Shown here: piece after piece, positions 1 to 64,000 of the stretch
How positions within the stretch are numbered: the first letter of the stretch is position 1
Layout of the letters: the number at the start of each line of letters is the position of its first letter
DNA from: a virus
Taxonomy: Duplodnaviria > Heunggongvirae > Uroviricota > Caudoviricetes
Direction: 5' to 3' (one strand)
Length of the DNA: 64,000 nucleotides
IMG/VR virus record: IMGVR_UViG_2909314774_000001
The notes under the pieces: generated by a model
The model's database searches: none
The model's input: only the letters and a program-made list of their open reading frames with translations
Told to the model about the DNA's origin: nothing
Program-made: the position numbers and the translations under genes

Positions 1-12
1 TCATTACGTAAA

Positions 13-3000
13 GTGCAATCAGAGCTAAATGATTTCTCTGATTGGGCGACCTATGCAAGCAAAAGCGCAAGCCGCTTTGGTACGGAGGTCAAAGAAGCCT
101 CTGCGTCCGTGAGTGGCATGAATACGCGCCTTAATACCACGACGAAGCGACTCAGTAATTGGGGTGTCACAACGAGTCAGGCTGCCGAGGGACTGAAAAA
201 GGTTCGTGAGCAGATGGACGAAGTTATCGGACGTCAGCAACTGATTAGCAAGCCGGTACGCGTTCGTACATCTGGAAGTGGCGATGGTGGTAGCGGGCGG
301 CGTAGCGGCGCTTCTGGCCATAGCGGTAAAAGTAACGAAGGAGGTATGTTCTCTGGCCTTCGTGGCAACATTTTCCTGCTTGGCGAGATCGGAGATGCAG
401 CCAGAACGGTTACTGACATCATGTTTGGATGGCAGAAGCCTATTGTTGAAGCTGCGGCCGAAATGGAACGTATGCGGGTGATGCTTCGTGGGTTGAATAA
501 GGAGAAGTCTAACCCTGGCCAGGCTGCCGCCGATGACATGAAGTACATCGTAGACATGGCTCAAAATGCGCCGTTCGCGATGCAGGCGTTAACAGATTCC
601 TTCGTGAAGTTTCGTTCTGCTGGCTTAGATCCAACCGATGGCTCTCTGAAGGCGCTGGTGGACTCCGTTGCTCGTTTTGGTGGTGATAGTGAGCTGTTGA
701 AACGTGCGGCTGTGGCCGTTCAGCAGATGTCCGGTAAGGGCGTCGTGTCAATGGAAGAGCTACGTCAGCAATTAGGTGAAGCCGTTCCTAACGCGATGCA
801 GGCAATGGCAGACGCCGCAGGCATCACTATGGGGGAACTGACTAAAGCCGTTGCCAGCGGTACGGTTGAGGCAAAACAGGCGTTGTCTCTGATGTTTGTT
901 GGTCTGCGTGCGGAGAATGAGAACGCAGCGAAAGACATGATGCAAACCTACACAGGTGCGCTGGCGCAACTTCAGACGTCATTCACGTTATTTGCTGATC
1001 GGGTTGGTCAGGCCGGATATCTGGATTCTCTATCGAAGGGGATGAAAGAACTGGCTTCAATCATGAATAGCGCCGAAGGGATTTCGTTTGCCAATTCTTT
1101 AGGTTCGGGGTTAACAACGGCAATCGATGGGTTGCGTCAGCTTGCTCAATGGTTAGCAAAGAACCAAGAGCTGGTAATTAATCTCGGTAAGGTCGTGGCC
1201 GCGATGGTTGCGTTCAAACTGATGCGAGCAGGGATCATGGGGGTAGTTGGCGCTGGGAGCCAGATGGTTAGCACCTTTGCCACGATGGCGACCGCCATAC
1301 AGACTCCATTTAACCTCGGCGCTACAGCAGTAACTCGATTCAATCGTGCGGCACGTATGGGGCTGGCTCCGATCCCCTCTCTTATTTTCGCCATCCGTGG
1401 GGCGATTACGGGGCTTAAAGGCGCTTTTGCTGGATTAACGGCGTTCATTGCAGCAAACCCTATAGGGGCAGCATTTACAGTTGCCACTGTAGCTGTTGCT
1501 GGCCTAATCACGTACATGACCATGCTCCGCAGCGAAACTTCAAAGGTCGTTGACGAGATTAGGAAAATACCAGAAGCGATGACAGCGGCCAAACGTGCAC
1601 AAATGGCCGACCGCGCAGAAAAGCTCGAAAAGCAGATTCTTGCTGATCAACGAGCATTAAAAACTGGTGAGGGTGTTAATTACGTATCTAACTCTGCCGG
1701 TGTTATTACTCACAAAGAGTCGAAGGCTGACATCGAAGCACGCCTGAAAAAAAATCAGGAGGAGTATCAAAAGATAACCGGCACGATAGCTCTTGGTGAC
1801 GGCGCTGTAGCAAAGCGTTTGGCTAAAGAGGCTGCCGAATCTCAGATTGAGAAAATTCGAGCGGAAAACCAGATTTTCGCGGCAACATTCGTGAAAGCCC
1901 GGCAAGAGGCTCTGGATAAGATCCAGAAAATCAATGATGACGGTTCACTTTCAGATGACGAAAAGAACAAGCTATTGGCACCGTTACGTGAAACGGTAAA
2001 CAAAAGCTATCTGGAGCCTGCGCAAAAACTGGTTGATTCACTTTCTTCTCGTAAGAATGCGACCGAGAAGCAAATTGCGACTCTTAATGATCAGCTTGAA
2101 AAAGCCAAAAAGGATGGAAATACCGAGCAGATCCAGAAACTGCAAGGCAGTATTCGTGGTTATCAGGAGCATTTGGAAGCCGTTGCTCAGGAGCTGACTC
2201 AGGCAGAGTTCGAGAGAGATAACGCGGCCAAAACTGGTAAGGGCGTAATGTCAAACCAGGGGACTGTTCTTGGGTTAGGTACAACTGATAAAGCTGCTCA
2301 GAAGGCGCTGGCGCAATATATGCGAAACCAGATGGATTCTGCGACTTATCAACGTACTTTGCCTGACGGCACTCCGATGATGGACTTCGAAGGTAAGCCG
2401 ATTATTGGGCCTAAACAACTCAAGACGCAGCTTAATTTGCAGAAAGCATCCAGCGCCAGCTCTCTGGAGAAAATGAGCGATGAAGAGCGTGCCGCAGCCA
2501 TTGCTGCACTGACTAAAGCTCGTGAACAGGATGCCGCAGCCGCCGAGAAAGCAGCCCAACGATCAGCTAACGCCTCGCAGCGTGCGGCCAAGAAGGAACA
2601 GGCAGCGCAACAGAAACTGGCAGCCGGATACCAGAAGGCTCTGGACAAAGCCGATCAGCTTATGGGGCAAATGGGTGAAAGCTCTAAGGCTACGGTATCG
2701 TTTGATCAGTCTCTTCGCGATACAACGAAATCGCTGACAGATTTGGCTAATGCGGTTCCTAACGAGTTCATCACTCAAGAGATGATCGACAAGGCGAAAA
2801 AACGTCTTGAAGACCTCAAAAATGCGACACCTGAATATCGCGAGATGTTTAATCGCCGCAATGTTGAGCAGATGATCTCCACCTGGGCACCGGAGGCGGA
2901 TTCCATTATTAGTGCTGGCTATACGCCGTCTCGCGAAGAGAAAGTTGCTGATTTCGAAGACACCTACAACCGCAATCTCAAAGCGTTGATAGAACTTCGT

Positions 3001-4224
3001 GATAAGGCGTCTGATCCTAAAGTTGTGGCGCTTTATACAAAGAAAATCAATCAACTGATTGCTGCTGGCAATACCGCGCTTATTAAAGAGACGGGGATTG
3101 CGACGCAGAAGTTGGCACTGGAATACGAAAACCTGGCAGAGCAGATCGAAAGCACCTGGACTGATTTGTTTAGTGGCTTAACTGATGTCCTGACTGATTT
3201 CGTTATTAACGGGAAGATGAGCTTCTCCAGCCTATCTCAGTCCATTTTGAAAGACATCACCAATATGGTCGTGAAGTCGCAGATCACGCTGCCTCTAATG
3301 AACATGTTGGGGATGGGAACCACCGCAGCTGGTAGTTCACAGAGTGGTAATTTGCTGACCGGGGTTGCTTCCGCCGTTGCCAATCAAGGGGTACGAATGG
3401 GCAACACTGTTAACGGCGACAAGTCGGTAGGAGAAGCCACGAAGGAGACGTCCAGTTCGGTAACTGGATTGGGGCAAACGACACAGCAGACCACCAGCGC
3501 AATTGGCACAGCAACAAATGCGATTGGTAGCTGGGTATCAGGGCTATTTGATAGCACCGAAGCCAAAGATGCTGAGACAAAAGCAGTGAAGGATTCCATC
3601 TTCTCGATGCAGAACCTCAGCTCTGTTACCGGTGCTCTGTCTGCCGCGTTTGCAATGCTTGGAGCTAATGCTTCCGGCTCTGGTAATAAGTGGTTGAATT
3701 TCGGCGCGACAGTTGCATCTGGGTTGGTTTCAGTATGGGCTGGTGGTGGATTCGATGGATTGATGTCCGGTTCTTCTGGCTCAACTTCCGGGTTCAACAA
3801 TCTGACCAGTTCTGCTGCCGATGGCACGAATGGTATTCCTGCAATTCCGAAGTTTGCAAATGGTGGCATATTCGGAAAAGACGGCGTGATCCCGCTCCGG
3901 GCATACCAGAAAGGCGGTATCGCCAACTCACCTCAATTGGCGTTGTTTGGGGAAGGCGATATGAATGAGGCGTATGTTCCATTGCCTGATGGTCGAACAA
4001 TCCCTGTAACGCTCAGTACCGATGGTATGAGTGGAGGAGGAAATGTTCTTTCTCCGGTATCAATTGAGATCAACGTCCATAGTGACGGTAGCACAACTGA
4101 ATCCGGCGATACAGAAAGCATATGGAACAATGCCGCTCAACGGATGAAAGCAATCGCGCTTGAGACTATCGCTCAAGAGAAACGCCCTGGCGGATCACTC
4201 AACCCAAACACTCAACGTAACTAA
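13..4224 (+). CDS. tail tape measure protein (lambda gpH-like)
   Basis: 1403-aa ORF directly upstream of M/L/K/I/J homologues; long alpha-helical Ala/Gln/Lys-rich body, internal hydrophobic segments, Gly-rich C-terminal region. In-frame TAA at 10-12 means the gene starts inside the window; exact start (GTG at 13 or a later ATG) uncertain. Confidence 0.8.
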   Translation: MQSELNDFSDWATYASKSASRFGTEVKEASASVSGMNTRLNTTTKRLSNWGVTTSQAAEGLKKVREQMDEVIGRQQLISKPVRVRTSGSGDGGSGRRSGASGHSGKSNEGGMFSGLRGNIFLLGEIGDAARTVTDIMFGWQKPIVEAAAEMERMRVMLRGLNKEKSNPGQAAADDMKYIVDMAQNAPFAMQALTDSFVKFRSAGLDPTDGSLKALVDSVARFGGDSELLKRAAVAVQQMSGKGVVSMEELRQQLGEAVPNAMQAMADAAGITMGELTKAVASGTVEAKQALSLMFVGLRAENENAAKDMMQTYTGALAQLQTSFTLFADRVGQAGYLDSLSKGMKELASIMNSAEGISFANSLGSGLTTAIDGLRQLAQWLAKNQELVINLGKVVAAMVAFKLMRAGIMGVVGAGSQMVSTFATMATAIQTPFNLGATAVTRFNRAARMGLAPIPSLIFAIRGAITGLKGAFAGLTAFIAANPIGAAFTVATVAVAGLITYMTMLRSETSKVVDEIRKIPEAMTAAKRAQMADRAEKLEKQILADQRALKTGEGVNYVSNSAGVITHKESKADIEARLKKNQEEYQKITGTIALGDGAVAKRLAKEAAESQIEKIRAENQIFAATFVKARQEALDKIQKINDDGSLSDDEKNKLLAPLRETVNKSYLEPAQKLVDSLSSRKNATEKQIATLNDQLEKAKKDGNTEQIQKLQGSIRGYQEHLEAVAQELTQAEFERDNAAKTGKGVMSNQGTVLGLGTTDKAAQKALAQYMRNQMDSATYQRTLPDGTPMMDFEGKPIIGPKQLKTQLNLQKASSASSLEKMSDEERAAAIAALTKAREQDAAAAEKAAQRSANASQRAAKKEQAAQQKLAAGYQKALDKADQLMGQMGESSKATVSFDQSLRDTTKSLTDLANAVPNEFITQEMIDKAKKRLEDLKNATPEYREMFNRRNVEQMISTWAPEADSIISAGYTPSREEKVADFEDTYNRNLKALIELRDKASDPKVVALYTKKINQLIAAGNTALIKETGIATQKLALEYENLAEQIESTWTDLFSGLTDVLTDFVINGKMSFSSLSQSILKDITNMVVKSQITLPLMNMLGMGTTAAGSSQSGNLLTGVASAVANQGVRMGNTVNGDKSVGEATKETSSSVTGLGQTTQQTTSAIGTATNAIGSWVSGLFDSTEAKDAETKAVKDSIFSMQNLSSVTGALSAAFAMLGANASGSGNKWLNFGATVASGLVSVWAGGGFDGLMSGSSGSTSGFNNLTSSAADGTNGIPAIPKFANGGIFGKDGVIPLRAYQKGGIANSPQLALFGEGDMNEAYVPLPDGRTIPVTLSTDGMSGGGNVLSPVSIEINVHSDGSTTESGDTESIWNNAAQRMKAIALETIAQEKRPGGSLNPNTQRN

Positions 4225-4266
4225 CTATCGACTGCCCCGACCGGGGCAGTCTCACAAGGATGTGAG

Positions 4267-4602
4267 ATGGAAAGACAAACGTTTAATTGGTATCCAGATT
4301 ACGAATCTGAAAAAAGCGTAAAACCGAATGTAACGATACTTAATTTTGGTGATGACTACGAGCAGCGACAGGCTCAAGGTCTTAATCGTATTAAAGAAGA
4401 ATGGTCGTTAACCTTTACCAGATCATACAACGAAATTAATGCAATCGATGACTTCCTGACTGAGCGAGCAGGCGTTGAGTCGTTCTATTGGGTTAATCCA
4501 AGAGGAAAACGGATTGTAGTTGTATGTGACAGTCATACGGTCAAGCGATATCAGGGGTACTGTGTCTTAACTGCTACATTCAGACAAGTATTTGAGGCTT
4601 AA
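4267..4602 (+). CDS. minor tail protein M (lambda gpM-like)
   Basis: 111 aa, same size and position as lambda gpM; recalled similarity (FGDGY/FGDDYEQR segment, W-containing C-terminal half). Confidence 0.7.
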   Translation: MERQTFNWYPDYESEKSVKPNVTILNFGDDYEQRQAQGLNRIKEEWSLTFTRSYNEINAIDDFLTERAGVESFYWVNPRGKRIVVVCDSHTVKRYQGYCVLTATFRQVFEA

Positions 4603-4684
4603 GTATCTGGATAAGTAAGTACTAATTTACTATCATTGTGGCGCTGACAGGATGTTAGCGCCTACTTATTTCAAGGATGAAACA

Positions 4685-5383
4685 ATGGGAATTAAAGCTG
4701 ATATTCAGAGCTTATCTCCCTCTGCACTCATTGAGTTGTTCGTACTGGATATGTCGAACACAACTTCAGGGGGGAAGCTATTCTTCCACGCCGGAACAAA
4801 CGAACTGATGCAACCGGTCGTCTGGCAAGGAGTGACATACGAGCCGTGGCCAATCAAAGCATCAGGCTTTGACAAAACTGGCCAGGGAACGTTGCCACGT
4901 CCAAAAATTCAGGTATCGAACTTTGCCGGAACTGTCTCTGCGGAAGTTCAGGCAAACGACGATCTTGTTGGCTGCCGCATTATTCGCAAGATGACACTGG
5001 CTCGCTTCCTCGATGCCGTTAATTTTAAAGACGGCAACCCAACAGCAGATCCAAACCAACATTTCCCGGATGAAATGTGGTTTATCGAACAGAAAACTCT
5101 CGAAACTCATCAGGTTGTCGAGTTTGAATTGTCCAGTGTGTTCGATTTGATGGGGGTGCAACTGCCGTATCGTCAGATCATTAAAAACACCTGCCCGTGG
5201 AAATACCGAGGGCCAGAATGCGGCTATACCGGTCCATATTTCGACAAAAATAACCAGCAGACGTCTATGTCTGGTGCGGATTACTGCACAAAACGTTATG
5301 ACGCCTGTAATGCGCGTCGGAATTATTTTGCCGACGGTGTGATCCATTTTGGCGGATTTATTGGAGCTACGCGGTATGGGTAA
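4685..5383 (+). CDS. minor tail protein L (lambda gpL-like)
   Basis: Strong recalled similarity to lambda gpL (WQGxxYxPxPI, ARFLDAVNF, NTCxWxYRGxECGY, FGGF). Start chosen at ATG 4685 (AAGGA RBS 7 nt upstream) rather than ORF-track start 4652. Confidence 0.8.
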   Translation: MGIKADIQSLSPSALIELFVLDMSNTTSGGKLFFHAGTNELMQPVVWQGVTYEPWPIKASGFDKTGQGTLPRPKIQVSNFAGTVSAEVQANDDLVGCRIIRKMTLARFLDAVNFKDGNPTADPNQHFPDEMWFIEQKTLETHQVVEFELSSVFDLMGVQLPYRQIIKNTCPWKYRGPECGYTGPYFDKNNQQTSMSGADYCTKRYDACNARRNYFADGVIHFGGFIGATRYG

Positions 5384-6173
5384 TAAAGCAATCCCTGAGC
5401 TTGGCTCTGACGTTATGCAGCAAATCTATCTCTGCGCCATAAATCGCTACCCTAATGAAGCGTGTGGCTTTCTGGTTAGAACTAATGGCGACAAATATCG
5501 CTTTATGGAAGCGCGGAATGTTTCGGAGAACCCGCAGAACACTTTTGTAATGCACGTTGACGACATTATGGCGGCAGAGGATGCGGGTGATGTTATCGCA
5601 ATCTGGCATTCACATACTGATGAATCAGCAGAAGCATCTGATGCCGATCGTGCAGGCTGCGAAGCGACGGAAGTTCCGTGGATGATTCTGGCTATTCGCA
5701 AGAATGTTGAGGGAGATGCCCCTTTCCATTTTAGCGAGATGAATGTGATCACACCTGATGGTTTCGAAATGCCATACCTGGGCAGACCGTATGTATTTGG
5801 CGTATTCGATTGCTGGATGTTGTGTCGGGACTATTTGAAGCGTGAGTTTAACGTCGAACTAAACCCGAACGCACACCTGCATATTCCATCGTGGTACACC
5901 GGCGATAACGACATTCTCGATCAGAACTACCGTAACGAGGGATTGGTGCGTCTTGCGCCCGGAACAGAGCCTCAACGTGGGGACATCTTCTTTATCCAAT
6001 ACGGGAAAATGCCTGACCACTGCGCGGTTTATATCGGCGATGGAATGATTCTTCATCACCAGATCGACCGCCTTAGTTGTCGTGCTTATTACGGCGGAAT
6101 GTATCAGAAACATACGACGCATCACTTGCGTCACAGAGACTTGCTCAAGGGAGATGAGACGTGTCTGAGTTAG
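5376..6173 (+). CDS. tail assembly protein K (MPN/JAMM plus NlpC/P60 domains, lambda gpK-like)
   Basis: ACGF...HSHT...S.ADR JAMM-like motif followed by FDCWML and HCAVYIGDG.LHH NlpC/P60-like region; first ATG at 5376 overlaps the stop of L. Confidence 0.8.
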   Translation: MGNKAIPELGSDVMQQIYLCAINRYPNEACGFLVRTNGDKYRFMEARNVSENPQNTFVMHVDDIMAAEDAGDVIAIWHSHTDESAEASDADRAGCEATEVPWMILAIRKNVEGDAPFHFSEMNVITPDGFEMPYLGRPYVFGVFDCWMLCRDYLKREFNVELNPNAHLHIPSWYTGDNDILDQNYRNEGLVRLAPGTEPQRGDIFFIQYGKMPDHCAVYIGDGMILHHQIDRLSCRAYYGGMYQKHTTHHLRHRDLLKGDETCLS

Positions 6174-6754
6174 TTCATGTGCAGCTTGGCGGCCCTATGG
6201 CCAAACATTTTGGCCGCCACTGGCATCTAAAGGTGCGCAATACAAAACAGGCTCTGGATTTAATTGAGGCCAACAAGCCTGGGTTTAAAGCATGGATGAA
6301 GCGCAATATCAAAACCTATGACCGTTACCACATCCAGATCACCAATAAACAGGGCCACAAGTGGTCTGTTGACGAAAGTGAATATCAGATGATGGGGCAG
6401 TCTGACAACATTGCCAAAATCCGCATTACACCTGTTCCGCGAGGAAGCGGTGGATCTGCTTTTGGGTGGTTTCAGACGGTAGTAGGGGCCGCTTTGTTGG
6501 TTGTATCGGCGGTAGTGATGCCTGCTTTAGCACCTATCGGTTTGTCACTGATGATGGGCGGCATATCACAAATCATATCGCCGCAAGCCACTAACGAAAG
6601 TGTGAGACAGGCAGATAACTCGAACTCTTATTATTTCGACGGCCCTCAAAATACAGAAAACCAGGGCAACCCAGTACAACTTATCTATGGCGAGGAAATT
6701 CTGGTTGGCTCACAGGTTGTGAGTTCTTCAATCACGATTGACCAGCTAATGTAA
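6161..6754 (+). CDS. tail assembly protein I (lambda gpI-like)
   Basis: 197 aa between K and J homologues, GTG start overlapping K stop, hydrophobic C-terminal half as in lambda gpI. Confidence 0.65.
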   Translation: MSELVHVQLGGPMAKHFGRHWHLKVRNTKQALDLIEANKPGFKAWMKRNIKTYDRYHIQITNKQGHKWSVDESEYQMMGQSDNIAKIRITPVPRGSGGSAFGWFQTVVGAALLVVSAVVMPALAPIGLSLMMGGISQIISPQATNESVRQADNSNSYYFDGPQNTENQGNPVQLIYGEEILVGSQVVSSSITIDQLM

Positions 6755-9700
6755 ACAAGGATTTTTTTGAACATGGAACAGTTCAAGAAGAAAAAGTTAC
6801 CGCTGTTTATTGCAGGTGCGGGTGGTAAAAAAAGCAGCAAAAGCTCTAGCCGTACACCGGTTGAAGCCGACGATACCGTAAATTCTCGTGCAATGGCCGC
6901 TATCCTCGATCTTCTTGGGGAAGGTGTAATTGGCGGCTTGGTAAATGGCGCAAGATCTATTTTTGTCGACGATCTGCCGATTGTAAATGAAGACGGTTCC
7001 TCCAACTTCAGCGGAATCACATGGGATTTTCGCGACGGTTCGCAAGACCAGACTCCAATGTCTGGCTTTGATTTCGTTGAAACGCCTAAATCCGTCAATA
7101 TCCAGTTAAAAAAAACACATTATGTAACGGTTTCAATCGATAACGATGAAGCTGATCGGGTTCGTGTCATCATGAAGTTTCCTTCTTTGCGAAGCATAGA
7201 TAAAAAAACTGGTGACACGAACGGTACAACCGTTGAGTACAAGTTCCAGATAGCAAATGGCGACTCAACATTTGTAGATGTGGTCGCAGAAGGTGAAAAA
7301 AGCGTTGGCATTAAGCTAACAGCAAAGAAGACAGGTGTTTATTACCGTAGCTATGAGCTGAAGCTGCCTAAGCCTGGACGCGCGTACAAGGTTCGTGTAG
7401 TCCGTATTACCGATGATAACAGCAGCCAGTATCTCTATAACGATACATGGGTGGACTCAATAGGTGAGATTGTAGATACACCGATGAACTACCCAAACTC
7501 TGTGCTGGTGGGTCTGAAGGTTAATTCTGAGCAGTTTGGTAGCACCATGCCATCTCGTTCGTATTTGGTACGTGGATTAAAAATTCGCGTGCCGTCAAAC
7601 TACAACGAGGCCAGCAACACTTATGATGGTGTATGGGATGGCACTTTTAAGCTGTTGTCTTCTTCAAACCCCGCGTGGATTCTCTTTGATTTGCTTACCA
7701 ATGCTCGATATGGCCTTGGTCAGTATGTGTCGGAATCTATGATTGACCTCGGCCAGCTATACCAGATCGGTCGATATTGTGACGAAGAGGTTGATGATGG
7801 CTTTGGTGGTAAAGAGAAACGCTTTGCAATCAATACGCAGATCACCAGTCGACAGGACGCATACCGATTAATTCAGGATATTGCCGGTGCATTCCGCGGT
7901 ATGGTGTTTTGGGCTGGTGGCATGGTTAACATCATGCAGGATAGCCCATCAGATCCGGTAATGATGTTTACCAACTCTAACGTCAAAGATGGATTGTTTA
8001 CCTATAAAGGTTCTGCGCGTAAAGATCGCCCATCCGTTGCGCTCGTAACCTACAACAACAAGGAGGACGGTTATAAGCAAAACATCGAGTACGTTGAAGA
8101 TCAGGACGCAATGCGCCGTTATGGTGAGCGTAAGACAGAAGTCGTAGCATTTGGCTGTACAAGCCGAGGGCAGGCTCACCGAGTTGGTTTGTGGCTTTTA
8201 TATACCGCCAGAATGGAGTCGGATGTAATTACATTTACTGCCGGCTTAGACGCGTCATTTCTGATGCCTGGTGAAACCGTTCTGATTCAGAACAAATATC
8301 GCGCAGGCAAACGTAACTCAGGTCGAATTGTGGCGTTTACCAAAAACAGCGTCACACTCGATGCGCCGGTGTCGTTAGCCAAAGGCGGCTGCTTTATTCG
8401 AATACTGAATCAGGAAGGCAAAATCGTTGAACGCGATGTTCTTGAAACTGGCGAAAATATAACAAAAGTTACGTTTTCAAAATCCCTGTCTTCGGCTGAA
8501 ACGCCTGTTTTGAACGGCGTCTGGACTATTACAGAACCAGACCTCGAACCTATGCGCGTTCGCATCGTTAACATCGCGCAGGGGGAAACGCCGGGTAGCT
8601 TTGACATCACCGCTGTTGAGAACAATCCGTCTAAATATGAGGCAATCGACAATGGTGCAACGCTGATCCCGCAGAATACGACGGTATTGGACCCAACTTA
8701 CTCCAAGCCATCTAATCTGCAAATCACTGAAGGGACTTATCTCTCAAGCCCGGGCAACCTGTCAGTAAAACTGACTGCAACATGGGAAGGGAAATCTCCA
8801 GAGTATTGGATCAGTTGGCGACGTTCTGATGAAAACAATGTATCGAACTGGCAATCGGCGCGTGTAACCGAAGAGCAATACGAAATCGTTAATGTCGCGG
8901 AGAATGGACGCTACGACTTCCAACTGTATGCGGTTTCATTCAACGGTAAAAAAACAGAAATTATCAGTACCGTTTATCAGGTGCTGGGCACAATGACACC
9001 GCCGGATGCACCAACGTCATTAACGGCCGTTGGAGACTATCGTAATGTGATACTGAATTGGGTTAATCCAGATTCGGTGGACCTTGATCACATTAATGTT
9101 TACGCATCCCAGACCAACAATCTGGATACGGCGAAACTGATCGCAGAGTCTGCAAGCACCACCTTTACACATGCTGGTCTTGGGGATAGCGAAACGTGGT
9201 ATTACTGGGTTCGAGCATCGAACAAGCGAGGTATGTTAAGTCCTCCGAACTCAAACTTGGGTACAGAGGCGACAACTCGCGATGTACTGTCGTTCCTGAC
9301 TGGCAAAATTACATCTTCCGAGCTTGGTCAGGCTCTGCTTGAGGACATCAACAGCAAAGCCTCTCAAGAAGCAGTTGACGAGTTAAATGAGCATATCAAC
9401 CAGAGCGTCGAATCTTTGGAGGGGGCGGTAAACGACGTTAAGGAAGATATAGCTGAATTAGATAAGCAGTTCAGCGATAACCTCGCGGATTTTGAAATAA
9501 AATTCAACGAGCGTAGCGATGCTTTGGAGAACGCACAAACCGAGCTTAAAGGTGAGGTTTCGGCAACGATTGACAAGGTCAATGAAGCGTTTGAAAAAAT
9601 TGATGCTACTGATGCTGCAATTGTTGAAATCGAAAACACCGTATCTGAACACGATAAAGCTCTCGCTAATACAGTCGAGGCAATAAAGGCTGCAAGAGAT

Positions 9701-10041
9701 GAAGCGGCGGCTCTTATTGCTAAGGAAAGCGAGGCTCGTGTTGAAGGCGATGCTGCAAACGCTAAACAACTGGAAGTGTTGCAGTCAACGGTAGAGGAAA
9801 GCTCCGCTGCCGTTGAAGAAATGAAAAAGACGGTTGCAGAGGTCGATCGTGCCAGTGCAGAACTGACTACGAACATTGAGGCGTTAGCCAAAACAAATAT
9901 TGACCTGGCTCTTCGTCAAGATGAAGACCAGCACAAGCAGATGGTCAATAACGCGAAGATCGCAACAACACAGAAAACCTTTGCTGATGATATGTCTGCA
10001 ATGGCCACGAAGGTTGAGGAAATTCGGGTAATGACTCCAAC

Positions 10042-10545
10042 TTACTGATAGTGTTTTATGTTCAGATAATGCCCGATGACTTTGTCATGCAGCTCCACCG
10101 ATTTTGAGAACGACAGTGACTTCCGTCCCAGCCTTGCCAGATGTTGTCTCAGATTCAGGTTATGTCGCTCAATGCGCTGAGTGTAACGCTTGCTGATTAC
10201 GTGCAGCTTTCCCTTCAGGCGGGATTCATACAGCGGCCAGCCATCCGTCATCCATACCACGACCTCAAAGGCCGACAGCAGGCTCAGAAGACGCTCCAGT
10301 GTGGCCAGAGTGCGTTCACCGAAGACGTGCGCCACAACCGTCCTCCGTATCCTGTCATACGCGTAAAACAGCCAGCGCTGACGTGATTTAGCACCGACGT
10401 AGCCCCACTGTTCGTCCATTTCAGCGCAGACAATCACATCACTGCCCGGCTGTATGCGCGAGGTTACCGACTGCGGCCTGAGTTTTTTAAGTGACGTAAA
10501 ATCGTGTTGAGGCCAACGCCCATAATGCGGGCGGTTGCCCGGCAT
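10042..10545 (-). CDS. insB: IS1 InsB (transposase made as InsAB' by -1 frameshift)
   Basis: 167-aa frame matching IS1 InsB; the A6C slippery motif (TTAAAAAACTC on the coding strand) lies at 10481-10491 in the insA/insB overlap. Confidence 0.9.
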
Positions 10546-10739
10546 CCAACACCATTCATGGCCATATCAATGATTTTCTGGTGTGTACCGGGTTGAGAAG
10601 CGGTGTAAGTGAACTGCAGTTGCCATGTTTTACGGCAGTGAGAGCAGAGATAGCGCTGATGTCCGGCAGTACTTTTACCGTTACGCACCACGCCTTCAGT
10701 AGCTGAGCAGGAGGGACAACTGATGGAGATGGAAGCCAC
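10464..10739 (-). CDS. insA: IS1 InsA transposition regulator
   Basis: 91 aa [40 protein letters not shown]..., near-identical to canonical IS1 InsA as recalled; zinc finger CPSC...CSHC. Confidence 0.93.
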
Positions 10740-10905
10740 GGGAGCACCTCAAAAACACCATCATACACTAAATCAGTAAGTTGGCACCATTACCGAAATT
10801 CGCGTAGAAATTGGCGAAGACATTAAGGCCAGTATTCTGGAAGAGTCCACCGCTCGTGCCGATGGCGATGAAGCGTTGGCAAAGCGTGTCACTCAGCTGC
10901 AATCT

Positions 10906-11796
10906 AAGTTTGAAGGAGATATCAGCGCGGCGATTAGTACAGAGCAGGAGGCTCGTACATCTGCCGATGAAGCTCTGACGACACAGATCACTCAGCTTGA
11001 GTCGAAAGTAAGCAACGATATCGTCGCAGCTATTAAGGAAGAGCAAGAAGCCCGAGCAACGGAAGATTCGGCTCTGGCAAGCCAGATCACCCAACTTCAG
11101 GCAAAGGTTGATGATGATATTTCTGCTGCAATACGTAGTGAGCAGGAGGCTCGAGCAAGCGGGGACTCTGCGTTAGCCAAACAAATAAACCAGCTTCAGT
11201 CAAAGGTTGACGGTGATATATCCGCTGCCATCACTCAGGAGCAGGAGGCCAGGGCAAGTGCTGACCAGGCGCTCTCACGAGAAATTAACAGCCTGCGAGC
11301 ACAAACCGGAACTGATATTGCCGCAGCGGTTGCTGTAGAGACAAAAGCAAGGACTGATGCCGATAGTGCATTGTCTACCCAGATTACGTCTCTTACAGCA
11401 AAAGCTAATGATCTCGAGGCGTCTCTTGCCAGAGAAACAACGGCTCGTGCAGATGGTGATACCGCTTTAACAAAAGAGGTTTCAAGTTTAAAAGCACAGA
11501 CAGCGAAAGATATTAGTGCGGCCGTTGCAGTTGAAACGCAGGCTCGAACTGATGCTGACTCGGCGTTGTCGTCTCAGATCACCAAGCTGACCTCTCAATA
11601 CAAAGAGGATATTAAAGCGGCTGTAGCAACCGAAACGAAAACGCGTACAGAGCAAGATGCTGCATTGGCGACTCAAATCACAAACTTAGAGTCTCAAACG
11701 GCAGCCAACATTTCCGCGGCGGTAACAACTGAAACGACAGCGAGAACGCAGGCAGATAATGCTTTGAGTGGGCGAATCGATACTCTGAAAGCAGAG
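10906..11796 (+). repeat. nine tandem 99-bp (33-codon) coding repeats inside the J fibre gene
   Basis: Translation shows nine consecutive 33-aa units of the type K-V-D-x-D-I-S-A-A-I-x-x-E-Q-E-A-R-x-S-x-D-x-A-L-x-x-Q-I-T-Q-L-Q-(S/A). Confidence 0.85.
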
Positions 11797-12369
11797 GTGG
11801 ATGGAAATACCGCGACAATTCAACAGCAGGCAACAGCTATTGCTGATACCAACAAAAAAGTGTCAACCGCGTGGACGTTGAAAATGGAAACTTCAACGAG
11901 CGGAGGGCAGAAGTATGTTGCTGGTATTGCGCTTGGTATCGACACCACTGGCCTTTCTCAGTTTTTGGTGCAGGCTGACAGGTTTGGTTTGGTCAACTCT
12001 GTTAACGGGAAGATCACAACGCCATTTGTTATCGAAAACAGTATCGCCTATATGAATGGAGCGTATATCAAGGATGGCACAATCACCAATGCAAAAGTAG
12101 GCGATCTGCAATCTACCAATTTTGTTAGCGGTAGATCTGGATGGCGGTTCGGCAAAAATGGAACGCTTGAGATCAACGGTAATAGCGGCGGCAATGGGCG
12201 ATTGGTTATAAATGGTCAGCGGATTGACGTTTATGACGATAACAACGTCTTACGAGTAAGAATTGGCCGTCTGTGATGGTGGAAAAAAAATTTTATATCG
12301 GTAAAAATAGGTAAGTATTTACTTAATGGCGGGCAAGGATAGCCCGCCAAATCAAGGAGCATATTCAAC

Positions 12370-15300
12370 ATGTGGTACAGGGAAGGTACTATCACATTTA
12401 CACAGGGTAGCAATACTCTGGTTGGGGCAGGGACAGCCTGGAACGTAACAGCTAATGGTGTGTTGCCGGGGATGATCGTCATTGGCCCCGACAATAAGCT
12501 GTATGAGATCAAGCGCGTAACCAGTGATACGAACATTGTTCTCTCAGAACCTTATACCGGCGAAACTCAGTCTGAAGTTCCGTGCCGAATCATTACGACC
12601 TATGAAGGCGACTTAACACAGTTTAGCGCGCGCTTTACAGCACTAATGTCGCGTATGTCGGCTGATTCCAAGTCCATGCGCAGTTGGTTGACTGCTCTGG
12701 ATGAGGTGACAATCGAGCGTGAAGACGGTACAGAAGTGACCGTTAAGCCGCTAATGCAGATCGTCAACGAGCACAACGAAAACGTTGAGTGGTATAAAAA
12801 TAACACTGACGCGATTGATGCTGCTGGCGACAAAGCTCGTGAGGCGGCGGCCAGTGCTGCCGCAGCAGCAGAAAGCGCCAATATCGCTGGAGAAAAAGCC
12901 TCTCAAGCGTCTCAAAGTGCATCCGCTGCGGCATCCTCACAAAGTGCCGCAAGTGCGAGTGCAACTGCTGCGAAAAAATCTGAAACGAATGCTGCAGCGT
13001 CACAAAAATCTGCAGCCACTTCTGCATCCACCGCGACCACGAAAGCGTCAGAAGCTGCCACCTCAGCCAGAGATGCGTCGGCTTCAAAAGAGGCGGCAAA
13101 ATCATCAGAAACGAGCGCAGCCTCCTCGGCAACAGCGGCAGGCAATTCCGCGAAGGCGGCAAAAACGTCCGAGACGAACGCCAGGTCTTCTGAAACGGCA
13201 GCGGGACAGAGTGCCTCAGCTGCGGCAGGCTCAAAAACAGCGGCTGCGTCGTCTGCCAGTGCCGCGTCAACAAGTGCCGGGCAGGCCTCATCCAGTGCCA
13301 CCGCCGCCGGAAAATCGGCAGAAAGTGCCGCATCGTCTGCTTCAACAGCCACAACGAAGGCTGGCGAAGCCACTGAACAGGCCAGCGCAGCAGCGAGGTC
13401 TGCTTCCGCAGCGAAGACATCCGAAACGAACGCGAAAGCGTCGGAAACCCGTGCAGAATCCTCAAAAACGGCAGCCGCATCGTCCGCCAGTTCGGCAGCG
13501 TCATCGGCATCATCTGCGTCTGCTTCAAAAGATGAGGCGACCAGACAGGCGTCAGCAGCGAAGGGCAGCGCCACGACGGCATCCACGAAAGCAACAGAGG
13601 CGGCAGGCAGTGCGACGGCAGCATCTCAGAGCAAAACTGCTGCTGAATCCGCTGCGACCCGTGCGGAAGCTGCTGCTGATCGTGCTGAAGAGATTGCCGG
13701 TGCAGTTGCGATGGAAGACGCAAGCCTTACAACTAAAGGTGTTGTGAAACTTAGCAGTGCTGTCGATAGCACCAGCGAATCACTGGCTGCAACTCCAAAG
13801 GCAGTTAAAGCTGCGAATGACAATGCGAATAGCCGATTGGCGAAGAATCAGAATGGCGCTGATATCCCAGACAAGGGCCGCTTCCTGAGTAACATTAATG
13901 TTTACAGCAAAGGTGAAGTGGATAAGAAAAAGGGGATGCGAAAATACACTTTCTCTGCTCCTGCAAATGCAGTAAGCGGTAAGTGGTATCCTGTAGTCTT
14001 TCGCCGAACTGGTGGTGGCACAGATGAATTAGCCTCACGAGTGGTTATCACCACTTATTCCTCAGCTGGCGGATACGCCATGAATAATTGTGAATTTAAT
14101 GGGTTTGTTATGCCTGGCGGTTGGTCTGATCGCGGTTCATATGCGGCTGGTTTTTTCTCAATATATTCTACTGCTGAGCGAGCTATACACTCGATTATCG
14201 CAAGCGTGAAAGATGATGATTTGTGTAGTGTATTTTACGTTGAGACAAGAGCATTCCCTATCCAGATTTTTGCTGAGGAAGGATTAAATGTGATTGTTCC
14301 AACGGCTGATTATGCAGTTGGTCAAACCACTTATAAGTGGGGGGCAACTGATCCTTTATCAGAAAGTACGAATGCACAGATAATTTTGGACTTTAAAAAT
14401 GGACGAGGTTATTACTGTTCACATCCATTTATTTCAAGTCTTTCAGGAAATGCTGCTACAGCCACGAAATTGCAGACGGCAAGATCTATCGGTGGAGTTG
14501 TTTTCGACGGTTCTGCAAATATTAACCTTCCAGGTGTAAACACTACGGGTAATCAGAACACCACTGGTAATGCTGCAACTGCTACAAAACTTCAGACTGC
14601 AAGAAAAATATCCGGTGTTCCATTTGATGGTTCTACTGATATCACTTTAACCGCCGCGCATGTTGCCGCTTTCGCAAGAAGAGCAACAGGGTCATATGCT
14701 GATGCTGATGGCGGCGTGCCGTGGAATGCTGAATCTGGTGCTTATAATGTAACTAGAACGGGCGACAGTTATATTCTTGCCAACTTTTATACTGGTGTAG
14801 GTAGTTGCCGTACGCTTCAAATTAAGGCTAACTATAAAAATGGTGGGTTGTTTTATCGTTCATCTCGCGATGGCTATGGTTTTGAAAGTGGTTGGGAGCA
14901 GGTTTACACGACTGGATTTAGACCTCAGCCGGCTGATATAAACGCACCAACCGCTGCCGACGGATGGTTAAATAGTGGTAACGGAACAGCATTTACGACT
15001 GCTCAGTTTATAACGTGGCTAAATAATCAGGGTGCATTTTCAAACAAATATTGGATTGCACGGTGCTCATGGTATTACGCCAACAATAATTATATAGACG
15101 ACACTGGTTGCGGTAGGATCGATCTATCTGGTTCCGTGATTGAGGTGTTTAGTAATAAGACAACAAGCAATTACACTATTCGTGTTACAACGACAACAAC
15201 ATCGGGTCATGGTGGCGTTAATAATGCGGAATTTATTTATGTGTACAATGGCAGTGATTACTCGCCAGGCTGGCGTCGTTCTTATAATACTAGAAACAAA

Positions 15301-17655
15301 CCAACAGCTTCTGATGTAGGAGCATTATCGCTTTCTGGAGGAGCGTTAACTGGCGGATTAACTGCTGCTGGCGAGATTATTTCAAAATCGGCGAATGGTC
15401 TGCGCATTGCCTACGGAAACTACGGATTCTTTATCCGAAACGATGGTTCAAGCACATACTTCATGTTGACCGATTCGGGTAACAGCCTGGGAACCTATAA
15501 TAGTTTAAGGCCGCTTATCATTAACAATGCCAATGGTGCTGTTAGGATCGGTAATGGACTCAATGTTACTGGCGGCATCAATGGTAGTTTGAACGGTAAT
15601 GCTTCAACAGCTACGAAGTTGCAAACAGCGAGAAACATCAATGGTGTTAAGTTTGATGGTTCAGGCGATATCAATATTAATACATTGGTATCTCGTGGCC
15701 GAGTTACGGCGTTAAGCGGCTCTACTCAAGGCACTGCTGGCATTCAAATGTATGAGGCGTACAACAATAGCTACCCGACCACGTATGGCAACGTATTGCA
15801 CATGAAAGGTGCGAGTGCTGCTGGTGAGGGCGAGTTGCTTATTGGCTGGAGCGGAACGGATGGTGCTCATGCACCGGTTTATGTTCGTTCACGCCGTGAT
15901 ACTTCGACAGCGAATTGGTCTGGTTGGGCGCAGGTCTATACCACTGCTCATAAACCCACAGCGAAAGATGTTGGGGCTGCACAGACGTTTAGCGCGTCAT
16001 ACAGTACTGGGGCTGGCAACTGGACTACCGCTGAATTTATCGCATGGCTGAAGGAGCGTGGTGCTTTCGCCGTACCGTATTGGATGATGAAAGGCTCTTG
16101 GTCATATGCCGACAATAAAATTATCACTGATACAGGTGTCGGCAATATTTGTCTTGCTGGTGCGGTTATCGAGGTTTTAGGTCACGAAGGCGCAATGACC
16201 ATCCGAGTTACTACGCCTACAACGACAACCGGAGGTGGTATTGCCAGTGCTCAGTTCACCTATATTAATCACGGTAGCGCGTATGCCCCTGCCTGGCGCA
16301 GAGATTACAACACGACTCTCAAACCAACTGCGGCTGATGTTGGTGCGTTGCCGAGCGGTGGCGGCACACTTTCCGGCGCACTCACATTATCTATGGTTGC
16401 GCCGAGTGTTCAATTACGAGGGCAAGGTACTGATACCAGGCAGTACATCATGGCTTACAGAACCGATGGTGCTACATCATGGTATGTAGGTAAGGCTAAC
16501 AACGGCTCTGATAGCGCGATGCTCTGGAACTATACGGGGGCAAACGGAGTCGAGTTGGCTGCCGATGGCAATGTGCGCATTAATGCGAAGGGTAAGCAGT
16601 TTACGTTCGCAAACAACGGCAATTTGGGGCTTGTCGCTTCGTTGGATCAAAGTTCTGTTCCACAGGGCATTTACCATCAAGTTGCTATGAACTCTGGAAC
16701 CAGAGGTGCTAAATCCTATCTTCGTAAGTTCAGGGGTGGGAACGCAGATACCGTCTGGCATGAAACCGTTCAAGACGGAAATTACCGACTTGCTACTGGT
16801 GACACTGATTCTCAGGGTGAAATGTACCTTTCGACTTCGGGTTGGGTTCGTTTCCGTGGTGAAGTTGTTTCAGAATCGGCCAATGGTTTGCGAGCCGCAT
16901 TCGGTAACTTCGGTTTCTTTATCCGAAATGATGGAACGAACACTTATTTCCTTTTGACAGCTTCAGGTGACAAGTACGGTTCTTGGAATGGTTTGCGGCC
17001 TCTGACTATCAACAATGTCAGTGGCGCAGTGTCAATGAGCAACGGACTAACTGTTGCTGGTGGACTTAATGTAACGAGCGGAAACCTGAAAATCTCGACG
17101 TCCAGCACATCGTGGATCGACATGAGAGCAGGCGTAGCCCTTTCGAACTCTTCAGCTGTTTCGACGTCATCCGCTTCGGCGATAGTCCGTCAAGAACACG
17201 CCGATCGCCATTTCATTCTTGGCGGTTTGGGTAACTCGCAGTTCGGGATTTACATGATTAACAAATCTCGAACTGCGAACGGCACTGACGCTGCCGCTTA
17301 TCTCCAGAACGACGGCACTTGGGTTTGCGCAGGCAACGGTAGTTTTAATGACGTTTACATCCGTTCCGACCGCCGTAGTAAGCGCAATATTCGCAAAATT
17401 GAGCGGGCGCTCGACAAGCTGGAGCAGATCGAAGGTGTTCTCTACGAGATTCAGGTCTGTGGCCGTTATGAGCAGTCTGGTGGCCTCATCGCTCAGGATG
17501 TCCAGAATGTTCAGCCTGAACTGGTAACGGTCGACCATAACGATCAGTCAGGAGAGCCTCGTCTGCGTCTTAACTACAACGGCGTTATCGGCATGTTGGT
17601 TGAGGCTGTCAAAGAGCTGCGCGAGGAAGTGCGCGAACTGAAGGCAAAAATGTAA
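12370..17655 (+). CDS. side tail fibre protein (lambda Stf-like N-terminus and shaft, C-terminal S74-type intramolecular chaperone)
   Basis: Residues ~160-480 closely resemble the Ala/Ser-rich shaft of lambda Stf (KTSETNAAASQKSAATSASTATTKASEAATSARDA...ATPKAVK). C-terminal ~120 aa (SDRRSKRNIRKIERALDKLEQIEGVLYEIQ...LVEAVKELREEVRELKAKM) looks like the autoproteolytic chaperone domain found in endosialidase-type fibres. RBS CAAGGAG precedes the ATG. Confidence 0.85.
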   Translation: MWYREGTITFTQGSNTLVGAGTAWNVTANGVLPGMIVIGPDNKLYEIKRVTSDTNIVLSEPYTGETQSEVPCRIITTYEGDLTQFSARFTALMSRMSADSKSMRSWLTALDEVTIEREDGTEVTVKPLMQIVNEHNENVEWYKNNTDAIDAAGDKAREAAASAAAAAESANIAGEKASQASQSASAAASSQSAASASATAAKKSETNAAASQKSAATSASTATTKASEAATSARDASASKEAAKSSETSAASSATAAGNSAKAAKTSETNARSSETAAGQSASAAAGSKTAAASSASAASTSAGQASSSATAAGKSAESAASSASTATTKAGEATEQASAAARSASAAKTSETNAKASETRAESSKTAAASSASSAASSASSASASKDEATRQASAAKGSATTASTKATEAAGSATAASQSKTAAESAATRAEAAADRAEEIAGAVAMEDASLTTKGVVKLSSAVDSTSESLAATPKAVKAANDNANSRLAKNQNGADIPDKGRFLSNINVYSKGEVDKKKGMRKYTFSAPANAVSGKWYPVVFRRTGGGTDELASRVVITTYSSAGGYAMNNCEFNGFVMPGGWSDRGSYAAGFFSIYSTAERAIHSIIASVKDDDLCSVFYVETRAFPIQIFAEEGLNVIVPTADYAVGQTTYKWGATDPLSESTNAQIILDFKNGRGYYCSHPFISSLSGNAATATKLQTARSIGGVVFDGSANINLPGVNTTGNQNTTGNAATATKLQTARKISGVPFDGSTDITLTAAHVAAFARRATGSYADADGGVPWNAESGAYNVTRTGDSYILANFYTGVGSCRTLQIKANYKNGGLFYRSSRDGYGFESGWEQVYTTGFRPQPADINAPTAADGWLNSGNGTAFTTAQFITWLNNQGAFSNKYWIARCSWYYANNNYIDDTGCGRIDLSGSVIEVFSNKTTSNYTIRVTTTTTSGHGGVNNAEFIYVYNGSDYSPGWRRSYNTRNKPTASDVGALSLSGGALTGGLTAAGEIISKSANGLRIAYGNYGFFIRNDGSSTYFMLTDSGNSLGTYNSLRPLIINNANGAVRIGNGLNVTGGINGSLNGNASTATKLQTARNINGVKFDGSGDININTLVSRGRVTALSGSTQGTAGIQMYEAYNNSYPTTYGNVLHMKGASAAGEGELLIGWSGTDGAHAPVYVRSRRDTSTANWSGWAQVYTTAHKPTAKDVGAAQTFSASYSTGAGNWTTAEFIAWLKERGAFAVPYWMMKGSWSYADNKIITDTGVGNICLAGAVIEVLGHEGAMTIRVTTPTTTTGGGIASAQFTYINHGSAYAPAWRRDYNTTLKPTAADVGALPSGGGTLSGALTLSMVAPSVQLRGQGTDTRQYIMAYRTDGATSWYVGKANNGSDSAMLWNYTGANGVELAADGNVRINAKGKQFTFANNGNLGLVASLDQSSVPQGIYHQVAMNSGTRGAKSYLRKFRGGNADTVWHETVQDGNYRLATGDTDSQGEMYLSTSGWVRFRGEVVSESANGLRAAFGNFGFFIRNDGTNTYFLLTASGDKYGSWNGLRPLTINNVSGAVSMSNGLTVAGGLNVTSGNLKISTSSTSWIDMRAGVALSNSSAVSTSSASAIVRQEHADRHFILGGLGNSQFGIYMINKSRTANGTDAAAYLQNDGTWVCAGNGSFNDVYIRSDRRSKRNIRKIERALDKLEQIEGVLYEIQVCGRYEQSGGLIAQDVQNVQPELVTVDHNDQSGEPRLRLNYNGVIGMLVEAVKELREEVRELKAKM

Positions 17656-17721
17656 TCAAGGTGAATGGTGAGGGGCCACCCTCACCAATTCAGGATATTC
17701 ACATCAAAAAGGAGATTAGAT

Positions 17722-18504
17722 GTGCCAATTGTCGGTGTTCCCGGTTGGATTGGGTCTTCGGCTGTCAGTGTGACAGGCCAGAGATGGATGAGTGCGGCTC
17801 GAACGGCGGTGCAACTGCCAGCGGCTGGTTCAATGTCTCAAATGGCCGGGCGATCTAAAGAAGTTCAGTACAGCATCGGTGCGAATCATAACTACAACAA
17901 AGACACACTGATCAACTATTTAAAATCCCAGGGGGCGACGCCAGTCGTTGTTACCATTACAGGGGATCTGGTGTCGTCCAGTAGCGGCGTGCCATGTTTA
18001 GATTTCCCGAGTTCACTTACCAACTCTTATATCAGCCTTGTAATCAACGCAGGTGTGACTGTCTATGGACGCGGTGGCAATGGTGGTAGTAACGCTGCCG
18101 GTGCTGCTGGTGGTAACGCAATTAATAATGGCATCGGTACACGCTTGCGTATTACGAATAATGGTGCAATCGCTGGAGGTGGCGGCGGCGGTGGCGGCGG
18201 TAACAGGGGTAAACTAATATTTGGTGGTGGCGGTGGTCGCCCATTCGGTGCTGGTGGGTCTTCCTCTCATATGAGTTCCGGTGCAACTGCTGGTACTATT
18301 TCCGCTCCTGGTAAAGGATCTGTTGGTGAGGGGTCTCTTAGTGCATATACAGGCGGTTCGGGTGGTAATGTCGGTGCTGCTGGAGGAAGATGTAATACTC
18401 AAGGTAACGGTACAGAATATAACGGCGGAGCAGCTGGTAAAGCCGTAACTGGCAACGCGCCTACATGGACTAAAGCTGGGGCAATTTACGGCGCTCATGT
18501 GTAA
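17722..18504 (+). CDS. glycine-rich protein, possible gp38-like tail-fibre adhesin
   Basis: GTG start with AAAGGAG RBS 7 nt upstream; C-terminal half is made of poly-Gly motifs (GGGGGGGGGNRGK, FGGGGGRPFGAGG, GGSGGNVGAAGG) separated by short variable segments; sits immediately 3' of the fibre gene. Confidence 0.45.
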   Translation: MPIVGVPGWIGSSAVSVTGQRWMSAARTAVQLPAAGSMSQMAGRSKEVQYSIGANHNYNKDTLINYLKSQGATPVVVTITGDLVSSSSGVPCLDFPSSLTNSYISLVINAGVTVYGRGGNGGSNAAGAAGGNAINNGIGTRLRITNNGAIAGGGGGGGGGNRGKLIFGGGGGRPFGAGGSSSHMSSGATAGTISAPGKGSVGEGSLSAYTGGSGGNVGAAGGRCNTQGNGTEYNGGAAGKAVTGNAPTWTKAGAIYGAHV

Positions 18505-18578
18505 GTACTTACCTACCAAGTGTGGGCGTTTTATGATATAAAACCGCCATCCCGATTTGACGATTCATGGAGGAAATA

Positions 18579-18902
18579 ATGTCGAACGAGATGGCAGGCG
18601 TAACGCCAGAGCAGGTAGAGCGCATTGCCGCTATCGTTGCGCGTGAAGTTGTCGGCAAATTAGGTAAGGAGTTGCGTGAGGAAATTGGCCAGGAGGTCAA
18701 CGACCAGCTCAAAACCTACTTTGGCGATATGACGCCTTCGCAACACAGCATTCAGCACTCCAACCTGGACAAACTACTTAATCGGCTAGACGCCATCTCC
18801 AGCGGGTTCTTTGGCGGCATTATCTCAAAGATAACGTCGTTCCTGATTACCGCGCTGCTGCTGGGTCTGGCCGCTTATGGCGTGAAGAATGGACTGCAAT
18901 AA
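18579..18902 (+). CDS. small membrane protein, holin candidate
   Basis: GGAGG RBS; hydrophilic N-terminus then a C-terminal hydrophobic helix (FFGGIISKITSFLITALLLGLAAYGV); first gene of the putative lysis cassette. Confidence 0.35.
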   Translation: MSNEMAGVTPEQVERIAAIVAREVVGKLGKELREEIGQEVNDQLKTYFGDMTPSQHSIQHSNLDKLLNRLDAISSGFFGGIISKITSFLITALLLGLAAYGVKNGLQ

Positions 18903-18914
18903 CAGGAGATCAAG

Positions 18915-19608
18915 GATGAAAACTCCGAGAGGCATTCGTAATAACAACCCTGGCAACCTCGACAAAGGTTCGCCGTGGCAGGGGCTAATCGACAACCCTG
19001 CCGAACCGCGCTTTTGCACGTTTAAAGACCCTGTTTGGGGGATTCGTGCGCTGGCGGTGACTCTAATTACCTACCACGATAAACGTCGCGCAAAAGACGG
19101 CACAAGTATCGATACCATTCGTGAAGTTATTGAACGTTGGGCACCGCCGAATGAAAACAACACTGACGCCTACATTAATGAGGTGTCTAAAGCCGTTGGT
19201 GTAACCGCAGACATGATCATCGATCTGCATGATTACGACATTCTTCGACCTTTGGTTGAGGCAATCATTCGCCATGAGAATGGGCGAGGTCCGCTAAAAA
19301 CGCTGAACACCTGGTATGCGGCAGAAGTTATTGAGGAAGGTCTGCGTCGAGCTGGCGTCGTTAAGCCGGTGAAAACCGTGAAGGCTGTTCCTGTAACTAA
19401 AGAAACTGCAGGCGCAACTGTTACAGCAGGTATTGGTCTGGCGCAGCTGGCCGATGTTATGCCGCAGGTTTCCGCTGCTATGGATAAAGCACAAGGTCAT
19501 ATCTCTAGCGGGGATACAGTACGCATCATCTTCGGTATTGCCACTATTGTTGTGGCAGGATTCATTGCCTGGTCGCAGGTAAGAAAACACCAGAAAGGGA
19601 TGGTCTAA
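18915..19608 (+). CDS. lysis-cassette protein with C-terminal membrane anchor (possible cell-wall hydrolase)
   Basis: AGGAG RBS; N-terminal RNNNPGNL...W motif region; C-terminal TM helix IIFGIATIVVAGFIAW; position between holin candidate and spanins. No catalytic motif I can name with certainty. Confidence 0.3.
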
Positions 19609-19609
19609 T

Positions 19610-19861
19610 ATGCTAGGCAGCCTGATGACAAAGCTAAAAGTTGCTTTGATTACGCTGGCTGCCGTTCTTTTCGTTCTTGTCGGCGCTTACACGATGGGCG
19701 GGAATGCGGCGCGACGAGCAATGGAAGAGAAGGCAAAACAGGAAGACAGAAAACGACTTCAAAACACAGTGAAAGTGGTGAATGAGACGAGCAGTAAAAT
19801 ACGTCAGAAAGATGCTTCTGCCGTTCATCGTGAGTTGTATGATAAGTGGGTGCGTCATTAA
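19610..19861 (+). CDS. i-spanin (Rz-like)
   Basis: 83 aa, N-terminal TM helix (LKVALITLAAVLFVLVGAY) followed by charged coiled-coil-like region; overlapped at its 3' end by a lipoprotein ORF in another frame. Confidence 0.6.
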   Translation: MLGSLMTKLKVALITLAAVLFVLVGAYTMGGNAARRAMEEKAKQEDRKRLQNTVKVVNETSSKIRQKDASAVHRELYDKWVRH

Positions 19862-19997
19862 ACCACAAACAGCCAGCGTGTTGTTCTGCGATGGGGCTGA
19901 GCCTATCTATATCAGCAATAATGATGTAATGACTGAAGAAACCGAACGCCAAATCCTTTTTCACAATACGATGGGAGAGAGGGTTTGTGGTTGGTGA
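19812..19997 (+). CDS. o-spanin (Rz1-like outer membrane lipoprotein)
   Basis: Signal peptide MLLPFIVSCMISGC with lipobox ISG-C; overlaps the last ~50 nt of the Rz-like gene out of frame, the classic Rz/Rz1 arrangement. Confidence 0.5.
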   Translation: MLLPFIVSCMISGCVIKPQTASVLFCDGAEPIYISNNDVMTEETERQILFHNTMGERVCGW

Positions 19998-20029
19998 TGT
20001 CGAAGTTCCCCTCAAATGAGGGGAACACA

Positions 20030-20551
20030 TTATTCTTCGAACAATTTTTCGATAGATTTTGTAGGATAGAACAAAGAACGCTCGTTGTTACCAACCAGCT
20101 GGATAAAGCCTAAACTTTTATAAAACGCCTTGGCTTTGTCATTTAACGCCTCAACGAAAAGTCCATGAATGCCTACAGCAAGAGATGCATTGTACACAAC
20201 GCGCATTGCATGTGTTACAAGCATTGAGCCAAATCCTTGACCTTGAAGGGACTTGTCCAAAGCCAGCCTACCCAAAGTAACACTTGGAACATTCCGATAA
20301 GGAACCTTCTTTTGTTTGCTTCTTGAAGGTAAGGACTCCTTTTCAAAACAACTACCTGACAAAGTGTAATATCCTAACACTTTTGGCCTTTCTTCTTGAG
20401 TGCAAAGCACATAAGCACGAAGAATTTTTCCCTCATGCTGCCTTTTTAAGTGGTTGGCTAAAAAGGCGTTTAGTGACTCTTCGCCGCAATCAAAACCGTT
20501 TAGATCATAATCTTTCTCTCCAGAGAAAATCTCTATCGTTGTATTGCTCAC
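20030..20551 (-). CDS. GNAT-family acetyltransferase toxin (TacT/KacT/AtaT-like)
   Basis: 173 aa with GNAT acetyl-CoA binding signature (LALDKSLQGQGFGSMLV); immediately downstream (8-nt gap) of a DUF1778-type RHH antitoxin gene. Confidence 0.75.
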   Translation of the reverse strand: MSNTTIEIFSGEKDYDLNGFDCGEESLNAFLANHLKRQHEGKILRAYVLCTQEERPKVLGYYTLSGSCFEKESLPSRSKQKKVPYRNVPSVTLGRLALDKSLQGQGFGSMLVTHAMRVVYNASLAVGIHGLFVEALNDKAKAFYKSLGFIQLVGNNERSLFYPTKSIEKLFEE

Positions 20552-20558
20552 GAGTAAA

Positions 20559-20828
20559 CTACTCCATGCTTTTCAGACGATCAGCAGCTCGTTTCAGCTT
20601 GTCGTTCGGTGCCGGAGGATTGCTTATAGCGTCCATAACCAGATTCCAGGATTCTTCATTCAGAACTAGTCTACGGTGTTGCTCTATAACTTTCACGGCA
20701 CGTTCAGATGCACTGCTAACCATAAACTGAGTAATGCTCTGGTTAGACATTGCGGCAGCTTCCTCGATGATGCTTTTATCGTCATCGGTTAATCTCAAAT
20801 CGATGCGCTGCTTTTTTAGTGCTGACAT
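20559..20828 (-). CDS. RHH antitoxin (TacA/KacA-like, DUF1778)
   Basis: ~89 aa from MSALKKQRIDLRLTDDDKSIIEEAA (AGGAGG RBS 6 nt upstream); N-terminal ribbon-helix-helix and C-terminal PAPN-type tail typical of antitoxins paired with GNAT toxins. Confidence 0.7.
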   Translation of the reverse strand: MSALKKQRIDLRLTDDDKSIIEEAAAMSNQSITQFMVSSASERAVKVIEQHRRLVLNEESWNLVMDAISNPPAPNDKLKRAADRLKSME

Positions 20829-21146
20829 GTATTCCTCCTGATGGCCGTGATGTAGGAAGGCCATCAATCTCCTCTGTTCAAACTGAGTTTTCGACTCAAA
20901 AATTACTTTAAAAGGCTATAGCCCATTACGTGTGCATTATCAAATTGTGTACGGCATATCACCGTACTTGTAATATAGAGGTCATTGTTACTTTTTTCAA
21001 CAGACAAATACAAGCTATGATTGCCAATTGTTAATCACAACCTACCATTTAACCTTTACACCGCAGCCGTAGGCATTTAGGCTATATCACATATAAGAAA
21101 ACAAGTTGTTTCAGACGATAATTATATACGCAAAGGGAACTCTCCA

Positions 21147-21815
21147 ATGACCAAGATCTTTGTGGTTGGCGGCACAAAGGGCGGGCCTGGCAAATCCACC
21201 GTTGCCCAGCAAATTGCCGTTTGCCTGAAAGTCAAAAAGAAGAAGAAGGTTTATATTACCGATATAGATATTCAGCGCACGACAACGAGCTGGTGTGAAG
21301 ACCGTCGACAGAACGAAGACCTTGAGCTGATTCCTTTTGCATACGTTCAGGATGACATCATTAAGCACCTAAAATCGCTTCAGGGTAGAGCTGAGTTTGT
21401 AGTGGTAGATGCCGGTGGCTTTGACTCCGAAATTCAGCGACAAGCGATGCTGATGGCTGACGTTATCATTATCCCGCTTCGTCCTAAGCGTCGTGATTTG
21501 AAATCTCTGCGTGACATTGATCCTATTATCGACAATGTTCGTAATGTAAACGATAAAGTGAAGGTCCGCGCGGTCATGAACCAGTGCCCGGCTTTGCCAT
21601 CACAAGTGTCTCGCATTCTGGCGGCTAAAGAGATTGTCGAGACGTTTGGCATCGAGTCTGCGCCAGTCAATCTATATAACCGCAACGTCTATGATGATGC
21701 GGAAGAGTCTGGTCGTTCTATCTTTGAAATGACCGGTAGCGAGCGCGACAAAAAGGCGGAAGCCGAGTTTGAAGAATTTGTAGATTATCTGTTGAGTCTG
21801 GAGGAAGAAGAATAA
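21147..21815 (+). CDS. ParA-type partition ATPase (small, deviant Walker A)
   Basis: VVGGTKGGPGKST deviant Walker A (KGGxGKS/T), 222 aa, followed by an overlapping small RHH protein. Confidence 0.8.
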   Translation: MTKIFVVGGTKGGPGKSTVAQQIAVCLKVKKKKKVYITDIDIQRTTTSWCEDRRQNEDLELIPFAYVQDDIIKHLKSLQGRAEFVVVDAGGFDSEIQRQAMLMADVIIIPLRPKRRDLKSLRDIDPIIDNVRNVNDKVKVRAVMNQCPALPSQVSRILAAKEIVETFGIESAPVNLYNRNVYDDAEESGRSIFEMTGSERDKKAEAEFEEFVDYLLSLEEEE

Positions 21816-22174
21816 TGTCCATGAAAATGGGTGACCTAGCAAAGCGCAAAGAGCCTGATGCACCGGCTAAGAACACAACTCCTTTGCGCCAACCAGTCAG
21901 ACCACAGGGACGCCCGACTCGTGGCAAAGAGAAAATTAAAAGCCGCACAATGTCACTGGAGGACGAATACTTCGAACTGCTGGAGATGATGAAGTTCATC
22001 CCTCGCTTCGAGAAATTCACCCGCTCTGATGTGATTCGTGCTGCTATTTTCCATCTTGCGGAGAAGACACCGCAGGAAATCGAGGACATCGTGAAACTTA
22101 ACGAGGCGATCACAGCTGCCGATGTCACGATGCGTACCGATGAAATTAAACGCGAGTTGATGAAGAAAGGGTGA
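21815..22174 (+). CDS. small centromere-binding partition protein (ParG-like RHH)
   Basis: 119 aa, start overlaps ParA stop; unstructured basic N-terminus and C-terminal RHH-like segment (SLEDEYFELLEMM...RSDVIRAAIFHL). Confidence 0.55.
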   Translation: MSMKMGDLAKRKEPDAPAKNTTPLRQPVRPQGRPTRGKEKIKSRTMSLEDEYFELLEMMKFIPRFEKFTRSDVIRAAIFHLAEKTPQEIEDIVKLNEAITAADVTMRTDEIKRELMKKG

Positions 22175-22225
22175 TTATATTGGGCGTTTGTTACGCCCAA
22201 TATATGAGTTGAAGGATAGACACCA

Positions 22226-23932
22226 ATGGAATCGATAGAAGTATTTTTAAAAAATTTTTTGGACTCAGATCATCGGGTTGCTGTCATAAAAGGAAATTGG
22301 GGAGTAGGTAAAACGCATTATTGGAATAGCTTTTATACTAAACATTCTAAAAAATTAGATTTTAATGCATATTCATATGTTTCTTTGTTTGGAATAAATT
22401 CTATTGGAGACATTAAAAAAGCTCTTTATCATTGTGCCACACCAATTAATGAAAAGAAATATAAAGAACTGATTTTATCTGAAACGGATCGAACTATGAT
22501 TCGTTATAGAAATGGGTTTTGGGGATGGTTGAAATACAACTCCTTGTCAAAATTTTTAATACATTTTGGAAAGAACGATTTTTTTGGGTTCAAAACTGAT
22601 AATCTGCTGTCATCTCTTGAGTATAAATTTGTTAATAATTATTTGGTTTGCATTGATGATATTGAACGAAAAGGTAGTGCGCTAGAAATTAAAGAGATTA
22701 TGGGGGTAATTGATGAGTTGGCAAGAAGAAAAAATTGCAAGGTTGTTCTAATATTAAATGAAGATAACTTACATGAAGAAACTGCACAACAACAGTTTTT
22801 AGAGTATAGAGAAAAAATAATTGATGTGGAAATAAAATACGATCCCACGCCTGAGAAAAACTTAAGAAAAGTTTTTTATGAGACTGACCCTGATTTTCTT
22901 TTGTTAAAAAACCTAGTAAATGATTTAAACATCAAAAACATTAGAATATTAAATAAAATAAAATCATCTCTAGTTATATTTAGAGATGTGCTAAAGTTAG
23001 CAGAGGATAAGGTTAGAGAAAGTTTTATTAATAGATTGGTCTTATTTTCAGTGGTTTACTATTTTGGTGTTCCTAGCGTTGATTATGCTTCATTTAAGGA
23101 GTCAATCAAAAATATACATGCATTCGACTATATGTTAGATGATAAAGATGAAAAGGAAGAAGTTAACTCTGTATATTCATTTGTTAATAGCCTTGATGTT
23201 ATTTATGAACGAGCAGAAAGTGCTTTCGATGATGATATAGATTTTTACCTTAAGAACGGTTATGTTTCTTCTGAAAGCAATATTCTAAATATAATAAAAG
23301 AAAAAAATGAACAATATAGAGATAATAGGGTTTTATGTGAGGTTTATAAAATTTGGGATGTTTTTAGAAACTCTTTTAAAGATAATGAATCAGAGTTTAT
23401 TTTTCAAATTGAGCGCGTAATTAACGATAGTCTGTTGCGTATACCAATTGGACAGTTCGTAGGTTTAATAAATGTCCTAATTAAATTGGATAGAGATTGT
23501 AATAATATTATAGAGGCATATGCAGATGCTTTTGTTAATAAAGAAAATGCGTATGCTACATTTAATTCTTTGCGAGTAGAGATCTTCGGAAATGAAGAAT
23601 TAGGTTTCAGAATTGAAAAAAAATTGAAAGATAGAAATCCAGATGACTATAACTTAGATAAAATTATAAAAAAAATAGCTGGTGGAAGATTTAACCATAG
23701 TGATGTGAATATTCTTAACAGTTTTTCTAAAGATGATTACGTAAACTGGATATTATCCTGTGATCAGGATGCTTTGAATTTAGTAGAAGAGACTATGCTC
23801 AAGTTCAAGGGTATGCAACACCCGACAGACGAACAGAAGAGCATCACTGATAAAGCAATAGAAGCTTTGGAGGAAGTTGCTTCAAAATCAACACTTAATA
23901 AGCTGCGTGTTAATAAAATACTCAATCATTAA
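22226..23932 (+). CDS. KAP-family-like P-loop NTPase in low-GC cargo region
   Basis: Walker A GNWGVGKT at residues ~23-30 and Walker B-like LVCIDDIER ~110 aa downstream (KAP NTPases typically hhhhDDLDR); gene is markedly AT-rich, with Asn/Lys/Ile-rich codon usage unlike its neighbours. Confidence 0.55.
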   Translation: MESIEVFLKNFLDSDHRVAVIKGNWGVGKTHYWNSFYTKHSKKLDFNAYSYVSLFGINSIGDIKKALYHCATPINEKKYKELILSETDRTMIRYRNGFWGWLKYNSLSKFLIHFGKNDFFGFKTDNLLSSLEYKFVNNYLVCIDDIERKGSALEIKEIMGVIDELARRKNCKVVLILNEDNLHEETAQQQFLEYREKIIDVEIKYDPTPEKNLRKVFYETDPDFLLLKNLVNDLNIKNIRILNKIKSSLVIFRDVLKLAEDKVRESFINRLVLFSVVYYFGVPSVDYASFKESIKNIHAFDYMLDDKDEKEEVNSVYSFVNSLDVIYERAESAFDDDIDFYLKNGYVSSESNILNIIKEKNEQYRDNRVLCEVYKIWDVFRNSFKDNESEFIFQIERVINDSLLRIPIGQFVGLINVLIKLDRDCNNIIEAYADAFVNKENAYATFNSLRVEIFGNEELGFRIEKKLKDRNPDDYNLDKIIKKIAGGRFNHSDVNILNSFSKDDYVNWILSCDQDALNLVEETMLKFKGMQHPTDEQKSITDKAIEALEEVASKSTLNKLRVNKILNH

Positions 23933-24113
23933 TAGATTATGACCTGCTTCCGTATGTATTTAATAAGTTACTTATTATTTGTATATACAGAAGCAGGTCT
24001 TTTAAAGACACCCACCAGAACAAGTCCCTTCCGTTTCCACTTCCAAAAACTGCCACCAGTCGCTATCATCCGCTCATTGTGATAAGTAAGTAACTACCTA
24101 CCAGGTGAGCCAC

Positions 24114-24854
24114 ATGAGCCAAATCTTTTTCGATACCATCGACAACGACCAGTACGACTTCATGACAGAGTGGAATACCGCTGTTATGGACAAGTGGGTT
24201 GCTGAAAACATTGGTTTGTCGCGCTGCAAAGACGAGGCTGAACTGTTTGAGACGAAGTGGTTTGATTACCGCGATATGCATCCTCTCATGGCCACCTGTC
24301 TGTTTACGGAGGCATACAAACGTCAGTACTCAAATATCATGCTGACGCACGGTCGTGAACACTTTGAAACAGCTCCGTTCACCACCGGGTTAAAACGCTT
24401 GCCTTATCAGGAGTTGTCGACTGCTAATAAAACGTCGCTATGGAAAGCACGCCAGTTTGCGGATCGCTATTGCTGCTCATACGACTACTTTATCTCCACT
24501 GTTCTTTCCGCAGCTGCACGACGTCTGTGGGACAAGCTGCCTCGCCCACAGCATTTGTGGCAGCCAGAACTGATTGAGATATTTGAAGAGAAATTAGCCA
24601 GACGCGCAACAACCCGTCTGGATGACTCTCTGGTTAGCTTTAAGCATATGGGAGACATGCAGTTCAACCCGATTCAGGAAAGCTATTTTGAGTGGATTCT
24701 GGAGCGTTTGCGCACCATCCCTCGCAGCAAGCGCATACGCGCAATTTTCTCCGCTATCTGGCTAATGGAAATCGTTCCAGAGCGCCTTATTTCCGACCAC
24801 TTTCCAGAAGAACTGGAAGAAGCACGGCGGTTTATTGATCCCCTATCTAATTAA
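24114..24854 (+). CDS. hypothetical protein
   Basis: ORF with backbone-like GC, preceded by the conserved intergenic TAAGTA motif; no recognisable domain. Confidence 0.4.
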   Translation: MSQIFFDTIDNDQYDFMTEWNTAVMDKWVAENIGLSRCKDEAELFETKWFDYRDMHPLMATCLFTEAYKRQYSNIMLTHGREHFETAPFTTGLKRLPYQELSTANKTSLWKARQFADRYCCSYDYFISTVLSAAARRLWDKLPRPQHLWQPELIEIFEEKLARRATTRLDDSLVSFKHMGDMQFNPIQESYFEWILERLRTIPRSKRIRAIFSAIWLMEIVPERLISDHFPEELEEARRFIDPLSN

Positions 24855-24897
24855 CTAATACTAGAAAACAATTTGTTTAAAAAACAAAGGAAAGCAC

Positions 24898-26238
24898 ATG
24901 ACCGAACTTTGCCATACAGGACGCGGGCTGTCCGAAGAGTTTGATGAAGATTTCCAGAACAGACTGACGGCATATTTTTGTCGTGATCACGAGTTTCTTA
25001 CTCGTGCGGGAGATCTGGTTGTGCCTAGCCAGTTTGCCAATGCGGCCAATGCCATATTGGTTAATATGGTTTCGGGCTATTACCGTATGTACAAGAGCGC
25101 GCCCTCTTCATCTGCAATTCTGGATATGCTTAAGCGTGCGAAACGCGATAAGACTATCCGTGAGGAACTATTCGCCGATGTTGTTGCTGCGTTTAAGCGC
25201 ATTCTTGCAGAAAAATTGTCCGATACCTCGTACATGGTTGACCAGGTATCAACCTTCGCAAAAAGTGTAGCGTTTGATGATGCTCTGATTAAGGCTGCTG
25301 AACTGAAAGAGAAAGGCGACTTTCAGGGGGCGATGGCAATCATGGCCAAGGTTCAGCAGATTGGATCGAACGAAGCGACCGGAATCTATGACTACTACAC
25401 CTCCGCAAGTGAGCGATTGAAAGCGCGTGAATATGAGGCTTCAGAGGAGTATGTACCAAACAGTATTACAACTGGACTCCCTCTTCTCGATAGGTTGCTG
25501 TACCAAAAAGGCTGGGCAAAGCGCGAAATGGTGCTCTTCATGGGGTTCGCTAAATCCGGTAAATCGACCGCAATGGGTGAGTTTTCCATAAACGCAACGC
25601 TTGCTGGCTACAATGTTCTGTATCTCTCGCTGGAGGTTCACACCACCATTTTATCCGACCGTTTTGATGCAAGATTGTCGGAGACAGAAATGTCCAAGCT
25701 GGTGGAACGGCGCGATGAGGTTCATCGTAAGTTGGCAGAGTTGGGAGCCACGAAGGGGATTGGTAGTTTGTGGGTGGTTGAGCGTCCGTCAGGAAGTATG
25801 TCACCGGCAGATCTGGACCGTATGCTTAACAGCATGAAAGCCAACGGCATGGTACCTGACATGGTTGTTGTCGACTACGCAGATTTGATGCGTGCCAGTT
25901 ATGACCTTCGTGATGATCGCGCCAACATTCGTAGTATCTACACCGATTTACGTGCTCTTTATGACAAGCATAACGTTGCTGGGATCACGGCATCGCAGAC
26001 AAACCGTGAAGGTGGAGCGTCAGAAGTTGCCACAATGATGCACGCTGCCGACAACATCGAAAAAGTACGTATTGCTGACCTGGTAATAACGATCAACAAA
26101 ACCGAAGAAGAAGAAGCGAAAGGAGAGGCTCGTCTCTACTTTGCTGGTTCACGTAACCAGCAGGGAGGGATCAGCATTCGCGTTAAACAAAACCTCGAAC
26201 AAATGCGCTTCATTGAGCGAATCTTAGACGTTACCTAA
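24898..26238 (+). CDS. DnaB-like replicative DNA helicase (RecA-fold)
   Basis: Walker A FMGFAKSGKST followed by SLEV and VVVDYADLM Walker B-like motifs, as in DnaB/T7 gp4 helicase domains; conserved AAAGGAAAGCACATG start context. Confidence 0.7.
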   Translation: MTELCHTGRGLSEEFDEDFQNRLTAYFCRDHEFLTRAGDLVVPSQFANAANAILVNMVSGYYRMYKSAPSSSAILDMLKRAKRDKTIREELFADVVAAFKRILAEKLSDTSYMVDQVSTFAKSVAFDDALIKAAELKEKGDFQGAMAIMAKVQQIGSNEATGIYDYYTSASERLKAREYEASEEYVPNSITTGLPLLDRLLYQKGWAKREMVLFMGFAKSGKSTAMGEFSINATLAGYNVLYLSLEVHTTILSDRFDARLSETEMSKLVERRDEVHRKLAELGATKGIGSLWVVERPSGSMSPADLDRMLNSMKANGMVPDMVVVDYADLMRASYDLRDDRANIRSIYTDLRALYDKHNVAGITASQTNREGGASEVATMMHAADNIEKVRIADLVITINKTEEEEAKGEARLYFAGSRNQQGGISIRVKQNLEQMRFIERILDVT

Positions 26239-26319
26239 AAAATAAGCGTGGAGAACACCTCCACGCTTGATTCATTGGTGAAACAACTTTTCTTTTGCCA
26301 AACCACAAAAGAAAAACAC

Positions 26320-27498
26320 ATGAGCCTTTATGTTATATCAACATTTAGGTTGGTCACAATATTGCCTGTTAAAAGTGGAATTATCGTGAGCGAGCTGAAA
26401 GAGCTAATTACCGAATTAGATTTTGAACAATGGTTGGATACTGAAGGTATCGTTTATCGACGTGGAGGCGTGAGTGCTCGCGGTCGTGAAGTGAATATCA
26501 AGGAATGTCCGGTATGCGGCAGCTCCAACTGGAAGGTATATTTCAATCTGACCAGTGGCGTCGGCAAATGCTTTGCTGGTGATCATCCCGAAGAGATTCA
26601 GTTCAATAAGCTGGTCTTCCTCAAGCACTACAGCGGCAAATCACGACGACAGTTCGAGGAATATGTGCAGAACGCCCTTCTTTCCCAGGGGTGGGCACCA
26701 AAGAAAGAAGAGATAGTGCTTGCAAGCACAGTCGAGTTAGAGGGACCACTTGCACTCCCTCGTCATTACGAACTTCCTATAGATGGCCGTCTTCCAGACT
26801 ATCTGGTTGAACGAAACATATCGCCTGAAATGGCAAAGTATTTTGACCTACGATACTGCGTCGAAGGCAAGCACGCCTATGTAGATCCGTATACAGATCA
26901 GGTTAAAGGACAGATATTCGATATGCGAATACTGATACCGGTTTACGATCTGGATGGGGTAATGAAGACATTTCAGGGACGAGACATTACCGGTACAGCA
27001 GAACGCCGCTACCTCTTTCCTATGCAGCTTCCAGCTTCAGGTAAGTTTCTCTACAACGGCCATAATGCAGTCGGCAAACAGACTGTAGTTGTCTGTGAGG
27101 GGGCGTTCGATGTTATGGGGGTTAAACGAGCTATTTTTGACGAAGAAACATTACGTGATTACGTGGAACCAATAGGAACGTTCGGGATGCATCTATCTGG
27201 TAACACCACTCAGGATGCAGAAGATCAGTTAGGCGCGTTCCTGACGCTCAAGGCGCGTGGGTTACGTAATGTGATCATGATGTGGGATAGTGAAAAGCAA
27301 GCTATACGTAATACGATGGCCGCAGCCAGGCGACTGACCAGTATTGGTCTTAATGTCAAAGTGGCGTGTTTGGGCGAGGAAGGACTCGACCCGGGCGATG
27401 CAACGCCAGAGCAAATCATCAAAGCCTATTATCGGGCAAAACCGTATACCAAGCAGTTGGAGTTACAAAGCAAGGTTTTGGGCATTAAGGCTCTATGA
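26320..27498 (+). CDS. DNA primase (zinc-ribbon plus TOPRIM)
   Basis: CPVCGSS...CFAGDH zinc-binding motif then TOPRIM-like VVVCEGAFDVMGV and MMWDSEKQ; start moved to ATG 26320, which carries the conserved AAGAAAAACACATG context. Confidence 0.65.
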   Translation: MSLYVISTFRLVTILPVKSGIIVSELKELITELDFEQWLDTEGIVYRRGGVSARGREVNIKECPVCGSSNWKVYFNLTSGVGKCFAGDHPEEIQFNKLVFLKHYSGKSRRQFEEYVQNALLSQGWAPKKEEIVLASTVELEGPLALPRHYELPIDGRLPDYLVERNISPEMAKYFDLRYCVEGKHAYVDPYTDQVKGQIFDMRILIPVYDLDGVMKTFQGRDITGTAERRYLFPMQLPASGKFLYNGHNAVGKQTVVVCEGAFDVMGVKRAIFDEETLRDYVEPIGTFGMHLSGNTTQDAEDQLGAFLTLKARGLRNVIMMWDSEKQAIRNTMAAARRLTSIGLNVKVACLGEEGLDPGDATPEQIIKAYYRAKPYTKQLELQSKVLGIKAL

Positions 27499-27576
27499 TA
27501 ACAATCACCTTTAAAATAAGTAGATGATTACTTATCTTTCTGTGAGAATACTTTCATCTGTTAGCTAGGAGTTGGT

Positions 27577-28353
27577 ATGAAAGACGAAATTCAGAAATTA
27601 GCCTGCGACATCATTGATAAAACTGGTTTAGAAATCAGCGAGAGCAATCGGCTAGACATCATTGAAAAAGCCGTAAAAACAGCAATGGATCATATCGCCA
27701 CTCGTTTGGTCGAGATCCCGCTACCAGGGCTACCTTATCTGAAAGTTGAGTTACACGTATGGGGTGAACCTTCTTGTTCACGGCGTTCTGCATTAGTTGT
27801 TTTTATTAGCAAAGAAAACCCGCTCAGTCTTAAAGTGCAGGTTGGTGCATGGATGGATGGAAAAGTGATCTACACAAATACCGTTTTTTGTCTTTCAAAC
27901 GACGAAACTATTGAAGCGGCCATTCAAGAAGCAGTTCTAGCAATGCGCAGCAGCGGTTTGATGAAGAATAACTACGAAGAGTACTTGCGTTCGATAAGTG
28001 GTGAAAAGACATTATCTCTGAAAGCAGATTTCGTTACCCCGAAAAATCTGTTGGAAGTCTTGCTTAATAAAGGGGCTAATGATGCCGTAAATGTAATCAG
28101 AGAGAGTGAGTATGCGTCTCTTTGCGACATGTGCAAAAGCCAGTTGGATCTGGTGCATATCGTTATTGATGCTGGGAAGGCATGTGATGGCGTAATGGCG
28201 GAATTTGCTTGGAAGGTGGTCAGGATTGCTAACGAATTACCGATGATAGAGCAAGAGGCCAAATCATACGCCACCAATCATGTCACAGAGCTTCTTGTCC
28301 CCTATCGCTTAGAAAGCAATCAGCGCAAGATGGTTAGCTGGGGAAGTTGGTAA
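27577..28353 (+). CDS. hypothetical protein
   Basis: 258-aa ORF with AGGAG RBS; no recognisable motif. Confidence 0.35.
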   Translation: MKDEIQKLACDIIDKTGLEISESNRLDIIEKAVKTAMDHIATRLVEIPLPGLPYLKVELHVWGEPSCSRRSALVVFISKENPLSLKVQVGAWMDGKVIYTNTVFCLSNDETIEAAIQEAVLAMRSSGLMKNNYEEYLRSISGEKTLSLKADFVTPKNLLEVLLNKGANDAVNVIRESEYASLCDMCKSQLDLVHIVIDAGKACDGVMAEFAWKVVRIANELPMIEQEAKSYATNHVTELLVPYRLESNQRKMVSWGSW

Positions 28354-28408
28354 TCTCTCCGCGCGTCGTTTTTTACGCAAATAACGATAGGTAAGTACAA
28401 GATTATTT

Positions 28409-28891
28409 ATGGCGGTAGTTGTGAAAGCTGATTTGTCAAAAATCCCTTCTATTTCAGGAAATAACGGTTATTCACTTCGTTGTGAGGAAGTAAAGATAAA
28501 CGGTGAGTCGGCATATTGCAGCTATTCCGTTTGCCAGCACACCATTCTTGCCTTCAAAGAAAACCGTCTTCCTCGAACTTCTTTCCAGTCGTGCGCAACC
28601 GCTATCAAAGAAGGCAAATGCAAGGCGTTAAAAATGATGGTTGAAGAGATTCGTAAAGGAGAATCTCTGTATTTCGAAGATATGACCGCGCTCATTAAGG
28701 AGGTTGAAGAACGGAATAAACAAGCCAGAACTATAAAACGAAAACGTGACAGTGTAACGATTAATAGCATGGTTAAGAAGAGCACCACATCACAAACAGC
28801 GATCACTGACGTGTATGCGGCGTTGCTTGAAGAAACAACAAAAGAAACACATGAGCAAATCGATCAACATATGGAGGCAAAACAACAATGA
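28409..28891 (+). CDS. hypothetical protein (Cys-containing)
   Basis: 160-aa ORF preceded by TAAGTA motif; C..C....C.H cluster near N-terminus. Confidence 0.35.
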   Translation: MAVVVKADLSKIPSISGNNGYSLRCEEVKINGESAYCSYSVCQHTILAFKENRLPRTSFQSCATAIKEGKCKALKMMVEEIRKGESLYFEDMTALIKEVEERNKQARTIKRKRDSVTINSMVKKSTTSQTAITDVYAALLEETTKETHEQIDQHMEAKQQ

Positions 28892-30210
28892 AAAAGTTGA
28901 TCGCACTTAAGCATAAGCTGGACGAAATGAAAGCTATGGGAACCAATGCAAAAAAAGAGGCATTGGCCAACATGGATGACTTCGAGCAAAGCATGGTTTC
29001 ATTGATGCTCAACCCTTTCATCCGTTTTGGGGTAAAGAAATACAAAGTGGCAGAGCCGCTTAGTGAGTCCGTCCCAAGTGACGAAAAAGCCATTGATATA
29101 CTGAATAAGCTGGCCTCTCGCGAGCTGACGGGGAACGCAGCAATAGCTGCTGTTGAGTCTATCGTGGCGTCAATGTGCGCCGATGGGCAGGACGTGTTCC
29201 GTCGTTTCCTCTTAAAAGATCCGAAAGCTGGCGTTGGGATTAGCCTATGCAACAAGGTTTTTGAAAATCCCATTCCGAAATTTGAGGTGCAGCTGGCGTC
29301 ACCGTATAAAGAAAAAGGCGACAAATACCCCTTCAAGCCAAATCCTAAAGCCAAATGGCCGATGATTGGCAGCCTTAAGCTCGATGGTTTGCGAGTAATT
29401 TGTGAGGTTATTGTTGACGAGGAAGAGGTGAACTTCCTTTCTCGTACTGGTAATCCAATCACGTCTCTCGATCACCTAAAGCCAGCCATGCTCGAATTAG
29501 GCAAACTTTCAGGCCACAAACACATCTTCTTCGATGGTGAAGGAACAGCCGGTTCATTTAACCAGTCCGTATCTGCATTGCGCAAAAAGAACGTGCAGGC
29601 AATTGGCGCTATTTATCATGTTTTCGACTTCTTCCTACCGGAATGGCGGGCACAGGCTAAATCCAAAGAGTATGCAAAGACAGGTATGAAGCTGAAAGAG
29701 CGCCTGGCTATTCTCGTGGCGTTGTTCAAAAACGATCGCAGTGAAGACTACGCGCAAGACATTCACCTACATCCGTTCTACATCATCCATAGCCACGAAG
29801 ACTTCATCGAACGCTTCATGAAACGCCTGGACGATAACGAAGAAGGGGAGATGGGCAAAGATCCGAACTCTGTTTACGAGTTTAAACGTACCCGCAGCTG
29901 GTGGAAGTTAAAAGACGAAGATTCAGAAGATGGTGAAATTATCGACTTTGAGCCTGGCGACCCGGACTCTGGTTTTGCCAACACGCTTGGAAAAATTGTT
30001 ATTCGTCTTGAAAACGGCGTCATCGTTCGTGCGAGTGGCATTAAGCATAAATATCTGGACGAGATCTGGAACAACAAAGAGAAGTACCGTGGTCGTATTG
30101 TCGAGGTTCATTGTCACGAGAAAACACCTGATGGCAGCTTACGCCACCCACGACTGAAATGGCCGCGTTGCTTACGCGATACCGAAGATCGAATCGGAGA
30201 TAAAGAATGA
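28888..30210 (+). CDS. ATP-dependent DNA ligase
   Basis: Adenylation motif I K-L-D-G (IGSLKLDGLRV), further nucleotidyltransferase-like motifs (FFDGEG, WWKLK) and C-terminal OB-fold-like region. Confidence 0.75.
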   Translation: MKKLIALKHKLDEMKAMGTNAKKEALANMDDFEQSMVSLMLNPFIRFGVKKYKVAEPLSESVPSDEKAIDILNKLASRELTGNAAIAAVESIVASMCADGQDVFRRFLLKDPKAGVGISLCNKVFENPIPKFEVQLASPYKEKGDKYPFKPNPKAKWPMIGSLKLDGLRVICEVIVDEEEVNFLSRTGNPITSLDHLKPAMLELGKLSGHKHIFFDGEGTAGSFNQSVSALRKKNVQAIGAIYHVFDFFLPEWRAQAKSKEYAKTGMKLKERLAILVALFKNDRSEDYAQDIHLHPFYIIHSHEDFIERFMKRLDDNEEGEMGKDPNSVYEFKRTRSWWKLKDEDSEDGEIIDFEPGDPDSGFANTLGKIVIRLENGVIVRASGIKHKYLDEIWNNKEKYRGRIVEVHCHEKTPDGSLRHPRLKWPRCLRDTEDRIGDKE

Positions 30211-31636
30211 TCGTATTAAGTAAAAGGGAGAAAGAAACGCTTCATGAAATCAGTAAGTGGCCGGAGTTCCCTGAGTACTGGAAGCCTAAAACGCGAGCTA
30301 AGTTAGAGCGTTTAGGGTTGGTTGCAAACGTTTCTGAAACGTGGTGCTCGGCCAACTACCAGTTAACTGATAAAGGGAAAGTATTGCTACAGCAATTAGT
30401 AGAATCAGGAGTGTTAAAATGATTCCATACATCTCATTAGCTTTTATGGGTGGCTTCCTTATCGGCTTCGGCATCTGTCGTGATTTAATTAAGCAGGAAC
30501 TTAAAACCAAAACACTGTGCATCGGAAAGCGTGTGTATCGGGTAGTTCATGAAACAAAGGTTAGAAAATGAGCAATTTAACTTCTTGGGACTGGTGGTTG
30601 GCCACCTATTTCTTAGCGGCCGGAGTCGCATTCGCCTTTTACGTAGGTCAGTTAGTCGTAAAACTGCTGCTGATTAAATTTGCCAGTCATAAACGTATCG
30701 ATGATGGTCTGTGGCGTCTTGGCACCCTGGTGGAAACTCGCTACGGGCAACTTAAGGAGAACGAAACCATTACTATCCAAGCGAAACGGTTCACTGCCAC
30801 CATCACAAGAACACCTAGTCGTAGAGTGGCCTTGATCAAAAAAGTCACAACCGAATAAAAATACAATGATAAGTATTTACTTACTTATCTTTTATGTATA
30901 AGATGACTTTGTTTTCGTTGAGACGCGACTGTTTGAACTTAAATACAAGTGCAAACGAAGAAGTCTATCTGGCAGTAGCCTAATAAGCCAAACACCAGCG
31001 AGGTCAGTTTCCAGCCTCGTTACCGAAATGGGACACACTGAGCGAGTGTGATTGCAGAACGCAGGAGGGAACATTCATGTTCCCTCCGATGAAGTAACAG
31101 AATGGGCGGTTGGTATATTTTCAACTCCATATGACTCCCGGATTCTTAGCCACTGACCGCCCATCCTGTTACGTCATTTTGTTCAATTATGCCGTTTATA
31201 CTGGGTTAAAAAGCGGCGACGTAGCCCGGCTGGTATGGTTAGCCAGCACACAACGTTGAGGCCATTACATTTTTATCAATTCTAAGGTTCTATTCACAGA
31301 GATACCGGCGAGCGTTGATATGTAACATGTTGGGCAAACATTCAATCGGAGTAGTGGCCTCAACGTTGTGAAGACGGGATTGTTGTGTAGGTTTAACCAC
31401 TGTTGCCATTGGTGCCTGTTTTCACAACAAATGATTCCATACATCACATTGTATAAATTACAAAGTAGGTGCTGTCCTCAGAAACATCATCTACTTAAAG
31501 ATTTTGCCTTCTACTATTGAGCGAAGTCGAAAGCGTCTGGCACTAACGAAAAGTGCAAGTAGCGGTGCGTTTCCTGGCAGAAACTAAACCGTCGCGATTG
31601 GCACTGTTGAGTAATAAATACTGGCAGTGCTGAATT

Positions 31637-31711
31637 GATGGTGTAGCTCAGCGGTAGAGCAGTTGGCTGTTAACCAACTGGTCGGTGGTTCGAATCCACC
31701 CACCATCGCCA
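31637..31711 (+). tRNA. tRNA-Asn (GTT)
   Basis: Hand-folded cloverleaf: acceptor GATGGTG/CACCATC, D-arm GCTC-AGCGGTA-GAGC, anticodon arm GTTGG-CTGTTAA-CCAAC, T-arm GGTGG-TTCGAAT-CCACC, encoded CCA. Confidence 0.85.
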
Positions 31712-31716
31712 ATTTA

Positions 31717-31803
31717 GGGGAGTTAGTCCGTAGGGGCAGCGGGGTAGACTGTAAATCTACTGTCATTGCGACTCGGGTGGTTCGACTCCATCACTCCCCA
31801 CCA
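31717..31803 (+). tRNA. tRNA-Tyr (GTA)
   Basis: Acceptor GGGGAGT/ACTCCCC, anticodon arm GTAGA-CTGTAAA-TCTAC, long variable arm, T-loop TTCGACT, encoded CCA; resembles E. coli tRNA-Tyr. Confidence 0.8.
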
Positions 31804-31807
31804 AATT

Positions 31808-31883
31808 GCCGGTTTAGCTCAGTTGGTAGAGCGCCTGCCTTGTAAGCAGGATGTCAGCGGTTCGATCCCGTTAACCGGCACCA
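31808..31883 (+). tRNA. tRNA-Thr (TGT)
   Basis: Acceptor GCCGGTT/AACCGGC, D-arm GCTC-AGTTGGTA-GAGC, anticodon arm CCTGC-CTTGTAA-GCAGG, T-arm AGCGG-TTCGATC-CCGTT, encoded CCA. Confidence 0.8.
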
Positions 31884-32203
31884 ACACAACAGGTAAGAGC
31901 ATTGGGCGAATCGGCGATACTGACCACAAGCCCGTAAATCGATAGAGTCAGACCAGTGCTCTTACCGTTGTGAGGAAGTGCAGCTCTTTGAAGCAACCAG
32001 AAGATAAGCATCTGGCTTCACAACACAACGATAAGATCATTACGGTTAATCGTCGTTCATGTGCACAATGACTGGTCGAAAGGTAGTGATCTTACCGTTG
32101 TGATGAATGCACAGGCTGATGTGCCGCAACTACAGTAGTGCGCGCTTTGCGGGGCTTGCTACAACCCTGTGTCGGAGTTCAGCACCGACCATCACAATAG
32201 CTG

Positions 32204-32290
32204 GAGAGTAGGGAGCATGGTGCTCAAGCGGTCTTGAAATCCGTCCCATTGTGCAAACGATGATGGTTCGATTCCATTACTCTCCGCCAG
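32204..32290 (+). tRNA. divergent tRNA-Ser-like gene (anticodon TGA), possibly degenerate
   Basis: Acceptor GGAGAGT/ACTCTCC, T-arm GATGG-TTCGATT-CCATT and CCA end are good; anticodon loop CTTGAAA as in tRNA-Ser(UGA), but the D-arm and anticodon stem fold poorly. Confidence 0.45.
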
Positions 32291-32443
32291 ACACAGCGTT
32301 GAGCGGTTTGGCCTTTTAATCAACCAGATTAAGACTCCGCTAACATAAACCAGACCGCTCAACGCTGTGATAGACAATTACGGCAGACGTTCTTAACCAT
32401 AGCTTGCTAACATCCTAGCAACACTTTTTTCAGCGCAAAATTC

Positions 32444-32466
32444 AAAGGGGCTTCGGCCCCTTTTTT
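32444..32466. terminator. bidirectional intrinsic terminator
   Basis: AAAGGGGC-TTCG-GCCCCTTTTTT hairpin with A-tract upstream and T-tract downstream, between the tRNA cluster and the 3' end of the minus-strand 420-aa gene. Confidence 0.7.
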
Positions 32467-32481
32467 GTTGAACAGTGCAAT

Positions 32482-33744
32482 TTACTTTGCATAGTCGCCC
32501 AATTTTAATATTTCGCGCTTATATTCATTAACCATGCTACTGGATTCAGTATAAATTCGATTTAAAAGATTATCGTTATCTTTATTTTCATTTATCTTAA
32601 TTAGTGCTAATTTATATTCATAGTCATCAAATGCCACAATTAAATGGTGGCCTGGGATTATATCTTCGTCACTCTTAAAGTATATATCTTCAAGTATGTA
32701 ATCTAGTTGATTAGATTTTCTTTTCTCGATGTAATCTTCAGCCATAGCTATTACATCATTCCTGTCATTTAACCTGTTTTTTTCGGAAGGCACATCTTCG
32801 TAATGTTGCACGATTGAACAACCAATAAGGCGTGGGATGTAAACGTCAAAATGAGTAACTCTATCATTCGCGGTTTTAAGTAGTTCCTCAAAGTAGTTTC
32901 TTACATGTAAAGGCAACTTCTCAAAGTAATCATTAATTATAGGAGAACAAGGAGTTTTATAATTCATAAGAACCGACGGTACGAGCTTTGGGTGTCGAAA
33001 CATCCAGTCCCTTTTAACGTCCGATGGAACATAATAACTTTTAATGATATTATCAAAATAATTTATCATTCGAGATTTGAATATTTTGTTGAATCTAAGG
33101 TTTATGAATGTATCCAGATAAGGCATATTTGAATAAGCATCATCAAAAAATATTTCATCATTGAAAAAATCATATTTATTCAATAAACAACACAGTTTTT
33201 CCGAATTAATATGTTCACAATAATCGATTTTTAATCCAAAGATAGCAATGATCAACTTCATCTGAGGTGGGATTTTAAAAATTAATTGTGACACATACGC
33301 TCTTTTTTCCTTGAGACATTCCCCATCAATATAAAATGAACCATCCACATACTCAAATATATTAATAATATGCTTCACATACTGTATTACCTCATGCTGT
33401 CTTACCAATGGGTAATATAGTCTATGTAACTCATCGCTGTTTAAATTAATTTTGTGTTTATCGATAATTTGTTTTGCAAGAAGACATAACTCATCATGTT
33501 GATTTAATAAGGAATCAAACCATTGTTTAAATGCACTCTTTCGCATTTCGAACAATGATTCAGTTGTTAATTGAAGGGCTGAAAAAGCTGCTTTTGCACT
33601 TTTTCTCGCTTCGTAGGCATTCCATGCTGTTGCTATAAAAGCAAATGCTGTAGCCAATGTTCCAACAGTTTGACCATTTAAAACAACCCAATCCCAAAAA
33701 ATGACGGTGAGCAGTAGTATAATAATGAAAATTAAAAAAGGCAT
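32482..33744 (-). CDS. membrane-anchored protein of unknown function in low-GC cargo region (abortive-infection-like candidate)
   Basis: 420 aa; two N-terminal hydrophobic helices (FLIFIIILLLTVIFWDWVV, GTLATAFAFIATAW) then a large Asn/Tyr/Asp-rich soluble domain; opposite strand to neighbours, AT-rich, own promoter region and terminator. Confidence 0.5.
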   Translation of the reverse strand: MPFLIFIIILLLTVIFWDWVVLNGQTVGTLATAFAFIATAWNAYEARKSAKAAFSALQLTTESLFEMRKSAFKQWFDSLLNQHDELCLLAKQIIDKHKINLNSDELHRLYYPLVRQHEVIQYVKHIINIFEYVDGSFYIDGECLKEKRAYVSQLIFKIPPQMKLIIAIFGLKIDYCEHINSEKLCCLLNKYDFFNDEIFFDDAYSNMPYLDTFINLRFNKIFKSRMINYFDNIIKSYYVPSDVKRDWMFRHPKLVPSVLMNYKTPCSPIINDYFEKLPLHVRNYFEELLKTANDRVTHFDVYIPRLIGCSIVQHYEDVPSEKNRLNDRNDVIAMAEDYIEKRKSNQLDYILEDIYFKSDEDIIPGHHLIVAFDDYEYKLALIKINENKDNDNLLNRIYTESSSMVNEYKREILKLGDYAK

Positions 33745-33918
33745 GTATGTATTTCACTCTACTAACTATAAAATATTAGGCTAATGTTAACCAAACAATG
33801 CCTTAATTAATAGATTGATCGAGGCTTTAATAGCTTTATAATGCAGATTGCAAAGATAAGTATGCACACACCTATCTTCTTTGTAAGTAAAGTTGCATAT
33901 CAATTCTATGAGGTAACA

Positions 33919-34164
33919 ATGACAATCACTATCTACGGACGAGATAACTGCTCATACTGCAAACGTGCGGTCGAGCTGGCGAAGCAACTAAAGGGACATG
34001 GCTACGGTGATTATGAGTACATCGACATCACTACTGCCGGTATCGACAAGGAAAAACTTAGTGAAATTGTTGGTAAACCGGTAGAGACTATCCCCCAAGT
34101 ACTGATCGATGGTCAACCGATTGGCGGATACACAGAACTGGCTGCATACGTCAGCACCCTCTGA
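33919..34164 (+). CDS. glutaredoxin-like protein (NrdH/Grx type)
   Basis: MTITIYGRDNCSYCKRA with CxxC active site and GGY..L C-terminal motif of glutaredoxins; GAGG RBS; followed by hairpin terminator 34169-34194 (AACGGCTC-ACAG-GAGCCGTT + T-run). Confidence 0.75.
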   Translation: MTITIYGRDNCSYCKRAVELAKQLKGHGYGDYEYIDITTAGIDKEKLSEIVGKPVETIPQVLIDGQPIGGYTELAAYVSTL

Positions 34165-34375
34165 TTTTAACGGCTCACAGGAGCCGTTTTTTATTCCCAC
34201 CAAACTCACTCCTGTTTCCCTTAAAATTCAAAAAACAACGTCTAAATGATTCCATACCTACTATGTATGGAATCATTGCTGAAAATGAGTTACTTTTACT
34301 CTTGATCCTATAAGAATCTATGCCTAATATACTGTTTACTTATACAGTGCATCGGCGTAACTCGGTGATTGTCAT

Positions 34376-35479
34376 ATGAAAAATAGCTTTGACAGAGCAC
34401 GCGCTGCGGAGAACACCTCAAAAGAGGCGATAGAGTATCTCGAAAGAGCATCTCAAATGCAGGCCGTTATGATCTCCCAGGTCAGCAATGACATGAGATT
34501 CTCGGACGCATTCATGTTATTCACTCGCTTATCTCTGCTGATAACCAGACGTCGGCCAGAGATCGCTGTTCATTGTATTTTGATACATGTTTTGCCGCAC
34601 ATTGCCGATGTAAAAGTAAGTGACATTAATAGGTTCATGGTGAACCAACTGGTCAACCCACTAATACTGGATGGCAAAATTGTTATGGGCCGCCGCGTTT
34701 TCTCTCTGATGAAGCAGTTCCTTAGCTGGTGCGCCTTCCAGGGGATGATAGACGTGTCACCGTTAAACGATATGTCACTTAACAAAGTTGCCGGTGGCGC
34801 AAAGCCCACACCTCGCGAGCGGAAGCTGACCGACGCAGAGGTATGGGTGTTCTGGAATATATGGGACTACTTCAATGTGTGTGCTGGTACAAAATGGGCG
34901 GCCAGGCTATGTCTTGTATCCGCAAGACGACCTGACGAAGTACTGCGGGCTAAAAAAAGTGAGTTCAATCTTAAGCGTGGGGTTTGGAATCAAGGCAAGA
35001 GGAACAAATCTGCCCGTGAGCATTCTCTGCCTTTAAGCTCATTAATGCGCACTTGTATTGAAGAGTTGTTCGAATATGGTAAAGACAGCCAGTGGCTCGT
35101 GCCTTCGAATAAAAAAATCGGGAAAGACCTTCCTATGTCTAAAGTGGCAATAGCCCAGGCATTACGTCGTATTCTGGAACGACCAGAACTGATGGAGCTT
35201 GAGCCATTTACACCCCGAGATTTGCGCCGTACTGCGCGTAGTTACTTCCCAGCATTAGGCATAAGCCAGGAGGTATCACGTAAAATCATGAACCACAGTC
35301 TTGAGGGGATAGATCGGGTCTACGACCGGCACGATTATATGGACGAGATGCGAGACGCCTTAGAAAGTTTCTCGACGTACATCGCATCAATCGTAGAGCA
35401 ACCGGATTTAGACGAAATTGACCACAAATTTAAGGGAGATCGTCTATCAACAGAGCTTATTCGTGTAAATTTTTCATAG
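34376..35479 (+). CDS. tyrosine site-specific recombinase
   Basis: C-terminal catalytic region with LVSARRPDEVL (box I Arg), PRDLRRTARS (box II) and IMNHSLEGIDRVYDRHDY (HxxxxxxxxY, Tyr nucleophile). N-terminal region unusual, start uncertain. Confidence 0.7.
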   Translation: MKNSFDRARAAENTSKEAIEYLERASQMQAVMISQVSNDMRFSDAFMLFTRLSLLITRRRPEIAVHCILIHVLPHIADVKVSDINRFMVNQLVNPLILDGKIVMGRRVFSLMKQFLSWCAFQGMIDVSPLNDMSLNKVAGGAKPTPRERKLTDAEVWVFWNIWDYFNVCAGTKWAARLCLVSARRPDEVLRAKKSEFNLKRGVWNQGKRNKSAREHSLPLSSLMRTCIEELFEYGKDSQWLVPSNKKIGKDLPMSKVAIAQALRRILERPELMELEPFTPRDLRRTARSYFPALGISQEVSRKIMNHSLEGIDRVYDRHDYMDEMRDALESFSTYIASIVEQPDLDEIDHKFKGDRLSTELIRVNFS

Positions 35480-35860
35480 AGACTTTATGGCCTCAACAAC
35501 CTTTTGTGATGCGCCTTTCTCTTTACCGAATCGCTCGTTATATGCAGCAAGAACCTGTTTTTCGTCCTCGTTAAGAGGAGCAGTGCCTTCTTTGTATAAA
35601 AATGCTGCGAGTTCGGGTTGGCGTTCTTCCAGCACCATCATCATAAGACGACTTGGCTCAATACCCAGTGCCAGCGCCAGCGGACGAACCTTATCGATAG
35701 GCAAAGGAATTTTGCCGCTTTTAATTAAAGAAAGGTTGTTGGCGTTTTTATACCCAATTGTTTTGGCTATCTGGGCCTGGCTCATAGGTGAGGATTCAAT
35801 CAACCCTGCGATAAAAGCAGCGTAGCGACTTTCTATAAATTCAATCTTGTTATCAGACAT
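35474..35860 (-). CDS. XRE-family helix-turn-helix transcriptional regulator
   Basis: 128 aa, convergent with the recombinase; HTH segment SQAQIAKTIGYKNANNLSLIKSG resembles Cro/CI-type DNA-binding domains. Confidence 0.6.
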   Translation of the reverse strand: MSDNKIEFIESRYAAFIAGLIESSPMSQAQIAKTIGYKNANNLSLIKSGKIPLPIDKVRPLALALGIEPSRLMMMVLEERQPELAAFLYKEGTAPLNEDEKQVLAAYNERFGKEKGASQKVVEAIKSL

Positions 35861-36422
35861 GGTTACAACCTTTGCGCGTTCAATTCTCTCTGGTAAGTGC
35901 TTACCGATATTACATCAAAGGTTAGGGTTGTAAAGCTATTATCATTTTTTTCGATAGGCACTTAAAAGACCGGTTAAAGGCCATTGCACGGAGAAAAATT
36001 AGCCCAAAACAGGTAAGAAAATCAACTTGCATATGATATGAATGTATTCAGTATTGATACAAATTTTAGTAGTATTCCTTACCATAATATAAGTTAGAAT
36101 GGATTGATTGAATGAACACCACTATTTCCAGCCTAATCGCTCTTGAGATCGGACACGTACAGAAATTAGCTGATGAGTGTGTAGCTGACATCCTCACCGA
36201 TCTACCGAATGAGCAGATTCAGGTTGGTGTGAATGACACAACTGGATTTATATTCGAACTTAACAACAAACGCTTCACGCTTCTCAATACCGGCTCCGGG
36301 TCTTTAGCCGTCAGAATCTGTTAACCCCTCTTCTCCCTGCGCGAATGGCTTAGTTCCCTGTTCGCGCAGTGCTACATTAAACACACTAGTAAATAATTTG
36401 TTTTCATAACAAAGGATTAGCC

Positions 36423-38531
36423 ATGTCTAAAAAACGTTCCATCAAAGAGGTTCAGGACTTCCGTGACAGTGTAAAACGAGTAGTCGCTCTCCTTTCAGGT
36501 AAAAACATCCCTGTTGCAGAACGAGGGGACGACGCTTATGTACGCTATAACGATGATGGAGAGCCAATTCTCGTAAACATCCCATCAATCCCGGATAACG
36601 CAACACCGGCATTGATGAATGCTGTGCGCGGATTTCTCGATCATGAGGTTGCTCACATTTTGTTTACCGATATTCGTGTGTCCAACAAAATGAGAGAAAA
36701 AGGACGCGTTCCTTCCTGGTCGCTATGGAATGCCTTAGAAGACGTGTTCATCGAGCGAAAAATGGGTCAGGTCTTTAACGGAACAAGACGTAATCTGATG
36801 GCAACTCAGCGCCTTATAATCGAAAAAGTCTTTAAACCAAAGGCTTCAGAGGCTATTGCTTATTGTGGCAAAGATCAGCGCGCGCTTTTTCTAAACTTCT
36901 TTCTCTGTCCGGTTGTAAGAGCCTGGGATGGCCAAGCACCGTTCGTAGATTTCATGGATGAATATTGGCCTGTCATTGAGAAACCAATTTCATTATTAAA
37001 AGAACATGGTATCGATGTGGCCGTGCGTAACATGTCTTGCACCGAGGATTGTGTAAAGGTGGCTGCGACCATAGCTAAGATCCTCAAAGACACTGAAAGT
37101 GAAAGCAAAGGTAAGGAGTCAGCTCCGGGAAAAACTTCCGATCCTTCAGACGCTGACCAGACGGATGCCTCTGGAGAAAACAATGAAGACAACGAAGATC
37201 ATGAGACACCCTCATCGTTAGATAATCACAAATCTATTAAATCAGAGTCACATAGTAAGCACAAACATGATAATAACGACAGTGATGATTCAGATAATCC
37301 TGAATCATCAGAAACAATATTCGATGATACAGAAAATGATAAAGCGGTATCAGATTCTGATGCTTCTGATAACGCGGCGTCAGAATCATTAACCGCTGAC
37401 CACGAAAAAAGAAAAACGACAGAAGACGGCTCTTCAGACATTCCAACTCCGTCAAAAATGAGTCTGGAAGAGGCTTTAGAGGAGTTGGATAGCATGGAAG
37501 ATGAAGTCGGAGGCATGACAGAAGATGCGCTATCCGAAACGATTAAAAGCGAGTTAACAGAAAGCTCGAAAAGCGAATACAGGCCATACAATCGCTCATA
37601 CGACTTCATCGGCTCGATTGATCAGGCAGAAGCCCATATCAAACGGCTTATTAAAACATTCTCCGATATTGATTTAGGTGGATATCCAATCAGCCGTTAT
37701 CGCATCGTTCCTGAAGGCAACCAACTCTTCGACAAATATATTGAAAAGCACCTTTCGTCAGGTGTTTCGTCGACGCTGGCAAAAGACCTGGAACGTGCAA
37801 TAGCAAGCAGAAACAGAGTTCAGTTTATACCTGGCCAGCGTCGGGGGCGCATTCATGGTTCAAGTATCTACAGATTAACAATGAATGATGATCGCGTGTT
37901 TCGTAAAAAAGAAGAATCTAAAGCCGTTAACGCCTGTGTTCAACAAGTGATTGATTTATCGGGTTCAATGAGTGGCGAAACGATAAAACTAGCTCTTGCA
38001 AGTGCATATACCATCGCCGATGCACTTGATCGAATAAATGTTCCCAACATTATCACCGGCTTCACTACATTTGGCAGTCATATGGCAGCAGGAGAACTTA
38101 AGGCTATCAAATATGAGTTCTCTCGCTTTGAATCTTTAATGCTACCTATCATCAAAAATTGGAATGAAAAAGCAAATTCTCGCGAAGTTCGCTCACGTAT
38201 GGGGTGCGTAGGCTACACATTCCCACTTCTTAATAACGTGGATGGTGAAAGCATAGCCAGCCTTGCATCGTTATTTTCCGGTCGCTTGGAGGACAGGAAG
38301 ATCATGCTTGTTCTGAGCGATGGCGCGCCGTGGGCTGTTGGGAGAGGTTTTGACGCCCATTTGCGTTCGGTTACGAAGCAAATTGAAACGCAGACTGACA
38401 TTGATTTGATGGCAATTGGCATCATGACTGATGCACCGGAGAGATTTTACGCAAATCATGCCCTGGTAACTAGTGTTGATAGTCTTGGTTCATCTGTAGT
38501 TACTGAACTATCTCGTATCATTTTGAAGTAA
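36423..38531 (+). CDS. VWA-domain protein (CobT-like) with acidic Ser/Asp-rich linker
   Basis: C-terminal von Willebrand A domain with MIDAS motif D-L-S-G-S-M-S-G; central low-complexity acidic stretch (DNNDSDDSDNPESSE...). Confidence 0.65.
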   Translation: MSKKRSIKEVQDFRDSVKRVVALLSGKNIPVAERGDDAYVRYNDDGEPILVNIPSIPDNATPALMNAVRGFLDHEVAHILFTDIRVSNKMREKGRVPSWSLWNALEDVFIERKMGQVFNGTRRNLMATQRLIIEKVFKPKASEAIAYCGKDQRALFLNFFLCPVVRAWDGQAPFVDFMDEYWPVIEKPISLLKEHGIDVAVRNMSCTEDCVKVAATIAKILKDTESESKGKESAPGKTSDPSDADQTDASGENNEDNEDHETPSSLDNHKSIKSESHSKHKHDNNDSDDSDNPESSETIFDDTENDKAVSDSDASDNAASESLTADHEKRKTTEDGSSDIPTPSKMSLEEALEELDSMEDEVGGMTEDALSETIKSELTESSKSEYRPYNRSYDFIGSIDQAEAHIKRLIKTFSDIDLGGYPISRYRIVPEGNQLFDKYIEKHLSSGVSSTLAKDLERAIASRNRVQFIPGQRRGRIHGSSIYRLTMNDDRVFRKKEESKAVNACVQQVIDLSGSMSGETIKLALASAYTIADALDRINVPNIITGFTTFGSHMAAGELKAIKYEFSRFESLMLPIIKNWNEKANSREVRSRMGCVGYTFPLLNNVDGESIASLASLFSGRLEDRKIMLVLSDGAPWAVGRGFDAHLRSVTKQIETQTDIDLMAIGIMTDAPERFYANHALVTSVDSLGSSVVTELSRIILK

Positions 38532-38626
38532 TTAAAACAGCCTTAATGATAAGTAACTACTTACCATAGTTAATGGTATATTTATATAAGAACTTGAACG
38601 CTCATTAGAGAACAAAGGAAAAGCGC

Positions 38627-39862
38627 ATGACTACTACTGCACTGCAAAATGATAAAAATCCTTCTGATTACCTTGTTTGCAAGTGGTGCGGCAAATCATT
38701 TCACTATTTTAAGTCCCATGTAGCCAATGGTAATTGCGAGGGCATTCCTGAGTCAGTAAAAGATGCCGATCCTGACACCGTACTGAAAATGTACACAACG
38801 CAGTTTCCAGATGAACCAACGCTATCGAAAAAGGCACTTGATGCAATTCAAGCTAAACGTGCCGAGCAAAAAAGCGAAATGGCGAAATCTTCTGGCTTGA
38901 CCAGTAGCCCAGGCTACACAGGCACAGTTGAGTACAAGACAGATCTGGTCGCAGCTCACGAACTGCTAAACGTAACGGTGGAAGAACTCGGAACAAAACG
39001 TGGGACGCCGCTCATGGTTAGCGTCAACGTCAATACGCCGTATCCAGAGTTCGTTCCAGAAGTGAAGAAGGGCTACGTATATGGCGACTTCGAACTGATC
39101 AAAGATATTTTCATGATGCTTGAACTTGGCATACCTGGCTATTTGTGGGGTCATGCAGGAACAGGCAAATCGTCATTGCCTACACAGCTATGTGCTTTGC
39201 TCAATCGTCCGTTGATCCGTGCCCAACATACAGCATCAATGGAAGAGGCACATGTTACGGGGCAAATTCTGGCGCGTGATGGCTCTACGTATTTCGAGCC
39301 TGGCTTGCTTGCGCTCGCAATGAAGCATGGCTGGGTTTACCTCGCGGATGAATACGACTTTGCGTTTCCACAAATTCTTGGCGTGTATCAGCCAGTGCTG
39401 GAAGGTGAGGCGTTGGTCATCAAAGAGGCAACTCCAGAATGGCGTCGCATTACTCCGCATGAACGGTTTGCTTTCATTGGCACTGGCAACACAAACGGTT
39501 CTGGTGATGAAACCGGCTTGTACCAGGGTACAAACATCCAGAACGCCGCGAACTTTTCACGTTTTGGCATCGTTTCGAATGTGAAATACATGAGCAAAGA
39601 GGCAGAGATCAACATGTTGATAAATGCCGGCATCGTGGATGAATACGCTGAAAAGATGGTTAAGTTTGCCGGTATCGTTCGCGATGGATATGAAGAACAC
39701 CTTATCAGCCAGCCAATTGGGCCTCGTGAGCTTTTGTTGTCGGCCAAGATTGGAATGATGCGAGGCGACTTTGTGACAGGTATTGAGCGTTCTTTCATTA
39801 ACAAACTCCCTTCAGCTTCTGCGCAAGCGGCTCGTGAAGTTGTTCAAAAAATATTTGGTTAA
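38627..39862 (+). CDS. AAA+ ATPase (CobS/MoxR-like)
   Basis: Walker A GHAGTGKSS, Walker B-like VYLADEYD, arginine-finger region; immediately downstream of the VWA protein, the usual CobS/CobT or MoxR/VWA pairing. Confidence 0.7.
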   Translation: MTTTALQNDKNPSDYLVCKWCGKSFHYFKSHVANGNCEGIPESVKDADPDTVLKMYTTQFPDEPTLSKKALDAIQAKRAEQKSEMAKSSGLTSSPGYTGTVEYKTDLVAAHELLNVTVEELGTKRGTPLMVSVNVNTPYPEFVPEVKKGYVYGDFELIKDIFMMLELGIPGYLWGHAGTGKSSLPTQLCALLNRPLIRAQHTASMEEAHVTGQILARDGSTYFEPGLLALAMKHGWVYLADEYDFAFPQILGVYQPVLEGEALVIKEATPEWRRITPHERFAFIGTGNTNGSGDETGLYQGTNIQNAANFSRFGIVSNVKYMSKEAEINMLINAGIVDEYAEKMVKFAGIVRDGYEEHLISQPIGPRELLLSAKIGMMRGDFVTGIERSFINKLPSASAQAAREVVQKIFG

Positions 39863-40042
39863 TCGTGCGTAAAGGATGTTTCGGCTCTCTTATCGCTGCT
39901 TCTGAAACTGGCAAGGCTTGTCTGGGGTGTCCAGACAAGCCCGATTGTCACCAATCAGCAAAAGAAGTTGCGATTTCGATGTATGGGAAGTTCGTAGGCT
40001 TCCCCAATGACAAAATCAAAAAAACCAGAAAGGTAAAAACAC

Positions 40043-43000
40043 ATGAAGGCACTGATGGTTCGAACTGACTTCTCACTTGGGGAGTCGGCTCTAAAAGCAG
40101 AAAACGCGGTGAAGATTGCCAGAGAAGCTGGCTACACCGCTGTAATTTCAGCAGATAGCATGAATATTGCAAGTGTTATTCCACTACAACGTGCCGCTGG
40201 TGACGACATGGCGGTTATTTGTGGTGTGAAACTAAACATTGTTGATGATCCCACATACGAGCACCGGGCTAAACTTGCTAAAGAATCTATGAGATGTATG
40301 GAATCATTAGAGCGGGGACGTAACTACTCGTTTACCGCTCTAATTAAAAATGAGCAAGGATATCGCGACATCTGCGAACTAATGACGGCGGCCAACACAC
40401 GAGAACAGTTCTACTTTGTACCGCGTCTCTCGCTCGAACAGTTGGTTTCTACATATGCCAAAGGCAACATCATCCTGCTTACTTCCGACATCGGTAGCGT
40501 GTTCCAACGCAACGATTTTGCAAAAATCATAAGCACACTGATTACAGCGGGTGGAAAAGACAACTTCTATAGTGTGGTTTATCCGCACCCTACCCCATTC
40601 TACGACCAGATTAACGTCCGGGCGATGAAAGTCGCCAGCGCATTGAAAATAGAGCCAGTGGCGTTCTATCCCGCTTATTACGAATCGATCGACGATGCAG
40701 ACATTAAAGACATTGCGCACATGGTTACGAACAACATCAAAATCGACCAGCCGCATCGTCTGCGTATCCCCCACCAGCGAGATAACGCCGTCAATGGTCG
40801 CCGCCATCTCCTTGAGGCGCTTAAAGCCTTCTCCGTTCGCATGGATGTGCCGGTAACAGCTGCAATGGCCTCAACAACGCAGGATACCATTATCGATGCC
40901 TGCACATGGCGCTGGCATGAATTGCCGCCAGCACTGCCAAAGATGGCAGACGACGAGCCTGCAACGCTTATGAAACTGGCTGTTGCAGGGCTGCGTAAAC
41001 GTCTTACCACAAAAGAGTTTGGCTACACACCACCTGCTTCTGAGAACAGGGTTTATGTTGAGCGGCTAAAGTACGAAATGGACACGCTGACTCGCCTGGG
41101 ATTTTGTGGTTACTTCCTGATGGTACGCGATCTGATGAATCATAGTCGTGAAACTGGCATTCCCGTTGGGCCTGGTCGTGGTTCCTCTGCCGGTTCTCTG
41201 GTGGCGTGGTGCATAGGCATAACCAACGTCGACCCAATCCGTCACGGTCTTCTGTTTGAGCGTTTCATCAACCCTGAGCGTCTCGACTTGCCGGATGCGG
41301 ACTTGGACTTCAGCCAGGCACGTCGCCATGAGGTGATCGAGTATCTGAATGAACGCTACGGCGAAGATTACGTTGCGGGTATTCCGAACTTCACCTACCT
41401 GGGCGCAGCCTCTGCACTACGTGATACCGCTCGTATTTATGGTGTGGAGTCCGCAGATATGGCGGTATCAAAAGAACTGAAGAACGCTGAGGATGATAGC
41501 CTTCCATTGGAAGAACTGCGCGAACAACTGGCAAGTCTCGACAAATACGCAACAAAATATCCTGATGCATTCAATGCAGCCTGCAAGTTACAAAGCCTTA
41601 TGCGTGGCTTTGGTAGACATGCGGCAGGGATGATCGTAGCAGGTGTTCCTCTGACAGAACGTACACCGGTTGAGCGCCGTGGTGACGCGCGTTGTATCGC
41701 ATTTGACAAGCGTTACTGCGAGGCTATGGGCCTAATTAAGCTGGACGTGCTTGGCCTGGCAACTCTCGATTTGCTCGATAGTGCAAAACGCTACATAAAA
41801 GAGAACACAGGTGAAGATATCAATCTTGATGCCATTTCTCTTGAAGATCGCAAGGTGCTGGATGGTTTTGCTGCTGGGTACACTCAAGGTGTTTTCCAGC
41901 TTGAATCAGGCCCAATGCGCAAGCTGCTTAAAGATTTAGGTGGTGGAATTGAGCCAATGAGCTTTAAAACGGTCGTCGCTACAACTGCGCTCTTCCGGCC
42001 GGGGCCAATTCAATCAGGCATGTTGGATGACTATGTTTCTGTCGCCAAAGGCTTTATGACGCCGGAATCATTACACCCCGTTCTTGATGAACTTACCGCG
42101 GAAACAAATGGCGTGATTCTCTATCAGGAACAGACGATGAACGCGACTCGATTGCTTGCCGGCTTCACAATGGCTGAAGCTGACGCTGTGCGTTCCGCAA
42201 TCGGTAAGAAGAACATGGAAAAAATGAAGAGCATGGGCGAGAAGTTCATCGTTCAGGCTCAAGCTGGCTGGATAGACGTTGAGCTGGAAGATGGCACTAC
42301 ACAGCGCATTCACCGTGCGGAACATTTTAAATGCGAAGACGGAACTCTGAAAACTGTCGAAGAGGCACTTGAGCACGGCGCAAAACTACCTATAAACGCA
42401 GTACGCGTTACAGCGTCACATCCAGGGCTATCAGAGATGAAAGCGAAGGAGATCTGGACCGCATTTGAGAAAAACGGAGCCTATCAGTTCAATAAATCAC
42501 ACTCCGTTGCTTATTCTTTAATCAGTTATCAGTCTATGTGGCTAAAGACGCACTACCCTGCTGAGTTCTTCGCAGCTGCGCTCACCATTCTGGGCGAGGA
42601 TAAGCATCAGGGGCTGGTGAAGGATGCGCTGACCTATGGCATTCGCGTATTGCCACCAGACGTTAATGTGTCATCTAACCGAATTGAGATCCGCACACTC
42701 GAAGACGGCAGTCAGGCACTGTATGCGCCATTCTCTGCTGTGAAAGGCTGTTCTGAAAATGGTTGTCAGGCAATTATGCGTGCGCGTGAGAAAGTTGGTG
42801 GCAAATTCGAGTCAGTGGCACAATTCGATGAAGCGGTCGAGAAGCGTGCATGTAACAGTCGTGTACGCGAGTCGCTTCATAAAGTAGGGGCTTTTGCGTC
42901 AATTGAGCCAGGCAGTCTTCCAGCAACTGATCCTGAACGACTGCGCGACCAGGCTGAGCTGATGGGCAATCTCATCATTGACGCTGTTAAAGCATCACGT

Positions 43001-43561
43001 CCGTTCGAAATGAATCCTAAGCGTTCTGCCGAAATCAACGTACTCATGACACGTATGGCGGCTGAAATGGGCTTGGGTGAGGAGTTGATACGCCCGACTA
43101 TTGGTATTAAACCCAAAATCATGATCATTCTGGACAATGCGAACGGCAATGACGCTCGTACCGGCTACTTCATGGAGAACGGATACGACGACTTTAAGGC
43201 AAAACTACTGACAGTTGGAGATCTGCGCATGGGCGATCTTTATGTCACGGGTGTTTGTAAGAAGGTTAAGGACAAAGAGAAAGACTATACCAAAGACGAG
43301 ATAGGCCAGTTCACAGACTTTATGCGGGAAGAAATTAATCTTGTACGACCAACCTACATTTTGACGTGTGGTAGTCGTTCAACCGCACTATTTAACAATA
43401 AGAGTAAACCATCAGATCTGATTGGTCGTAAGGAGTACTTCCCAGAGCTTGATGCAACCGTCTTCTACGGATTTAACCCGAATATCCTGTACTTCCGACC
43501 GGAAGAAGGAGAGCGACTGGAGGCCATTCTGGCTGATATCGCGGAGACAATAAATAAGTAA
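40043..43561 (+). CDS. dnaE: DNA polymerase III alpha subunit homologue (DnaE-type, PHP domain)
   Basis: 1172 aa; hallmark Pol III alpha segment GFCGYFLMVRDLMNHSRETGIPVGPGRGSSAGSLVAWCIGITNVDPIRHGLLFERFINPER and downstream catalytic Asp region LPDADLDF; followed by intrinsic terminator 43566-43592 (AAACCCGCC-TGTT-GGCGGGTTT). Confidence 0.85.
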   Translation: MKALMVRTDFSLGESALKAENAVKIAREAGYTAVISADSMNIASVIPLQRAAGDDMAVICGVKLNIVDDPTYEHRAKLAKESMRCMESLERGRNYSFTALIKNEQGYRDICELMTAANTREQFYFVPRLSLEQLVSTYAKGNIILLTSDIGSVFQRNDFAKIISTLITAGGKDNFYSVVYPHPTPFYDQINVRAMKVASALKIEPVAFYPAYYESIDDADIKDIAHMVTNNIKIDQPHRLRIPHQRDNAVNGRRHLLEALKAFSVRMDVPVTAAMASTTQDTIIDACTWRWHELPPALPKMADDEPATLMKLAVAGLRKRLTTKEFGYTPPASENRVYVERLKYEMDTLTRLGFCGYFLMVRDLMNHSRETGIPVGPGRGSSAGSLVAWCIGITNVDPIRHGLLFERFINPERLDLPDADLDFSQARRHEVIEYLNERYGEDYVAGIPNFTYLGAASALRDTARIYGVESADMAVSKELKNAEDDSLPLEELREQLASLDKYATKYPDAFNAACKLQSLMRGFGRHAAGMIVAGVPLTERTPVERRGDARCIAFDKRYCEAMGLIKLDVLGLATLDLLDSAKRYIKENTGEDINLDAISLEDRKVLDGFAAGYTQGVFQLESGPMRKLLKDLGGGIEPMSFKTVVATTALFRPGPIQSGMLDDYVSVAKGFMTPESLHPVLDELTAETNGVILYQEQTMNATRLLAGFTMAEADAVRSAIGKKNMEKMKSMGEKFIVQAQAGWIDVELEDGTTQRIHRAEHFKCEDGTLKTVEEALEHGAKLPINAVRVTASHPGLSEMKAKEIWTAFEKNGAYQFNKSHSVAYSLISYQSMWLKTHYPAEFFAAALTILGEDKHQGLVKDALTYGIRVLPPDVNVSSNRIEIRTLEDGSQALYAPFSAVKGCSENGCQAIMRAREKVGGKFESVAQFDEAVEKRACNSRVRESLHKVGAFASIEPGSLPATDPERLRDQAELMGNLIIDAVKASRPFEMNPKRSAEINVLMTRMAAEMGLGEELIRPTIGIKPKIMIILDNANGNDARTGYFMENGYDDFKAKLLTVGDLRMGDLYVTGVCKKVKDKEKDYTKDEIGQFTDFMREEINLVRPTYILTCGSRSTALFNNKSKPSDLIGRKEYFPELDATVFYGFNPNILYFRPEEGERLEAILADIAETINK

Positions 43562-43864
43562 TAAAGAAAACCCGCCTGTTGGCGGGTTTATAAAGAATTA
43601 TGGCGCTTGTTGAGGAAGTCACTCCTCTTACGCACTTTGTTTTGCCATGCCGGCAGTTAGCTTCTGCCTTTGACTATTCATGCGGCAACCCCGCATTTCG
43701 CCACAATGGGCAATTCACTTTTATGGAATAAACTGGCCGTTGTGTCGATTTAATTAGCATGGCCTTACCATGCTAATTTATTCAACTTGTACAATCCTGC
43801 AAATCTATCCACTCAGGCTTACACCGTCTTCGTTATTGTAGAAATGAGGATCATCAGCGTTGAA

Positions 43865-44080
43865 TCAGCTTAGAGCAATGACATTTGCTGCTGCTGGGCC
43901 TTTAGCCCCATTCTCGATAGAGAATTCGACCTGCTGGCCTTCTTCCAAAGTGCGGAAATTATTACTCTGAATTGCCGAAAAATGTACAAAAACATCTTTA
44001 CTGCCATCAGCAGGAGAAATAAAGCCAAAGCCTTTATCAGAGTTAAACCATTTTACTAAACCAGTCATTTTATTAGACAT
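43865..44080 (-). CDS. cold-shock protein (CspA family)
   Basis: [38 protein letters not shown]: RNP1/RNP2 motifs of CspA-type OB-fold proteins; start placed at the internal ATG (70 aa). Confidence 0.85.
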
Positions 44081-44409
44081 AGATATTACCTTCTTAATTT
44101 TGTGAGCCACATAGTGCGGCGAGAATTTGATCTGTATAGATTGGGACTTACTTAGGCACTTAAGGAGGAGACTCACGAAGAAGGGAAATCAGAAGATAAC
44201 ACTGAACTGAGACTGCTTTACTAAAACTGCTTACATAAGGTCTGTCTTGCAAACCAACGATGCTATTAACGCATACCCCTTCTTTTCATGCAACCTTTAT
44301 TTTTCAAAGATAACTAATTTTTGTCACCATTGGTTTAGTAAACGTTAACGAACCAGACGATGCCAGACACCTTTACAGAGAACAGATGCCCGCCAATTGG
44401 CGGGCATCA

Positions 44410-44973
44410 TTATGCGCATTTCGCAATATCTTTGCGGCGTTTAATCAGTTTCTCCGCAATTTGCTCTATTTCGTTGAAATCTTTCGAGACGCTGTTTCGA
44501 AGCGCCAGATTCCATTTACTCAAAGTTCGGGCATTTTGGACAATTTGATCGCCCTCTTTAAGTCGTCCGTTATTCATGAGCCATTCAGCCACATCAGCCC
44601 AATCCCAGAGAGGAGACTGGCCTTTTATGCGTTGTACAGGGCAAGGGAAGTCGCCGCTTCCGCGCTTACCGTCTTTGAGCAACGCCACTGCCTGGCGAGA
44701 CAGGTCTGTCAGTTCCGCGATATCGCTTAAGCCCACAAGAGCCGAGTCGACGGATTCAACAATTGCACCGATACCGGCTGATTCAATATTGTCGACCGCA
44801 GATGCGATAGCTGCATCAAGTGATTGTGCTTCGCGGTCAAATTCTACATAGACGGAGTTTCCATATGCGCAAATTAGCGCATCGTCACAGCCGTTTTGGT
44901 ACAGCGCGTCTTCCAGTCCTTCCGTCTCATACGATACGCCTGAGAGCGTCAGAGTGAAGTTATAAAGCGCCAT
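44410..44973 (-). CDS. DNA-binding protein with AlpA/MerR-like HTH (second gene of a two-gene operon)
   Basis: 187 aa from MALYNF (start context CAAAGGAAAACTATG); central segment LSRQAVALLKDGKRGSGDFPCPVQRIKGQSPLWDWADVAEWL resembles AlpA-type excisionase/regulator HTH domains. Confidence 0.45.
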   Translation of the reverse strand: MALYNFTLTLSGVSYETEGLEDALYQNGCDDALICAYGNSVYVEFDREAQSLDAAIASAVDNIESAGIGAIVESVDSALVGLSDIAELTDLSRQAVALLKDGKRGSGDFPCPVQRIKGQSPLWDWADVAEWLMNNGRLKEGDQIVQNARTLSKWNLALRNSVSKDFNEIEQIAEKLIKRRKDIAKCA

Positions 44974-45033
44974 AGTTTTCCTTTGAAGATAGTTGGACAG
45001 TTTCTGCAAAAGGCGGCTAATGCCGCCTTGAAA

Positions 45034-45258
45034 TCATTTACAACGATCAACCATTCGTTTGATCTGTTTGGCATGGTTTTCGGGATTACCCGGAGTCGAC
45101 CATACGCTCATTTGGTGAGTTTTGTGTTCACCTTCTGGATTACCGCATCGCAGTCTGCAAAAACAATGTGCAGCACCACCAGCTGCTACCCAGATCCAGC
45201 CTTTACTTAATGCATAGTCAATGGCTGCTTGAATATGCTTATTCGGATGTTGCTTCAT
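45034..45258 (-). CDS. small Cys/His-rich protein (first gene of the operon)
   Basis: 74 aa with GGAGG RBS; HCFCRLRC and H..H cluster suggests metal binding; no family recognised. Confidence 0.4.
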   Translation of the reverse strand: MKQHPNKHIQAAIDYALSKGWIWVAAGGAAHCFCRLRCGNPEGEHKTHQMSVWSTPGNPENHAKQIKRMVDRCK

Positions 45259-45275
45259 TCGCCTCCGATAATAGT

Positions 45276-45304
45276 ATTCTATTCACAGTGTTGACATCTG
45301 TCAA
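45276..45304 (-). promoter_or_regulatory. sigma70-type promoter with overlapping palindromic operator
   Basis: On the minus strand: TTGACA - 17 nt - TAGAAT, about 20 nt upstream of the ATG at 45258; the -35 lies inside the perfect inverted repeat GTTGACATCTGTCAAC (45290-45305). Confidence 0.65.
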
Positions 45305-45512
45305 CGGCGACTGAATTTCATCCGTTCATGCCACACCCCCATCCATCTCATGTATGTGACCTAAAGATGGTCAGCACAGCTTACCAAAATAAGACAACTA
45401 ATTATCTTCGGTGATCTCAATATTTTCCCCTGAACAAAGTTGACATGACGCCATAAACCCGTTCTCTGTTTGATATAATTGATACAGATTTTATAAGTAG
45501 GAACCTATTAGA

Positions 45513-45944
45513 GTGAACACTGATATTTTTTCTAAAATCATGGCCGATCTGGAGTTCGACCGCGACAACCTTGAGGAAGTATGGCGTAAACAGCCACGGC
45601 TTTTAATGGAGTATGGGTCAAAACTAGCGCAGGCAGATCGAGATGTCGCAGAGGCAAAACTTAACCTTGAAGCTGTTGAAGCAAAGCTATACGACACAGA
45701 GCGTAAGAACTTGAGTATGAACGGCATTAAGTTCAACGAGTCTGTACTGGACGCTAAGGTTAAAACAAACCCACAGTATCTGTCTAAACGGCAGAAGTTG
45801 GATGAAGCACGGCACATCGCAGACATATACAAACATGCTGTCGCCGCCTTTTCGCATCGCCGAGACATGATCGTTCAGGCGTCAAAGATGGCCATCGTTG
45901 AATTAGAGCGATTAGGCTCTGAACGCTTTATTACTCCCCGTTGA
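45513..45944 (+). CDS. hypothetical protein
   Basis: 143-aa ORF (GTG start), coiled-coil-like composition; no motif recognised. Confidence 0.35.
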   Translation: MNTDIFSKIMADLEFDRDNLEEVWRKQPRLLMEYGSKLAQADRDVAEAKLNLEAVEAKLYDTERKNLSMNGIKFNESVLDAKVKTNPQYLSKRQKLDEARHIADIYKHAVAAFSHRRDMIVQASKMAIVELERLGSERFITPR

Positions 45945-46061
45945 TTTTTGATAGATAATAAGTAAGTACTGATCTATCATTTAACAGCTCGAAAGAGCCA
46001 CGAATGAACGAAAGCCCAACGCGCATAGCGCCATCGGCCAAATCACAACAAGGAGAAACAC

Positions 46062-47090
46062 ATGTCTAAGACATTACTTGATTTGCTTAACAAAACTCGT
46101 GAAGACATTGCCGCCAAACGTGGCAACAACGTTGATCTGACTCGCTTAAAAGACGGCGTCAACTATATCCGCATCTTCCCGAATAAAGACGACCCAAACG
46201 GTAAGTTCTTCCAGACTTTCGGTATGCACTACGTTAAGTATCAGAACGAGGAAGGTAAAGAAGCAACCAACGCTTATATTTGTGAGCAACATACTCACGG
46301 TCGCGCTTGTCAGCTATGCGAAATGGTTATGGAAGGTCGCGCTCGTCACAAGGGTAACAAAGCAATGGAAGAACGCATCGGTCAAATGCGTGCCACTCCT
46401 CGCTACCTGGTCAACGGCATTCTTTCTGCTCGTGAGGATTTCGCAGATGCTGAGAAATGCCAGTTAATCGAGCTGCCGTCTACTGTATTCGATGATATCT
46501 GCAAAGCAATCACCGAAGACATCGCTGATGATATCGGCAATCCACTGAGCAAAGAGGAAGGCTACGCATTCCTGATTAAACGTACTGGCTCTGGTCGCGA
46601 TACCAAATATGACGTCTCGCCTAAGCGTAAAGTCTACAAAGGCGATATCGAAGATAAATTCTGGAACACCCAGCATGATCTGATCGCATACGCAAATCAG
46701 GCTGATGAAACTCGTCTTCTGTCGACAGTTCGCACTATGGGTCGTCTGATTGGCATCGCTGCACCAACTGCCGCAGCATCTGCACCAGCAATTTCCTCAA
46801 CCGCGAAAACATCGGCTGCGGCACTACCTGGATTTGGCTCTGTCACTGGTCATACGGAGGGTGCGACTGCTGTAGCAACCGCTCACACCCCAGCTTCTGA
46901 ACCAACCAGTCTGGTTGATGAAGAAATCCTCCGTGCCGTTGAAACTGAATTTAAACCAGAAGCAAGTTCCGCTGCCGTTGCCGTATCAGTCAAAGAGTCT
47001 GAAGCAGTCGCAGCGACATCTGTAGCAGCCGCATCTGCGACGGAAGACGAAGGTCTGGATGACCTACTGAGAGAGCTGGACTCTCTGTAA
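46062..47090 (+). CDS. single-stranded DNA-binding protein (T4 gp32-like)
   Basis: gp32-like segments (IRIFPNKDDPNGKFF; zinc-binding H/C cluster CEQHTHGRACQLCE) and acidic C-terminal tail (EDEGLDDLLRELDSL); followed by intrinsic terminator 47108-47135. Confidence 0.6.
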   Translation: MSKTLLDLLNKTREDIAAKRGNNVDLTRLKDGVNYIRIFPNKDDPNGKFFQTFGMHYVKYQNEEGKEATNAYICEQHTHGRACQLCEMVMEGRARHKGNKAMEERIGQMRATPRYLVNGILSAREDFADAEKCQLIELPSTVFDDICKAITEDIADDIGNPLSKEEGYAFLIKRTGSGRDTKYDVSPKRKVYKGDIEDKFWNTQHDLIAYANQADETRLLSTVRTMGRLIGIAAPTAAASAPAISSTAKTSAAALPGFGSVTGHTEGATAVATAHTPASEPTSLVDEEILRAVETEFKPEASSAAVAVSVKESEAVAATSVAAASATEDEGLDDLLRELDSL

Positions 47091-47150
47091 TCCCATTACG
47101 TGACCAGTAAGGCGTCTACGGACGCCTTACTTTTTGGAAGGAATGTACCG

Positions 47151-48095
47151 GTGAATTATCTCTTCGTAGATGGCAATAGCCTGGGTTATTACCACCAACA
47201 ATCTGACAAATTGCACAACGGCGAAATGGAAGTACAGGCTGCTTTCGGCTTTGTTAAGAACGTCCGTCGTTATGCCTCCATCCTCCATGCCCGACCTATG
47301 ATTCTTTGGGATGGATTTAGTGACAAGCGTCGCGACTTTTACCCGGACTACAAAGCAAATCGCGACGACGATCCTGATATGAAAAAGATGAAGGAAGGCT
47401 TTGCTATCCAGAAGCCATACATCCTCAAAATGATGACCGCGCTTGGAGTTACCCAACTCATTGCAAAAGATGCAGAAGCGGATGATCTGGCCGGGCTGCT
47501 GGTATCCCGCATGGCACCGCAGCCAACCGTTGAACACATCTATCTGTTAACAGGCGATAGCGACTGGCTTCAGTTAGTTCGTGAAAACGTAAGCTGGGTA
47601 AGCCTGCGTGAAGACGCCAAAAACAAGCAGGTTAATTTTGAGCAATTTGCGGAGCTGACAGGATTCGCCACGCCTCGCGCATTTTTGGAAGCAAAAGCAT
47701 TACAAGGCGATAACTCGGACAACATTAGCGGTGTTGGTGGCATTGGTGCTGGCGGTGCGAAAGAGCTGCTGCATGAATGGGGAAGTGTCGCAACGATGGT
47801 ACGCGGCATCAACGACGGCTCAATCGTGGTTAATAAAGGGCGTCATAAGACCGCCTTCAACAAACTAGCGAAGAATGCCTTCAACGAGAAAACAGGCTGT
47901 CGAATGCTCGAAGCGTTCAAGAGAAACATCACGCTAATGAACCTGATTGAGACGAAGTTTCCGCCTACCGAAATCGAAACAATCAAAGGCAATCGTGACG
48001 TGAAAGCATTCGAGCAACTGTGCTACGAGCTGAATTTCCGTTCGTTCCTTGAAGACCTTGAAGTGTTTGTTCTTCCATTCGAAAGGTATTGCTAA
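47151..48095 (+). CDS. 5'-3' exonuclease / flap endonuclease (FEN family)
   Basis: N-terminal LFVDGNSLGYY (PIN-like nuclease motif), acidic catalytic residues and Gly-rich H3TH-like region GVGGIGAGGAKELL; GTG start after terminator, GGAAGG RBS. Confidence 0.75.
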   Translation: MNYLFVDGNSLGYYHQQSDKLHNGEMEVQAAFGFVKNVRRYASILHARPMILWDGFSDKRRDFYPDYKANRDDDPDMKKMKEGFAIQKPYILKMMTALGVTQLIAKDAEADDLAGLLVSRMAPQPTVEHIYLLTGDSDWLQLVRENVSWVSLREDAKNKQVNFEQFAELTGFATPRAFLEAKALQGDNSDNISGVGGIGAGGAKELLHEWGSVATMVRGINDGSIVVNKGRHKTAFNKLAKNAFNEKTGCRMLEAFKRNITLMNLIETKFPPTEIETIKGNRDVKAFEQLCYELNFRSFLEDLEVFVLPFERYC

Positions 48096-48363
48096 TGCTT
48101 AAATCGATTATCAATGGCGCTACAACCACCCCTGCCCAACTGGCAAAAGAGATTGTCTTTTATCACGGTGAGTACGCTGTCATCGCACTGCCGTCAATTC
48201 TAGGCGCTGCCGGAATGAAAGCGACAGATCGCGAGTTTGGATTAGTCAGCGAGCAGGTCGTAAAAATCCTCGCTCGTGTATCCAGACTCCTTAACCACGA
48301 TGCGATTGTATTCGATGAATCCGCCGCTTTAAAACGAATCAACGAAACAAAAGGAGCCTGATC

Positions 48364-49437
48364 ATGGCAAAAGGAAAATCCGCACTGGCACTTGCTCTGA
48401 AAAAGAAAATCGGTAGCAACGACGAAATTCAGAAAGTAACTCATTGGATTGATACAGGCTTTCCACCGTTAAACAAAGCTATTTCTGGTCGTTACGATGG
48501 CGGCTTCCCATGTGGTCGTATCGTCGAAGTATTCGGTCCTCCAAGTGCAGGGAAAACGTTCCTTGCAACAGCAGCGATGATCTCCGCTCAAAAACAAGAT
48601 GGTCTGGCGGTATTCCTCGATCATGAAAACAGTTTTGACGTTGGCCTGGCTGTAGCCAATGGCCTGAACGCAGATGAGGATGACGGTCAGTGGGTATACA
48701 AGCAGCCAGATACCTTCGAAGACTCTGTAGAGTTGATCGGCACAATACTTAAATTGGTTCGTGATGAAGAGCTTATCCCCGAATCAGCACCTATCTGTAT
48801 CGTGGCTGACTCTCTTGCGTCTATGGTTCCGAACTCCAAAGCCGAGAAGTTCGAAAAGATGGCTGAAGGCACTGCCAAAGACAAAGATCAGCTAAACATG
48901 AACGACAATACGGCACTGGCTCGTGCGACGAGTGCGAACTTCCCTACTCTGGCTTTGTGGGCACGCAAATACAACGCCTGCATCATCTTCTTGAATCAGG
49001 TTCGCACAAAAATCGGTGTAATGTTTGGCGACCCTACTACGTCGCCAGGTGGAGATTCACCGAAGTTCTACGCTTCTGTACGTATCCGTCTTGGTGCATC
49101 GGTGATGAAGGATGGTAAAGAGAAGATCGGCCAGGACGTAGGCGCAGAATGCATCAAAAACAAAGTTGCACCACCGTATGGCAAATGCACCTGGAAATTC
49201 TACTTCGATCCTACTCGTGGCCTCGACGTTATCGAATCGCTCGTCGAGTACATGCTGGAAGAAGGATACCTGCCAAAGAACGCCAGCGGGCGAGTTGAAA
49301 TTGGTGACAAGAAATACACCAAATCGCAGATCGTTGAGATGTATCGGGAGAAGCCACTGGCTGAAATCATTGCGGCTTTGCAGGCAATCGACGACCGAAG
49401 AGCAAAAGACAACCCCACCGAGTCAGTAGAAGAGTAA
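48364..49437 (+). CDS. RecA/UvsX-like recombinase
   Basis: Walker A GPPSAGKT and RecA-fold core (VFLDHENSFD, IIFLNQVR); 357 aa; followed by intrinsic terminator 49441-49468. Confidence 0.7.
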   Translation: MAKGKSALALALKKKIGSNDEIQKVTHWIDTGFPPLNKAISGRYDGGFPCGRIVEVFGPPSAGKTFLATAAMISAQKQDGLAVFLDHENSFDVGLAVANGLNADEDDGQWVYKQPDTFEDSVELIGTILKLVRDEELIPESAPICIVADSLASMVPNSKAEKFEKMAEGTAKDKDQLNMNDNTALARATSANFPTLALWARKYNACIIFLNQVRTKIGVMFGDPTTSPGGDSPKFYASVRIRLGASVMKDGKEKIGQDVGAECIKNKVAPPYGKCTWKFYFDPTRGLDVIESLVEYMLEEGYLPKNASGRVEIGDKKYTKSQIVEMYREKPLAEIIAALQAIDDRRAKDNPTESVEE

Positions 49438-49529
49438 ACACAAGGCGTCCACAGGACGCCTTGTTTATCTCTTGAAAATATATAAGTACTTACTTATTAT
49501 TTTCGCATAACAACCACATAGGAAAACAC

Positions 49530-49730
49530 ATGATCAAAATCTATCTATTGGCAGTAGCCACAGGCCTTTCAGTGGCTCTCATCTACGGTTTACTGGTTCC
49601 GTCGCTGATTTCTACCAAGAGTGATTTAGCCGTCATGTTTGGAGTTATCGTTGGTTTTGGTGCTCCTGTAATCGGTCTTATTGCTGGTCGTAAGTTTATC
49701 AACTCATTAATCAAAGCAAAGGGGAAATAA
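49530..49730 (+). CDS. small two-helix membrane protein
   Basis: 66 aa, two hydrophobic helices; ends 4 nt before the SPFH lipoprotein gene. Confidence 0.4.
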   Translation: MIKIYLLAVATGLSVALIYGLLVPSLISTKSDLAVMFGVIVGFGAPVIGLIAGRKFINSLIKAKGK

Positions 49731-49733
49731 GTA

Positions 49734-50564
49734 ATGAAGAAAGGTTTACTTGCAGTTGCTCTGGCGGCTATTTGCACAATGGGTCTTACTGGCTGCGATC
49801 GCGTGGAGCCTGGATACGTTGGCATCAAAGTAAACAAATTAGGTGAAGACAAAGGGATTGGTGAAGTGGTTGGCGTTGGTCGCCAATGGACAGGTCTTAA
49901 CACCGAACTTTACGTATTCCCGACCTTCAAACAAATGAAGACCTACGACGAGCCGTTCACATTCCAGATGAGTGACGGTACTGCTATTGGTCACAAAATT
50001 GGCGTTGCGTATCTGGTTAATCGTGACAAGGTAACGACGGTGTTCCAGACCTATCGCAAAGGCGTAGACGATATCACCGAATCAGATCTGCGTCAGAAAA
50101 TTGCCGACTCTCTAAACCGTTTGGCCAGCCGTATGACCACTGACTCATTTATCGACGGTGGTAAGGCACAATTGCTGGACAACGCACTGAAAGATATTCA
50201 GAAAGAGATGTCTCCGGTTGGTATTGAGGTACTGAGCCTGTCATGGGTTGGAAAGCCTGATTACCCAAAAACTGTCATTGAATCTATTAACGCCAAAGTA
50301 ACGGCTAACCAGCGTACTCTGCAACGTCAGCAGGAAGTTGAACAACGTAAAGCTGAGGCGAATATGCTACGTGAACAGGCTAATGGTGAAGCTGATGCTA
50401 TCCGTGCTCGTGCGCAAGCAGAAGCAGACGCCATTCGTCTACGCGGTGAAGCTCTGCGTCAAAACCCGAACGTTATGGAACTGGAAGCCATCAATAAATG
50501 GAATGGCCAGTTACCGCAGTACATGACTCAAGGGGCTAACACTCCTTTCATTACAGTGAAATAA
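49734..50564 (+). CDS. SPFH/band-7 domain lipoprotein (prohibitin/HflC-like)
   Basis: Signal peptide with lipobox LTG-C; SPFH-like core and C-terminal Ala/Glu/Arg-rich coiled coil (EADAIRARAQAEADAIRLRGEALRQ); followed by terminator 50581-50607. Confidence 0.6.
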   Translation: MKKGLLAVALAAICTMGLTGCDRVEPGYVGIKVNKLGEDKGIGEVVGVGRQWTGLNTELYVFPTFKQMKTYDEPFTFQMSDGTAIGHKIGVAYLVNRDKVTTVFQTYRKGVDDITESDLRQKIADSLNRLASRMTTDSFIDGGKAQLLDNALKDIQKEMSPVGIEVLSLSWVGKPDYPKTVIESINAKVTANQRTLQRQQEVEQRKAEANMLREQANGEADAIRARAQAEADAIRLRGEALRQNPNVMELEAINKWNGQLPQYMTQGANTPFITVK

Positions 50565-52230
50565 CTCCCCTAAAAAGTTCAGGCGTCCAGTTGGACGCCT
50601 TTTTTATCGCAATTATCTTATTAAGAAAACAATTTGTTTAAAAGGATAAGAAAACATGACAACTATTAAGAAACTCTACGATGCCGCAAACGTGGCTCTG
50701 GATGTTATTGATGATGAAGTAGCAAAAGGCTTTCCTGAACCTGATTGGGCGCATCAGCTACGAAACGCTATCGCAGAAATGACCCCACCAGATCCAACCC
50801 CCGACGAGACAGACTGGCAGCGATTCATCCGTATGTACGCTCAGGAAATAGGTCCAACGCCAACGGCAGAGCAGGCAATGCTGCTGAAATACTTCAAAGA
50901 GGCGGGAGAGGATTTACCAATTGATGACTCAGCATATTGGTTCCACTGCGCATGGCGTAAGTATGACGTGATATTCACACAAGGCATGGGAAGCAAAGAT
51001 ATGGTTGTGTGGCATCTACTCCATATAGACACAGCCGTTGACAGAGTTATTGAACAGTTTTTCCCTAAACAAGAAGATTGATCGCCTATTCATAACTAAC
51101 AAAATAAGTAAACACTAACCACAAAAGGAAAAACACATGAGAGTTTTAGTTCGAATCGTTACCAGCACTGTCTATGACGTGTTTCCGCTTTTTATGGTCA
51201 AAGCCGATGGCCTTAACGACGAAGAAACTGACGCGCTGATCCAGCGTATTCTCGTTGAATATACAGGTCATGACGCTGATTCAGTGATGGTTGATGATGA
51301 TGGTGTTTGTTGGCATAACGGCAACTGTTGGTACGTAGAAGAGACTCAACAAATCAGTGATGAAGATGCCGAACATCTTGAGCGTATTTTAAGCATCAGC
51401 ACTTTTGAGTGAGTTTACAGTAAAATTTATATAAGTTAGTATCTACCTATCATGAAGATTTTTATTGAATACTTGTTACTCATCGTTTCAATAGCTTTTG
51501 TCATCGACTGCATTTTCACTGGTGTCATTCGTAAAGTCTTTTCCCCGGTGCACGACGTAGTCATAAACGCTTTGGCTATCGTGCTCGTATTTAATTCAGC
51601 ATTTGATGTAATCAAAGAGGTGGCAGCATGAAGGCCATCCCATTCGCGCTGTTGTTCCTTTCTTCGATCGTTGTGGCCGACACCACTGTTTATCAGTGTG
51701 AAATGTCTGTAGCCGACGTTAAGAATGGCGCTCTTACCGACGTCATAAAAGCACCATATGGAGCGATGGTCGTAGACAGCGGCGACCAGTTCTATGTTGT
51801 GCGTGACGATCGAGTGTTGTCATCCCCATATCTCACAAATCGTAATGGCAAATTAACCGGCGTCGGAGAAGACCACTTCGTATACAACAAATACAAGGGC
51901 TTCTATGGCGTTCACGCTTCTCAGCAAAGCTACCTTTTCGATGACTGCAAGGAGGTTGGATAATGGCATTAACACTGGCAGGTCTGGAAATCGAGAAAAC
52001 AAGCGGCTACTGGCGTGCTAAGGGTTTCAAGCAGCCTGGCATTCTTGAGCGTCTGGAACGTGAAGATGGGTATATCGTCCACCAGCGGCGTGAATGGCGT
52101 ATGTACGATCCAGAAACAGGAAAACTGACTACAAAAGCCGGAACACTTTGGGGTCTGTTGAAGAAAATTCACTGATAACACCAACCACTGCGGTGAGTAG
52201 TCTGCTCACCGCATTCGTATCCAGCTCATT

Positions 52231-52662
52231 ATCCACTGTAGTCAGTAACAAAACCTTCCTACATATCTGCTAACCACTGTAGCGAGTAGACAGCCTTTCA
52301 TTCGCATCAAACAACCACTATGGTGAGTATTGGAGTGAGATGTCCAGCGGGTATCCACTATGGTGAGTAAGCCTTTGCTGTTTTCAGTGGATATCCACTC
52401 GCCACAGTGGATACGCTCAAAGATGAGGGCGACAACAACCACTATAGACAGTAAATTTTCCAAGATACCCAGTGACCACTAACCTCGCAGCCCTTGTTTC
52501 ATCAGTGTTAGTGATCACTAACATTTAATTCAGTATTTGCATTCTACTGCCTACAGTGGTTATCAACAGATAACGATACTCACTATAGTGGATAGCGAAT
52601 TACAGATATAAGTAAGGCTCACTACAGTGGATAGTGAGCCTTACTACTAACTACAGTGGTTG
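52231..52662. repeat. iteron array downstream of repA (incA-like), both orientations
   Basis: About nine copies of a ~19-bp unit with core CCACTRTAG / CTAYAGTGG (e.g. ccactgtagtcagtaac, ccactatggtgagta, cactatagtggatag, ctacagtggatag) plus palindrome GTGGATATCCAC at 52387-52398. Confidence 0.8.
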
Positions 52663-52664
52663 GG

Positions 52665-53720
52665 CTATTTGCGAGTCTTTGCCTTGCGCAACTCTTCGAG
52701 AAGCGCCAGTTCTTCTTTACTCAACATGACCATTTTGCCTTCTTTTTCGTCAGGCACAACGTCGATAATGTCATCTTGATTCTCATCTGGGAGGCTATAT
52801 TCCGTCTCATCATTATCGATTTTTGTTGATATTTGTGCCTGGCGTAACTTTGGCCGCCTATAGTGGATGACGAAGTAGACCGAGTTTCCGCGCTTAACTT
52901 CCGTGTAATCGAGATATCCTATCTCTCGCAGCTGTTCCATAGCCTTTCTTACCGTCGCATTCTGAGTAATAGTGCGACTTGTCAGATTAAGTCTGGCGCG
53001 TAAACGGGCTAGTGATATTGGTGCCGGATCAGGCGGCAAACTTTCAATAAAAGTATAAAGCGCCTGAGCGGATTCTTTTCTTGAGAGTTCGTTTATAGCC
53101 CGGAGTTGCAGAAGAACCTTTTTGTCGAACTGGTAGAGTTCGAAAATCTTGGGATCTGCTTTCAGTTCGACCGTATCGTGCTTGACACTATATTTTGCCG
53201 TTTGCACAAGATGCGTTACGTAAAACTCATCAGAGCCTTTGCTACGGAACGAGATGGTATTTGTGGCAATACGGCTTAGCGAACTGTCCAGGCGTTTGCG
53301 TAACTTCGCTGATGACCTGGCGGTCGGAATGCCACACAGCCTTACAAACTCAACGAACGGCAATGTGACAGTATCGCCAACGACCTTGTGTTTGGCAAAC
53401 GCGTGGATTATTCCCACCCACGTTTTAAAGTCGTTATCCATATCAAGCCGAAGGCCAGAGATCCTTATGTCTTCGTACCCTTCGGCTTTTGCCAGAGACA
53501 GCTGTTTGAGTTCAGCAGAGGCATCCATAGAGACCATTTGCCCCTTTCTTCCTCTGGATGTCGATTTCAGCGTCGGAACGAAGAGGCCCAGACGCATCAA
53601 AGCAACAGGCTGAACAGTGTTATTAGTGTTAGGAACCAACGTAACAACTTCGCCTGTCTTTTTATCTGTTTCTGAAAATGCTTCAACGATCGCTATGTTT
53701 TTATTGCCGTTTTCGCTCAT
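52665..53720 (-). CDS. repA: iteron-binding replication initiator (RepA-like)
   Basis: 351-aa ORF flanked on both sides by arrays of its likely binding sites and adjacent to DnaA boxes and an AT-rich stretch; call is from context, I cannot verify the family by sequence. Confidence 0.6.
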
Positions 53721-53764
53721 TCCAAATGTCTCTTGTTATTCGACGGCTTTGGTGGCCTTTGCTG

Positions 53765-53888
53765 ATTACAGTGGATAGTAGCACTCATCACAGCGGTTAT
53801 CCTACCGTCTATAGTGGTTTTTCTCCTCTCTATAGTGGTTGCTTTGCTCCCTATAGTGGATTATTCGCTCTCTATAGTGGATATCGAT
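53765..53888. repeat. origin iterons immediately upstream of repA
   Basis: Five to six direct repeats spaced ~21 bp with core CTATAGTGG (gtctatagtggttt, ctctatagtggttg, ccctatagtggatt, ctctatagtggata). Confidence 0.8.
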
Positions 53889-53995
53889 CATGTCTGAAGG
53901 CAGATGGCACAACGGTTTGAGGTTGGCGGGGATCTTATTGGGTCTTTATGGGTCTCTTTGGTTCTCTTTGTGATCTGAATTACTGGATCGGGCCT

Positions 53996-54051
53996 GTGGA
54001 TAAAAATCAGAGGATTTCAAGAACAGGTAACTCTACTCTTCTGTGGATATT
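53996..54051. promoter_or_regulatory. DnaA boxes in AT-rich origin region
   Basis: TGTGGATAA (53996-54004, perfect DnaA box on opposite strand) and TGTGGATAT (54043-54051) between two iteron arrays; a third iteron array (CTCTACAGTGG-like, 5 copies) lies at 54161-54270. Confidence 0.6.
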
Positions 54052-54462
54052 TAAGGACATAAGAATCATGACTAAGAGTAGAGTTGAGATATATCTATGT
54101 ATATCAGTATGTTAATGAAGAATTAAGTCATTAAGTTATCCATAAAAGACAATGTGCTCTACTCTCTACAGTGGATATATACAGCTCTCCAGAGTGGTTG
54201 TTTTACTCTTCATAGCGGTTATTCAGCTCTCTACAGAGGTTTCTTTGCTCTCCATAGTGGATGGCAACACCCTTTCAGACCAGTAACCGCAACGGCTAGA
54301 GGCGATCGGGGATCTCTTTGGATCTTCTATTTGATCTTACTTGGGATCTCTTATTTGGATCTATCCAGTGGATAACTGGGATAAGTAAAACAGGCAAATG
54401 CAGATTAAGGTATGCCTAATGAGTTATCGTAGCATCGGCCAATAACTACTGAAAAAACGATT

Positions 54463-55107
54463 ATGGATCTAAAACGCACGCGCTGGGTTCGTCGTCTTGA
54501 GGACGGCTCCTACACTATCGAATCAAATTCCAACCTGAATAAGCAGAAGTTACTTTGTGATATCTGCGGTATAGCGGCGAAGTGCCCGATCTACGAAACC
54601 AGAATTAAACTTGATAAGGCTGGTGTGAACTTTCATTTGAATAGTTGTATCAGGTACGTTCCATTGCTCGCATTTCGTAAACCGATCATCGGATTGGATG
54701 CGCCCTACTTCAACACACTCCGTTCAGGAGTAACGTGGCGAGATCGTTTATCACCAGACAAACTGATTTGCCTTGTATCCGCAGATACAGGAAAAATCAT
54801 TCGTTTTGGGAAAGTAGACAAGGTTTACTCAGGCCCAGTTGACGAGATGTTGCGGAAACACAGCCGGTTTAATCACCTCTGCATGGGTGGTGAGAAAATC
54901 GAGAAGGTTGAAGAAGTGATCCGCAAATCCTACGGACACTTCCTGACCAAAGATAGCCTGCTCACTGCAATCTACATCAGACATGTAAAACGTGAGTTCG
55001 ACCTTGAATACCATAGCGAAGAAGAACTGAACCTTGTCGATCCACGTCCTAAAGCTGGCGTCATAAGCATAAATGCAGCGCGTAAAAAGCCCACTGACGC
55101 GCTGTAA
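54463..55107 (+). CDS. hypothetical protein
   Basis: 214-aa ORF next to the replicon; Cys cluster CDICG...C near N-terminus. Confidence 0.35.
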   Translation: MDLKRTRWVRRLEDGSYTIESNSNLNKQKLLCDICGIAAKCPIYETRIKLDKAGVNFHLNSCIRYVPLLAFRKPIIGLDAPYFNTLRSGVTWRDRLSPDKLICLVSADTGKIIRFGKVDKVYSGPVDEMLRKHSRFNHLCMGGEKIEKVEEVIRKSYGHFLTKDSLLTAIYIRHVKREFDLEYHSEEELNLVDPRPKAGVISINAARKKPTDAL

Positions 55108-55362
55108 CCCTCCAGATCGTATATTGGCGTAGATAGAATCTACGCCCCCTCAAAATAGCTCTCATAGCGTTCTACAGTGATCCTGTCTTATTTTTAGTCA
55201 TACAGACAAGCAAAGTTGCGCCACGATAAATAGGTATATACTTACTTATAAATTTTTGTATATTAAGGCGCTCGTTTCATTCCTAACATACCGTTATGCA
55301 TAGTTGTTTACCTCCTCATTGCTCTTAGAATTTGTATCAAAATAACCACAAAGGAAAAACAC

Positions 55363-56448
55363 ATGACTTTGCCATACGGCGTCATTTCTGACTGCCACTA
55401 CCATAAATGGGATGCGTTCTCCACGACGAACGCTGAGGGGCTTAACTCCAGACTTGAAATACAGTTGGAAGCAACGAAAGAAGCAGCCATCGCCATGAAG
55501 AAGGCCGGTTGTAAGTACATGTTGGTTGCCGGTGATACATTTCACGTCCGAGGAACTGTGTCCCCTTCTGTTTTGCATTACGTAACTGAAACGTACAAGT
55601 GGATTATCAACGAGCTTGATCTGACAGTAGTAATGCTGGCCGGTAATCACGATCTTGAAACCAACGATTCAGTATATAGCGCCAACGCAGCAGCATCGCT
55701 GAGTTCTATCGGCGTGGTAATCGTATGTGGCAAGCGCCCACACTCAATAAAAATTGGTGATGTGACTGTCCACCTGATTAGCTGGCGTAACAATCATGCG
55801 GAGCTTATCAGCGATCTGAAAGCATTACGTAAGAGCGTAGAAGGTGATAATCATGACGTTGTTATCCATACATCCATTAACAAAGCCATTCCAACAATGC
55901 CTGACGTCGGTATCGATGCGCAGGAGTTAAAGGATATCGGCTTTCGTCTCGTGCTTAGTGGGCATTACCACAACCACAAAGAGGTCATTCCTGGAGTTAT
56001 CAGTGTCGGTGCACTGACTCATCAAAATTGGGGAGATGTTGGATCTCTGGCTGGCTACATGATCGTAAACCCGGACGGCAGTTTCAGTCACTACGAAACC
56101 AGTGCGCCTAAATTCATTAACCTGGAAGATGATGTTGCTGATGACCAAATTCGCGGCAACTACGTGCGTTTCCGCGCCGTAATTGAGAACGATGAAGAAG
56201 GCATTAAGTACCAGAACATCCTCAAAACAATGGGTGCAAAAGGTGTCGTGTGCAACTTCATCCGTAAGTCATCAATGATGGAAGGTACAGCCAGCACAAC
56301 TGAAACCAGCAAAATCGATAGCCTGGGAGAGTCGGTATCTGCTTATTGCAAGATTGTCCACGATACTGACGGCGGATTTGATCTGAGCAAATTGGATATT
56401 TTGTGTCAGGAAATCCTCACCGAAGCGGAGAGTTCGGAGGCTGTGTGA
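55363..56448 (+). CDS. SbcD/Mre11-like nuclease (calcineurin-like phosphoesterase)
   Basis: Phosphoesterase motifs LVAGDTFH, MLAGNHD, LSGHYHN; conserved AAAGGAAAAACACATG start context; followed by the SbcC-like gene. Confidence 0.75.
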   Translation: MTLPYGVISDCHYHKWDAFSTTNAEGLNSRLEIQLEATKEAAIAMKKAGCKYMLVAGDTFHVRGTVSPSVLHYVTETYKWIINELDLTVVMLAGNHDLETNDSVYSANAAASLSSIGVVIVCGKRPHSIKIGDVTVHLISWRNNHAELISDLKALRKSVEGDNHDVVIHTSINKAIPTMPDVGIDAQELKDIGFRLVLSGHYHNHKEVIPGVISVGALTHQNWGDVGSLAGYMIVNPDGSFSHYETSAPKFINLEDDVADDQIRGNYVRFRAVIENDEEGIKYQNILKTMGAKGVVCNFIRKSSMMEGTASTTETSKIDSLGESVSAYCKIVHDTDGGFDLSKLDILCQEILTEAESSEAV

Positions 56449-56677
56449 AGCAAAGTCGTTATGGGAGCTTTCGAGACTTTGCCATCACGATGAAAAGACT
56501 TGAACGAGGCCAGACGGTGATGTTTCACAAGCCCTACCCGCCACAAGGAAATCCCGTAGCGTTTTATCTTGGAAGGTTAACAAGAAAAGGCGTATTGAGG
56601 CGCAGATCCTTCCCGGCGCATACGGAGTTCAGATTGAAAGAAGGCCAAAAGCTAACACACGGTATCAGAGGTGTTAT

Positions 56678-58594
56678 ATGAAGTTTTTAAAGCTCCAGGT
56701 TGAGAATTTTATGGCTATCGCCAGCGCGGAGGTCGAGTTAGATCAGCGTGGTTTAGTGCTTATTCAGGGTGTTAATAGTGATGATAGTTCCGCATCAAGT
56801 AATGGCTCTGGAAAGTCAACTCTAATGAATAGCCTGATGTGGTGTCTTTATGGCGAAACAGCTCATGGTGTGAAGGGTGACGATGTGTTGTCTACCGACC
56901 ATGAAAAGAACTGTCGTGTTGCAGTAACCATCGAGGATGAAGGCAAGAGATACGCAATCATTCGTCACCGTAAACACAAAGAGTTCAAAAATCGTCTTAT
57001 CGTTCGTGGTGAAGATGGCGATATGACGAAAGGCAAAGATGCGCTGACGCAGGAGTTCGTCGAGCGTCTGATCGGTGCATCTAAAGAGGTTTTCATGGCT
57101 TCCATCTATGCGAGCCAAGAAGCTATGCCAGATTTACCTGGAATGTCCGACAAAAACCTCAAAACCATCGTAGAAGAAGCCGCTGGCGTTGACAGACTGA
57201 CACGCGCCTACGCTATTGCTCGTGAGCGAGCTAATGCAGCTGCCGCACGTATGGATGTGGTTAAAACCAAATTGGAGTCGACAATCTCGACCATTGAGGC
57301 AACACAGTCAGAAATTGAGTCAGCGAAAGCCTCCTCTGAATCATGGGAGCAAGAGCGTTCTAAACGTTATGACGATGCCCTGGCTGGGCTGGCCAGTGCC
57401 GAAGTTGAGTTAACGGAAGTTGAACTTGAGATCCGCACTCTTCCCGAACAGATACGTGATACCGAGAAGGCAATCGAAAGTGAGCGCAAAAAGTTAGCCT
57501 CAAAAGAAGAACATGACGCCAAGTTGCTCAAAGTTCGTGGTGCGATAACTGATATTCGGGCAAGCATCAAAGCTACAGAAAATAGTCAGGCTGATGCAAT
57601 GAGCCGCGCGCGTAATTTTAAGACCAAAGCAGAAGAGGTTGGTACTAAAGTGGGATCACCATGCCCTACTTGTGGCAAAGCCTACTGCGAAGAAGATCTA
57701 TCAACGGTGAAGGAGAATTTCATTGAACAAGCACGTCAGGAAATTGGTCAGGCGAAGACACTTGCAGAGGCAATGGCTAAACACAAAACGAATCTTGAGA
57801 AAGCGTTAAGCATTGAGTCTGCCCTTGTTAAAACGACACCTGATGTAACGGCTATCATTGCCCGGATTGAAGAGCTTACGAAACAACTCTCATCTTTGCG
57901 TCATCGTGAGAAGGAGGTTGTTGCTATTGAGTCTCTTGTGACTCGTGCTCGTACTGAGGTCGATCGTATATCAAAAGAGATTAATCCGTTTATTGCTCTT
58001 ATCGCCAGACACGAAGATAACCTGGTATCCAGTAAGTCTACCTTCAAGTCCTTAAAAGATGAGTTGAAGGCTATTCAGGAACAAACGTTGCTATTGGAAA
58101 AAGCTCGTCAGGTCTACTCTCCTGCCGGGGTGCGTTCTCATATTTTGACGTCTGTTACGCCTTTCCTGAATACACGCACTGCCGAGTATCTCAATACGTT
58201 GTCTGACGGGAATATTACTGCTGAGTGGTCGACGATGGATGTCACTAAAAAAGGTGAGTATCGCGACAAATTCAACATTAGTGTGCAGAAGAAAGGTTCA
58301 AGTAAGTCGTTCCAGACCCTCTCTGGTGGTGAGAAGCGGAAGGTTCGCATTGCGTGTTCTTTGGCATTGCAGGATCTGGTTAGTAACCGGGCGAGTAAAA
58401 ACATCGATTTGTTTATCGGCGACGAAATTGACGATGCACTCGATACAGCCGGTCTTGAACGCCTCATGGGTATTCTGGAGTCCAAAGCTCGCGAGCGAGG
58501 TACTGTGCTGATTATCTCCCATAAAGAGATGAAGTCATGGTTCCGGGAAACTATTACGCTGGAAGTTAAAGAGGGGCGCAGCTATGTCGTTTAA
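56678..58594 (+). CDS. SbcC/Rad50-like ATPase
   Basis: N-terminal Walker A GSGKST, long central coiled coil with CPTCG zinc-hook-like motif, C-terminal signature and Walker B (LSGGEKRK, LFIGDEIDDALD). Confidence 0.75.
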   Translation: MKFLKLQVENFMAIASAEVELDQRGLVLIQGVNSDDSSASSNGSGKSTLMNSLMWCLYGETAHGVKGDDVLSTDHEKNCRVAVTIEDEGKRYAIIRHRKHKEFKNRLIVRGEDGDMTKGKDALTQEFVERLIGASKEVFMASIYASQEAMPDLPGMSDKNLKTIVEEAAGVDRLTRAYAIARERANAAAARMDVVKTKLESTISTIEATQSEIESAKASSESWEQERSKRYDDALAGLASAEVELTEVELEIRTLPEQIRDTEKAIESERKKLASKEEHDAKLLKVRGAITDIRASIKATENSQADAMSRARNFKTKAEEVGTKVGSPCPTCGKAYCEEDLSTVKENFIEQARQEIGQAKTLAEAMAKHKTNLEKALSIESALVKTTPDVTAIIARIEELTKQLSSLRHREKEVVAIESLVTRARTEVDRISKEINPFIALIARHEDNLVSSKSTFKSLKDELKAIQEQTLLLEKARQVYSPAGVRSHILTSVTPFLNTRTAEYLNTLSDGNITAEWSTMDVTKKGEYRDKFNISVQKKGSSKSFQTLSGGEKRKVRIACSLALQDLVSNRASKNIDLFIGDEIDDALDTAGLERLMGILESKARERGTVLIISHKEMKSWFRETITLEVKEGRSYVV

Positions 58595-59327
58595 ATTAAG
58601 CCGCTCGCAGTTTTTGCAGGTATTTGCAGTGATGCAGTCGATAAAACTGATCAATGGGCATACTTCCAATGGTGCGGCTCCACGTATTCTGTGGGGCAGC
58701 AACAATATTGACGGAGTACAATTCGCCGCGTTGCTTGGTCTAATATCCGAGACGCCATTGATGCAAAGTTTGAAATCACTACCACCTGGATGTATTGCGC
58801 CGATCCTGATTAATCCTTTTGTTGAGGGGGGATATCTTCCCAACGTCGGGCCTGGGTTTATTGCATCCCATGAAACTGAAGATCTTAACATTAATAGCGA
58901 AGGGTTCTTTGGGGGAATGGGTGCGCATCACTGTATGGCTTTCACGAACCTTATTCGACTTGCCAATAAGCGGGTGGATAGTTTGGCATCGCCAGGTGAT
59001 GCTTTTACTGGTTTCCTTATCCAAAGGAGGGATAAAAAGTACAGTGCGGACAAACTACAGTTTGTTGGTAAGTATGGAGAAATGGTAGAAATCGAACTTC
59101 AGCTCCCTCATGTTTTAGCAAACGATAGTGCAGACAGTCGGAGGCTATTGGGCATCATGCGTCATTTCATAGCAAGTGGTGTTAAACATGCCGCAGATAA
59201 ACGTGTCACGCAGGAAAATGAGTATTCAGACTTTGCAAACTATCCCCAACCAACGTTGCAAACGGCAATAGTAGCCAATTCGTTGGAGGCGAGATTATTG
59301 GAAAACCCTATATGGGGAACATGGTAA
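58584..59327 (+). CDS. hypothetical protein
   Basis: 247-aa ORF between the SbcC-like and RuvC-like genes; no motif recognised. Confidence 0.35.
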   Translation: MSFKLSRSQFLQVFAVMQSIKLINGHTSNGAAPRILWGSNNIDGVQFAALLGLISETPLMQSLKSLPPGCIAPILINPFVEGGYLPNVGPGFIASHETEDLNINSEGFFGGMGAHHCMAFTNLIRLANKRVDSLASPGDAFTGFLIQRRDKKYSADKLQFVGKYGEMVEIELQLPHVLANDSADSRRLLGIMRHFIASGVKHAADKRVTQENEYSDFANYPQPTLQTAIVANSLEARLLENPIWGTW

Positions 59328-59336
59328 GGAGACTAT

Positions 59337-59906
59337 ATGAGTAAAAAAATCAGCGTAGTTGGTGTTGATCCCTCAATGAGCAACTTTGGGCTTGCTGTGG
59401 GCACTTTAGACCTTGAGACGGACGAACTTGAGATTCACGGCCTTACTCTTGTTGAGACTAAAGCGGGGAGTAACAAAAAGACCGTTCGTGTGAACAGTGA
59501 CGATCTGCGCCGCGCCAGTGAAATATGGCGTGTTGCGAAGCCAATCATTGATAAGGCAAATATGGTTTTTTGTGAGCTACCGGTTGGGAGCCAAAACTCT
59601 CGTTCGCAGACGTCTTACGGTATTTGTATCGGTGTACTTGCGTGTGTGGATAAGCCATTGATCCAGGTTACTCCAAACGAAATCAAGCATTTTGTCGGCA
59701 ATAAACTTACTACATCGAAAGAAGAGATTATCCAGTGGGCTACGAAAAAACACCCTAAAGCACCGTGGCTGCGTCGTAAGCAATCTGGACAGGATGTTCT
59801 CGTGAACAAAAACGAACATTTGGCTGATGCGGTGGCTGCCATCCATACCGGTATGCAAACAGATCAGTTCCGCCAGGTGCGCGATGTTCTTAAGTCTCTC
59901 ATTTGA
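59337..59906 (+). CDS. RuvC-like Holliday junction resolvase
   Basis: N-terminal ISVVGVDPSMSNFGLAV (RuvC-type first catalytic Asp in a beta-strand) and C-terminal acidic catalytic region; 189 aa. Confidence 0.55.
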   Translation: MSKKISVVGVDPSMSNFGLAVGTLDLETDELEIHGLTLVETKAGSNKKTVRVNSDDLRRASEIWRVAKPIIDKANMVFCELPVGSQNSRSQTSYGICIGVLACVDKPLIQVTPNEIKHFVGNKLTTSKEEIIQWATKKHPKAPWLRRKQSGQDVLVNKNEHLADAVAAIHTGMQTDQFRQVRDVLKSLI

Positions 59907-59979
59907 TTTCATTGATAGGTAAGTGCTTATCTATTAACATGGGCCACTATATTTAGTGGCCCTCTTTATTTGGTGATAC

Positions 59980-62295
59980 ATGATAAGCATCGTAAAACGT
60001 AACGGCCAAACAGAGCCGTTATCCGAAGAAAAATACAACCGCGTCGTAATGTATGGCGTAGAAGGCATTCGTGGTGTAAGCGCATCCGCTGTAGCAATGG
60101 GAGCTGCGGCCAGCATTTTTGATGGGATTACCACCAGCCAGTTGCATGAGGCTTTGGTTAAATCTGCCGCTGATTTGATCTCACCAGAAGCACCAAATTA
60201 CTCACAGGTGGCTGCCCGCCTGAACATTTTTAAAATCCGCAAAGATGCCTTCGGTCGTTACGACTATCCGAACTTCTACCAACACATTGTCAAGAACGTT
60301 AACAAGGGCGTTTATGACAAGGATTTGCTGACACATTATTCGTTTGAAGAGATCGAAGAACTCGGCAATTACATTAAGCCGAAACGTGACGATCTTTTTG
60401 GCTATGCAGCTACGGTGCAGTTGCAAAGCAAATACCTCGTTCAAAACCGTGTTACTGGTGAGATTCATGAGGGGCCGCAACATATCTATATGCTGGTAGG
60501 CATGTGTCTGTTCCAGAATTGGGAAGACGACTGCGCTGGCAAAACACGTATGGAGATGGTCAAAGGTTTCTATGACGTTACAAGTACGTTCAAACTGTCT
60601 CTGCCCACACCAATCATGGCCGGCGTCCGTACTCCAACCCGTCAGTTCTCCAGTTGTGTGCTGATTGAGTCTGGCGATAGTCTGAAAGGGATTAGTGCAG
60701 CTTCAGCCGCAATTATCGACTACGTTTCACGTCGTGCTGGAATTGGTATTGGTTTTGGCCGTATCCGTGCGCTGGGCAGCGAGATCCGCAATGGTGAAGC
60801 CACCCATACCGGAGTTATTCCATTCCTGAAGCATTTCCAGACTGCTGTTAAATCTTGCTCGCAAGGTGGTGTCCGTGGTGGCGCAGCAACAGCGTTTTAC
60901 CCGATCTGGCATCTTGAAGTTGAAAGTCTGCTGGTGGTGAAAAATAACCGTGGTATCGATGAAAACCGCGTTCGCCATCTTGATTACGGCGTCATGAGTA
61001 ACCGTCTGATGTACCGTCGACTCGTCAGAAGCGAGAACATCACTCTGTTCAGCCCGCATGATGTGCCTGATATGTACGAAGCCTTCTTCACAGATCAGGA
61101 TCTGTTTGAAAAGCTGTACCATAAATACGAAGCCGATGATTCAATTCGCAAGAAGTCAGTACCTGCCATTGAGCTGTTCTCATCTCTGATGCAGGAACGA
61201 GCGTCCACGGGCCGAATTTATATTGCGAACGTCGATCATATTAACGAGCATGGCGCTTTCATTCCTGCTCTTGCACCTGTTCGCCAGTCAAACCTGTGCA
61301 TGGAGATCACTCTACCCACCCGTCCACTGGCATTTACCGACGACCCGAACGGTGAGATCGCGCTATGCACTTTATCCGCTTTTAACCTCGGAGCCATCCG
61401 TTCACTGGAGTCTCTTAAAGAGGTGGCGTTCTATGCCGTTGCTGCACTGGATTCGTTACTGGATTATCAAGACTATCCGATGGAGGCAGCCGAAGTGCCT
61501 GCCAAAGCTCGTCGTAGCTTGGGAATTGGTGTAACCAACTTTGCTTATTACCTGGCAAAGAATGGCGTTCGTTATTCTGATACCGCTGGCAATAAACTGG
61601 TGCATGAAACGTTCGAAGCTATCCAGTATTACCTTCTTGATGCCAGCTGCCGACTTGCTGAAGCAAAAGGTGAGTGTGACTGGTTTGAGCAGACCAAGTA
61701 CGCAATTGGTCAGTTGCCGATCGACCATTACCGTTCTTCATTAGACGAAAGTGGCGAAACCAACTTTGAGTTAAAGATGCCGTGGGAAGAACTGCGTGAA
61801 CGTATTGCAAAATACGGCCTTCGCAACTCCACACTGACGGCACAAATGCCATGCGAGACTTCCAGCCAGATCACTAATTCCACCAACGGCATCGAACCGC
61901 CTCGTGGCCCGGTGTCGGTGAAATCTTCTAAGGACGGCATCGTTAAGATGGTCGTGCCTGAGTTTGAAAAACTGAAGGAACAGTATGAATACCTGTGGGA
62001 TATGCCGGACAACCGCGGCTATCTGACAAAGGTGGCGATCATCCAGAAGTTCTTTGACCAGGCTATTTCAGCCAATACCAACTATGACCCTTCTCGCTTT
62101 GAAGGCGATAAAGTCCCAATGATGACGCTACTGTCAGATTTGCTTCTCGCCTACAAGATGGGAGTTAAAACGCTTTACTACCACAACACCAGAGATGGGG
62201 CAGGAAAGCGTGATGACGACGAACCGCAGAATCCACTGACGCAAGCTGTAGCCGTCGAGCCAGAAGATGAGTGCGACGGGGCCTGCAAAATCTGA
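59980..62295 (+). CDS. nrdA: ribonucleotide reductase large subunit (class Ia NrdA-like)
   Basis: N-terminal ATP-cone-like VKRNGQTEP...E.Y, catalytic Cys/Asn/Glu region (SNLCMEI, PCETSS) and C-terminal Cys pair (ECDGAC); 771 aa. Confidence 0.85.
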   Translation: MISIVKRNGQTEPLSEEKYNRVVMYGVEGIRGVSASAVAMGAAASIFDGITTSQLHEALVKSAADLISPEAPNYSQVAARLNIFKIRKDAFGRYDYPNFYQHIVKNVNKGVYDKDLLTHYSFEEIEELGNYIKPKRDDLFGYAATVQLQSKYLVQNRVTGEIHEGPQHIYMLVGMCLFQNWEDDCAGKTRMEMVKGFYDVTSTFKLSLPTPIMAGVRTPTRQFSSCVLIESGDSLKGISAASAAIIDYVSRRAGIGIGFGRIRALGSEIRNGEATHTGVIPFLKHFQTAVKSCSQGGVRGGAATAFYPIWHLEVESLLVVKNNRGIDENRVRHLDYGVMSNRLMYRRLVRSENITLFSPHDVPDMYEAFFTDQDLFEKLYHKYEADDSIRKKSVPAIELFSSLMQERASTGRIYIANVDHINEHGAFIPALAPVRQSNLCMEITLPTRPLAFTDDPNGEIALCTLSAFNLGAIRSLESLKEVAFYAVAALDSLLDYQDYPMEAAEVPAKARRSLGIGVTNFAYYLAKNGVRYSDTAGNKLVHETFEAIQYYLLDASCRLAEAKGECDWFEQTKYAIGQLPIDHYRSSLDESGETNFELKMPWEELRERIAKYGLRNSTLTAQMPCETSSQITNSTNGIEPPRGPVSVKSSKDGIVKMVVPEFEKLKEQYEYLWDMPDNRGYLTKVAIIQKFFDQAISANTNYDPSRFEGDKVPMMTLLSDLLLAYKMGVKTLYYHNTRDGAGKRDDDEPQNPLTQAVAVEPEDECDGACKI

Positions 62296-62400
62296 CATAT
62301 GGTGGGGTATAACCCCACCTTCTCTTTGATTTGTAAGCCTTGTTTAAACAAATAAGATAACAACTTGTTTAAACACATCAAAAAGCAAAAGGAAAAACAC

Positions 62401-63543
62401 ATGTCATATTCAACGTTCCGTTTGGGTGCTAATGATGCAACCAAAGAGCCTATGTTCCTCGGACAATCTGTCAACGTGGCACGTTACGATCAGCAAAAAT
62501 ACCGTGATTTTGAAAAGTTGATTGAACGTCAATTGTCTTTCTTCTGGCGGCCGGAAGAAGTTGATATTTCGAGCGATCGTATCGACTTCAACACGAAGCT
62601 GCGGGACCACGAACGTCACATTTTTCTGAGCAATCTCCGTTATCAAACGTTACTCGATTCAGTTCAGGGACGTAGCCCAAATGCAACGCTGCTGCCGCTT
62701 ATCTCTATTCCTGAACTGGAAACGTGGGTTGAAACATGGTCTTTCTCTGAGACTATCCATAGCCGCAGCTACACCCACATTATTCGTGGCATGGTGGACG
62801 ATCCGAGCATTGTTTTTGACGGTATTGTTACGGATGAAGAAATCATCAACCGAGCGATCAGTATCTCTGCTGAATATGACAGGCTTTATGGGATGACCTG
62901 CGAGCGCCAGTCGTTAGGTGAGAAGGAGTTTGAACGTCTGTACGTAAATGAATATGGCTGGGAGCCATACCCTTTGCACCGTCAGCTTTTCCGCACGTTG
63001 GTGTCCATTAATGCGCTTGAGGCGATCCGTTTCTATGTAAGTTTTGCATGTACGTTTGCCTTTGGCGAACGGAAGTTGCTTGAGGGTAACACCAAAATTA
63101 TGCGCTTTATTGCCCGTGATGAAGCTCTGCATTGCGAAGGAACTGAACGCATGATCCGCTTCATGCGTACCGGTCGCGAAGGTTTATTGTGGAAAGAGAT
63201 TGCTGCTGATGAAGAAAACGTCATTTACGACACCATGAAATCAGTAGCCGAACAAGAAATGAACTGGGCAGACTATCTCTTCAAAGACGGTTCGATGATT
63301 GGTTTAAACGCGGACATTCTCAAAACCTATGTAAAATACCGCACCAATCTGGCTATGAATCGTCTTGGCCTGAAGGCTTTATTTCCAGAAGTTACCACTG
63401 ATCCGCTGGTCTGGATGAACAAGTGGTTGTTAACCGACACACTGCAAATTGCACCACAAGAGGCAGAGCAAAGTACATATCTGGTAGGTCAGATCGATTC
63501 TACCGTGGATAAGGCTTCTCTAAGCCAGTTTGCTGACCTGTAA
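62401..63543 (+). CDS. nrdB: ribonucleotide reductase small subunit (NrdB-like, di-iron tyrosyl radical)
   Basis: Iron-ligand and radical-site motifs ([22 protein letters not shown]), C-terminal tail for R1 binding; start at ATG 62401 with AAAGGAAAAACACATG context. Confidence 0.85.
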
Positions 63544-63620
63544 ACCGATACAAAGCATTATGTGGCCTGGCAACGCTGGGCCACAATGGATCACAAGAAT
63601 TAAGAAGGAACAAAACTAGC

Positions 63621-64000
63621 ATGAACTTTACCAAACTGACTGACCACCTGAAACTTGCCACCGATCGACTCATTGGATTTAAGCCAGAACCATATGAGTT
63701 GCATGAAGGTCATGGTGTAGCTACTGAAAGTATTTACAAGATGGTCGATCAGTTTCATGAACTATTCCAGCATCCGAGACGCGTTATGCCGACACCAGAG
63801 CTGCTTCGTCTCCGTGCAAGCCTGATTCATGAAGAAGCTGTAGTGGAAGGTATTCCAGCCGCAATGAATGGGGATATTGAGCAACTGCTGGATGCAATGG
63901 CCGACTTTTTATACGTTGGTGTTGGTACGATGGTCGCCATCAAAGGTGGTATTTCTACCGGCATGACCTATTACACGCAGGAACAGAGCATTGATCGCTT
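63621..64000 (+). CDS. partial ORF, possibly MazG-like all-alpha NTP pyrophosphohydrolase (runs off window end)
   Basis: ELHEGHGVATESIYK ... LIHEEAVVE ... LLDAMADFLYVG, reminiscent of MazG/dUTPase-type all-alpha NTP-PPases; 3' end truncated by the window. Confidence 0.35.
   Translation, partial: MNFTKLTDHLKLATDRLIGFKPEPYELHEGHGVATESIYKMVDQFHELFQHPRRVMPTPELLRLRASLIHEEAVVEGIPAAMNGDIEQLLDAMADFLYVGVGTMVAIKGGISTGMTYYTQEQSIDR

Follow-up and report, generated by a model that had tools for sequence, protein, structure and literature searches.

The window, the whole 64,000-nucleotide stretch of DNA that was analysed, carries a side tail fibre gene 3' of a J-type gene and, 66 nt beyond its stop codon, a gene for a gp38-type adhesin. 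The fibre reading frame is as a preliminary description of the sequence had given it (12370-17655, + strand), with an ATG start, an AAGGAG Shine-Dalgarno sequence at 12354-12359 and a product of 1761 residues. PHROG tail-fibre families match this product, and an identical protein is already known at NCBI (KXG57665.1 / WP_428841206.1) from a 111-kb E. coli contig. A search of NCBIfam returned no match for either the fibre or the adhesin protein. The features of the locus are as follows.

12370..17655, + strand: side tail fibre gene, 1761 aa, stop codon included in the coordinates (open reading frame list)
12370..12894, + strand: putative N-terminal anchor, aa 1-175, confined to SSU5-like phage-plasmids (DNA matches only from SSU5-like elements)
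12895..13869, + strand: Ala/Ser-rich shaft, lambda Stf-like, aa about 176-500 (protein and DNA matches)
13870..14439, + strand: all-beta knob (AF2 model, mostly strands)
14446..14644, + strand: two collar motifs, GNAATATKLQTARxIxGVxFDGSxxI, aa about 693-759 (motif and DNA repeats)
14542..15594, + strand: super-repeat copy A, aa 725-1075, comprising collar, Y, X and beta-prism P1 (self-comparison)
15595..16659, + strand: super-repeat copy B, aa 1076-1430, comprising collar, Y, X and a degenerate prism, gp37_trimer (self-comparison)
16837..17100, + strand: beta-prism module P2 of T4 gp34 P4 type, aa 1490-1577 (Pfam Gp34_trimer)
17101..17364, + strand: distal domain resembling Mu S, aa 1578-1665, with GNGSFNDVYIR as its last residues; predicted tip of the mature fibre (homology)
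17365..17652, + strand: S74 intramolecular chaperone (IMC), aa 1666-1761 (Pfam PF13884)
17662..17692, + strand: stable hairpin in the gap 3' of the fibre gene (RNA folding energy -26 kcal/mol, z = -3.2)
17722..18504, + strand: gp38-type receptor-recognising adhesin, 260 aa, GTG start (Pfam, PDB match)

The gene order J - fibre - adhesin - holin/endolysin is that of SSU5-like elements, and the fibre locus is common to SSU5, Cyrano, CMS-2020a and non-mobilizable Enterobacteriaceae plasmids of about 110 kb. The adhesin start was set by alignment to the T2/T6 N-termini and by RefSeq annotation of relatives; it is preceded by an AAGGAG Shine-Dalgarno sequence at 17709-17714. The hairpin in the 66-nt gap (17656-17721) lacks a T-run and is thus no canonical terminator. 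A scan of 12000-19000 for promoters and terminators found sites no more numerous than in shuffled sequence.

The first 175 residues are peculiar to the SSU5-like family; in DNA, SSU5 is 74% identical over gene nt 1-741. Fixing the fibre to the tail would be a plausible role for this domain. The preliminary description had likened the N-terminal 480 or so residues to lambda Stf. This is right for aa about 200-490, which match lambda orf-401 residues 205-394 (57-83% aa identity, E = 5e-24 and 2e-12, BLASTP), but it fails for the first 175-200 residues: aa 1-200 show no similarity to orf-401 in BLASTP (best E = 1.9), which rules out a lambda-like N-terminus. BLASTP of the fibre against lambda orf-314 and Tfa gave no match. 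The shaft DNA (gene nt 525-1529) is 83-93% identical to lambdoid side tail fibre genes and contains short degenerate internal repeats (family D1).

Beyond the shaft lies a region (aa about 501-690) that matches nothing in Pfam. Its homologues are Escherichia tail fibres only (homologue search, 16-sequence alignment), and its DNA is common to fibres of phage HdSG1 (91%) and of P2-like phages (77%). An AF2 model is strand-dominated (pLDDT 65, pTM 0.69), and Foldseek of this model against the PDB found nothing better than E = 0.06, TM 0.34.

The knob opens the AT-rich centre of the gene. GC3 is lowest at aa 501-993 (0.27-0.33); the shaft has 0.44 and the distal part 0.43-0.60, so that the break in composition noted earlier persists under codon-position control and is real. 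Segment by segment, the DNA matches different relatives, and DNA and protein comparisons found no characterised fibre colinear with the full-length protein. The picture of a mosaic side tail fibre with a compositionally foreign centre is supported.

The collar sequence TATKLQTAR occurs at aa 697, 737 and 1080, the three copies that had been reported. The corresponding 79-nt DNA units lie at 14446, 14566 and 15595 and share 68-73% identity with one another. Among reference fibres a regular expression finds the collar once in T6 gp37 (aa 78), once in SSU5_021 (aa 653) and nowhere else. Several homologues carry a precomputed PF03406 (Phage_fiber_2) assignment, yet the isolated motifs match no Pfam family even at E = 10, and we leave the collar unassigned.

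Whole-protein self-BLAST gave the identity match alone; the longer repeats emerged from a scan with 100-aa fragments. Both of the repeated modules proposed from the raw sequence are present in two copies: ANGLR...LRPLxINN at aa 994-1082 and 1490-1577 (about 60% identical, fragment-BLAST E = 5e-32), and ...IRVTT...WRRxYNTxxKPTAxDVGAL at aa 901-998 and 1244-1339 (55% identical, E = 1e-32). What the preliminary description gave as modules of some 95 and 70 residues are, however, each only part of a super-repeat of about 350 residues, in which aa about 725-1082 correspond to about 1068-1430 at an offset of about 343. The prism module recurs a third time, in degenerate form, at aa about 1335-1420, where Pfam places gp37_trimer at aa 1348-1406. 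This marginal hit (22.5 bits, cutoff 21.7) is the only match for the region aa 1340-1489, which resembles nothing among the reference fibres compared.

An alternative reading of this layout is that an SSU5-type fibre was recently lengthened by tandem duplication within the gene, through slippage or unequal crossing-over. The unit does lie in tandem at a constant offset, SSU5_021 has a single copy of it, and the allele of pYPE3-114k differs by an in-frame stretch of about 106 aa. The relationships of the copies nevertheless make it very unlikely. Sibling modules are 53-65% identical in protein, with DNA similarity of about 70% or undetectable, whereas modules outside this gene, in SSU5 or Mu, reach 81-93%. 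SSU5_021 matches Y_B at 86% and X_B at 93% identity, and X_A and Y_A at only about 50%. Y_A (Pfam gp37_C, 2.5e-7) is 47% identical to Mu S' residues 164-256 and lies nearer to Mu S' than to Y_B; for X_A the identity to Mu S' 41-168 is 51.5%, and for P1 that to Mu S 270-337 is 81%. The order of X and Y is opposite in Mu S'. GC3 also differs, being 0.27-0.32 in copy A up to aa 993 and 0.45 in copy B. Finally, pYLMB30c has the same two-copy layout at 94% nucleotide identity, so the arrangement is not private to this element. On these comparisons of identity, of GC3 and with homologues outside the gene, recent in-gene duplication was rejected, and the description of the gene as internally duplicated does not stand. 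Since siblings are less alike than their outside homologues in SSU5, Mu S/S' and T4 gp34, and since GC3 changes in steps, the comparisons argue that the repeated modules are paralogues joined by recombination between different donor fibres.

The distal modules are of T-even and Mu types (Gp34_trimer, gp37_C, gp37_trimer, Mu S/S'), and several have homologues of solved structure: Mu S/S' (8JU3, 5YVQ), T4 gp34 (4UXE) and S16 gp37 (6F45_A). Gp34_trimer (PF21446) scores 182.7 bits in three stretches, above its gathering score, with sub-fragments at 110.5 and 85.2 bits. P2 is 55-57% identical to T4 gp34 1042-1122 (PDB 4UXE) and 72% to Mu S. According to PMC5537660, gp34 1042-1122 covers segments of beta-helix together with the gap that separates them; that gap would correspond to the P4 prism. 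The domain that follows P2 is 57% identical to Mu S 273 to about 430 (PDB 5YVQ). Its final residues, about 11 in number, are common to T6 gp37, the 90 aa before the cleavage junction are Mu-S-like, and the pre-junction region is 32% identical to slur04 gp37 in a gapped alignment. With only these last residues in common with T6 gp37, conservation of the docking surface, in gp37 an interdigitated beta-helix ahead of the cleavage site, is not demonstrable on this basis.

The extreme C-terminus is an S74-type intramolecular chaperone, as had been recognised: Peptidase_S74 (PF13884) matches aa 1666-1720 of 1761 with 43-46 bits (cutoff 22), and the IMC aligns to S16 gp37 in PDB 6F45_A (4.5e-13). A Ser1666/Lys1671 dyad is found at IR^SDRRSK, with the serine at the junction and the lysine five residues on. 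This junction aligns with VS^SDRRIK of S16 and IR^SDxRLK of T2/T6; the junctions of S16 and fPS are given as DLNVS^SDRRIKK and DVYIR^SDGRLKI (PMC7917993). We predict cleavage of the T2/T6/S16 type between R1665 and S1666, at GNGSFNDVYIR^SDRRSK.

The preliminary description let the device end at this chaperone and overlooked the adhesin gene downstream. The adhesin matches Pfam GP38 (PF05268, 3.8e-70) and Gp38_N (PF21721, 9.7e-15), aligns over its full length to S16 gp38 in PDB 6F45_D (4.7e-47, aa 27-277 of the 279-aa ORF) and is 71-82% identical to T-even gp38. Its exact sequence is present on 160 contigs, and 86 PLSDB plasmids carry the adhesin. The gene directly follows a fibre that ends in a predicted cleavable IMC. 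In S16, autocleavage of the IMC exposes the docking surface for gp38 (PMC7917993, PMC6851490), and gp38 attaches by inserting three conserved tryptophans into as many symmetric pockets on the fibre trimer (PMC6851490). Two of the three prongs are retained here (GW9, RW22). At the third site, where T2, T6, slur04, S16 and SSU5 gp22 have Trp (PGWMS in T-even gp38, PFWMS in SSU5 gp22), the adhesin reads AAGSMSQ; none of the four phage-plasmid adhesin alleles of polyglycine type that were compared has Trp there, each carrying Ser (as here) or Asn instead.

Might the fibre nonetheless be the receptor-binding protein on its own? The Mu-S-like tip, or the lateral X/Y knobs, would then bind LPS or another receptor once the S74 domain is removed, as in T5 pb1 or K1F-type proteins, and the gp38-like protein would be accessory, sit on another fibre or not belong to the virion. 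The likeness of the tip to the Mu S distal region (57%) and the missing tryptophan prong favour this, as do the pSLy3-type relatives, which carry a fibre with no gp38 gene downstream and indicate that fibres of this family can work without gp38. Mu S, moreover, binds LPS through a tip that lies beyond the region matched here, so lateral or tip domains of the present fibre could contribute to binding. We consider it unlikely. The adhesin retains an intact Gp38_N domain and lies 66 nt past the fibre stop codon, as in T2, T6 and S16, and the cleavage junction is the same as in T6 gp37. The extreme C-terminus of Mu S, beyond residue about 430, is here replaced by the IMC. SSU5 gp22, the homologue of the adhesin, is itself credited with receptor binding; PMC12312913, citing Kim et al. 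2014, describes it as a tail-fibre protein that binds the LPS core. We take SSU5 gp22 to be SSU5_022 from the locus tag. The adhesin gene thus likely encodes the receptor-binding element, a reading drawn from homology and gene order.

The upstream J gene is split by IS1 at 10031-10794. Its halves are 98-99% identical to intact J, which points to a recent insertion. With J split, this element's copy is probably not infectious, and function in this element cannot be assumed. One could go further and regard the whole locus as a decaying remnant that makes no infectious particles, with a drifting fibre and adhesin whose architecture carries no functional meaning; the abstract of PMC12977533 describes defective phage-plasmids as common. 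Such an interpretation is scarcely credible, as both the 5.3-kb fibre reading frame and that of the adhesin are intact, an identical adhesin occurs on 160 contigs and the IS1 insertion appears recent.

We consider it highly probable that the fibre is a trimeric SSU5-like side tail fibre which, with the gp38-type adhesin, forms a two-protein receptor-binding device in the style of T2, T6 and S16 on a siphovirus. (i) The family-specific domain (aa 1-175) would fix the trimer to the tail tip. (ii) The Ala/Ser shaft and a beads-on-a-string series of a beta knob, three collars, two Y, two X and two to three gp34-type prisms, all recognised by homology, would give reach. (iii) The S74 chaperone (aa 1666-1761) would nucleate folding of the trimer, after which autoproteolysis at Ser1666/Lys1671 would release it; motif and domain are present, and the cleavage is proposed by analogy with S16 and T2. 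(iv) A single gp38 monomer would then dock through its N-terminal helical domain on the exposed Mu-S-like tip, as homology to PDB 6F45 and gene order suggest. (v) The hypervariable loops of the gp38 polyglycine sandwich may bind an outer-membrane protein, conceivably Tsx, a guess prompted by one figure, the 69.5% identity of the adhesin C-terminal part to T6 gp38, its closest type. Most likely, then, the fibre end cuts itself off so that a T2/T6-type gp38 adhesin can cap the tip.

Modular tail-fibre exchange, S74 chaperones and gp38 adhesins are textbook phenomena. The fibre adds a new allele to a fibre system already known to be highly mosaic, and is an ordinary member of its kind; with genes already annotated in public records, the case is illustrative and not surprising. 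Phage-plasmids of the SSU5-like group are common across E. coli, Shigella, Enterobacter, Citrobacter and Salmonella, some with resistance genes (for example blaCTX-M-15), and their host range would be set by the fibre-plus-adhesin cassette. If the tip is of T-even gp38 type, its hypervariable loops are the place to look for prediction or engineering of host range. The locus documents traffic of modules among virulent T-even phages, Mu, lambdoid prophages and phage-plasmids. As a tentative extension, which we think possible and yet improbable, phage-plasmids may have taken a T-even gp38 cassette onto a Mu-S-like tip with two-prong docking, and exchange may be ongoing between virulent T-even phages and temperate, often AMR-carrying phage-plasmids, as aa identity of up to 82% would suggest. 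Were this so, plasmid host range could be read and re-targeted from the gp38 hypervariable loops, and the interface with its 3-to-1 symmetry mismatch would prove less strict than the S16 structure implies. Our literature search found no paper linking gp38 adhesins to phage-plasmids.

Among known systems, SSU5 is the closest in layout, with the same order of J, fibre, 'receptor-recognising adhesin' and lysis genes. Its gp21 is 56% identical over the anchor and shaft (aa 1-480), SSU5_021 is 81% identical over the Mu-S-like tip and IMC (aa 1568-1761), and gp22 (SSU5_022) has the gp38 N-terminal attachment domain in common with the adhesin. SSU5 gp21 is, however, only 1260 aa long, with a single collar-Y-X unit and another region in place of the knob, and gp22 is a 178-aa LPS core binder whose C-terminal domain is not glycine-rich, whereas here the adhesin is 260 aa long and of the polyglycine-sandwich type. 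Like lambda Stf (orf-401/orf-314 plus Tfa), the fibre is encoded 3' of J and has a homologous Ala/Ser-rich shaft, exchanged with lambdoid phages; unlike it, the N-terminal 175-200 aa have no similarity to lambda, and an intramolecular chaperone, plus a separate adhesin gene, stands where lambda uses Tfa.

Against Mu S 234-445 (PDB 5YVQ, 8JU3) the prisms and the distal domain show 57-81% identity, and against the variable part of S' the X and Y domains show 47-64%. Mu differs in module order (X-Y in S', Y-X here) and in having an invertible G segment, absent from this locus, and here the IMC takes the place of both the C-terminal 60 or so residues of S and its Tfa-type chaperone, U. T4 gp34 1042-1122 shares 55.6% identity with fibre aa 1497-1577, and gp34 1024-1267 shares 31.5% with fibre aa 984-1224; in T4 these modules belong to the proximal half-fibre that joins gp35, and here to the distal half of a single-chain fibre. 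The relationship to T5 pb1 and the K1F endosialidase rests on the shared Pfam S74 model. In T2, T6, S16 and slur04, as here, the gp38 gene lies directly 3' of the fibre gene. Fibre tips of the T2/T6/S16 type likewise have an S74 IMC with an SD(R/x)RxK junction, and T6 gp37 has the same ...GNGSF(N/S)DVYIR^SD sequence. T2, T6 and S16 are, by contrast, myoviruses of the Straboviridae with fibres built from gp34-37, whereas the present locus belongs to a temperate siphovirus phage-plasmid whose single 1761-aa fibre carries a Mu-S-like tip before the junction.

The fibre gene lies in the order IS1-split J-type tail-tip gene, fibre, 260-codon gene and lysis cassette, with a Shine-Dalgarno sequence AAGGAG (12354-12359) ahead of its ATG. 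The features are as follows (A and B denote the two copies of a super-repeat within the fibre).

12370-17655, +: side tail fibre ORF, ATG start, 1761 codons uninterrupted
aa 1-175, +: N-terminal anchor, common only to SSU5-like elements
aa ~176-500, +: Ala/Ser shaft, DNA 83-93% identical to lambdoid side tail fibre genes
aa ~501-690, +: all-beta knob, found too in phage HdSG1 and P2-like phage fibres
aa 691-1577, +: T-even/Mu-type modules, by Pfam and PDB sequence matches
aa 1578-1665, +: Mu S-like distal domain, 57% identical to Mu S up to ~residue 430
aa 1666-1720, +: Peptidase_S74 (Pfam), the intramolecular chaperone (IMC)
17722-18504, +: gp38 adhesin gene, GTG start, 260 codons, by Pfam, PDB and T-even homology

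The preliminary description had likened the N-terminal ~480 aa to lambda Stf. This holds for aa ~200-490 only (57-83% identical to lambda orf-401 residues 205-394), whereas residues 1-200 show no similarity to that protein (best E = 1.9). The knob belongs to no Pfam family, and its medium-confidence AF2 model matched no solved structure. Residues 691-1577 contain three Gp34_trimer stretches, gp37_C and gp37_trimer, and match Mu S/S' (8JU3, 5YVQ) and T4 gp34 (4UXE). The ANGLR module aligns with T4 gp34 1042-1122, taken by position to be the P4 prism domain since PMC5537660 places a triple beta-helix segment on either side of it (1014-1047 and 1105-1128). Mu S sequence past ~430 is exchanged for the S74 domain, whose C-terminal presence had been correctly recognised, as had the composition break with its AT-rich centre. 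In raw GC the shaft (0.56-0.63) stands above the stretch 13950-15750 (0.40-0.46). GC3 is the fairer measure, since Ala/Ser codons account for some of the shaft's GC richness; it falls from 0.56 (anchor) through 0.44 (shaft) to 0.27-0.33 (aa 501-993) and is 0.43-0.60 distally.

An identical protein, encoded on a 111-kb E. coli contig, is in NCBI as KXG57665.1 ('hypothetical protein') and WP_428841206.1 ('phage tail fiber protein'). In plasmids pSLy3 (reference locus L008:4001-8299) and pYPE3-114k (L009:2501-7678) the RefSeq fibre start lies 384-435 nt past the conserved ATG, and in pYLMB30c (L005:7001-12430) RefSeq flags the gene as a pseudogene 'missing N-terminus'; the anchor thus often goes unannotated. 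GC-rich hairpins directly follow the stops of J (12328-12348) and the fibre (17662-17692; -26 kcal/mol, z = -3.2 by RNA folding). Both lack a T-run, so instead of terminating transcription they may stabilise the mRNA or mark sites of its processing.

All the repeats noted earlier are present: three TATKLQTAR collars (aa 697, 737, 1080; 79-nt DNA units 68-73% identical among themselves), two ANGLR...LRPLxINN copies (aa 994-1082 and 1490-1577; ~60% identity, E = 5e-32) and two ...IRVTT...WRRxYNTxxKPTAxDVGAL copies (aa 901-998 and 1244-1339; 55%, E = 1e-32; both by fragment-versus-whole BLAST). Both modules are pieces of a tandem super-repeat (aa ~725-1082 versus ~1068-1430, offset ~343 aa), each copy running collar, Y domain, X domain, beta-prism. 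The modules compare with their siblings (P1 and P2, ANGLR-type prisms) and nearest outside matches as follows.

X_B: 53% to X_A; SSU5 gp21, 93%
Y_B: 31-aa match only to Y_A; SSU5 gp21, 86%
X_A: 53% to X_B; SSU5 gp21 and Mu S', ~51%
Y_A: 31-aa match only to Y_B; Mu S', 47%
P1: 65% to P2; Mu S, 81%

The modules had been called internally duplicated, but X_B is far closer to the SSU5 fibre, gp21, than to its sibling, and we reject duplication in place. Against it stand (i) these identities; (ii) the opposite order of X and Y in Mu S'; (iii) GC3, ~0.3 in copy A versus ~0.45 in copy B; (iv) the module content of relatives. The SSU5 fibre has a single super-repeat unit, the pYLMB30c fibre a swapped knob, and the pSLy3 fibre is common to this one only over gene nt 1-1464 and 2077-3576. 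The pYPE3-114k fibre, 88-94% identical elsewhere, lacks ~106 aa of copy B (aa ~1203-1308 of the window's fibre), so alleles vary in their number of modules. The pattern fits exchange between different fibres by recombination at conserved joints, as is classic for tail fibres.

The preliminary description had the fibre end in the S74 chaperone and overlooked the adhesin gene that starts 66 nt past the fibre's stop, after the stable hairpin and an AAGGAG. The product, by homology a gp38 adhesin of full length, matches Pfam GP38 (3.8e-70) and Gp38_N (9.7e-15), S16 gp38 (PDB 6F45 chain D, 4.7e-47) and T-even gp38 (71-82% aa identity). Over the glycine-rich/hypervariable C-terminal part it shares 69.5% identity with T6 gp38 and 58% with T2 gp38; 86 PLSDB plasmids carry the adhesin, conserved in its N-terminal part and variable in its C-terminal part.

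At the S74 boundary the fibre residues, GNGSFNDVYIR^SDRRSK, agree with the junction of T6 gp37 and with the cleavage sites published for S16 and fPS (PMC7917993). In S16, IMC autocleavage bares a surface for one gp38 monomer, which docks by three helices tipped with Trp (PMC7917993, PMC6851490). The tip and IMC of SSU5 are the same, and its gp22 shares the adhesin's attachment domain; PMC12312913 cites gp22 as the tail-fibre protein binding LPS core. We consider it likely that the IMC drives trimer folding and self-cleaves at the predicted site R1665^S1666, that the adhesin would then cap the Mu-S-like tip, and that its hypervariable loops would bind an outer-membrane protein. The adhesin's resemblance to T6 gp38 points, weakly, to Tsx as this receptor. 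The docking surface is gp37-like only over the last ~11 residues, and the main rival, that the fibre alone binds the receptor, seems to us improbable beside capping by gp38.

The third Trp prong of the attachment domain (adhesin residue 37) is Ser/Asn (AAG[S/N]MSQ) in all four phage-plasmid polyglycine-type alleles compared (window 17722-18504, L012:6001-6789, L013:6001-6786 and L009:7745-8527), unlike T2, T6, slur04, S16 and SSU5 gp22, which have Trp. The fibre tip on which these Ser/Asn-type adhesins would sit differs little from that of SSU5. Outside phage-plasmid record CMS-2020a, the nearest phage homologue of the adhesin (82% aa identity) is in Escherichia phage vB_EcoM_PTE-Eco09, a Krischvirus (L006:4501-5259), where it sits near tk and rI, a long way from the tail-fibre genes, and is annotated in three pieces, each 'hypothetical protein'. 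In pSLy3-type relatives no gp38 adhesin follows the fibre; two small ORFs and cor do, the three genes also found after gp22 in SSU5 (L008:8360-9463, L002:10363-11470). These are absent from the window, where lysis genes directly follow the adhesin. Just past the lysis cassette (20030-20867, -) lies a GNAT-family toxin and TacA-type antitoxin pair, so named from synteny with pYLMB30c, whose locus is annotated.

At the DNA level the closest relatives are non-mobilizable plasmids of ~105-120 kb, from E. coli, Shigella, Enterobacter, Citrobacter, Salmonella and Yersinia, together with phages SSU5, Cyrano and CMS-2020a, a relationship that assigns the window to an SSU5-like phage-plasmid. The disruption of J by IS1 (10031-10794) reported earlier is real. 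The halves (6767-10048 and 10876-12276) match the intact J of pYLMB30c at 98-99% identity, which makes the insertion recent; the sequences flanking IS1 align with positions 1408-5437 and 5426-7031 of that plasmid's locus, and their 12-nt overlap there is consistent with a target-site duplication. A particle made from this copy would probably be non-infectious.

Among the three collections compared, no record has this exact allele, and the top match is pYLMB30c (88-90% coverage, ~95% identity). The literature searched yielded no paper on polyglycine-type gp38 adhesins of phage-plasmids, a modest gap and no surprise. Fibre and adhesin are a new allele of a known system, already annotated in relatives as 'tail fiber domain-containing protein' and 'receptor-recognizing protein'.

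Follow-up and report, generated by a model that had tools for sequence, protein, structure and literature searches.

Among the type II toxin–antitoxin systems that join a GNAT acetyltransferase toxin to a ribbon-helix-helix (RHH) antitoxin of the DUF1778 type, the closest described relatives of the locus reported here are KacAT of Klebsiella pneumoniae HS11286 (structures 5ZGN and 5XUN) and AtaRT of E. coli O157:H7 (6GTS, 6AJM and 7CHD). [quoted passage not shown] The crystal structure of KacAT bound to DNA (5ZGN) contains the 27-bp duplex AAATGTACGGTTATTAACCGTACATGA, the palindrome of which covers the kacAT transcription start according to its authors; R8, D10 and R12 of KacA read this operator, M65 and I68 are the residues of neutralisation, and conditional cooperativity has been shown for the system (PMC6698736).

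Here we analyse a related gene pair in a 64,000-nt stretch of DNA from a virus of the Caudoviricetes (IMG/VR record IMGVR_UViG_2909314774_000001), which as a whole we call the window. We conclude with high confidence that the pair is a functional type II toxin–antitoxin operon of the KacAT/AtaRT type, carried as cargo by an SSU5-like E. coli phage-plasmid.

Results

A gene pair of the KacAT/AtaRT type

The open reading frames of the window bear out the core of the original prediction, namely two tightly coupled minus-strand genes in which an RHH antitoxin is followed by a 173-aa GNAT protein (Table 1). The antitoxin TAG and the toxin GTG, on the same strand, are separated by 7 nt rather than by the 8 nt first given, and the order, antitoxin first and toxin second, is that of a bicistronic unit. 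In its longest form the antitoxin frame opens at TTG 20867 and encodes 102 aa, and the annotation of Escherichia phage Cyrano, discussed below, uses ATG 20864 (101 aa). We rejected both starts in favour of ATG 20828, because the resulting protein aligns one to one with the 88-aa KacA/AtaR, because its Shine-Dalgarno sequence is canonical and because PGAP calls an identical 270-nt coding sequence in sister plasmids. The intergenic distance to parA first reported, 279 bp, fits the TTG start and clashes with the antitoxin length of ~89 aa given alongside it; from ATG 20828 to the parA ATG (21147) the distance is 318 bp. Nor does the start context set the pair apart from the backbone, as had been proposed: the Shine-Dalgarno contexts of the backbone neighbours are ordinary and variable, and that of the antitoxin is canonical. 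In the toxin gene, a GGAG read from the sequence lies 10 nt 5′ of the GTG, and this GTG start is retained in the allele of pYY76-1-1 and pTAir-3. An antisense frame of 148 aa at 20284–20730(+) is unsupported, lies inside two genes under purifying selection and was set aside.

Table 1. Features of the toxin–antitoxin locus in window coordinates, with leader stems of homologous loci
Feature	Position	Strand	Description
Cargo cassette, ~1.04 kb	~19998-21039	.	Flanked by the lysis module and the parA promoter region of the backbone
G+C-rich hairpin GTTCCCCTCAAATGAGGGGAAC	20005-20026	.	Between Rz1 stop and toxin stop; from terminator scan
GNAT acetyltransferase toxin gene	20030-20551	(-)	173 aa, GTG start; KacT/AtaT-type, clade A
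RHH antitoxin gene	20559-20828	(-)	89 aa, ATG start; KacA/AtaR-type, TacA1/DUF1778
Antitoxin Shine-Dalgarno AGGAGG	20834-20839	(-)	5-nt spacer to ATG; read from sequence
Leader hairpin TGATGGCC-N12-GGCCATCA	20839-20866	(-)	8-bp perfect inverted repeat; adjoins Shine-Dalgarno
Operator palindrome GTACGG-CATATCA-CCGTAC	20949-20967	.	Predicted binding site of the antitoxin–toxin complex
Predicted sigma-70 promoter	20972-21000	(-)	-35 TTGAAA 21000-20995, 17-nt spacer, -10 TATATT 20977-20972
Leader stem, Enterobacter soli, Lelliottia, Huaxiibacter			GACCGCCC/GGGTGGTC
Leader stem, other E. coli plasmid			CTGACCGTTCT/AGAGTGGTCAG
Leader stem, Cedecea, Enterobacter			CCTGCTG/CGGCAGG

Both proteins resemble solved structures over their full lengths. 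Several Pfam GNAT acetyltransferase models exceed their gathering scores with the 173-aa protein, and its best PDB matches are the AtaT structures 6GTS, 6AJM and 7CHD (E ~1e-79); the alignment with 6GTS (E 1.4e-79) covers residues 1–172 gaplessly, with a global identity of 69%. KacT follows closely (5ZGN_C, E 3.9e-75; also 5XUN), and the TacT/ItaT-type structures match at E 1e-21 or weaker (1e-21 to 1e-11). The toxin has the traits of its family (~170–180 aa, a GNAT fold, a catalytic tyrosine), including an acetyl-CoA-binding Q-x-x-G-x-G motif, and in the gapless AtaT alignment QGQGFG (103–108, with G108) and Y144 are kept. The catalytic tyrosine is Y144 in AtaT and Y145 in KacT, and mutant work on these two toxins reportedly shows the importance of the acetyl-CoA loop and of this tyrosine.

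The antitoxin matches Pfam TacA1 (PF08681, formerly DUF1778) over residues 8–86 with E 5.7e-26, scoring 90.7 bits where the cut-off is 21, and aligns gaplessly and in full length with KacA (5ZGN_A, E 6.6e-42, 79% global identity) and AtaR (6AJM_C, E 1.3e-40, 75%). Its size and N-terminal ribbon-helix-helix domain fit the family (~88–95 aa). The protein retains R8, D10 and R12, the residues that contact DNA, and M65 and I68, those of neutralisation; like AtaR, it has N at position 70 and K at position 77. The profile search for DUF1778 and GNAT families that the original prediction had proposed thus returned both above cut-offs, and its assignment of the pair to the TacAT/KacAT/AtaRT class holds, with TacA1 at E 5.7e-26 and ~70–80% identity to the solved AtaR–AtaT and KacA–KacT proteins. 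These alignments place the pair in the KacAT/AtaRT subgroup, clade A, of the GNAT-RHH (DUF1778) type II toxin–antitoxin systems.

It is scarcely credible that the GNAT gene encodes instead an acetyltransferase of housekeeping or metabolism, or a toxin that has decayed and lost its activity, with a small regulator encoded upstream. The similarity to RimI and other GNAT enzymes that would speak for such a function is weak and sub-threshold: the NCBIfam housekeeping equivalogs stay far under their cut-offs (RimI, 27.6 bits against 86.4), whereas the solved toxins match at E 1e-79 and the catalytic residues are intact. Clustering with housekeeping acetyltransferases, which the original prediction had named as the finding that would overturn it, is therefore not what these models indicate. 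Both genes are also under purifying selection, as judged from the window and the allele of pYY76-1-1 and pTAir-3, with which it shares ~90% DNA identity: the antitoxin has a dN/dS of 0.04 and the toxin one of 0.06–0.07. This strong constraint, together with a perfectly conserved operator, argues against both housekeeping function and decay.

A predicted operator next to a predicted promoter

An inverted repeat of the form GTACGG-N7-CCGTAC had been noted upstream of the antitoxin and read as its possible operator. The repeat is present, although at 20949–20967 and not at 20946–20964, that is, 3 nt to the right. The 64-kb window has a single exact copy, and 100 dinucleotide shuffles yielded none; because about one chance match per window is expected when up to two mismatches are allowed, the weight lies on the exact match only. 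The window repeat and the crystallised KacAT operator have the same half-sites, GTACGG and CCGTAC, and the same spacer length of 7 bp. On the minus strand the repeat lies 4 nt downstream of the predicted −10 box of a sigma-70 promoter, which matches at 10 of 12 positions and is the top-scoring promoter-like site of the region.

The same arrangement recurs at homologous loci. We compared 17 of these, taking one genome per species (Leclercia, Hafnia, Enterobacter, Lelliottia, Cedecea, Rahnella and others), with toxin identities of 61–72%. Wherever the antitoxin could be located, the operator motif lies 5′ of it and follows a TTGAAA / TATAGT-like promoter. All 22 pair-carrying loci, chromosomal ataRT included, have one exact copy upstream of the antitoxin, which in ataRT of O157:H7 reads TGTACGG-TGACATA-CCGTACA. 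The motif is absent from each of the three fetched loci that lack an intact pair, namely SSU5, PhiR41_1 and a truncated Dryocola locus. With KacAT half-sites and spacing, a position beside the promoter and presence at 22 of 22 pair loci, the reading of the inverted repeat as the antitoxin operator has stood up, and is as well supported as sequence analysis allows.

A leader hairpin and a candidate terminator

The predicted operator lies ~140 nt 5′ of the antitoxin ATG, leaving a leader of ~137 nt, as against an operator–ATG distance of ~41–46 nt in ataRT and several other loci. Within this leader, next to the ribosome-binding site, the hairpin listed in Table 1 is recovered in both the minimum-free-energy and the centroid fold. 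Every locus with its operator at least 87 nt upstream has a hairpin that ends a few nucleotides from the Shine-Dalgarno sequence or overlaps it, so that long-leader homologues carry a hairpin at the equivalent position with a differing stem sequence. Single-sequence fold z-scores of the leader hairpins are modest, at −1 to −2.2 (−0.36 for the whole leader), and compensatory changes are limited to ~2 double changes, one inserted pair and one G-U change. We suggest that the hairpin may tune antitoxin translation or mRNA stability and could thereby add a post-transcriptional layer of control in the mobile-element copies. RNAalifold proposed that the loop of the hairpin (CCUUCC) pairs with the Shine-Dalgarno sequence, but this pairing is not kept in loci L008 and L012 and was discarded. 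An Rfam scan of the leader and intergenic region gave sub-threshold chance matches only, among them a miRNA and a snoRNA model; group-II-D1D4-3, at 19915–19989, likewise scored below threshold (23.3 bits against a gathering score of 32).

The standard KacAT/AtaRT model does not account for so long a leader (~137 nt) and its hairpin beside the ribosome-binding site.

At the other end of the operon, the G+C-rich hairpin between the two convergent stop codons is a likely terminator for both the lysis and the toxin–antitoxin transcripts. It lies within cassette-specific sequence and is shared with pYY76-1-1, and it is not found in SSU5 or PhiR41_1.

A cargo cassette of SSU5-like phage-plasmids

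That the carrier is a phage-plasmid, as originally proposed, is confirmed: it is an SSU5-like element. In alignments with SSU5 and PhiR41_1, homology ends just past the Rz1 stop and restarts at ~21040, and the 107 bp from there to the parA ATG are conserved backbone. Because the cassette thus ends at ~21039, what had been described as a single intergenic region consists of two parts, the promoter, operator and leader of the cassette on one side and the parA control region of the backbone on the other. The G+C content of the cassette is 41.9%, against 46.1% for the window. SSU5 and PhiR41_1 are without the pair, and their slot holds two plus-strand genes with a terminator of their own. Since many SSU5-like phage-plasmids, these two included, do without the cassette, it is dispensable for maintenance. 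By these comparisons the pair is cargo, a self-contained cassette occupying a slot that varies among SSU5-like phage-plasmids.

The exact sequence has been seen before. Across the 1.3 kb surrounding the pair, the window shows 100% identity with Escherichia phage Cyrano (OV696614), with the E. coli LF82 plasmid pLF82 (NC_011917) and with many more E. coli plasmids of ~110 kb. [quoted passage not shown] Past parAB the window diverges from Cyrano, its nearest relatives there being NZ_CP031136 and MF554642; the window is therefore a sister SSU5-like phage-plasmid and not Cyrano itself. The leader and promoter sequence occurs in 144 PLSDB plasmids (139 from Escherichia, three from Shigella, one from Enterobacter and one uncultured), and all three that we inspected, two of them cointegrates, have an SSU5-like backbone in which the cassette occupies one and the same site by parA. 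Both Cyrano genes are among the morons transcribed in LF82 lysogens, at 35 and 60 times the local prophage background (PMC9928086). The pair is therefore already known, its exact sequence annotated and published with Cyrano/pLF82 and reported as an expressed moron.

Transcription of the identical pair on pLF82/Cyrano in a macrophage-adapted strain bears on a further reading, in which the pair would serve mainly for growth arrest and for persistence of its host, such as adherent-invasive LF82, under antibiotics or in macrophages, with plasmid maintenance secondary. This has been proposed for Salmonella TacT, and toxins of the TacT type have been tied to non-growing Salmonella cells in macrophages (PMC11205521). 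The cassette is found, however, in E. coli plasmids from dogs, pigs, poultry, soil and river water, with no visible intracellular link, and nowhere does the Cyrano study connect the pair to macrophage survival (PMC9928086). We consider persistence highly unlikely as the main role and return below to maintenance of the phage-plasmid.

The element already carries parA and, in Cyrano, a HicAB pair as well, which counts against an addiction role.

Discussion

By combining profile and structure searches with a comparison of operator, leader and cassette across homologous loci, we can outline how this operon would work, its toxicity, tRNA targets, neutralisation, repression and addiction role being those that we infer. 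The predicted sigma-70 promoter at 21000–20972 is expected to produce a bicistronic antitoxin–toxin mRNA. By homology, the toxin would transfer an acetyl group from acetyl-CoA to the alpha-amine of aminoacyl-tRNAs and so block translation. The C-terminal part of the antitoxin would wrap around the toxin and block both its acetyl-CoA site and its dimerisation. Toxin and antitoxin would then form a hexamer, toxin–antitoxin2–antitoxin2–toxin, in which two RHH dimers are predicted to sit on the paired GTACGG half-sites (20949–20967). Bound just past the −10 box, this complex would repress the operon, probably with conditional cooperativity.

For the biological role, we lean towards post-segregational killing that would stabilise the low-copy phage-plasmid. 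GmvAT, a GNAT/RHH pair, reportedly stabilises the Shigella virulence plasmid pINV by post-segregational killing (McVicker and Tang 2016), and this precedent, together with the position next to parA, makes an addiction role the likeliest. Type II toxin–antitoxin pairs are also often defence systems. The original prediction had raised abortive infection, and the pair could instead act mainly against other phages, through abortive infection or superinfection exclusion on behalf of the lysogen, if an infecting phage's shut-off of host transcription depleted the labile antitoxin and freed the toxin. A cargo pair in the variable slot of a temperate element, expressed in lysogeny, would suit such a function, and a candidate defence gene, a KAP NTPase (PADLOC PDC-S49, E 1.6e-21), lies nearby. 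Yet neither protein matched any PADLOC-DB 2.0 family at E ≤ 0.01, a literature search returned no paper on phage defence by a GNAT/DUF1778 pair, and the site directly beside the partition locus, along with the plasmid-stabilising precedent of the related GmvAT, points to maintenance. We therefore regard a mainly anti-phage role as unlikely and favour, with some reserve, stabilisation of the phage-plasmid.

An addiction role might be affected by the host's own copy of the system. Among 5426 complete E. coli genomes, 1625 chromosomes (~30%) carry ataRT, and 70 genomes have two homologues. Because the operator motif and the beta-strand residues that read the DNA are identical to those of ataRT, the phage-plasmid and chromosomal copies may repress each other's promoters, and such cross-repression appears likely. 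Chromosomal ataRT, whose operator is the same and whose antitoxin is 75% identical, could blunt addiction in the hosts that have it, and resident AtaR might neutralise the incoming toxin and thus be an anti-addiction factor, with an influence on which hosts retain the phage-plasmid. The joint reading, in which leader-hairpin control of the mobile copies goes together with cross-talk with host ataRT, is a tentative and rather doubtful proposition. If either the cross-talk or the leader hairpin is functional, it would make a modest point about how addiction modules of phage-plasmids stand towards their host paralogues.

The chemistry, structures, operator and regulation of this family are solved, and the value of the present analysis is mainly one of correct annotation. 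The antitoxin start is assigned to the 89-aa ATG at 20828 where the Cyrano record has a 101-aa start, the predicted operator and promoter are now precisely placed, and the definition of a 1-kb cassette in a variable slot should aid comparison of SSU5-like phage-plasmids. Only two details are fresh, a hairpin that borders the ribosome-binding site within an extended 5′ leader and an operator in common with chromosomal ataRT.

Comparison with known systems

KacAT shares with the window copy the order of antitoxin before toxin, an antitoxin that is 79% identical with R8, D10 and R12 kept, and an operator beside the promoter that agrees in its half-sites and in its spacer length of 7 bp. The two differ in that KacAT is chromosomal in Klebsiella, whereas the window copy is phage-plasmid cargo; in the operator spacer, CATATCA in the window and TTATTAA in KacAT; in antitoxin positions 70/77, N/K in the window and Q/R in KacA; and in the GTG toxin start and the ~137-nt leader with its hairpin at the ribosome-binding site, which distinguish the window copy. 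TacAT1-3 of Salmonella and ItaRT and AtaT2 of E. coli resemble it in two-domain architecture and in aminoacyl-tRNA acetylation, but are far more distant, fall into other clades and have a narrow specificity for Gly or for Ile/Leu (PMC9177977).

AtaRT likewise agrees with the window copy in its toxin (69% identity) and antitoxin (75%), in G108 and Y144 of the toxin and N70 and K77 of the antitoxin, and in the operator form TGTACGG-N7-CCGTACA. In contrast to the window copy, ataRT lies on the chromosome, between livJ and panM, and its leader, at ~40 nt, is short and lacks the hairpin; the DNA identity of the two is 65.9%. GmvAT, finally, offers a functional analogy for the addiction role as a GNAT/RHH pair whose carrier is likewise a large replicon of low copy number, with the difference that pINV is a plasmid and not a phage-plasmid.

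A cargo hotspot and a possible second cargo site flanking the partition locus

Between Rz1 and the parA promoter lies a cargo hotspot (window ~19998-21039), occupied in the window by the toxin-antitoxin cassette. In SSU5 (L002 3612-5040) and PhiR41_1 (L025 2096-3560), two plus-strand genes of about 132-140 aa and 233-258 aa, followed by a terminator of their own, replace the cassette at the same place; neither gene found a match in Pfam. The backbone immediately upstream of parA, 21040-21146 (e.g. CCGCAGCCGTAGGCATTTAGGCTATATCACATATAAG), is near-invariant in SSU5, PhiR41_1 and the E. coli plasmids; it probably serves parA as promoter or operator, or else acts as a centromere-like site.

Features of the antitoxin leader and of the region downstream of parA
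Feature	Position	Strand	Remarks
Leader hairpin	20839-20866	-	8-bp stem; abuts the antitoxin Shine-Dalgarno
119-aa gene	21815-22174	+	start overlaps the parA stop (ATGA)
KAP-family P-loop NTPase gene, 568 aa	22226-23932	+	just downstream of parAB

The homologue of the 119-aa gene in phage Cyrano is annotated as 'RelE/ParE putative toxin', a label unsupported by Pfam, PDB or PHROG 5111, a family of unknown function. Judged by its position, the gene more likely encodes a small centromere-binding partner of ParA than such a toxin, and the sole hint of this is a weak RHH-type NCBIfam match (aCcr1, E 2e-4). In PADLOC the KAP NTPase hits a candidate defence family, PDC-S49 (E 1.6e-21), and it also matches PHROG 4740. 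Cyrano carries a different gene, CYRAN_30, in the corresponding slot. The locus has the look of a second site for variable cargo, its content possibly a defence gene.

Antitoxin gene and leader

In plasmid ESBL242 (NZ_KP792123, L021 4184-4982) the toxin gene is only 3 nt off that of the window, but it is joined to an antitoxin with 15 differences in 264 nt which, together with its leader, represents the other, ~90%-identical allele, suggesting that alleles have recombined within the cassette.

In the Cyrano record the antitoxin (CYRAN_27, L001 6660-6965) starts further upstream, at an ATG that makes it 101 aa long, the extra stretch corresponding to window 20829-20864. KacA/AtaR homology, the position of the Shine-Dalgarno and the PGAP annotation of sister plasmids all lead us to favour the 89-aa start at 20828. 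The 5' leader (20829-20968, minus strand) is unusually long at ~137 nt, and no Rfam family matched it. Its hairpin, with only modest fold z-scores, recurs at the same position with differing stem sequences in long-leader homologues (loci L005-L008, L012-L015 and L024); short-leader loci, chromosomal ataRT among them, are without it.

Relation to chromosomal ataRT

Among 5426 complete E. coli genomes, ataRT lies on 1625 chromosomes, with 65.9% DNA identity to the phage-plasmid copy, and 70 genomes hold two homologues. The host and phage-plasmid copies may show cross-repression or anti-addiction towards each other: the operator half-sites of E. coli O157:H7 ataRT (L023 1456-1474) are identical to those at 20949-20967 in the window, and the DNA-reading residues of the chromosomal antitoxin equal those of the phage-plasmid copy.

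Follow-up and report, generated by a model that had tools for sequence, protein, structure and literature searches.

KAP-Family Defense Proteins and the Phage-Plasmid Gene

Single-protein defenses built on a KAP NTPase (Tmn, EF_KAP, and Reve) have been validated only recently, and the mechanism is known for none of them. Reve, a validated KAP/AAA defense of P4-like satellites that consists of a single gene, cuts the plating of Drexlerviridae up to about 10^5-fold when carried by the construct pFD425, and its top Foldseek match in the preprint is the ORC ATPase module (bioRxiv 10.64898/2026.02.27.708500). Other KAP-domain proteins (EF_KAP) defend as well, and their Walker B motif is required for it (PMC12632615). 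In Tmn, transmembrane helices are located inside the NTPase domain (Gao et al. 2020); two or four such helices between Walker A and Walker B, as described for this protein, are typical of many KAP members. The founding bacterial member of the family is PifA, which is responsible for T7 exclusion by plasmid F. Finally, the PADLOC family PDC-S49 is a defense candidate that has been predicted from its occurrence within BREX, DISARM, and type I RM systems (10.1101/2024.01.29.577857); a literature search for PDC-S49 returned no paper.

The gene analyzed here (referred to as the KAP gene) is carried by an SSU5-like phage-plasmid of E. coli and was found in a window of 64,000 nucleotides, which is the whole stretch of DNA under analysis. 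It lies where the original prediction had placed it, between the partition locus and the replication genes, with parB on its left and the replication genes on its right. In the reading favored here, to which a probability of roughly 0.6 can be assigned, it encodes a soluble single-protein anti-phage defense of the KAP NTPase kind and represents exchangeable cargo in a hotspot at the 3' end of parAB. The locus includes the following features:

21147-21815, + strand: parA, left flank of the slot
21815-22174, + strand: parB-like gene, left flank of the slot
22175-23940, + strand: cargo cassette, from the parB stop codon to the left arm of the backbone terminator, delimited by the junctions of eight slot states
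22176-22204, + strand: GC hairpin after the parB stop codon (arms 22176-22187 and 22193-22204)
22212-22216, + strand: ribosome-binding site AAGGA, as read off the sequence, 9 nt 5' of the KAP ATG
22226-23932, + strand: KAP-family P-loop NTPase gene (568 aa, ATG start, GC 0.293)
23941-24003, + strand: backbone hairpin and T-run (arms 23941-23958 and 23982-23999), right border of the slot
24105-24854, + strand: orf249, right flank of the slot
24898-26238, + strand: DnaB-like helicase gene, right flank of the slot

The composition of the KAP gene (GC 0.293, GC3 0.234, versus 0.47-0.50 in parA, parB, orf249, dnaB, and the primase gene) makes it the lowest-GC 1.7-kb stretch in the window (z = -5.6 against non-overlapping windows). 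The AT-richness originally claimed for it relative to its neighbors was thus borne out (29% versus about 47% GC in the comparison with the flanking genes), and so was the absence of the conserved start context: the motif AAAGGAAAAACACATG, which occurs exclusively on the + strand in 3 exact copies and 4 copies with 1 or 2 mismatches (0 of 100 shuffles gave 7 matches), was not found at the start of the KAP gene. Three small ORFs within or beside the gene, of 69 aa (22639-22848, - strand), 53 aa (23764-23925, - strand), and 47 aa (23939-24082, + strand), were rejected, as spurious ORFs arise in AT-rich DNA. The one of 47 aa, moreover, loses its start codon in the empty slot, which has other letters in place of the ATG. 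An Rfam scan of positions 20800-24900 at E <= 1 returned only chance-level matches, so there is no RNA gene or riboswitch within the cassette.

Protein Architecture

The KAP signature, in the form attributed to Aravind et al. in 2004, reportedly consists of the Walker A motif GxxGxGK[ST] and the Walker B motif hhhhDD[LI][DE]R. The 568-aa product contains both, as GNWGVGKT (residues 23-30) and LVCIDDIER (residues 140-148), in agreement with what had been seen initially. The parts of the protein map to the DNA as follows:

22226-22999, + strand: NTPase module with helical lid, residues 1-258
22292-22315, + strand: Walker A GNWGVGKT, residues 23-30 (G23, W25, G26, G28, K29, and T30 invariant in 40 homologues)
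22640-22669, + strand: Walker B YLVCIDDIER, residues 139-148 (Y139, C142, D144, D145, E147, and R148 invariant in 40 homologues)
22739-22957, + strand: further NTPase motifs CKVVLILNE, YREKIID, and KNIRILNKIK, from conservation in 40 homologues
23000-23929, + strand: C-terminal all-helical domain, residues 259-568

The Pfam KAP_NTPase profile (PF07693) scores 25.8 bits, against a gathering cutoff of 20, and aligns residues 18-258 to profile positions 22-282 of 293; a precomputed match to the same entry is available for nearly all of the 120 homologues listed. The profile search that had been suggested as a check therefore leads to KAP_NTPase and to PDC-S49 (E = 1.6e-21), and to no housekeeping ATPase family. 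Over its full length, the protein matches phrog_4740 (E = 9e-165). In the three further motifs, the invariant residues among the 40 homologues are C171 and K172 of CKVVLILNE (with N178 conserved in >= 90%), Y194, R195, E196, K197, and D200 of YREKIID, and N238, R240, and K244 of KNIRILNKIK. Judged by their places in the predicted secondary structure, these motifs may correspond to sensor 1, the arginine finger, and sensor 2, respectively. The core is AAA+/STAND-like and is followed by a conserved helical C-terminal domain of ~310 aa, a helical domain C-terminal to the NTPase being itself a KAP feature. The predicted fold is ORC/Cdc6-like, with the ORC ATPase module as the top Foldseek match.

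No transmembrane insert was found between Walker A and Walker B: residues 30-139 include no hydrophobic segment, and the insert region, at residues 98-125, is hydrophilic and modeled with low confidence. The highest 19-residue Kyte-Doolittle mean, 1.6 at residue 403, falls within the folded C-terminal domain, and the protein is predicted to be soluble. PifA and Reve likewise have no transmembrane segments at this position, so such an insert is not universal among KAP proteins.

The C-terminal part had been described as a long Asn/Lys/Asp-rich region. A mild enrichment is indeed there (N 9.4%, K 8.4%, and D 9.4%), but instead of being of low complexity, this part is predicted to be a folded helical domain (pLDDT of 88) that is found family-wide, even though it is the most divergent part of the protein. 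It had no match to any known fold, and the family profile retrieved none of the sequences of solved structures at E <= 1. No effector domain could be recognized in the protein by profile and structure searches. We propose that the C-terminal domain serves as a specificity or sensor domain.

Comparison with Known Defense Systems

By profile-to-profile comparison, the NTPase module is homologous to that of Reve: hhalign of the two families aligns residues 2-261 with residues 4-240 of Reve at 98.7% probability (E = 4e-16). The two proteins share the top Foldseek match and the motifs GxWGVGKT...Y(V/I)S(L/V)xG(I/L)NS, hhIDDLER, xxEKV(I/V)xxE, and NIRxxN; in both, there is no transmembrane insert and the P-loop begins some 25 residues into the protein. 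Both are encoded by single genes of similar length (586 aa in Reve versus 568 aa) and GC content (0.297 versus 0.293), both match PDC-S49, and both genes are hotspot cargo of temperate mobile elements. However, BLASTP aligns only 65 residues of the two (31% identity), the C-terminal 300 residues are unalignable even profile to profile, as hhalign stops at residue 261, and the C-terminal stretches score below zero in hmmsearch. The carriers differ too, being P4 satellites for Reve and SSU5-like phage-plasmids for the KAP gene. A Reve search returned 48 proteins, 0 of them from the family of the KAP gene.

Among the PADLOC families, PDC-S49 was the only one to match at E <= 1. Its three models gave E values of 1.6e-21, 3.2e-15, and 6.6e-13, with partial coverage: the best model aligned over positions 8-325 of 624 and the second one over positions 138-389 of 629, reaching residues 3-326 or 135-377 of the KAP protein and leaving the last 190 residues unmatched. 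Like the KAP gene, PDC-S49 is a single-gene candidate, and it is of similar length (models of 619-629 positions). BREX, DISARM, or type I RM surroundings were seen in 0 of the 9 KAP-family contexts examined.

PifA resembles the KAP protein in being plasmid-borne and in its Walker A-to-B arrangement. Direct comparison nevertheless led to its rejection as the closest relative, with a BLASTP E value of 0.15 and an hhalign probability of 47%. The PADLOC PifA model, which recognizes PifA of plasmid F at E = 2.9e-290, does not match the KAP protein at E <= 1. Furthermore, PifA consists of 741 aa, has an unrelated C-terminal part, and is paired with the repressor PifC, whereas no pifC-like gene adjoins the KAP gene. 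Membership in qatABCD was also rejected: the QatA model, which does match PifA, has no match to the KAP protein at E <= 1, and the neighbors are parAB and replication genes. EF_KAP, like the candidate studied here, is a single KAP protein; its ~320 C-terminal aa contain no known domain (PMC12632615), but it has N-terminal transmembrane helices and the KAP protein has none. Tmn is a single-protein KAP defense as well and differs by the helices inside its NTPase domain. The STAND/Avs type (Avs4, Avs5, RdrA, and plant NLRs) was rejected, given that nSTAND3 scores 19.6 bits, below the cutoff of 27.2; proteins of this type carry an N-terminal effector domain, which the KAP protein does not have, and its signature is that of KAP rather than STAND.

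A Defense Hotspot at the End of the par Operon

Among complete E. coli genomes, the slot between parB and a conserved terminator exists in at least eight states. The sequence common to eight of them stops in the last parB codons and resumes at the terminator hairpin. Of 259 complete E. coli genomes with a match to the par-rep region, 27 contain the KAP gene, in each case on a plasmid of ~110 kb, and the gene accounts for about 10% of the slots; the proposed presence/absence comparison thus shows that it is not universal, with other genes or nothing in its place elsewhere. Those other genes include a PD-T4-3-like gene (E = 1.3e-23), a PD-T7-5-like gene (E = 1.4e-139), a DUF2971/PDC-S31 gene (E = 3e-41), and two more, encoding 352 aa and 225 aa. 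About 7% of the sampled slots are empty, which means that the KAP gene is dispensable. The alternative cargo is unrelated to the KAP gene and is found on either strand, with near-identical par and rep genes around it. The presence of PD-T4-3 and PD-T7-5 in SSU5-like phage-plasmids has been noted in a DefenseFinder survey (10.1101/2025.09.12.675607); that study comprises 1529 such elements.

Being a fixed site between conserved backbone genes, occupied by unrelated cargo of which one kind excludes the others and which counts known defense genes among its members, the slot is a defense hotspot of SSU5-like phage-plasmids, similar to the P2/P4 hotspots, and is defined here as extending from the 3' end of the par operon up to the conserved terminator. 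As a pointer to defense, such a location amounts to guilt by association; the 352-aa and 225-aa occupants have no defense annotation. An adjoining variable slot carries the toxin-antitoxin pair kacAT, so non-defense cargo lives in this region too.

Distribution and Evolution of the Family

Homologues with 38-42% identity occupy the identical slot in SSU5-like elements of Klebsiella and Salmonella. Others were found in a Pseudomonas prophage beside its repressor, in a Mu-like prophage, and in Shewanella beside an OLD-like TOPRIM ATPase; some, in chromosomes and integrated prophages, have neither par nor rep genes in their vicinity. The family comprises 1652 clusters at 50% identity (E <= 1e-30) and is rich in AT whatever the host (GC 0.27-0.35), and most of its best 150 profile matches are 530-610 aa long and keep the full-length architecture. 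There was no conserved partner gene across six other genomic contexts, and no antitoxin-like partner in any context examined. The original description of the gene as a horizontally acquired single-gene unit agrees with the lack of a partner in those six contexts but needs to be modified in that the gene is not a one-off acquisition, as its relatives share the slot in Klebsiella and Salmonella.

Comparison of the two E. coli alleles gave a dN/dS of 0.23 overall, which indicates that the protein is under purifying selection, rising from 0.16 within the NTPase module to 0.29-0.46 at the C terminus. The dS of 0.55 in the KAP gene is far above that in the flanks (0.06-0.23), pointing to allele exchange. 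Positive selection as the cause of the C-terminal divergence was not supported: dN/dS does not reach 0.5, and dS, too, is much elevated in that part, a pattern that fits old alleles and mosaic recombination.

Hairpins and Transcription

The two hairpins said to bracket the gene both exist, with coordinates within a few bases of those initially given, but the large one belongs to the backbone and does not bracket the cargo. The first hairpin, which separates parB from the KAP gene, has a 12-bp perfect stem and a 5-nt loop (-17.9 kcal/mol), is not followed by a clear T-run, and probably acts as an attenuator or leaky terminator. At this position, the hairpin differs with every alternative cargo and is missing from the empty slot; the KAP cassettes of Klebsiella and Salmonella have their own hairpin at the parB end, followed by a T-run. 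The small hairpin therefore moves with the cargo. The second hairpin, with arms that are 89% complementary and followed by TTTT (-28.3 kcal/mol), is common to all slot states, the empty one among them, and for this reason was assigned to the backbone. It is conserved in the Klebsiella and Salmonella elements, with G-U pairs and compensating changes in the left arm, and can be recognized as the predicted intrinsic terminator of the transcription unit that comprises par and the cargo.

Upstream of the KAP gene, the + strand has a single sigma-70-like site, at 21021-21048, 5' of parA; the promoter scan revealed no such site on this strand from the par promoter region to the KAP gene. The parA/parB region is the probable source of KAP transcription.

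Function

An anti-phage role of the KAP gene is very probable because sister elements hold proven anti-phage genes in the same swappable slot, and its product very probably belongs to an already recognized kind of anti-phage protein. As far as can be judged from the sequence, it is a sound candidate for a stand-alone defense NTPase, with a putative defense activity.

In the plasmid (lysogenic) state, the gene would be transcribed from the par promoter through an assumed read-through of the weak hairpin, which should keep the level of the protein low. The variable C-terminal helical domain could then recognize a component of the infecting phage, and this recognition would turn the NTPase into an NTP-bound oligomer, consistent with R195 and R240 being predicted to sit where AAA+ proteins have the arginine finger and sensor 2. 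The oligomer, driven by NTP, might itself stop the infection by binding or remodeling a phage protein or DNA complex, with no separate enzymatic effector; given that no effector domain was found, this killing or blocking step is a conjecture. Co-resident phage-plasmids could swap alleles or alternative genes by homologous recombination, for which the 3' end of parB and the conserved terminator would provide the arms.

A competing explanation, itself unlikely, is that the gene serves in competition between elements, as an exclusion or incompatibility factor that acts against incoming related phage-plasmids or plasmids and blocks their replication or establishment by means of an ORC/Cdc6/TnsC-like DNA-binding ATPase. 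Slightly less likely still is selfish or neutral cargo that gives no protection, such as a toxic ATPase of the addiction type, an AT-rich remnant that has been silenced, or a gene for the lytic cycle of the phage itself. Foreign AT-rich genes are often silenced, kacAT resides in the neighboring slot, and some slots are empty, all of which would suit such cargo; against it stand purifying selection along the entire length, the full-length architecture kept in most of the top profile matches, the invariant NTPase motifs, and the absence of an antitoxin-like partner. Finally, a housekeeping ATPase assisting partition or replication is highly improbable and largely refuted by the presence/absence pattern, since, despite the par operon context, the orientation shared with parAB and the replication genes, and the ORC/Cdc6-like fold, the gene is absent in ~90% of E. 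coli SSU5-like elements with near-identical par/rep genes, unrelated genes on either strand or nothing take its place, its homologues occur away from par and rep, and its composition sets it apart from the backbone.

A more novel but unlikely reading would make the protein a complete immune machine that needs no effector. Sensing of an invader by the helical domain would lead to an ORC/Cdc6- or TnsC-like oligomer that depends on NTP and assembles on DNA, or on a replication or packaging complex, for a direct block; the par-rep position would reflect the exclusion of competing replicons (phages and rival phage-plasmids), and C-terminal allele swaps would set the specificity. If true, this would represent a defense mechanism with no nuclease, NADase, or membrane effector. 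With its size, its predicted solubility, the lack of an effector domain, and natural allele pairs that differ in their C-terminal domains, the family is a convenient system in which to study how a phage can be stopped by nothing more than an NTPase and a helical domain.

The second E. coli allele, which occupies the same slot and is carried, for example, by NZ_CP085184, is listed for 1142 assembly-index blocks, and one source names S. sonnei. According to the DefenseFinder survey, a very common Shigella sonnei lineage of these elements is without any defense system (10.1101/2025.09.12.675607). If the contigs with the second allele belong to this outbreak-associated lineage, it would have a defense gene missed by current tools.

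A cargo hotspot downstream of the par operon

The window represents an SSU5-like phage-plasmid of E. coli, related to phage Cyrano/pLF82, phage CMS-2020a, and the 109-kb plasmid of the O104:H4 strain 2009EL-2050, with the local gene order lysis genes, kacAT, parA, parB-like gene, KAP gene, orf249, DnaB-like helicase, and primase. The following features are relevant here:

22226-23932, plus strand: KAP gene, an ORF of 568 aa
9 nt upstream of its ATG, plus strand: ribosome-binding site AAGGA
residues 23-30 of the KAP protein: Walker A motif, GNWGVGKT
residues 140-148 of the KAP protein: Walker B motif, LVCIDDIER
22176-22204: small hairpin with a perfect 12-bp stem
23941-23999: large hairpin with 18-nt arms, followed by TTTT

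The par-rep region was matched in 259 of the 5426 complete E. coli genomes, on plasmids every time. A comparison of related phage-plasmids had been suggested with the original prediction of a stand-alone defence NTPase, and its outcome agrees with the latter: the KAP gene is present in 27 of these 259 genomes, and elsewhere the cargo position between the 3' end of parB and the backbone terminator hairpin (the slot) carries other genes or is empty. For other states, examples were fetched and their proteins scanned.

States of the slot, with counts among 54 rows matching both flanks, taken from an evenly spaced sample
255-aa GIY-YIG protein, minus strand (example L004; PADLOC PD-T4-3, E = 1.3e-23): PD-T4-3-like, 15
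352-aa protein, minus strand (L003:2736-3794; PADLOC and Pfam scans without match): 8
225-aa protein, minus strand (L013:1267-1944; PADLOC scan without match): 8 or 9
KAP gene: 7
DUF2971 protein, plus strand (examples Cyrano and L002; PDC-S31, E = 3e-41): alone, 5
DUF2971 protein and 390-aa protein (example L014; PD-T7-5, E = 1.4e-139): 4
Empty, ∼200 bp from parB to orf249 (example L012): 4
Other: 2
IS3-interrupted copy (example H136), on the basis of annotation only

The PD-T4-3 and PD-T7-5 families were reportedly validated as defences in the experiments of Vassallo et al. in 2022. The 352-aa and 225-aa genes, which jointly occupy ∼30% of the sampled slots, are, judged by position, candidate new defence genes. 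A recent survey lists both PD-T4-3 and PD-T7-5 for SSU5-like elements (10.1101/2025.09.12.675607). In our best estimate, with a probability of about 0.6, the KAP protein is a soluble stand-alone anti-phage NTPase of the KAP type and an exchangeable cargo of this defence hotspot; that the par-operon hotspot of SSU5-like elements could be so cleanly defined adds to the interest of the finding.

Composition and start of the KAP gene

Both Walker motifs named in the original prediction are present in the 568-aa ORF, and its much higher AT content than that of the neighbours was borne out: the GC content is 0.293 (GC3, 0.234), versus 0.47 to 0.50 for parA, parB, orf249, dnaB, and the primase gene, and no other 1.7-kb stretch of the 64-kb window has a GC content as low (z = -5.6 relative to non-overlapping windows). 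The KAP gene also lacks, as had been stated, the conserved start context AAAGGAAAAACACATG. This context occurs in the window in seven copies (3 exact and 4 near), all on the plus strand, at 26307, 38614, 40030, 46049, 51124, 55350, and 62388; none of 100 shuffles reached 7 matches, with a chance expectation of ∼1. Its recurrence in the backbone is genuine; it is probably a translation-initiation or regulatory context common to backbone genes.

Borders and expression

The two hairpins thought to bracket the gene both exist, and comparison of the junctions of the slot states, which served to define the borders, left only the small one linked to the cargo. The large hairpin and its T-run were found in all states, including the empty one, and the Klebsiella and Salmonella elements keep this hairpin, its left arm showing G-U pairs and compensatory changes, so it belongs to the backbone. 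The simplest interpretation is that it serves as intrinsic terminator of the par transcription unit; it also forms the right-hand border of the slot. Located directly after the parB stop codon, the small GC hairpin is different in each cargo type and missing from the empty slot and therefore travels with the cargo. In the window, it has no clear T-run and lies ∼20 nt from the KAP start codon. A promoter scan of the plus strand found no sigma-70-like site from the par promoter region up to the KAP gene. The latter may be transcribed from the par promoter through a weak terminator or attenuator, in which case it would be expressed at a low level in the plasmid (lysogenic) state.

In the large hairpin, a GC-rich outer stem encloses an AT-rich inner palindrome (TAATAAGT/ACTTATTA); an imperfect direct repeat follows, with CTTTTAAAGACACCCACCAG at 23999 and CTTCCAAAAACTGCCACCAG at 24040. 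The whole stretch 23941-24104, immediately upstream of the first replication-region gene, is conserved in the E. coli, Klebsiella, and Salmonella elements and could have a role beyond termination, e.g., as an operator or as a centromere-like or origin-related site.

The protein family and its genomic contexts

A word-indexed search retrieved full-length homologues of 560 to 620 aa from a second E. coli/Shigella allele (allele 2; 76% identity), Salmonella (42%), and Klebsiella (38%), as well as chromosomal or metagenomic ones (28 to 35%) from, among others, Shewanella, Pragia, Oleispira, and Pseudomonas. When 1.84 billion cluster representatives were searched with a profile, 1652 had E values of ≤1e-30; most of the best 150 of these were 530 to 610 aa long and matched nearly end to end, the others were shorter, truncated proteins, and none of the 150 had an added domain. 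In an alignment of 40 sequences, the invariant residues were G23, W25, G26, G28, K29, and T30 in Walker A; C142, D144, D145, E147, and R148 in Walker B; C171, K172, Y194, R195, E196, K197, D200, N238, R240, and K244; and G345, W508, N558, and R561 in the C-terminal domain.

The Klebsiella and Salmonella homologues occupy the identical slot of their own SSU5-like elements, with parA/parB on one side and a 241-aa gene, DnaB, and primase on the other. A translated search of PLSDB plasmids returned 125 records, including 75 from Klebsiella, 20 from Escherichia, and 2 each from Salmonella and Citrobacter, with distant full-length relatives in Nostoc, Legionella, and rhizobial plasmids. Other contexts are as follows:

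Pseudomonas prophage, adjoining its S24-type repressor
Mu-like prophage
Shewanella, adjoining an OLD-like TOPRIM ATPase
Oleispira, adjoining IS66 and a T5orf172 gene
Pragia, alone amid housekeeping genes
Metagenome contig, amid hypothetical genes

The gene is AT-rich whatever the host (GC, 0.27 to 0.35). No neighbour recurs across the contexts compared, and therefore it works alone or with host factors. Matches of 28 to 31% identity in temperate phages of distant hosts (SPbeta-like Bacillus phages, Burkholderia phages, and Campylobacter CJIE4 prophages) cover only the first 200 to 230 residues, i.e., the NTPase module, which suggests that elsewhere the same motor is joined to different C-terminal domains.

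Predicted structure and mode of action

AlphaFold2 with an alignment modelled the whole protein with a pLDDT of 84 and residues 260-568, taken alone, with a pLDDT of 88; Foldseek matches of the model also include RFC, ORC, and Avs4. Many KAP proteins contain transmembrane helices between Walker A and Walker B; here, this segment is hydrophilic, with residues 98-125 modelled at low confidence, and no transmembrane segment was predicted in it. R195 is located at the end of the helix before the last core strand and R240 in the lid, positions that are occupied in AAA+ proteins by the arginine finger and sensor 2, respectively; by analogy, these residues might play the same roles.

The helical domain can be conjectured to sense a phage component, which would trigger NTP-dependent oligomerisation, and the oligomer itself might block infection. 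Such a direct block is proposed because no effector domain was recognized, an architecture that is of interest in itself.

Comparison with known defence proteins

The protein scores above the Pfam KAP_NTPase cut-off, as had been expected. The expected match to defence profiles materialized in part: its sole PADLOC match is PDC-S49, a candidate predicted through "guilt by embedding," whose models cover just the first 326 to 377 residues. A literature search found no paper mentioning PDC-S49 by name. The family already carries the annotation "P-loop NTPase fold protein," is listed as phrog_4740, with unknown function, and falls partly under PDC-S49. Neither defences consisting of a single KAP NTPase gene nor hotspots in temperate elements are new as a kind.

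Of the validated relatives found here, Reve is the closest; this single-gene KAP/AAA defence, which comes from hotspots in P4 satellites, lowers plating by as much as ∼10^5-fold for several Drexlerviridae (10.64898/2026.02.27.708500). The Reve sequence, taken from the supplement of that preprint, has 586 aa, a GC content of 0.297, and no transmembrane segment. It also matches PDC-S49, and the NTPase modules and lids align profile versus profile (98.7% probability, E = 4e-16), whereas the C-terminal domains fail to align. Transmembrane KAP fusion proteins protect Enterococcus and require the Walker B motif (PMC12632615). Exclusion of competing replicons, and not of lytic phages, seems an unlikely function of the KAP protein. 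PifA of plasmid F was rejected as a close relative: given a BLASTP E value of 0.15, an hhalign probability of 47%, and PADLOC matches (PifA, QatA, and PDC-S20) none of which the KAP protein shares, the relationship is one of superfamily only.

Evolution of the two E. coli alleles

The window (allele 1) was compared with NZ_CP085184 (allele 2).

Divergence between the alleles
Flanking genes (parA, parB, orf249, dnaB): identity mostly 94 to 100% nt; dS, 0.06 to 0.23; dN/dS, 0.0 to 0.05
NTPase module (residues 1-258): identity 86 to 98% nt; dS, 0.36; dN/dS, 0.16
Last 180 codons (residues 391-568): identity 68 to 75% nt; dS, 0.95; dN/dS, 0.29

Over its full length, the gene has a dN/dS of 0.23 and a dS of 0.55, values indicative of a real protein under purifying selection; that the gene is selfish or neutral cargo appears slightly less probable still than replicon exclusion. 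A role in partition or replication, largely refuted by the presence/absence pattern of the gene, is highly improbable. Synonymous divergence far above that of the backbone implies old alleles that recombination has exchanged. Constraint is weakest at the C-terminal end, where dN/dS reaches 0.46 in the final sliding window; this does not prove positive selection there. Family-wide, pairwise identity averages 0.47 in the NTPase module and 0.30 to 0.35 in the remainder; this gradient fits a conserved motor coupled to a recognition domain that varies more.

The exact allele-2 protein was found in 1142 blocks of an assembly index, mostly contigs of 50 to 200 kb, one source naming Shigella sonnei. 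The dominant S. sonnei SSU5-like lineage, reported in a DefenseFinder survey to carry no defence system (10.1101/2025.09.12.675607), is a possible carrier of allele 2; its presence in such a very common phage-plasmid lineage would add to the interest of the gene.

Other regions with variable or possible cargo

Upstream of parA, a kacT/kacA-type toxin-antitoxin pair (20030-20867, minus strand; GC, 0.40 to 0.46) encodes a GNAT acetyltransferase toxin and a TacA-like antitoxin. In NZ_CP031136 and similar plasmids, the match to the window begins only at ∼21040 and two unrelated hypothetical genes replace kacAT. The pair is thus variable cargo too, in what looks like another swappable slot, on the left side of the par operon. 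A second AT-rich island (33 to 34 kb; GC, 0.32) holds a 420-aa ORF (32482-33744, minus strand) with no Pfam or PADLOC match. This ORF, which may be a further cargo gene with unknown function, adjoins a glutaredoxin-like gene (33841-34164) and, at 34376-35479, a tyrosine-integrase-like gene.

Follow-up and report, generated by a model that had tools for sequence, protein, structure and literature searches.

Start sites of the replication genes share a sequence

Why do genes as different as those for a DnaB-like helicase, DNA polymerase III alpha and NrdB begin behind nearly the same sequence, and is what they share more than an ordinary Shine-Dalgarno (SD) region? The window analysed here, a stretch of 64,000 nt, is an SSU5-like phage-plasmid of E. 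coli. Such elements are frequent in clinical Enterobacterales and some carry resistance genes; this backbone is matched by more than 880 PLSDB records. The motif string is absent from the literature searched, and the papers on SSU5, pHCM2 and Cyrano contain nothing on start sites or operators.

The consensus start site of the family is …AAAGGAAAAACAC-ATG. The near-identical start context claimed in the original prediction is real. The 16-mer AAAGGAAAAACACATG, with up to three mismatches, has seven matches in the window against a mean of 1.09 in dinucleotide-preserving shuffles of it, and none of the 100 shuffles reaches seven. All seven matches lie on the coding strand at ORF starts, and the 16-mer is exact in three places (51124, 55350 and 62388). 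With at most one mismatch, the 12-mer GAAAAACACATG occurs seven times where 0.54 are expected. AAACACATG has eight copies, all on the plus strand, seven of them at the start of a real ORF. The eighth, at 28851, falls in the last, 3' part of the upstream gene's coding sequence and is probably no start; its ACACATG was also rejected as an upstream ORF, being in frame in that coding end (ACA CAT GAG). A link of CATG to methylation or restriction was likewise rejected, its observed/expected ratio of 0.77 being similar to that of other 4-bp palindromes.

The sites are listed below, partial matches included. Two families of intergenic palindromes, P1 and P2, are much stronger than the start motif and are given where they neighbour a site.

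24102-24116, plus strand: start of g24114, a partial member, CAGGTGAGCCAC-ATG, with CAC-ATG and no A-run; P2 (24082-24101) directly before
24886-24900, plus strand: start of the DnaB-like helicase, AAAGGAAAGCAC-ATG, behind a 43-nt gap; P1 ends 18 nt upstream
26307-26322, plus strand: start of the primase, AAAAGAAAAACAC-ATG, with GGA in no lineage
38614-38629, plus strand: start of the CobS-like AAA ATPase, AAAGGAAAAGCGC-ATG
40030-40045, plus strand: start of DNA polymerase III alpha (dnaE), AAGGTAAAAACAC-ATG
44971-44984, minus strand: HTH gene at 44973, partial match, AAAGGAAAACT-ATG, no CAC
46049-46064, plus strand: start of the gp32-family SSB, CAAGGAGAAACAC-ATG; CAC or TAC in other lineages
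49518-49532, plus strand: start of a 66-aa hydrophobic protein (g49530), ATAGGAAAACAC-ATG, about 23 nt past a predicted transcription start
51124-51139, plus strand: start of a 91-aa acidic protein (g51137), exact 16-mer
55350-55365, plus strand: start of the SbcD-like nuclease, exact 16-mer
62388-62403, plus strand: start of nrdB, exact 16-mer; a terminator-like hairpin (62301-62319) and P1 (62355-62372) lie upstream

The carriers originally named are confirmed at most sites, with some amendments. At the helicase (24898, AAAGGAAAGCAC) and g49530 (ATAGGAAAACAC) the spacer is one base shorter; the primase (26320) has CAC-ATG and lacks GGA (AAAAGAAAAACAC); the CobS-like gene (38627) has a variant site with GCGC, not ACAC; and the minus-strand gene at 44973 is a partial match (AAAGGAAAACT-ATG) without CAC. 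The list had also missed g24114 (24114), which has CAC-ATG (GGTGAGCCAC-ATG). All nine window sites are on the plus strand, each ahead of an ORF with a counterpart among the annotated proteins of relatives, and the starts of the orthologues are conserved as well. An SD core (AAGGA, AGGA or GGAG) is present at eight of the nine, the exception being the primase, which has AAGA only in every lineage. The consensus frequently extends upstream to AACCACAAAGGAAAAACACATG (26320, 49530, 51137 and 55363), and T makes up only 12 of the 224 bases at positions −16 to −1 of the motif genes. The GCGC/ACGC variant of the CobS-like site is found in the E. coli lineage, and other lineages have AAGGAAAAACAC-ATG. 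The primase probably starts at the ATG at 26320 and not at the GTG, 66 nt downstream, that RefSeq relatives annotate, an example of how the consensus can help to correct start-codon annotation.

The start contexts of a whole genome were tabulated on p3PT-111kb, an annotated complete relative that is 98% identical and has 121 CDS. CAC occupies positions −3 to −1 in 13/121 CDS against 1.5 expected (binomial p = 5.8e-9), or in 14/121 genes when the motif start of the primase is added. Roughly one gene in nine carries the motif; most of the carriers are DNA-replication genes with an intergenic gap before them. Of 70 E. coli K-12 genes checked, which include the ribosomal-protein operons, not one has CAC-ATG (Fisher p = 0.002).

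CAC is conserved, and gained, next to the start codon

Conservation was assessed in 143 diverged orthologue haplotypes of motif genes and 299 of control genes. CAC stands at −3 to −1 in 127/143 of the former and 34/299 of the latter (p about 1e-59), and A at −2 together with C at −1 (ACAUG) in 136/143. Motif orthologues match the window sequence with an identity of 0.88 at −3 to −1 and 0.84 at −7 to −4, compared with about 0.55 in control genes, and from −60 to −17 it is about 0.5 in both classes alike. At the helicase site CAC is retained in 22/22 diverged haplotypes; at g51137 CAC-ATG persists at 43% protein identity, where the flanks are unrelated. Every lineage sampled has the motif, elements from Kluyvera, Buttiauxella and Yersinia pestis among them, and a contig search with the SSB for the genus range gave five loci. 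Scanning IMG/VR with the exact 16-mer was uninformative, with many single chance matches among the matches listed. In other lineages the motif has been gained at cobS, cobT, nrdA, sbcC, g27577 and g45540. Together these alignments show that the motif is under purifying selection and has been gained repeatedly across the family.

The distance from GG to ATG ranges from 4 to 11 nt (mode 7-9 nt) while CAC stays at −3 to −1, and 15 haplotypes without GG still have CAC there. The stretch between GG and CAC is 78% A. The comparisons indicate that selection acts on CAC in its own right and that its fixed point is the AUG rather than the SD sequence. The claim that the context is more than a plain A-rich SD sequence is therefore borne out by the retention of CAC relative to controls, by its independent gains elsewhere and by its absence from the 70 host genes.

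Carriers follow intergenic gaps in the early arm

Nearly all carriers are in that arm of the genome which serves replication, recombination and nucleotide metabolism. In p3PT-111kb, all 13 motif genes (13/13) follow gaps of at least 40 nt and none of the 44 genes with shorter gaps carries the motif. The gaps before motif genes are 43 to 255 nt long; upstream lie P1, P2, hairpins, terminator-like or sigma-70-like elements. None of the 30 genes of the structural module has the motif, compared with 13-14 carriers in the early arm, a difference (Fisher p = 0.037) that is confounded by gap structure. When only gap-preceded genes are compared, the early class has 13/64 and the other 0/13 (p = 0.11); the early-class enrichment is confounded by gap structure.

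It had further been proposed that the motif separates native from acquired genes. This does not hold: about 88% of backbone genes are without the motif, including all 30 structural-module genes and all genes that overlap the preceding gene or adjoin it directly. As most native genes are without it, absence of the motif is uninformative on gene origin.

A family-specific initiation region is the favoured explanation

We propose, with a probability of roughly 0.55, that the motif is a selected, SSU5-family-specific, structure-free translation-initiation region for early and replication genes that are initiated independently. It would consist of three modules: an A/C-only, nearly U-free leader, often AACCACA; a moderate SD sequence (AAGGA) followed by two to five A; and CAC immediately before the AUG. 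Its users would be genes that recruit ribosomes on their own, after gaps with promoter-, operator- or terminator-like elements. A leader unable to pair with itself should leave the SD sequence and AUG single-stranded whatever the coding sequence, and the A-run would provide the spacer that E. coli ribosomes prefer. Given an open leader and a preferred spacer, loading of 30S subunits on this gene class would be efficient and uniform, and the primase would load 30S even without GGA.

The predicted energy for opening positions −18 to +13 is 6.2 kcal/mol at motif sites and 9.5 kcal/mol at other gap-preceded genes (Mann-Whitney p = 0.002), so that accessibility may be the main selected property. 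A-rich spacers are optimal for translation in E. coli (PMC7264876), and experiments with randomised spacers show higher translation with a purine-rich SD sequence, an oligo-A spacer and low structure (Komarova et al. 2020, PMC7264876). The same body of work finds C generally unfavourable and U best at −1 (PMC7264876; PMC10018350). Accessibility alone therefore cannot explain CAC over any other A/C mixture, and CAC is non-generic because the E. coli data favour the A-rich spacer but also U at −1, and disfavour C. In this respect too the published data agree with the original view that the context exceeds a plain SD sequence. Nor does a simple best-ribosome-binding-site reading fit: abundant proteins would be expected to carry the motif, yet 0/30 structural-module and 0/70 host genes do. 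CAC may be read through a ribosomal or E-site context effect, or by a specific factor. By inspection, we know of no 16S rRNA or tRNA-fMet complementarity to AAACAC. The consensus also gives a compact entry point from which post-transcriptional control in the replication module can be tested.

A translational operator is the main alternative

Co-regulation or a processing signal, as originally hypothesized, might also account for the motif. The main rival, which we consider unlikely, is that a factor acting in trans binds unstructured (A)nCAC-AUG and co-regulates the replication genes as RegA and gp32 do in T4; the candidates are an unrecognised phage protein, the gp32-family SSB of the element, or host Hfq or CsrA. 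In its fullest form, which is equally doubtful, (A)nCAC-AUG would serve as operator in a translational control system of SSU5-type phage-plasmids that has so far gone unrecognised and acts on the whole class. A phage factor (the gp32-family SSB or an unannotated RegA analogue) would read the U-free leader and CAC and turn the genes for the replisome, recombination and nucleotide metabolism on or off as one set, for instance when the element moves between plasmid maintenance and lytic growth.

The T4 RegA regulon is marked by a loosely conserved A-rich sequence over the start codons of early, replication and nucleotide-metabolism genes, with late genes excluded; its genes are of the same functional class as the motif carriers. 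Here too the motif overlaps the starts of early replication and nucleotide-metabolism genes (helicase, primase, polymerase, SSB, SbcD, NrdB and the CobS-like ATPase), late structural genes are without it, and CAC is element-specific, conserved, repeatedly gained and beyond generic translation rules. Should a specific factor prove to recognise CAC, the carriers would make up a second RegA-like regulon, one that arose independently and lies outside the T4 family. However, the T4 sites are A/U-rich whereas this motif is A/C-rich and U-free, and no RegA homologue is found: Pfam searches of 29 window proteins and the PGAP product names across the 121-gene relative returned no RegA-family repressor (Pfam Translat_reg) and no CsrA, Hfq, KH or S1 homologue. 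The sole RNA-binding match is an accessory cold-shock-domain protein that is absent from the relative, and no RNA-binding candidate stood out by charge and pI among the window proteins. Variable spacing between the SD sequence and CAC also argues against a single rigid site spanning SD to AUG. The reverse complement of the motif, at up to three mismatches in the window and the full relative, matches only the motif sites themselves, so that no antisense partner emerged, and Rfam returned no sRNA, only tRNAs and an accessory cspA thermoregulator.

The SSB, one of the candidates, is truly of the gp32 family: the protein encoded at 46062-47090 matches PF08804 over the whole profile (E = 1.7e-66), and its own start has the motif behind a conserved hairpin at about 46014-46039. 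This recalls the autogenous translational control of T4 gene 32, with the SSB's conserved upstream hairpin and then a leader predicted to be unstructured up to the AUG. In T4, gene 32 mRNA is the only known target and a pseudoknot nucleates binding; here, in contrast, the leader is on about 14 genes. The SSB hairpin has two tiers with invariant stems and a variable loop, and the leader behind it is unstructured; no covariation was detected, with 0 compensatory pairs, which may count against an operator.

Transcription, RNA processing and duplication

Less probable still is that the motif is linked to DNA or transcription, as the initial transcribed region of one promoter class kept for promoter escape or start-site selection. 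Two predicted promoters bear on this:

49472-49500, plus strand: sigma-70-like promoter driving g49530 (TTGAAA, 17 nt, TATTAT), with P2 in the spacer
55304-55331, plus strand: sigma-70-like promoter of sbcD (TTGTTT, 16 nt, TAGAAT), with inferred transcription start

Both are predicted to start transcription about 23-26 nt before the ATG, which would make the motif nearly the whole 5'UTR; that of sbcD would be about 26 nt and essentially the motif alone. The entire sbcD leader is conserved, and its promoter has hexamers conserved across lineages and a variable spacer. The g49530 promoter is preceded by a bidirectional terminator-like hairpin (49440-49464). Against this reading, CAC is anchored to the ATG and not to the −10 element, all 16-mer copies are at start codons, and the distance to upstream elements (P1, P2, hairpins or sigma-70 promoters, across gaps of 43 to 255 nt) varies widely. 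An extended −10 after P2 was considered and dropped as inconsistent (3/20 sites).

We give little credence to an RNA-processing signal, in which an ACA- or A-rich-specific endoribonuclease (MazF-like or HicA-like) would cut at ACAUG and either produce leaderless mRNAs or switch the class off. ACAUG is indeed kept in 136/143 diverged haplotypes, and toxin-antitoxin modules are present in relatives. But the coding regions of motif genes show no shortage of ACA (232 sites; observed/expected 0.89 against 0.97 in other genes), so an ACA-cutting enzyme would shred their messages, and a conserved SD sequence and A-run would be pointless on a leaderless mRNA. Neither MazF nor HicA has a Pfam match among the 29 window proteins, and the MazF leaderless-mRNA model is itself disputed.

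Duplication or recombination, with the copies descending from one intergenic cassette or serving as short homology linkers without a function of their own, is just as improbable. The 16-mer is identical in three copies, and the shared stretch reaches 22 nt in several, but the flanks of the nine sites are unrelated past about 22 nt, motif positions are kept while adjacent intergenic sequence randomises, and orthologous sites approach the motif by point changes, as in the nrdA series GGTGATAC, GGAGGACAC, GGGAAAACAC; this reading already fits the data poorly. The PeSL cassettes of T4-type phages are short sequences that recur at gene boundaries of the early region. The motif differs from them in having homology of at most about 22 nt and no stem-loop, and its conservation points to start-site selection, not recombination.

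That the motif is just the ordinary look of A-rich SD regions in this genome can be set aside: an A-rich spacer is common in E. coli genes too, but the shuffle, CAC, host and orthologue counts given above already refute chance or composition.

Resemblance to E. coli start regions

The start of the E. coli cold-shock gene cspA, UUAAAGGUAAUACACU-AUG, is nearly the dnaE site, AAAGGUAAAAACAC-AUG, with the SD sequence and an A-rich spacer ending in ACAC in common. The cspA start differs in its U at −1 and in a 5'UTR that forms a structured thermosensor of 160 nt, and it belongs to a single host gene. We regard this resemblance as a possible lead only. Compared with E. coli SD regions that have an A-rich spacer (PMC7264876), the motif is alike in having AAGGA 6-8 nt before the AUG, an oligo-A spacer and low structure. 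It differs in keeping C at −1 and −3, positions at which C is disfavoured and U(−1) works best (PMC10018350), in the near absence of U, in its restriction to one mobile-element family and one gene class, and in a primase site without SD core. The motif would be a natural case of a conserved −3 to −1 context, CAC, that lies outside the predictions of present E. coli translation models.

A shared start context at replication genes

The original prediction held that many genes share a near-identical start context, a Shine-Dalgarno (SD) sequence followed by an A-run and by CAC abutting the ATG, and the counts bear this out. The 16-mer AAAGGAAAAACACATG has seven window matches at ≤3 mismatches, three exact and all on the + strand, versus 1.09 in dinucleotide-preserving shuffles (0/100 reach 7), while GAAAAACACATG at ≤1 mismatch has seven versus 0.54 expected. 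Several sites reach further, to AACCACAAAGGAAAAACACATG. Every coordinate cited is an ORF start, and the ORFs match annotated proteins of relatives, but the context is less uniform than was claimed:

24898, helicase; one A shorter
26320, primase; GGA absent
38627, CobS-like; sequence GCGC
40043, dnaE
46062, SSB
49530, g49530 (g denotes a gene named by its start coordinate); one A shorter
51137, g51137
55363, sbcD
62401, nrdB

The minus-strand gene at 44973, also put forward as a carrier, lacks CAC, and g24114 is an additional CAC-ATG gene. An ACACATG at 28851 falls within a coding region and is probably not a start site.

By its sequence the window is an SSU5-type phage-plasmid, because it is 97–100% identical over long stretches to the ~110-kb non-mobilizable IncFIB E. 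coli plasmids pM-64-197 and p3PT-111kb, 97.6% identical to phage Cyrano and ~81% identical to Salmonella phage SSU5. Tail genes occupy its first 20 kb; replication, recombination and nucleotide-metabolism genes lie from 24 to 64 kb.

Start contexts were tabulated across the complete PGAP-annotated relative p3PT-111kb (121 CDS). CAC occupies −3 to −1 in 13 genes, or 14 with the primase motif start, against 1.5 expected (p=5.8e-9), and AC occupies −2 to −1 in 24. The 13 CAC genes are confined to those with an upstream gap of at least 40 nt (13/77 vs 0/44 with shorter gaps). None is in the structural module (0/30 vs 13/91 elsewhere; Fisher p=0.037), a contrast that among gap-preceded genes alone is 0/13 vs 13/64 (p=0.11). 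As the majority of native genes in this relative lack the motif, its proposed use to separate native from acquired genes fails.

Comparison with the host and with published rules

The motif is not host-general. CAC at −3 to −1 was found in 0/70 annotated E. coli K-12 genes checked, a sample covering the S10, spc, alpha and str ribosomal-protein operons, tufA and fusA (Fisher p=0.002 versus the phage-plasmid); one host gene, cspA, does have a similar site, AAAGGUAAUACACU-AUG. When spacers were randomised in E. coli, A performed best at each position and C was disfavoured (Komarova et al. 2020, PMC7264876). Randomisation of 25 nt showed a positive effect of A and U, and a negative one of C and G, outside the SD; U at −1 raised translation by ~23% by pairing with initiator-tRNA A37 (Höllerer & Jeschek 2023, PMC10018350). 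The generic optimum thus accounts for the SD and A-run, whereas C at −3 and C at −1, both invariant, are outside it and are not explained by it. The shared context is more than a plain A-rich SD, as had been proposed.

Conservation and gain across the family

Orthologues were drawn from 240 related IMG/VR loci around sbcD, cobS and helicase, and from Kluyvera, Buttiauxella and Yersinia pestis contigs; diverged haplotypes (<95% protein identity) of the nine motif genes were compared with those of sixteen control genes. CAC is present in 127/143 motif-gene haplotypes (NAC in 136/143) versus 34/299 control haplotypes (p about 1e-59), and those 34 are mostly g24114, nrdA and g27577 lineages with a motif of their own. 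Compared without gaps, motif-gene starts match the window sequence with an identity of 0.88 at −3 to −1 and 0.84 at −7 to −4, versus 0.55–0.56 at both in control genes; from −60 to −17 identity is ~0.5 in both groups. At 43–47% protein identity g51137 retains …AAACAC-ATG between unrelated flanks.

The motif has also been gained. The cobS start has GCGC in the E. coli lineage versus AAGGAAAAACAC in others, (G)GAAA(G)CAC-ATG has been acquired by cobT, sbcC, g27577 and g45540 in other lineages, and nrdA forms a graded series (GGTGATAC, GGAGGACAC, GGGAAAACAC). CACATG-led ORFs number 5.3, 5.7 and 8.8 per 21-kb locus in three lineages, with ≤0.8 on the opposite strand.

Two annotated starts deserve comment. 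RefSeq relatives begin primase at a GTG equivalent to window 26386; this is probably wrong, because every lineage has the conserved motif at the ATG at 26320 and orthologues align over the 22 additional residues. The gene upstream of SSB has an uncertain start (45513 or 45540): several lineages have AAAAGGAAAGCAC-ATG, in frame and 27 nt before the annotated start, at a position where the window has GTG.

Anatomy and interpretation of the start region

T accounts for 12/224 bases at −16 to −1 of the 14 sites, and the stretch from GG to CAC is 78% A. The last GG lies 4 to 11 nt from the ATG (mode 7–9), and 15 haplotypes without any GG still have CAC at −3 to −1, which indicates a modular start region (SD, A-run, CAC-AUG) in which CAC is anchored to the AUG. 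Opening −18 to +13 is predicted to cost 6.2 kcal/mol in motif genes versus 9.5 in other genes that follow a gap (p=0.002). Elements of promoter, terminator or palindrome type lie 5' of motif genes:

sbcD, 55304-55362: conserved promoter-like TTGTTT-16-TAGAAT; inferred 5'UTR essentially the motif
g49530: terminator, then TTGAAA-17-TATTAT promoter
nrdB: terminator, then intergenic palindrome P1

Across lineages the sbcD −35 (TTGNNN) and −10 (TAGAAT, TAAAAT or TAACAT) are kept while the spacer varies, and the ~26-nt leader after the hexamers is strongly conserved; the region behaves like a classic promoter.

We put at roughly 0.55 the probability that the motif is a selected, family-specific, cis-acting start-region consensus. 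It would serve independently initiated early and replication genes by keeping their ribosome landing site accessible at all times. Computation and the literature both back the accessibility and A-rich-spacer parts of this reading.

The main alternative, that the motif is a translational operator for the whole gene class in the manner of T4 RegA or gp32, we consider unlikely. SSB is a genuine member of the gp32 family, and 23–48 nt upstream of its start is a conserved two-tier hairpin (GCC…GCGC-loop-GCGC…GGC, ~46014-46039) that may be a counterpart of the T4 gene 32 operator; in six lineages its stems are invariant and its loop variable, with zero compensatory changes and no covariation. A search for a specific factor that reads the motif yielded no candidate: no RegA, CsrA, Hfq, KH, S1 or HicA domain was found among 29 window proteins, no antisense motif copy at ≤3 mismatches in the window or the whole relative, and no sRNA by Rfam. 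A MazF-type scheme is argued against by the undepleted ACA in coding regions; CATG shows no special bias.

Two families of intergenic palindromes

P1 and P2 exceed expectation by far more than the start-site motif does, and each is worth separate study. P2 (ATARGTA-N6-TAYYTAT, a 20-bp palindrome with an N2 variant) has 13 distinct window sites at ≤1 mismatch versus 0.06 expected, and P1 (AGAAAACAAnTTGTTTAA) has five versus 0.36:

P2, 20 bp each: 12307, 24082, 27516, 28391, 30869, 33856, 38566, 45958, 49478, 51431, 55230, 59915
P2, further site with 2 mismatches: 4611
P1: 21096-21113, 24863-24880, 36389-36406 (−), 50624-50641, 62355-62372

The whole relative has ~30 P2 sites, which are spread over every module, structural genes among them, and are almost all intergenic. 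At nrdA and g49530 P2 fills the stretch between the −35 and −10 of a sigma-70-like promoter; at other sites its end is 5–17 nt 5' of a start codon. The half-site is itself kept in sequence from lineage to lineage, which suggests that a dimeric regulator recognises P2 as DNA; P2 may be a global operator comparable to the C1 repressor operators of phage P1. Palindrome P1 has 18–20 sites in the whole relative versus 0.3 expected, is conserved across lineages and is nearly always oriented along the gene, 10–40 nt upstream of the start; it precedes helicase, cobT, nrdB, DUF7238, a ParA-like ATPase and many small ORFs, and is a candidate operator or unusual promoter element.

Other features of the window

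An IS1 copy (~10027-10795; Pfam InsA and DDE_Tnp_IS1) lies inside a TipJ-like tail-tip gene:

10042-10545 (−), InsB
10464-10739 (−), InsA

The gene, a single 1575-aa gene in the relative, is broken into 6773-10048 and 10876-12276, and with it split this phage-plasmid copy probably could not make infectious tails. Between dnaE and the HTH gene is an accessory cold-shock gene (43840-44258, −; CSD E=4.6e-33) whose 5'UTR is a complete cspA thermoregulator (Rfam RF01766, 183 bits); the gene is found in pM-64-197 and missing from p3PT-111kb. The 357-aa protein at 48364-49437 aligns just to both ends of a 779-aa protein of these two plasmids annotated 'LAGLIDADG family homing endonuclease'; the relatives, unlike the window, apparently contain an inserted intein or homing endonuclease. 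A cluster at 31637-32289 holds four tRNAs (Asn-GTT, Tyr-GTA, Thr-TGT and Ser-TGA), of which the p3PT-111kb annotation has only three (Ser, Thr, Asn).
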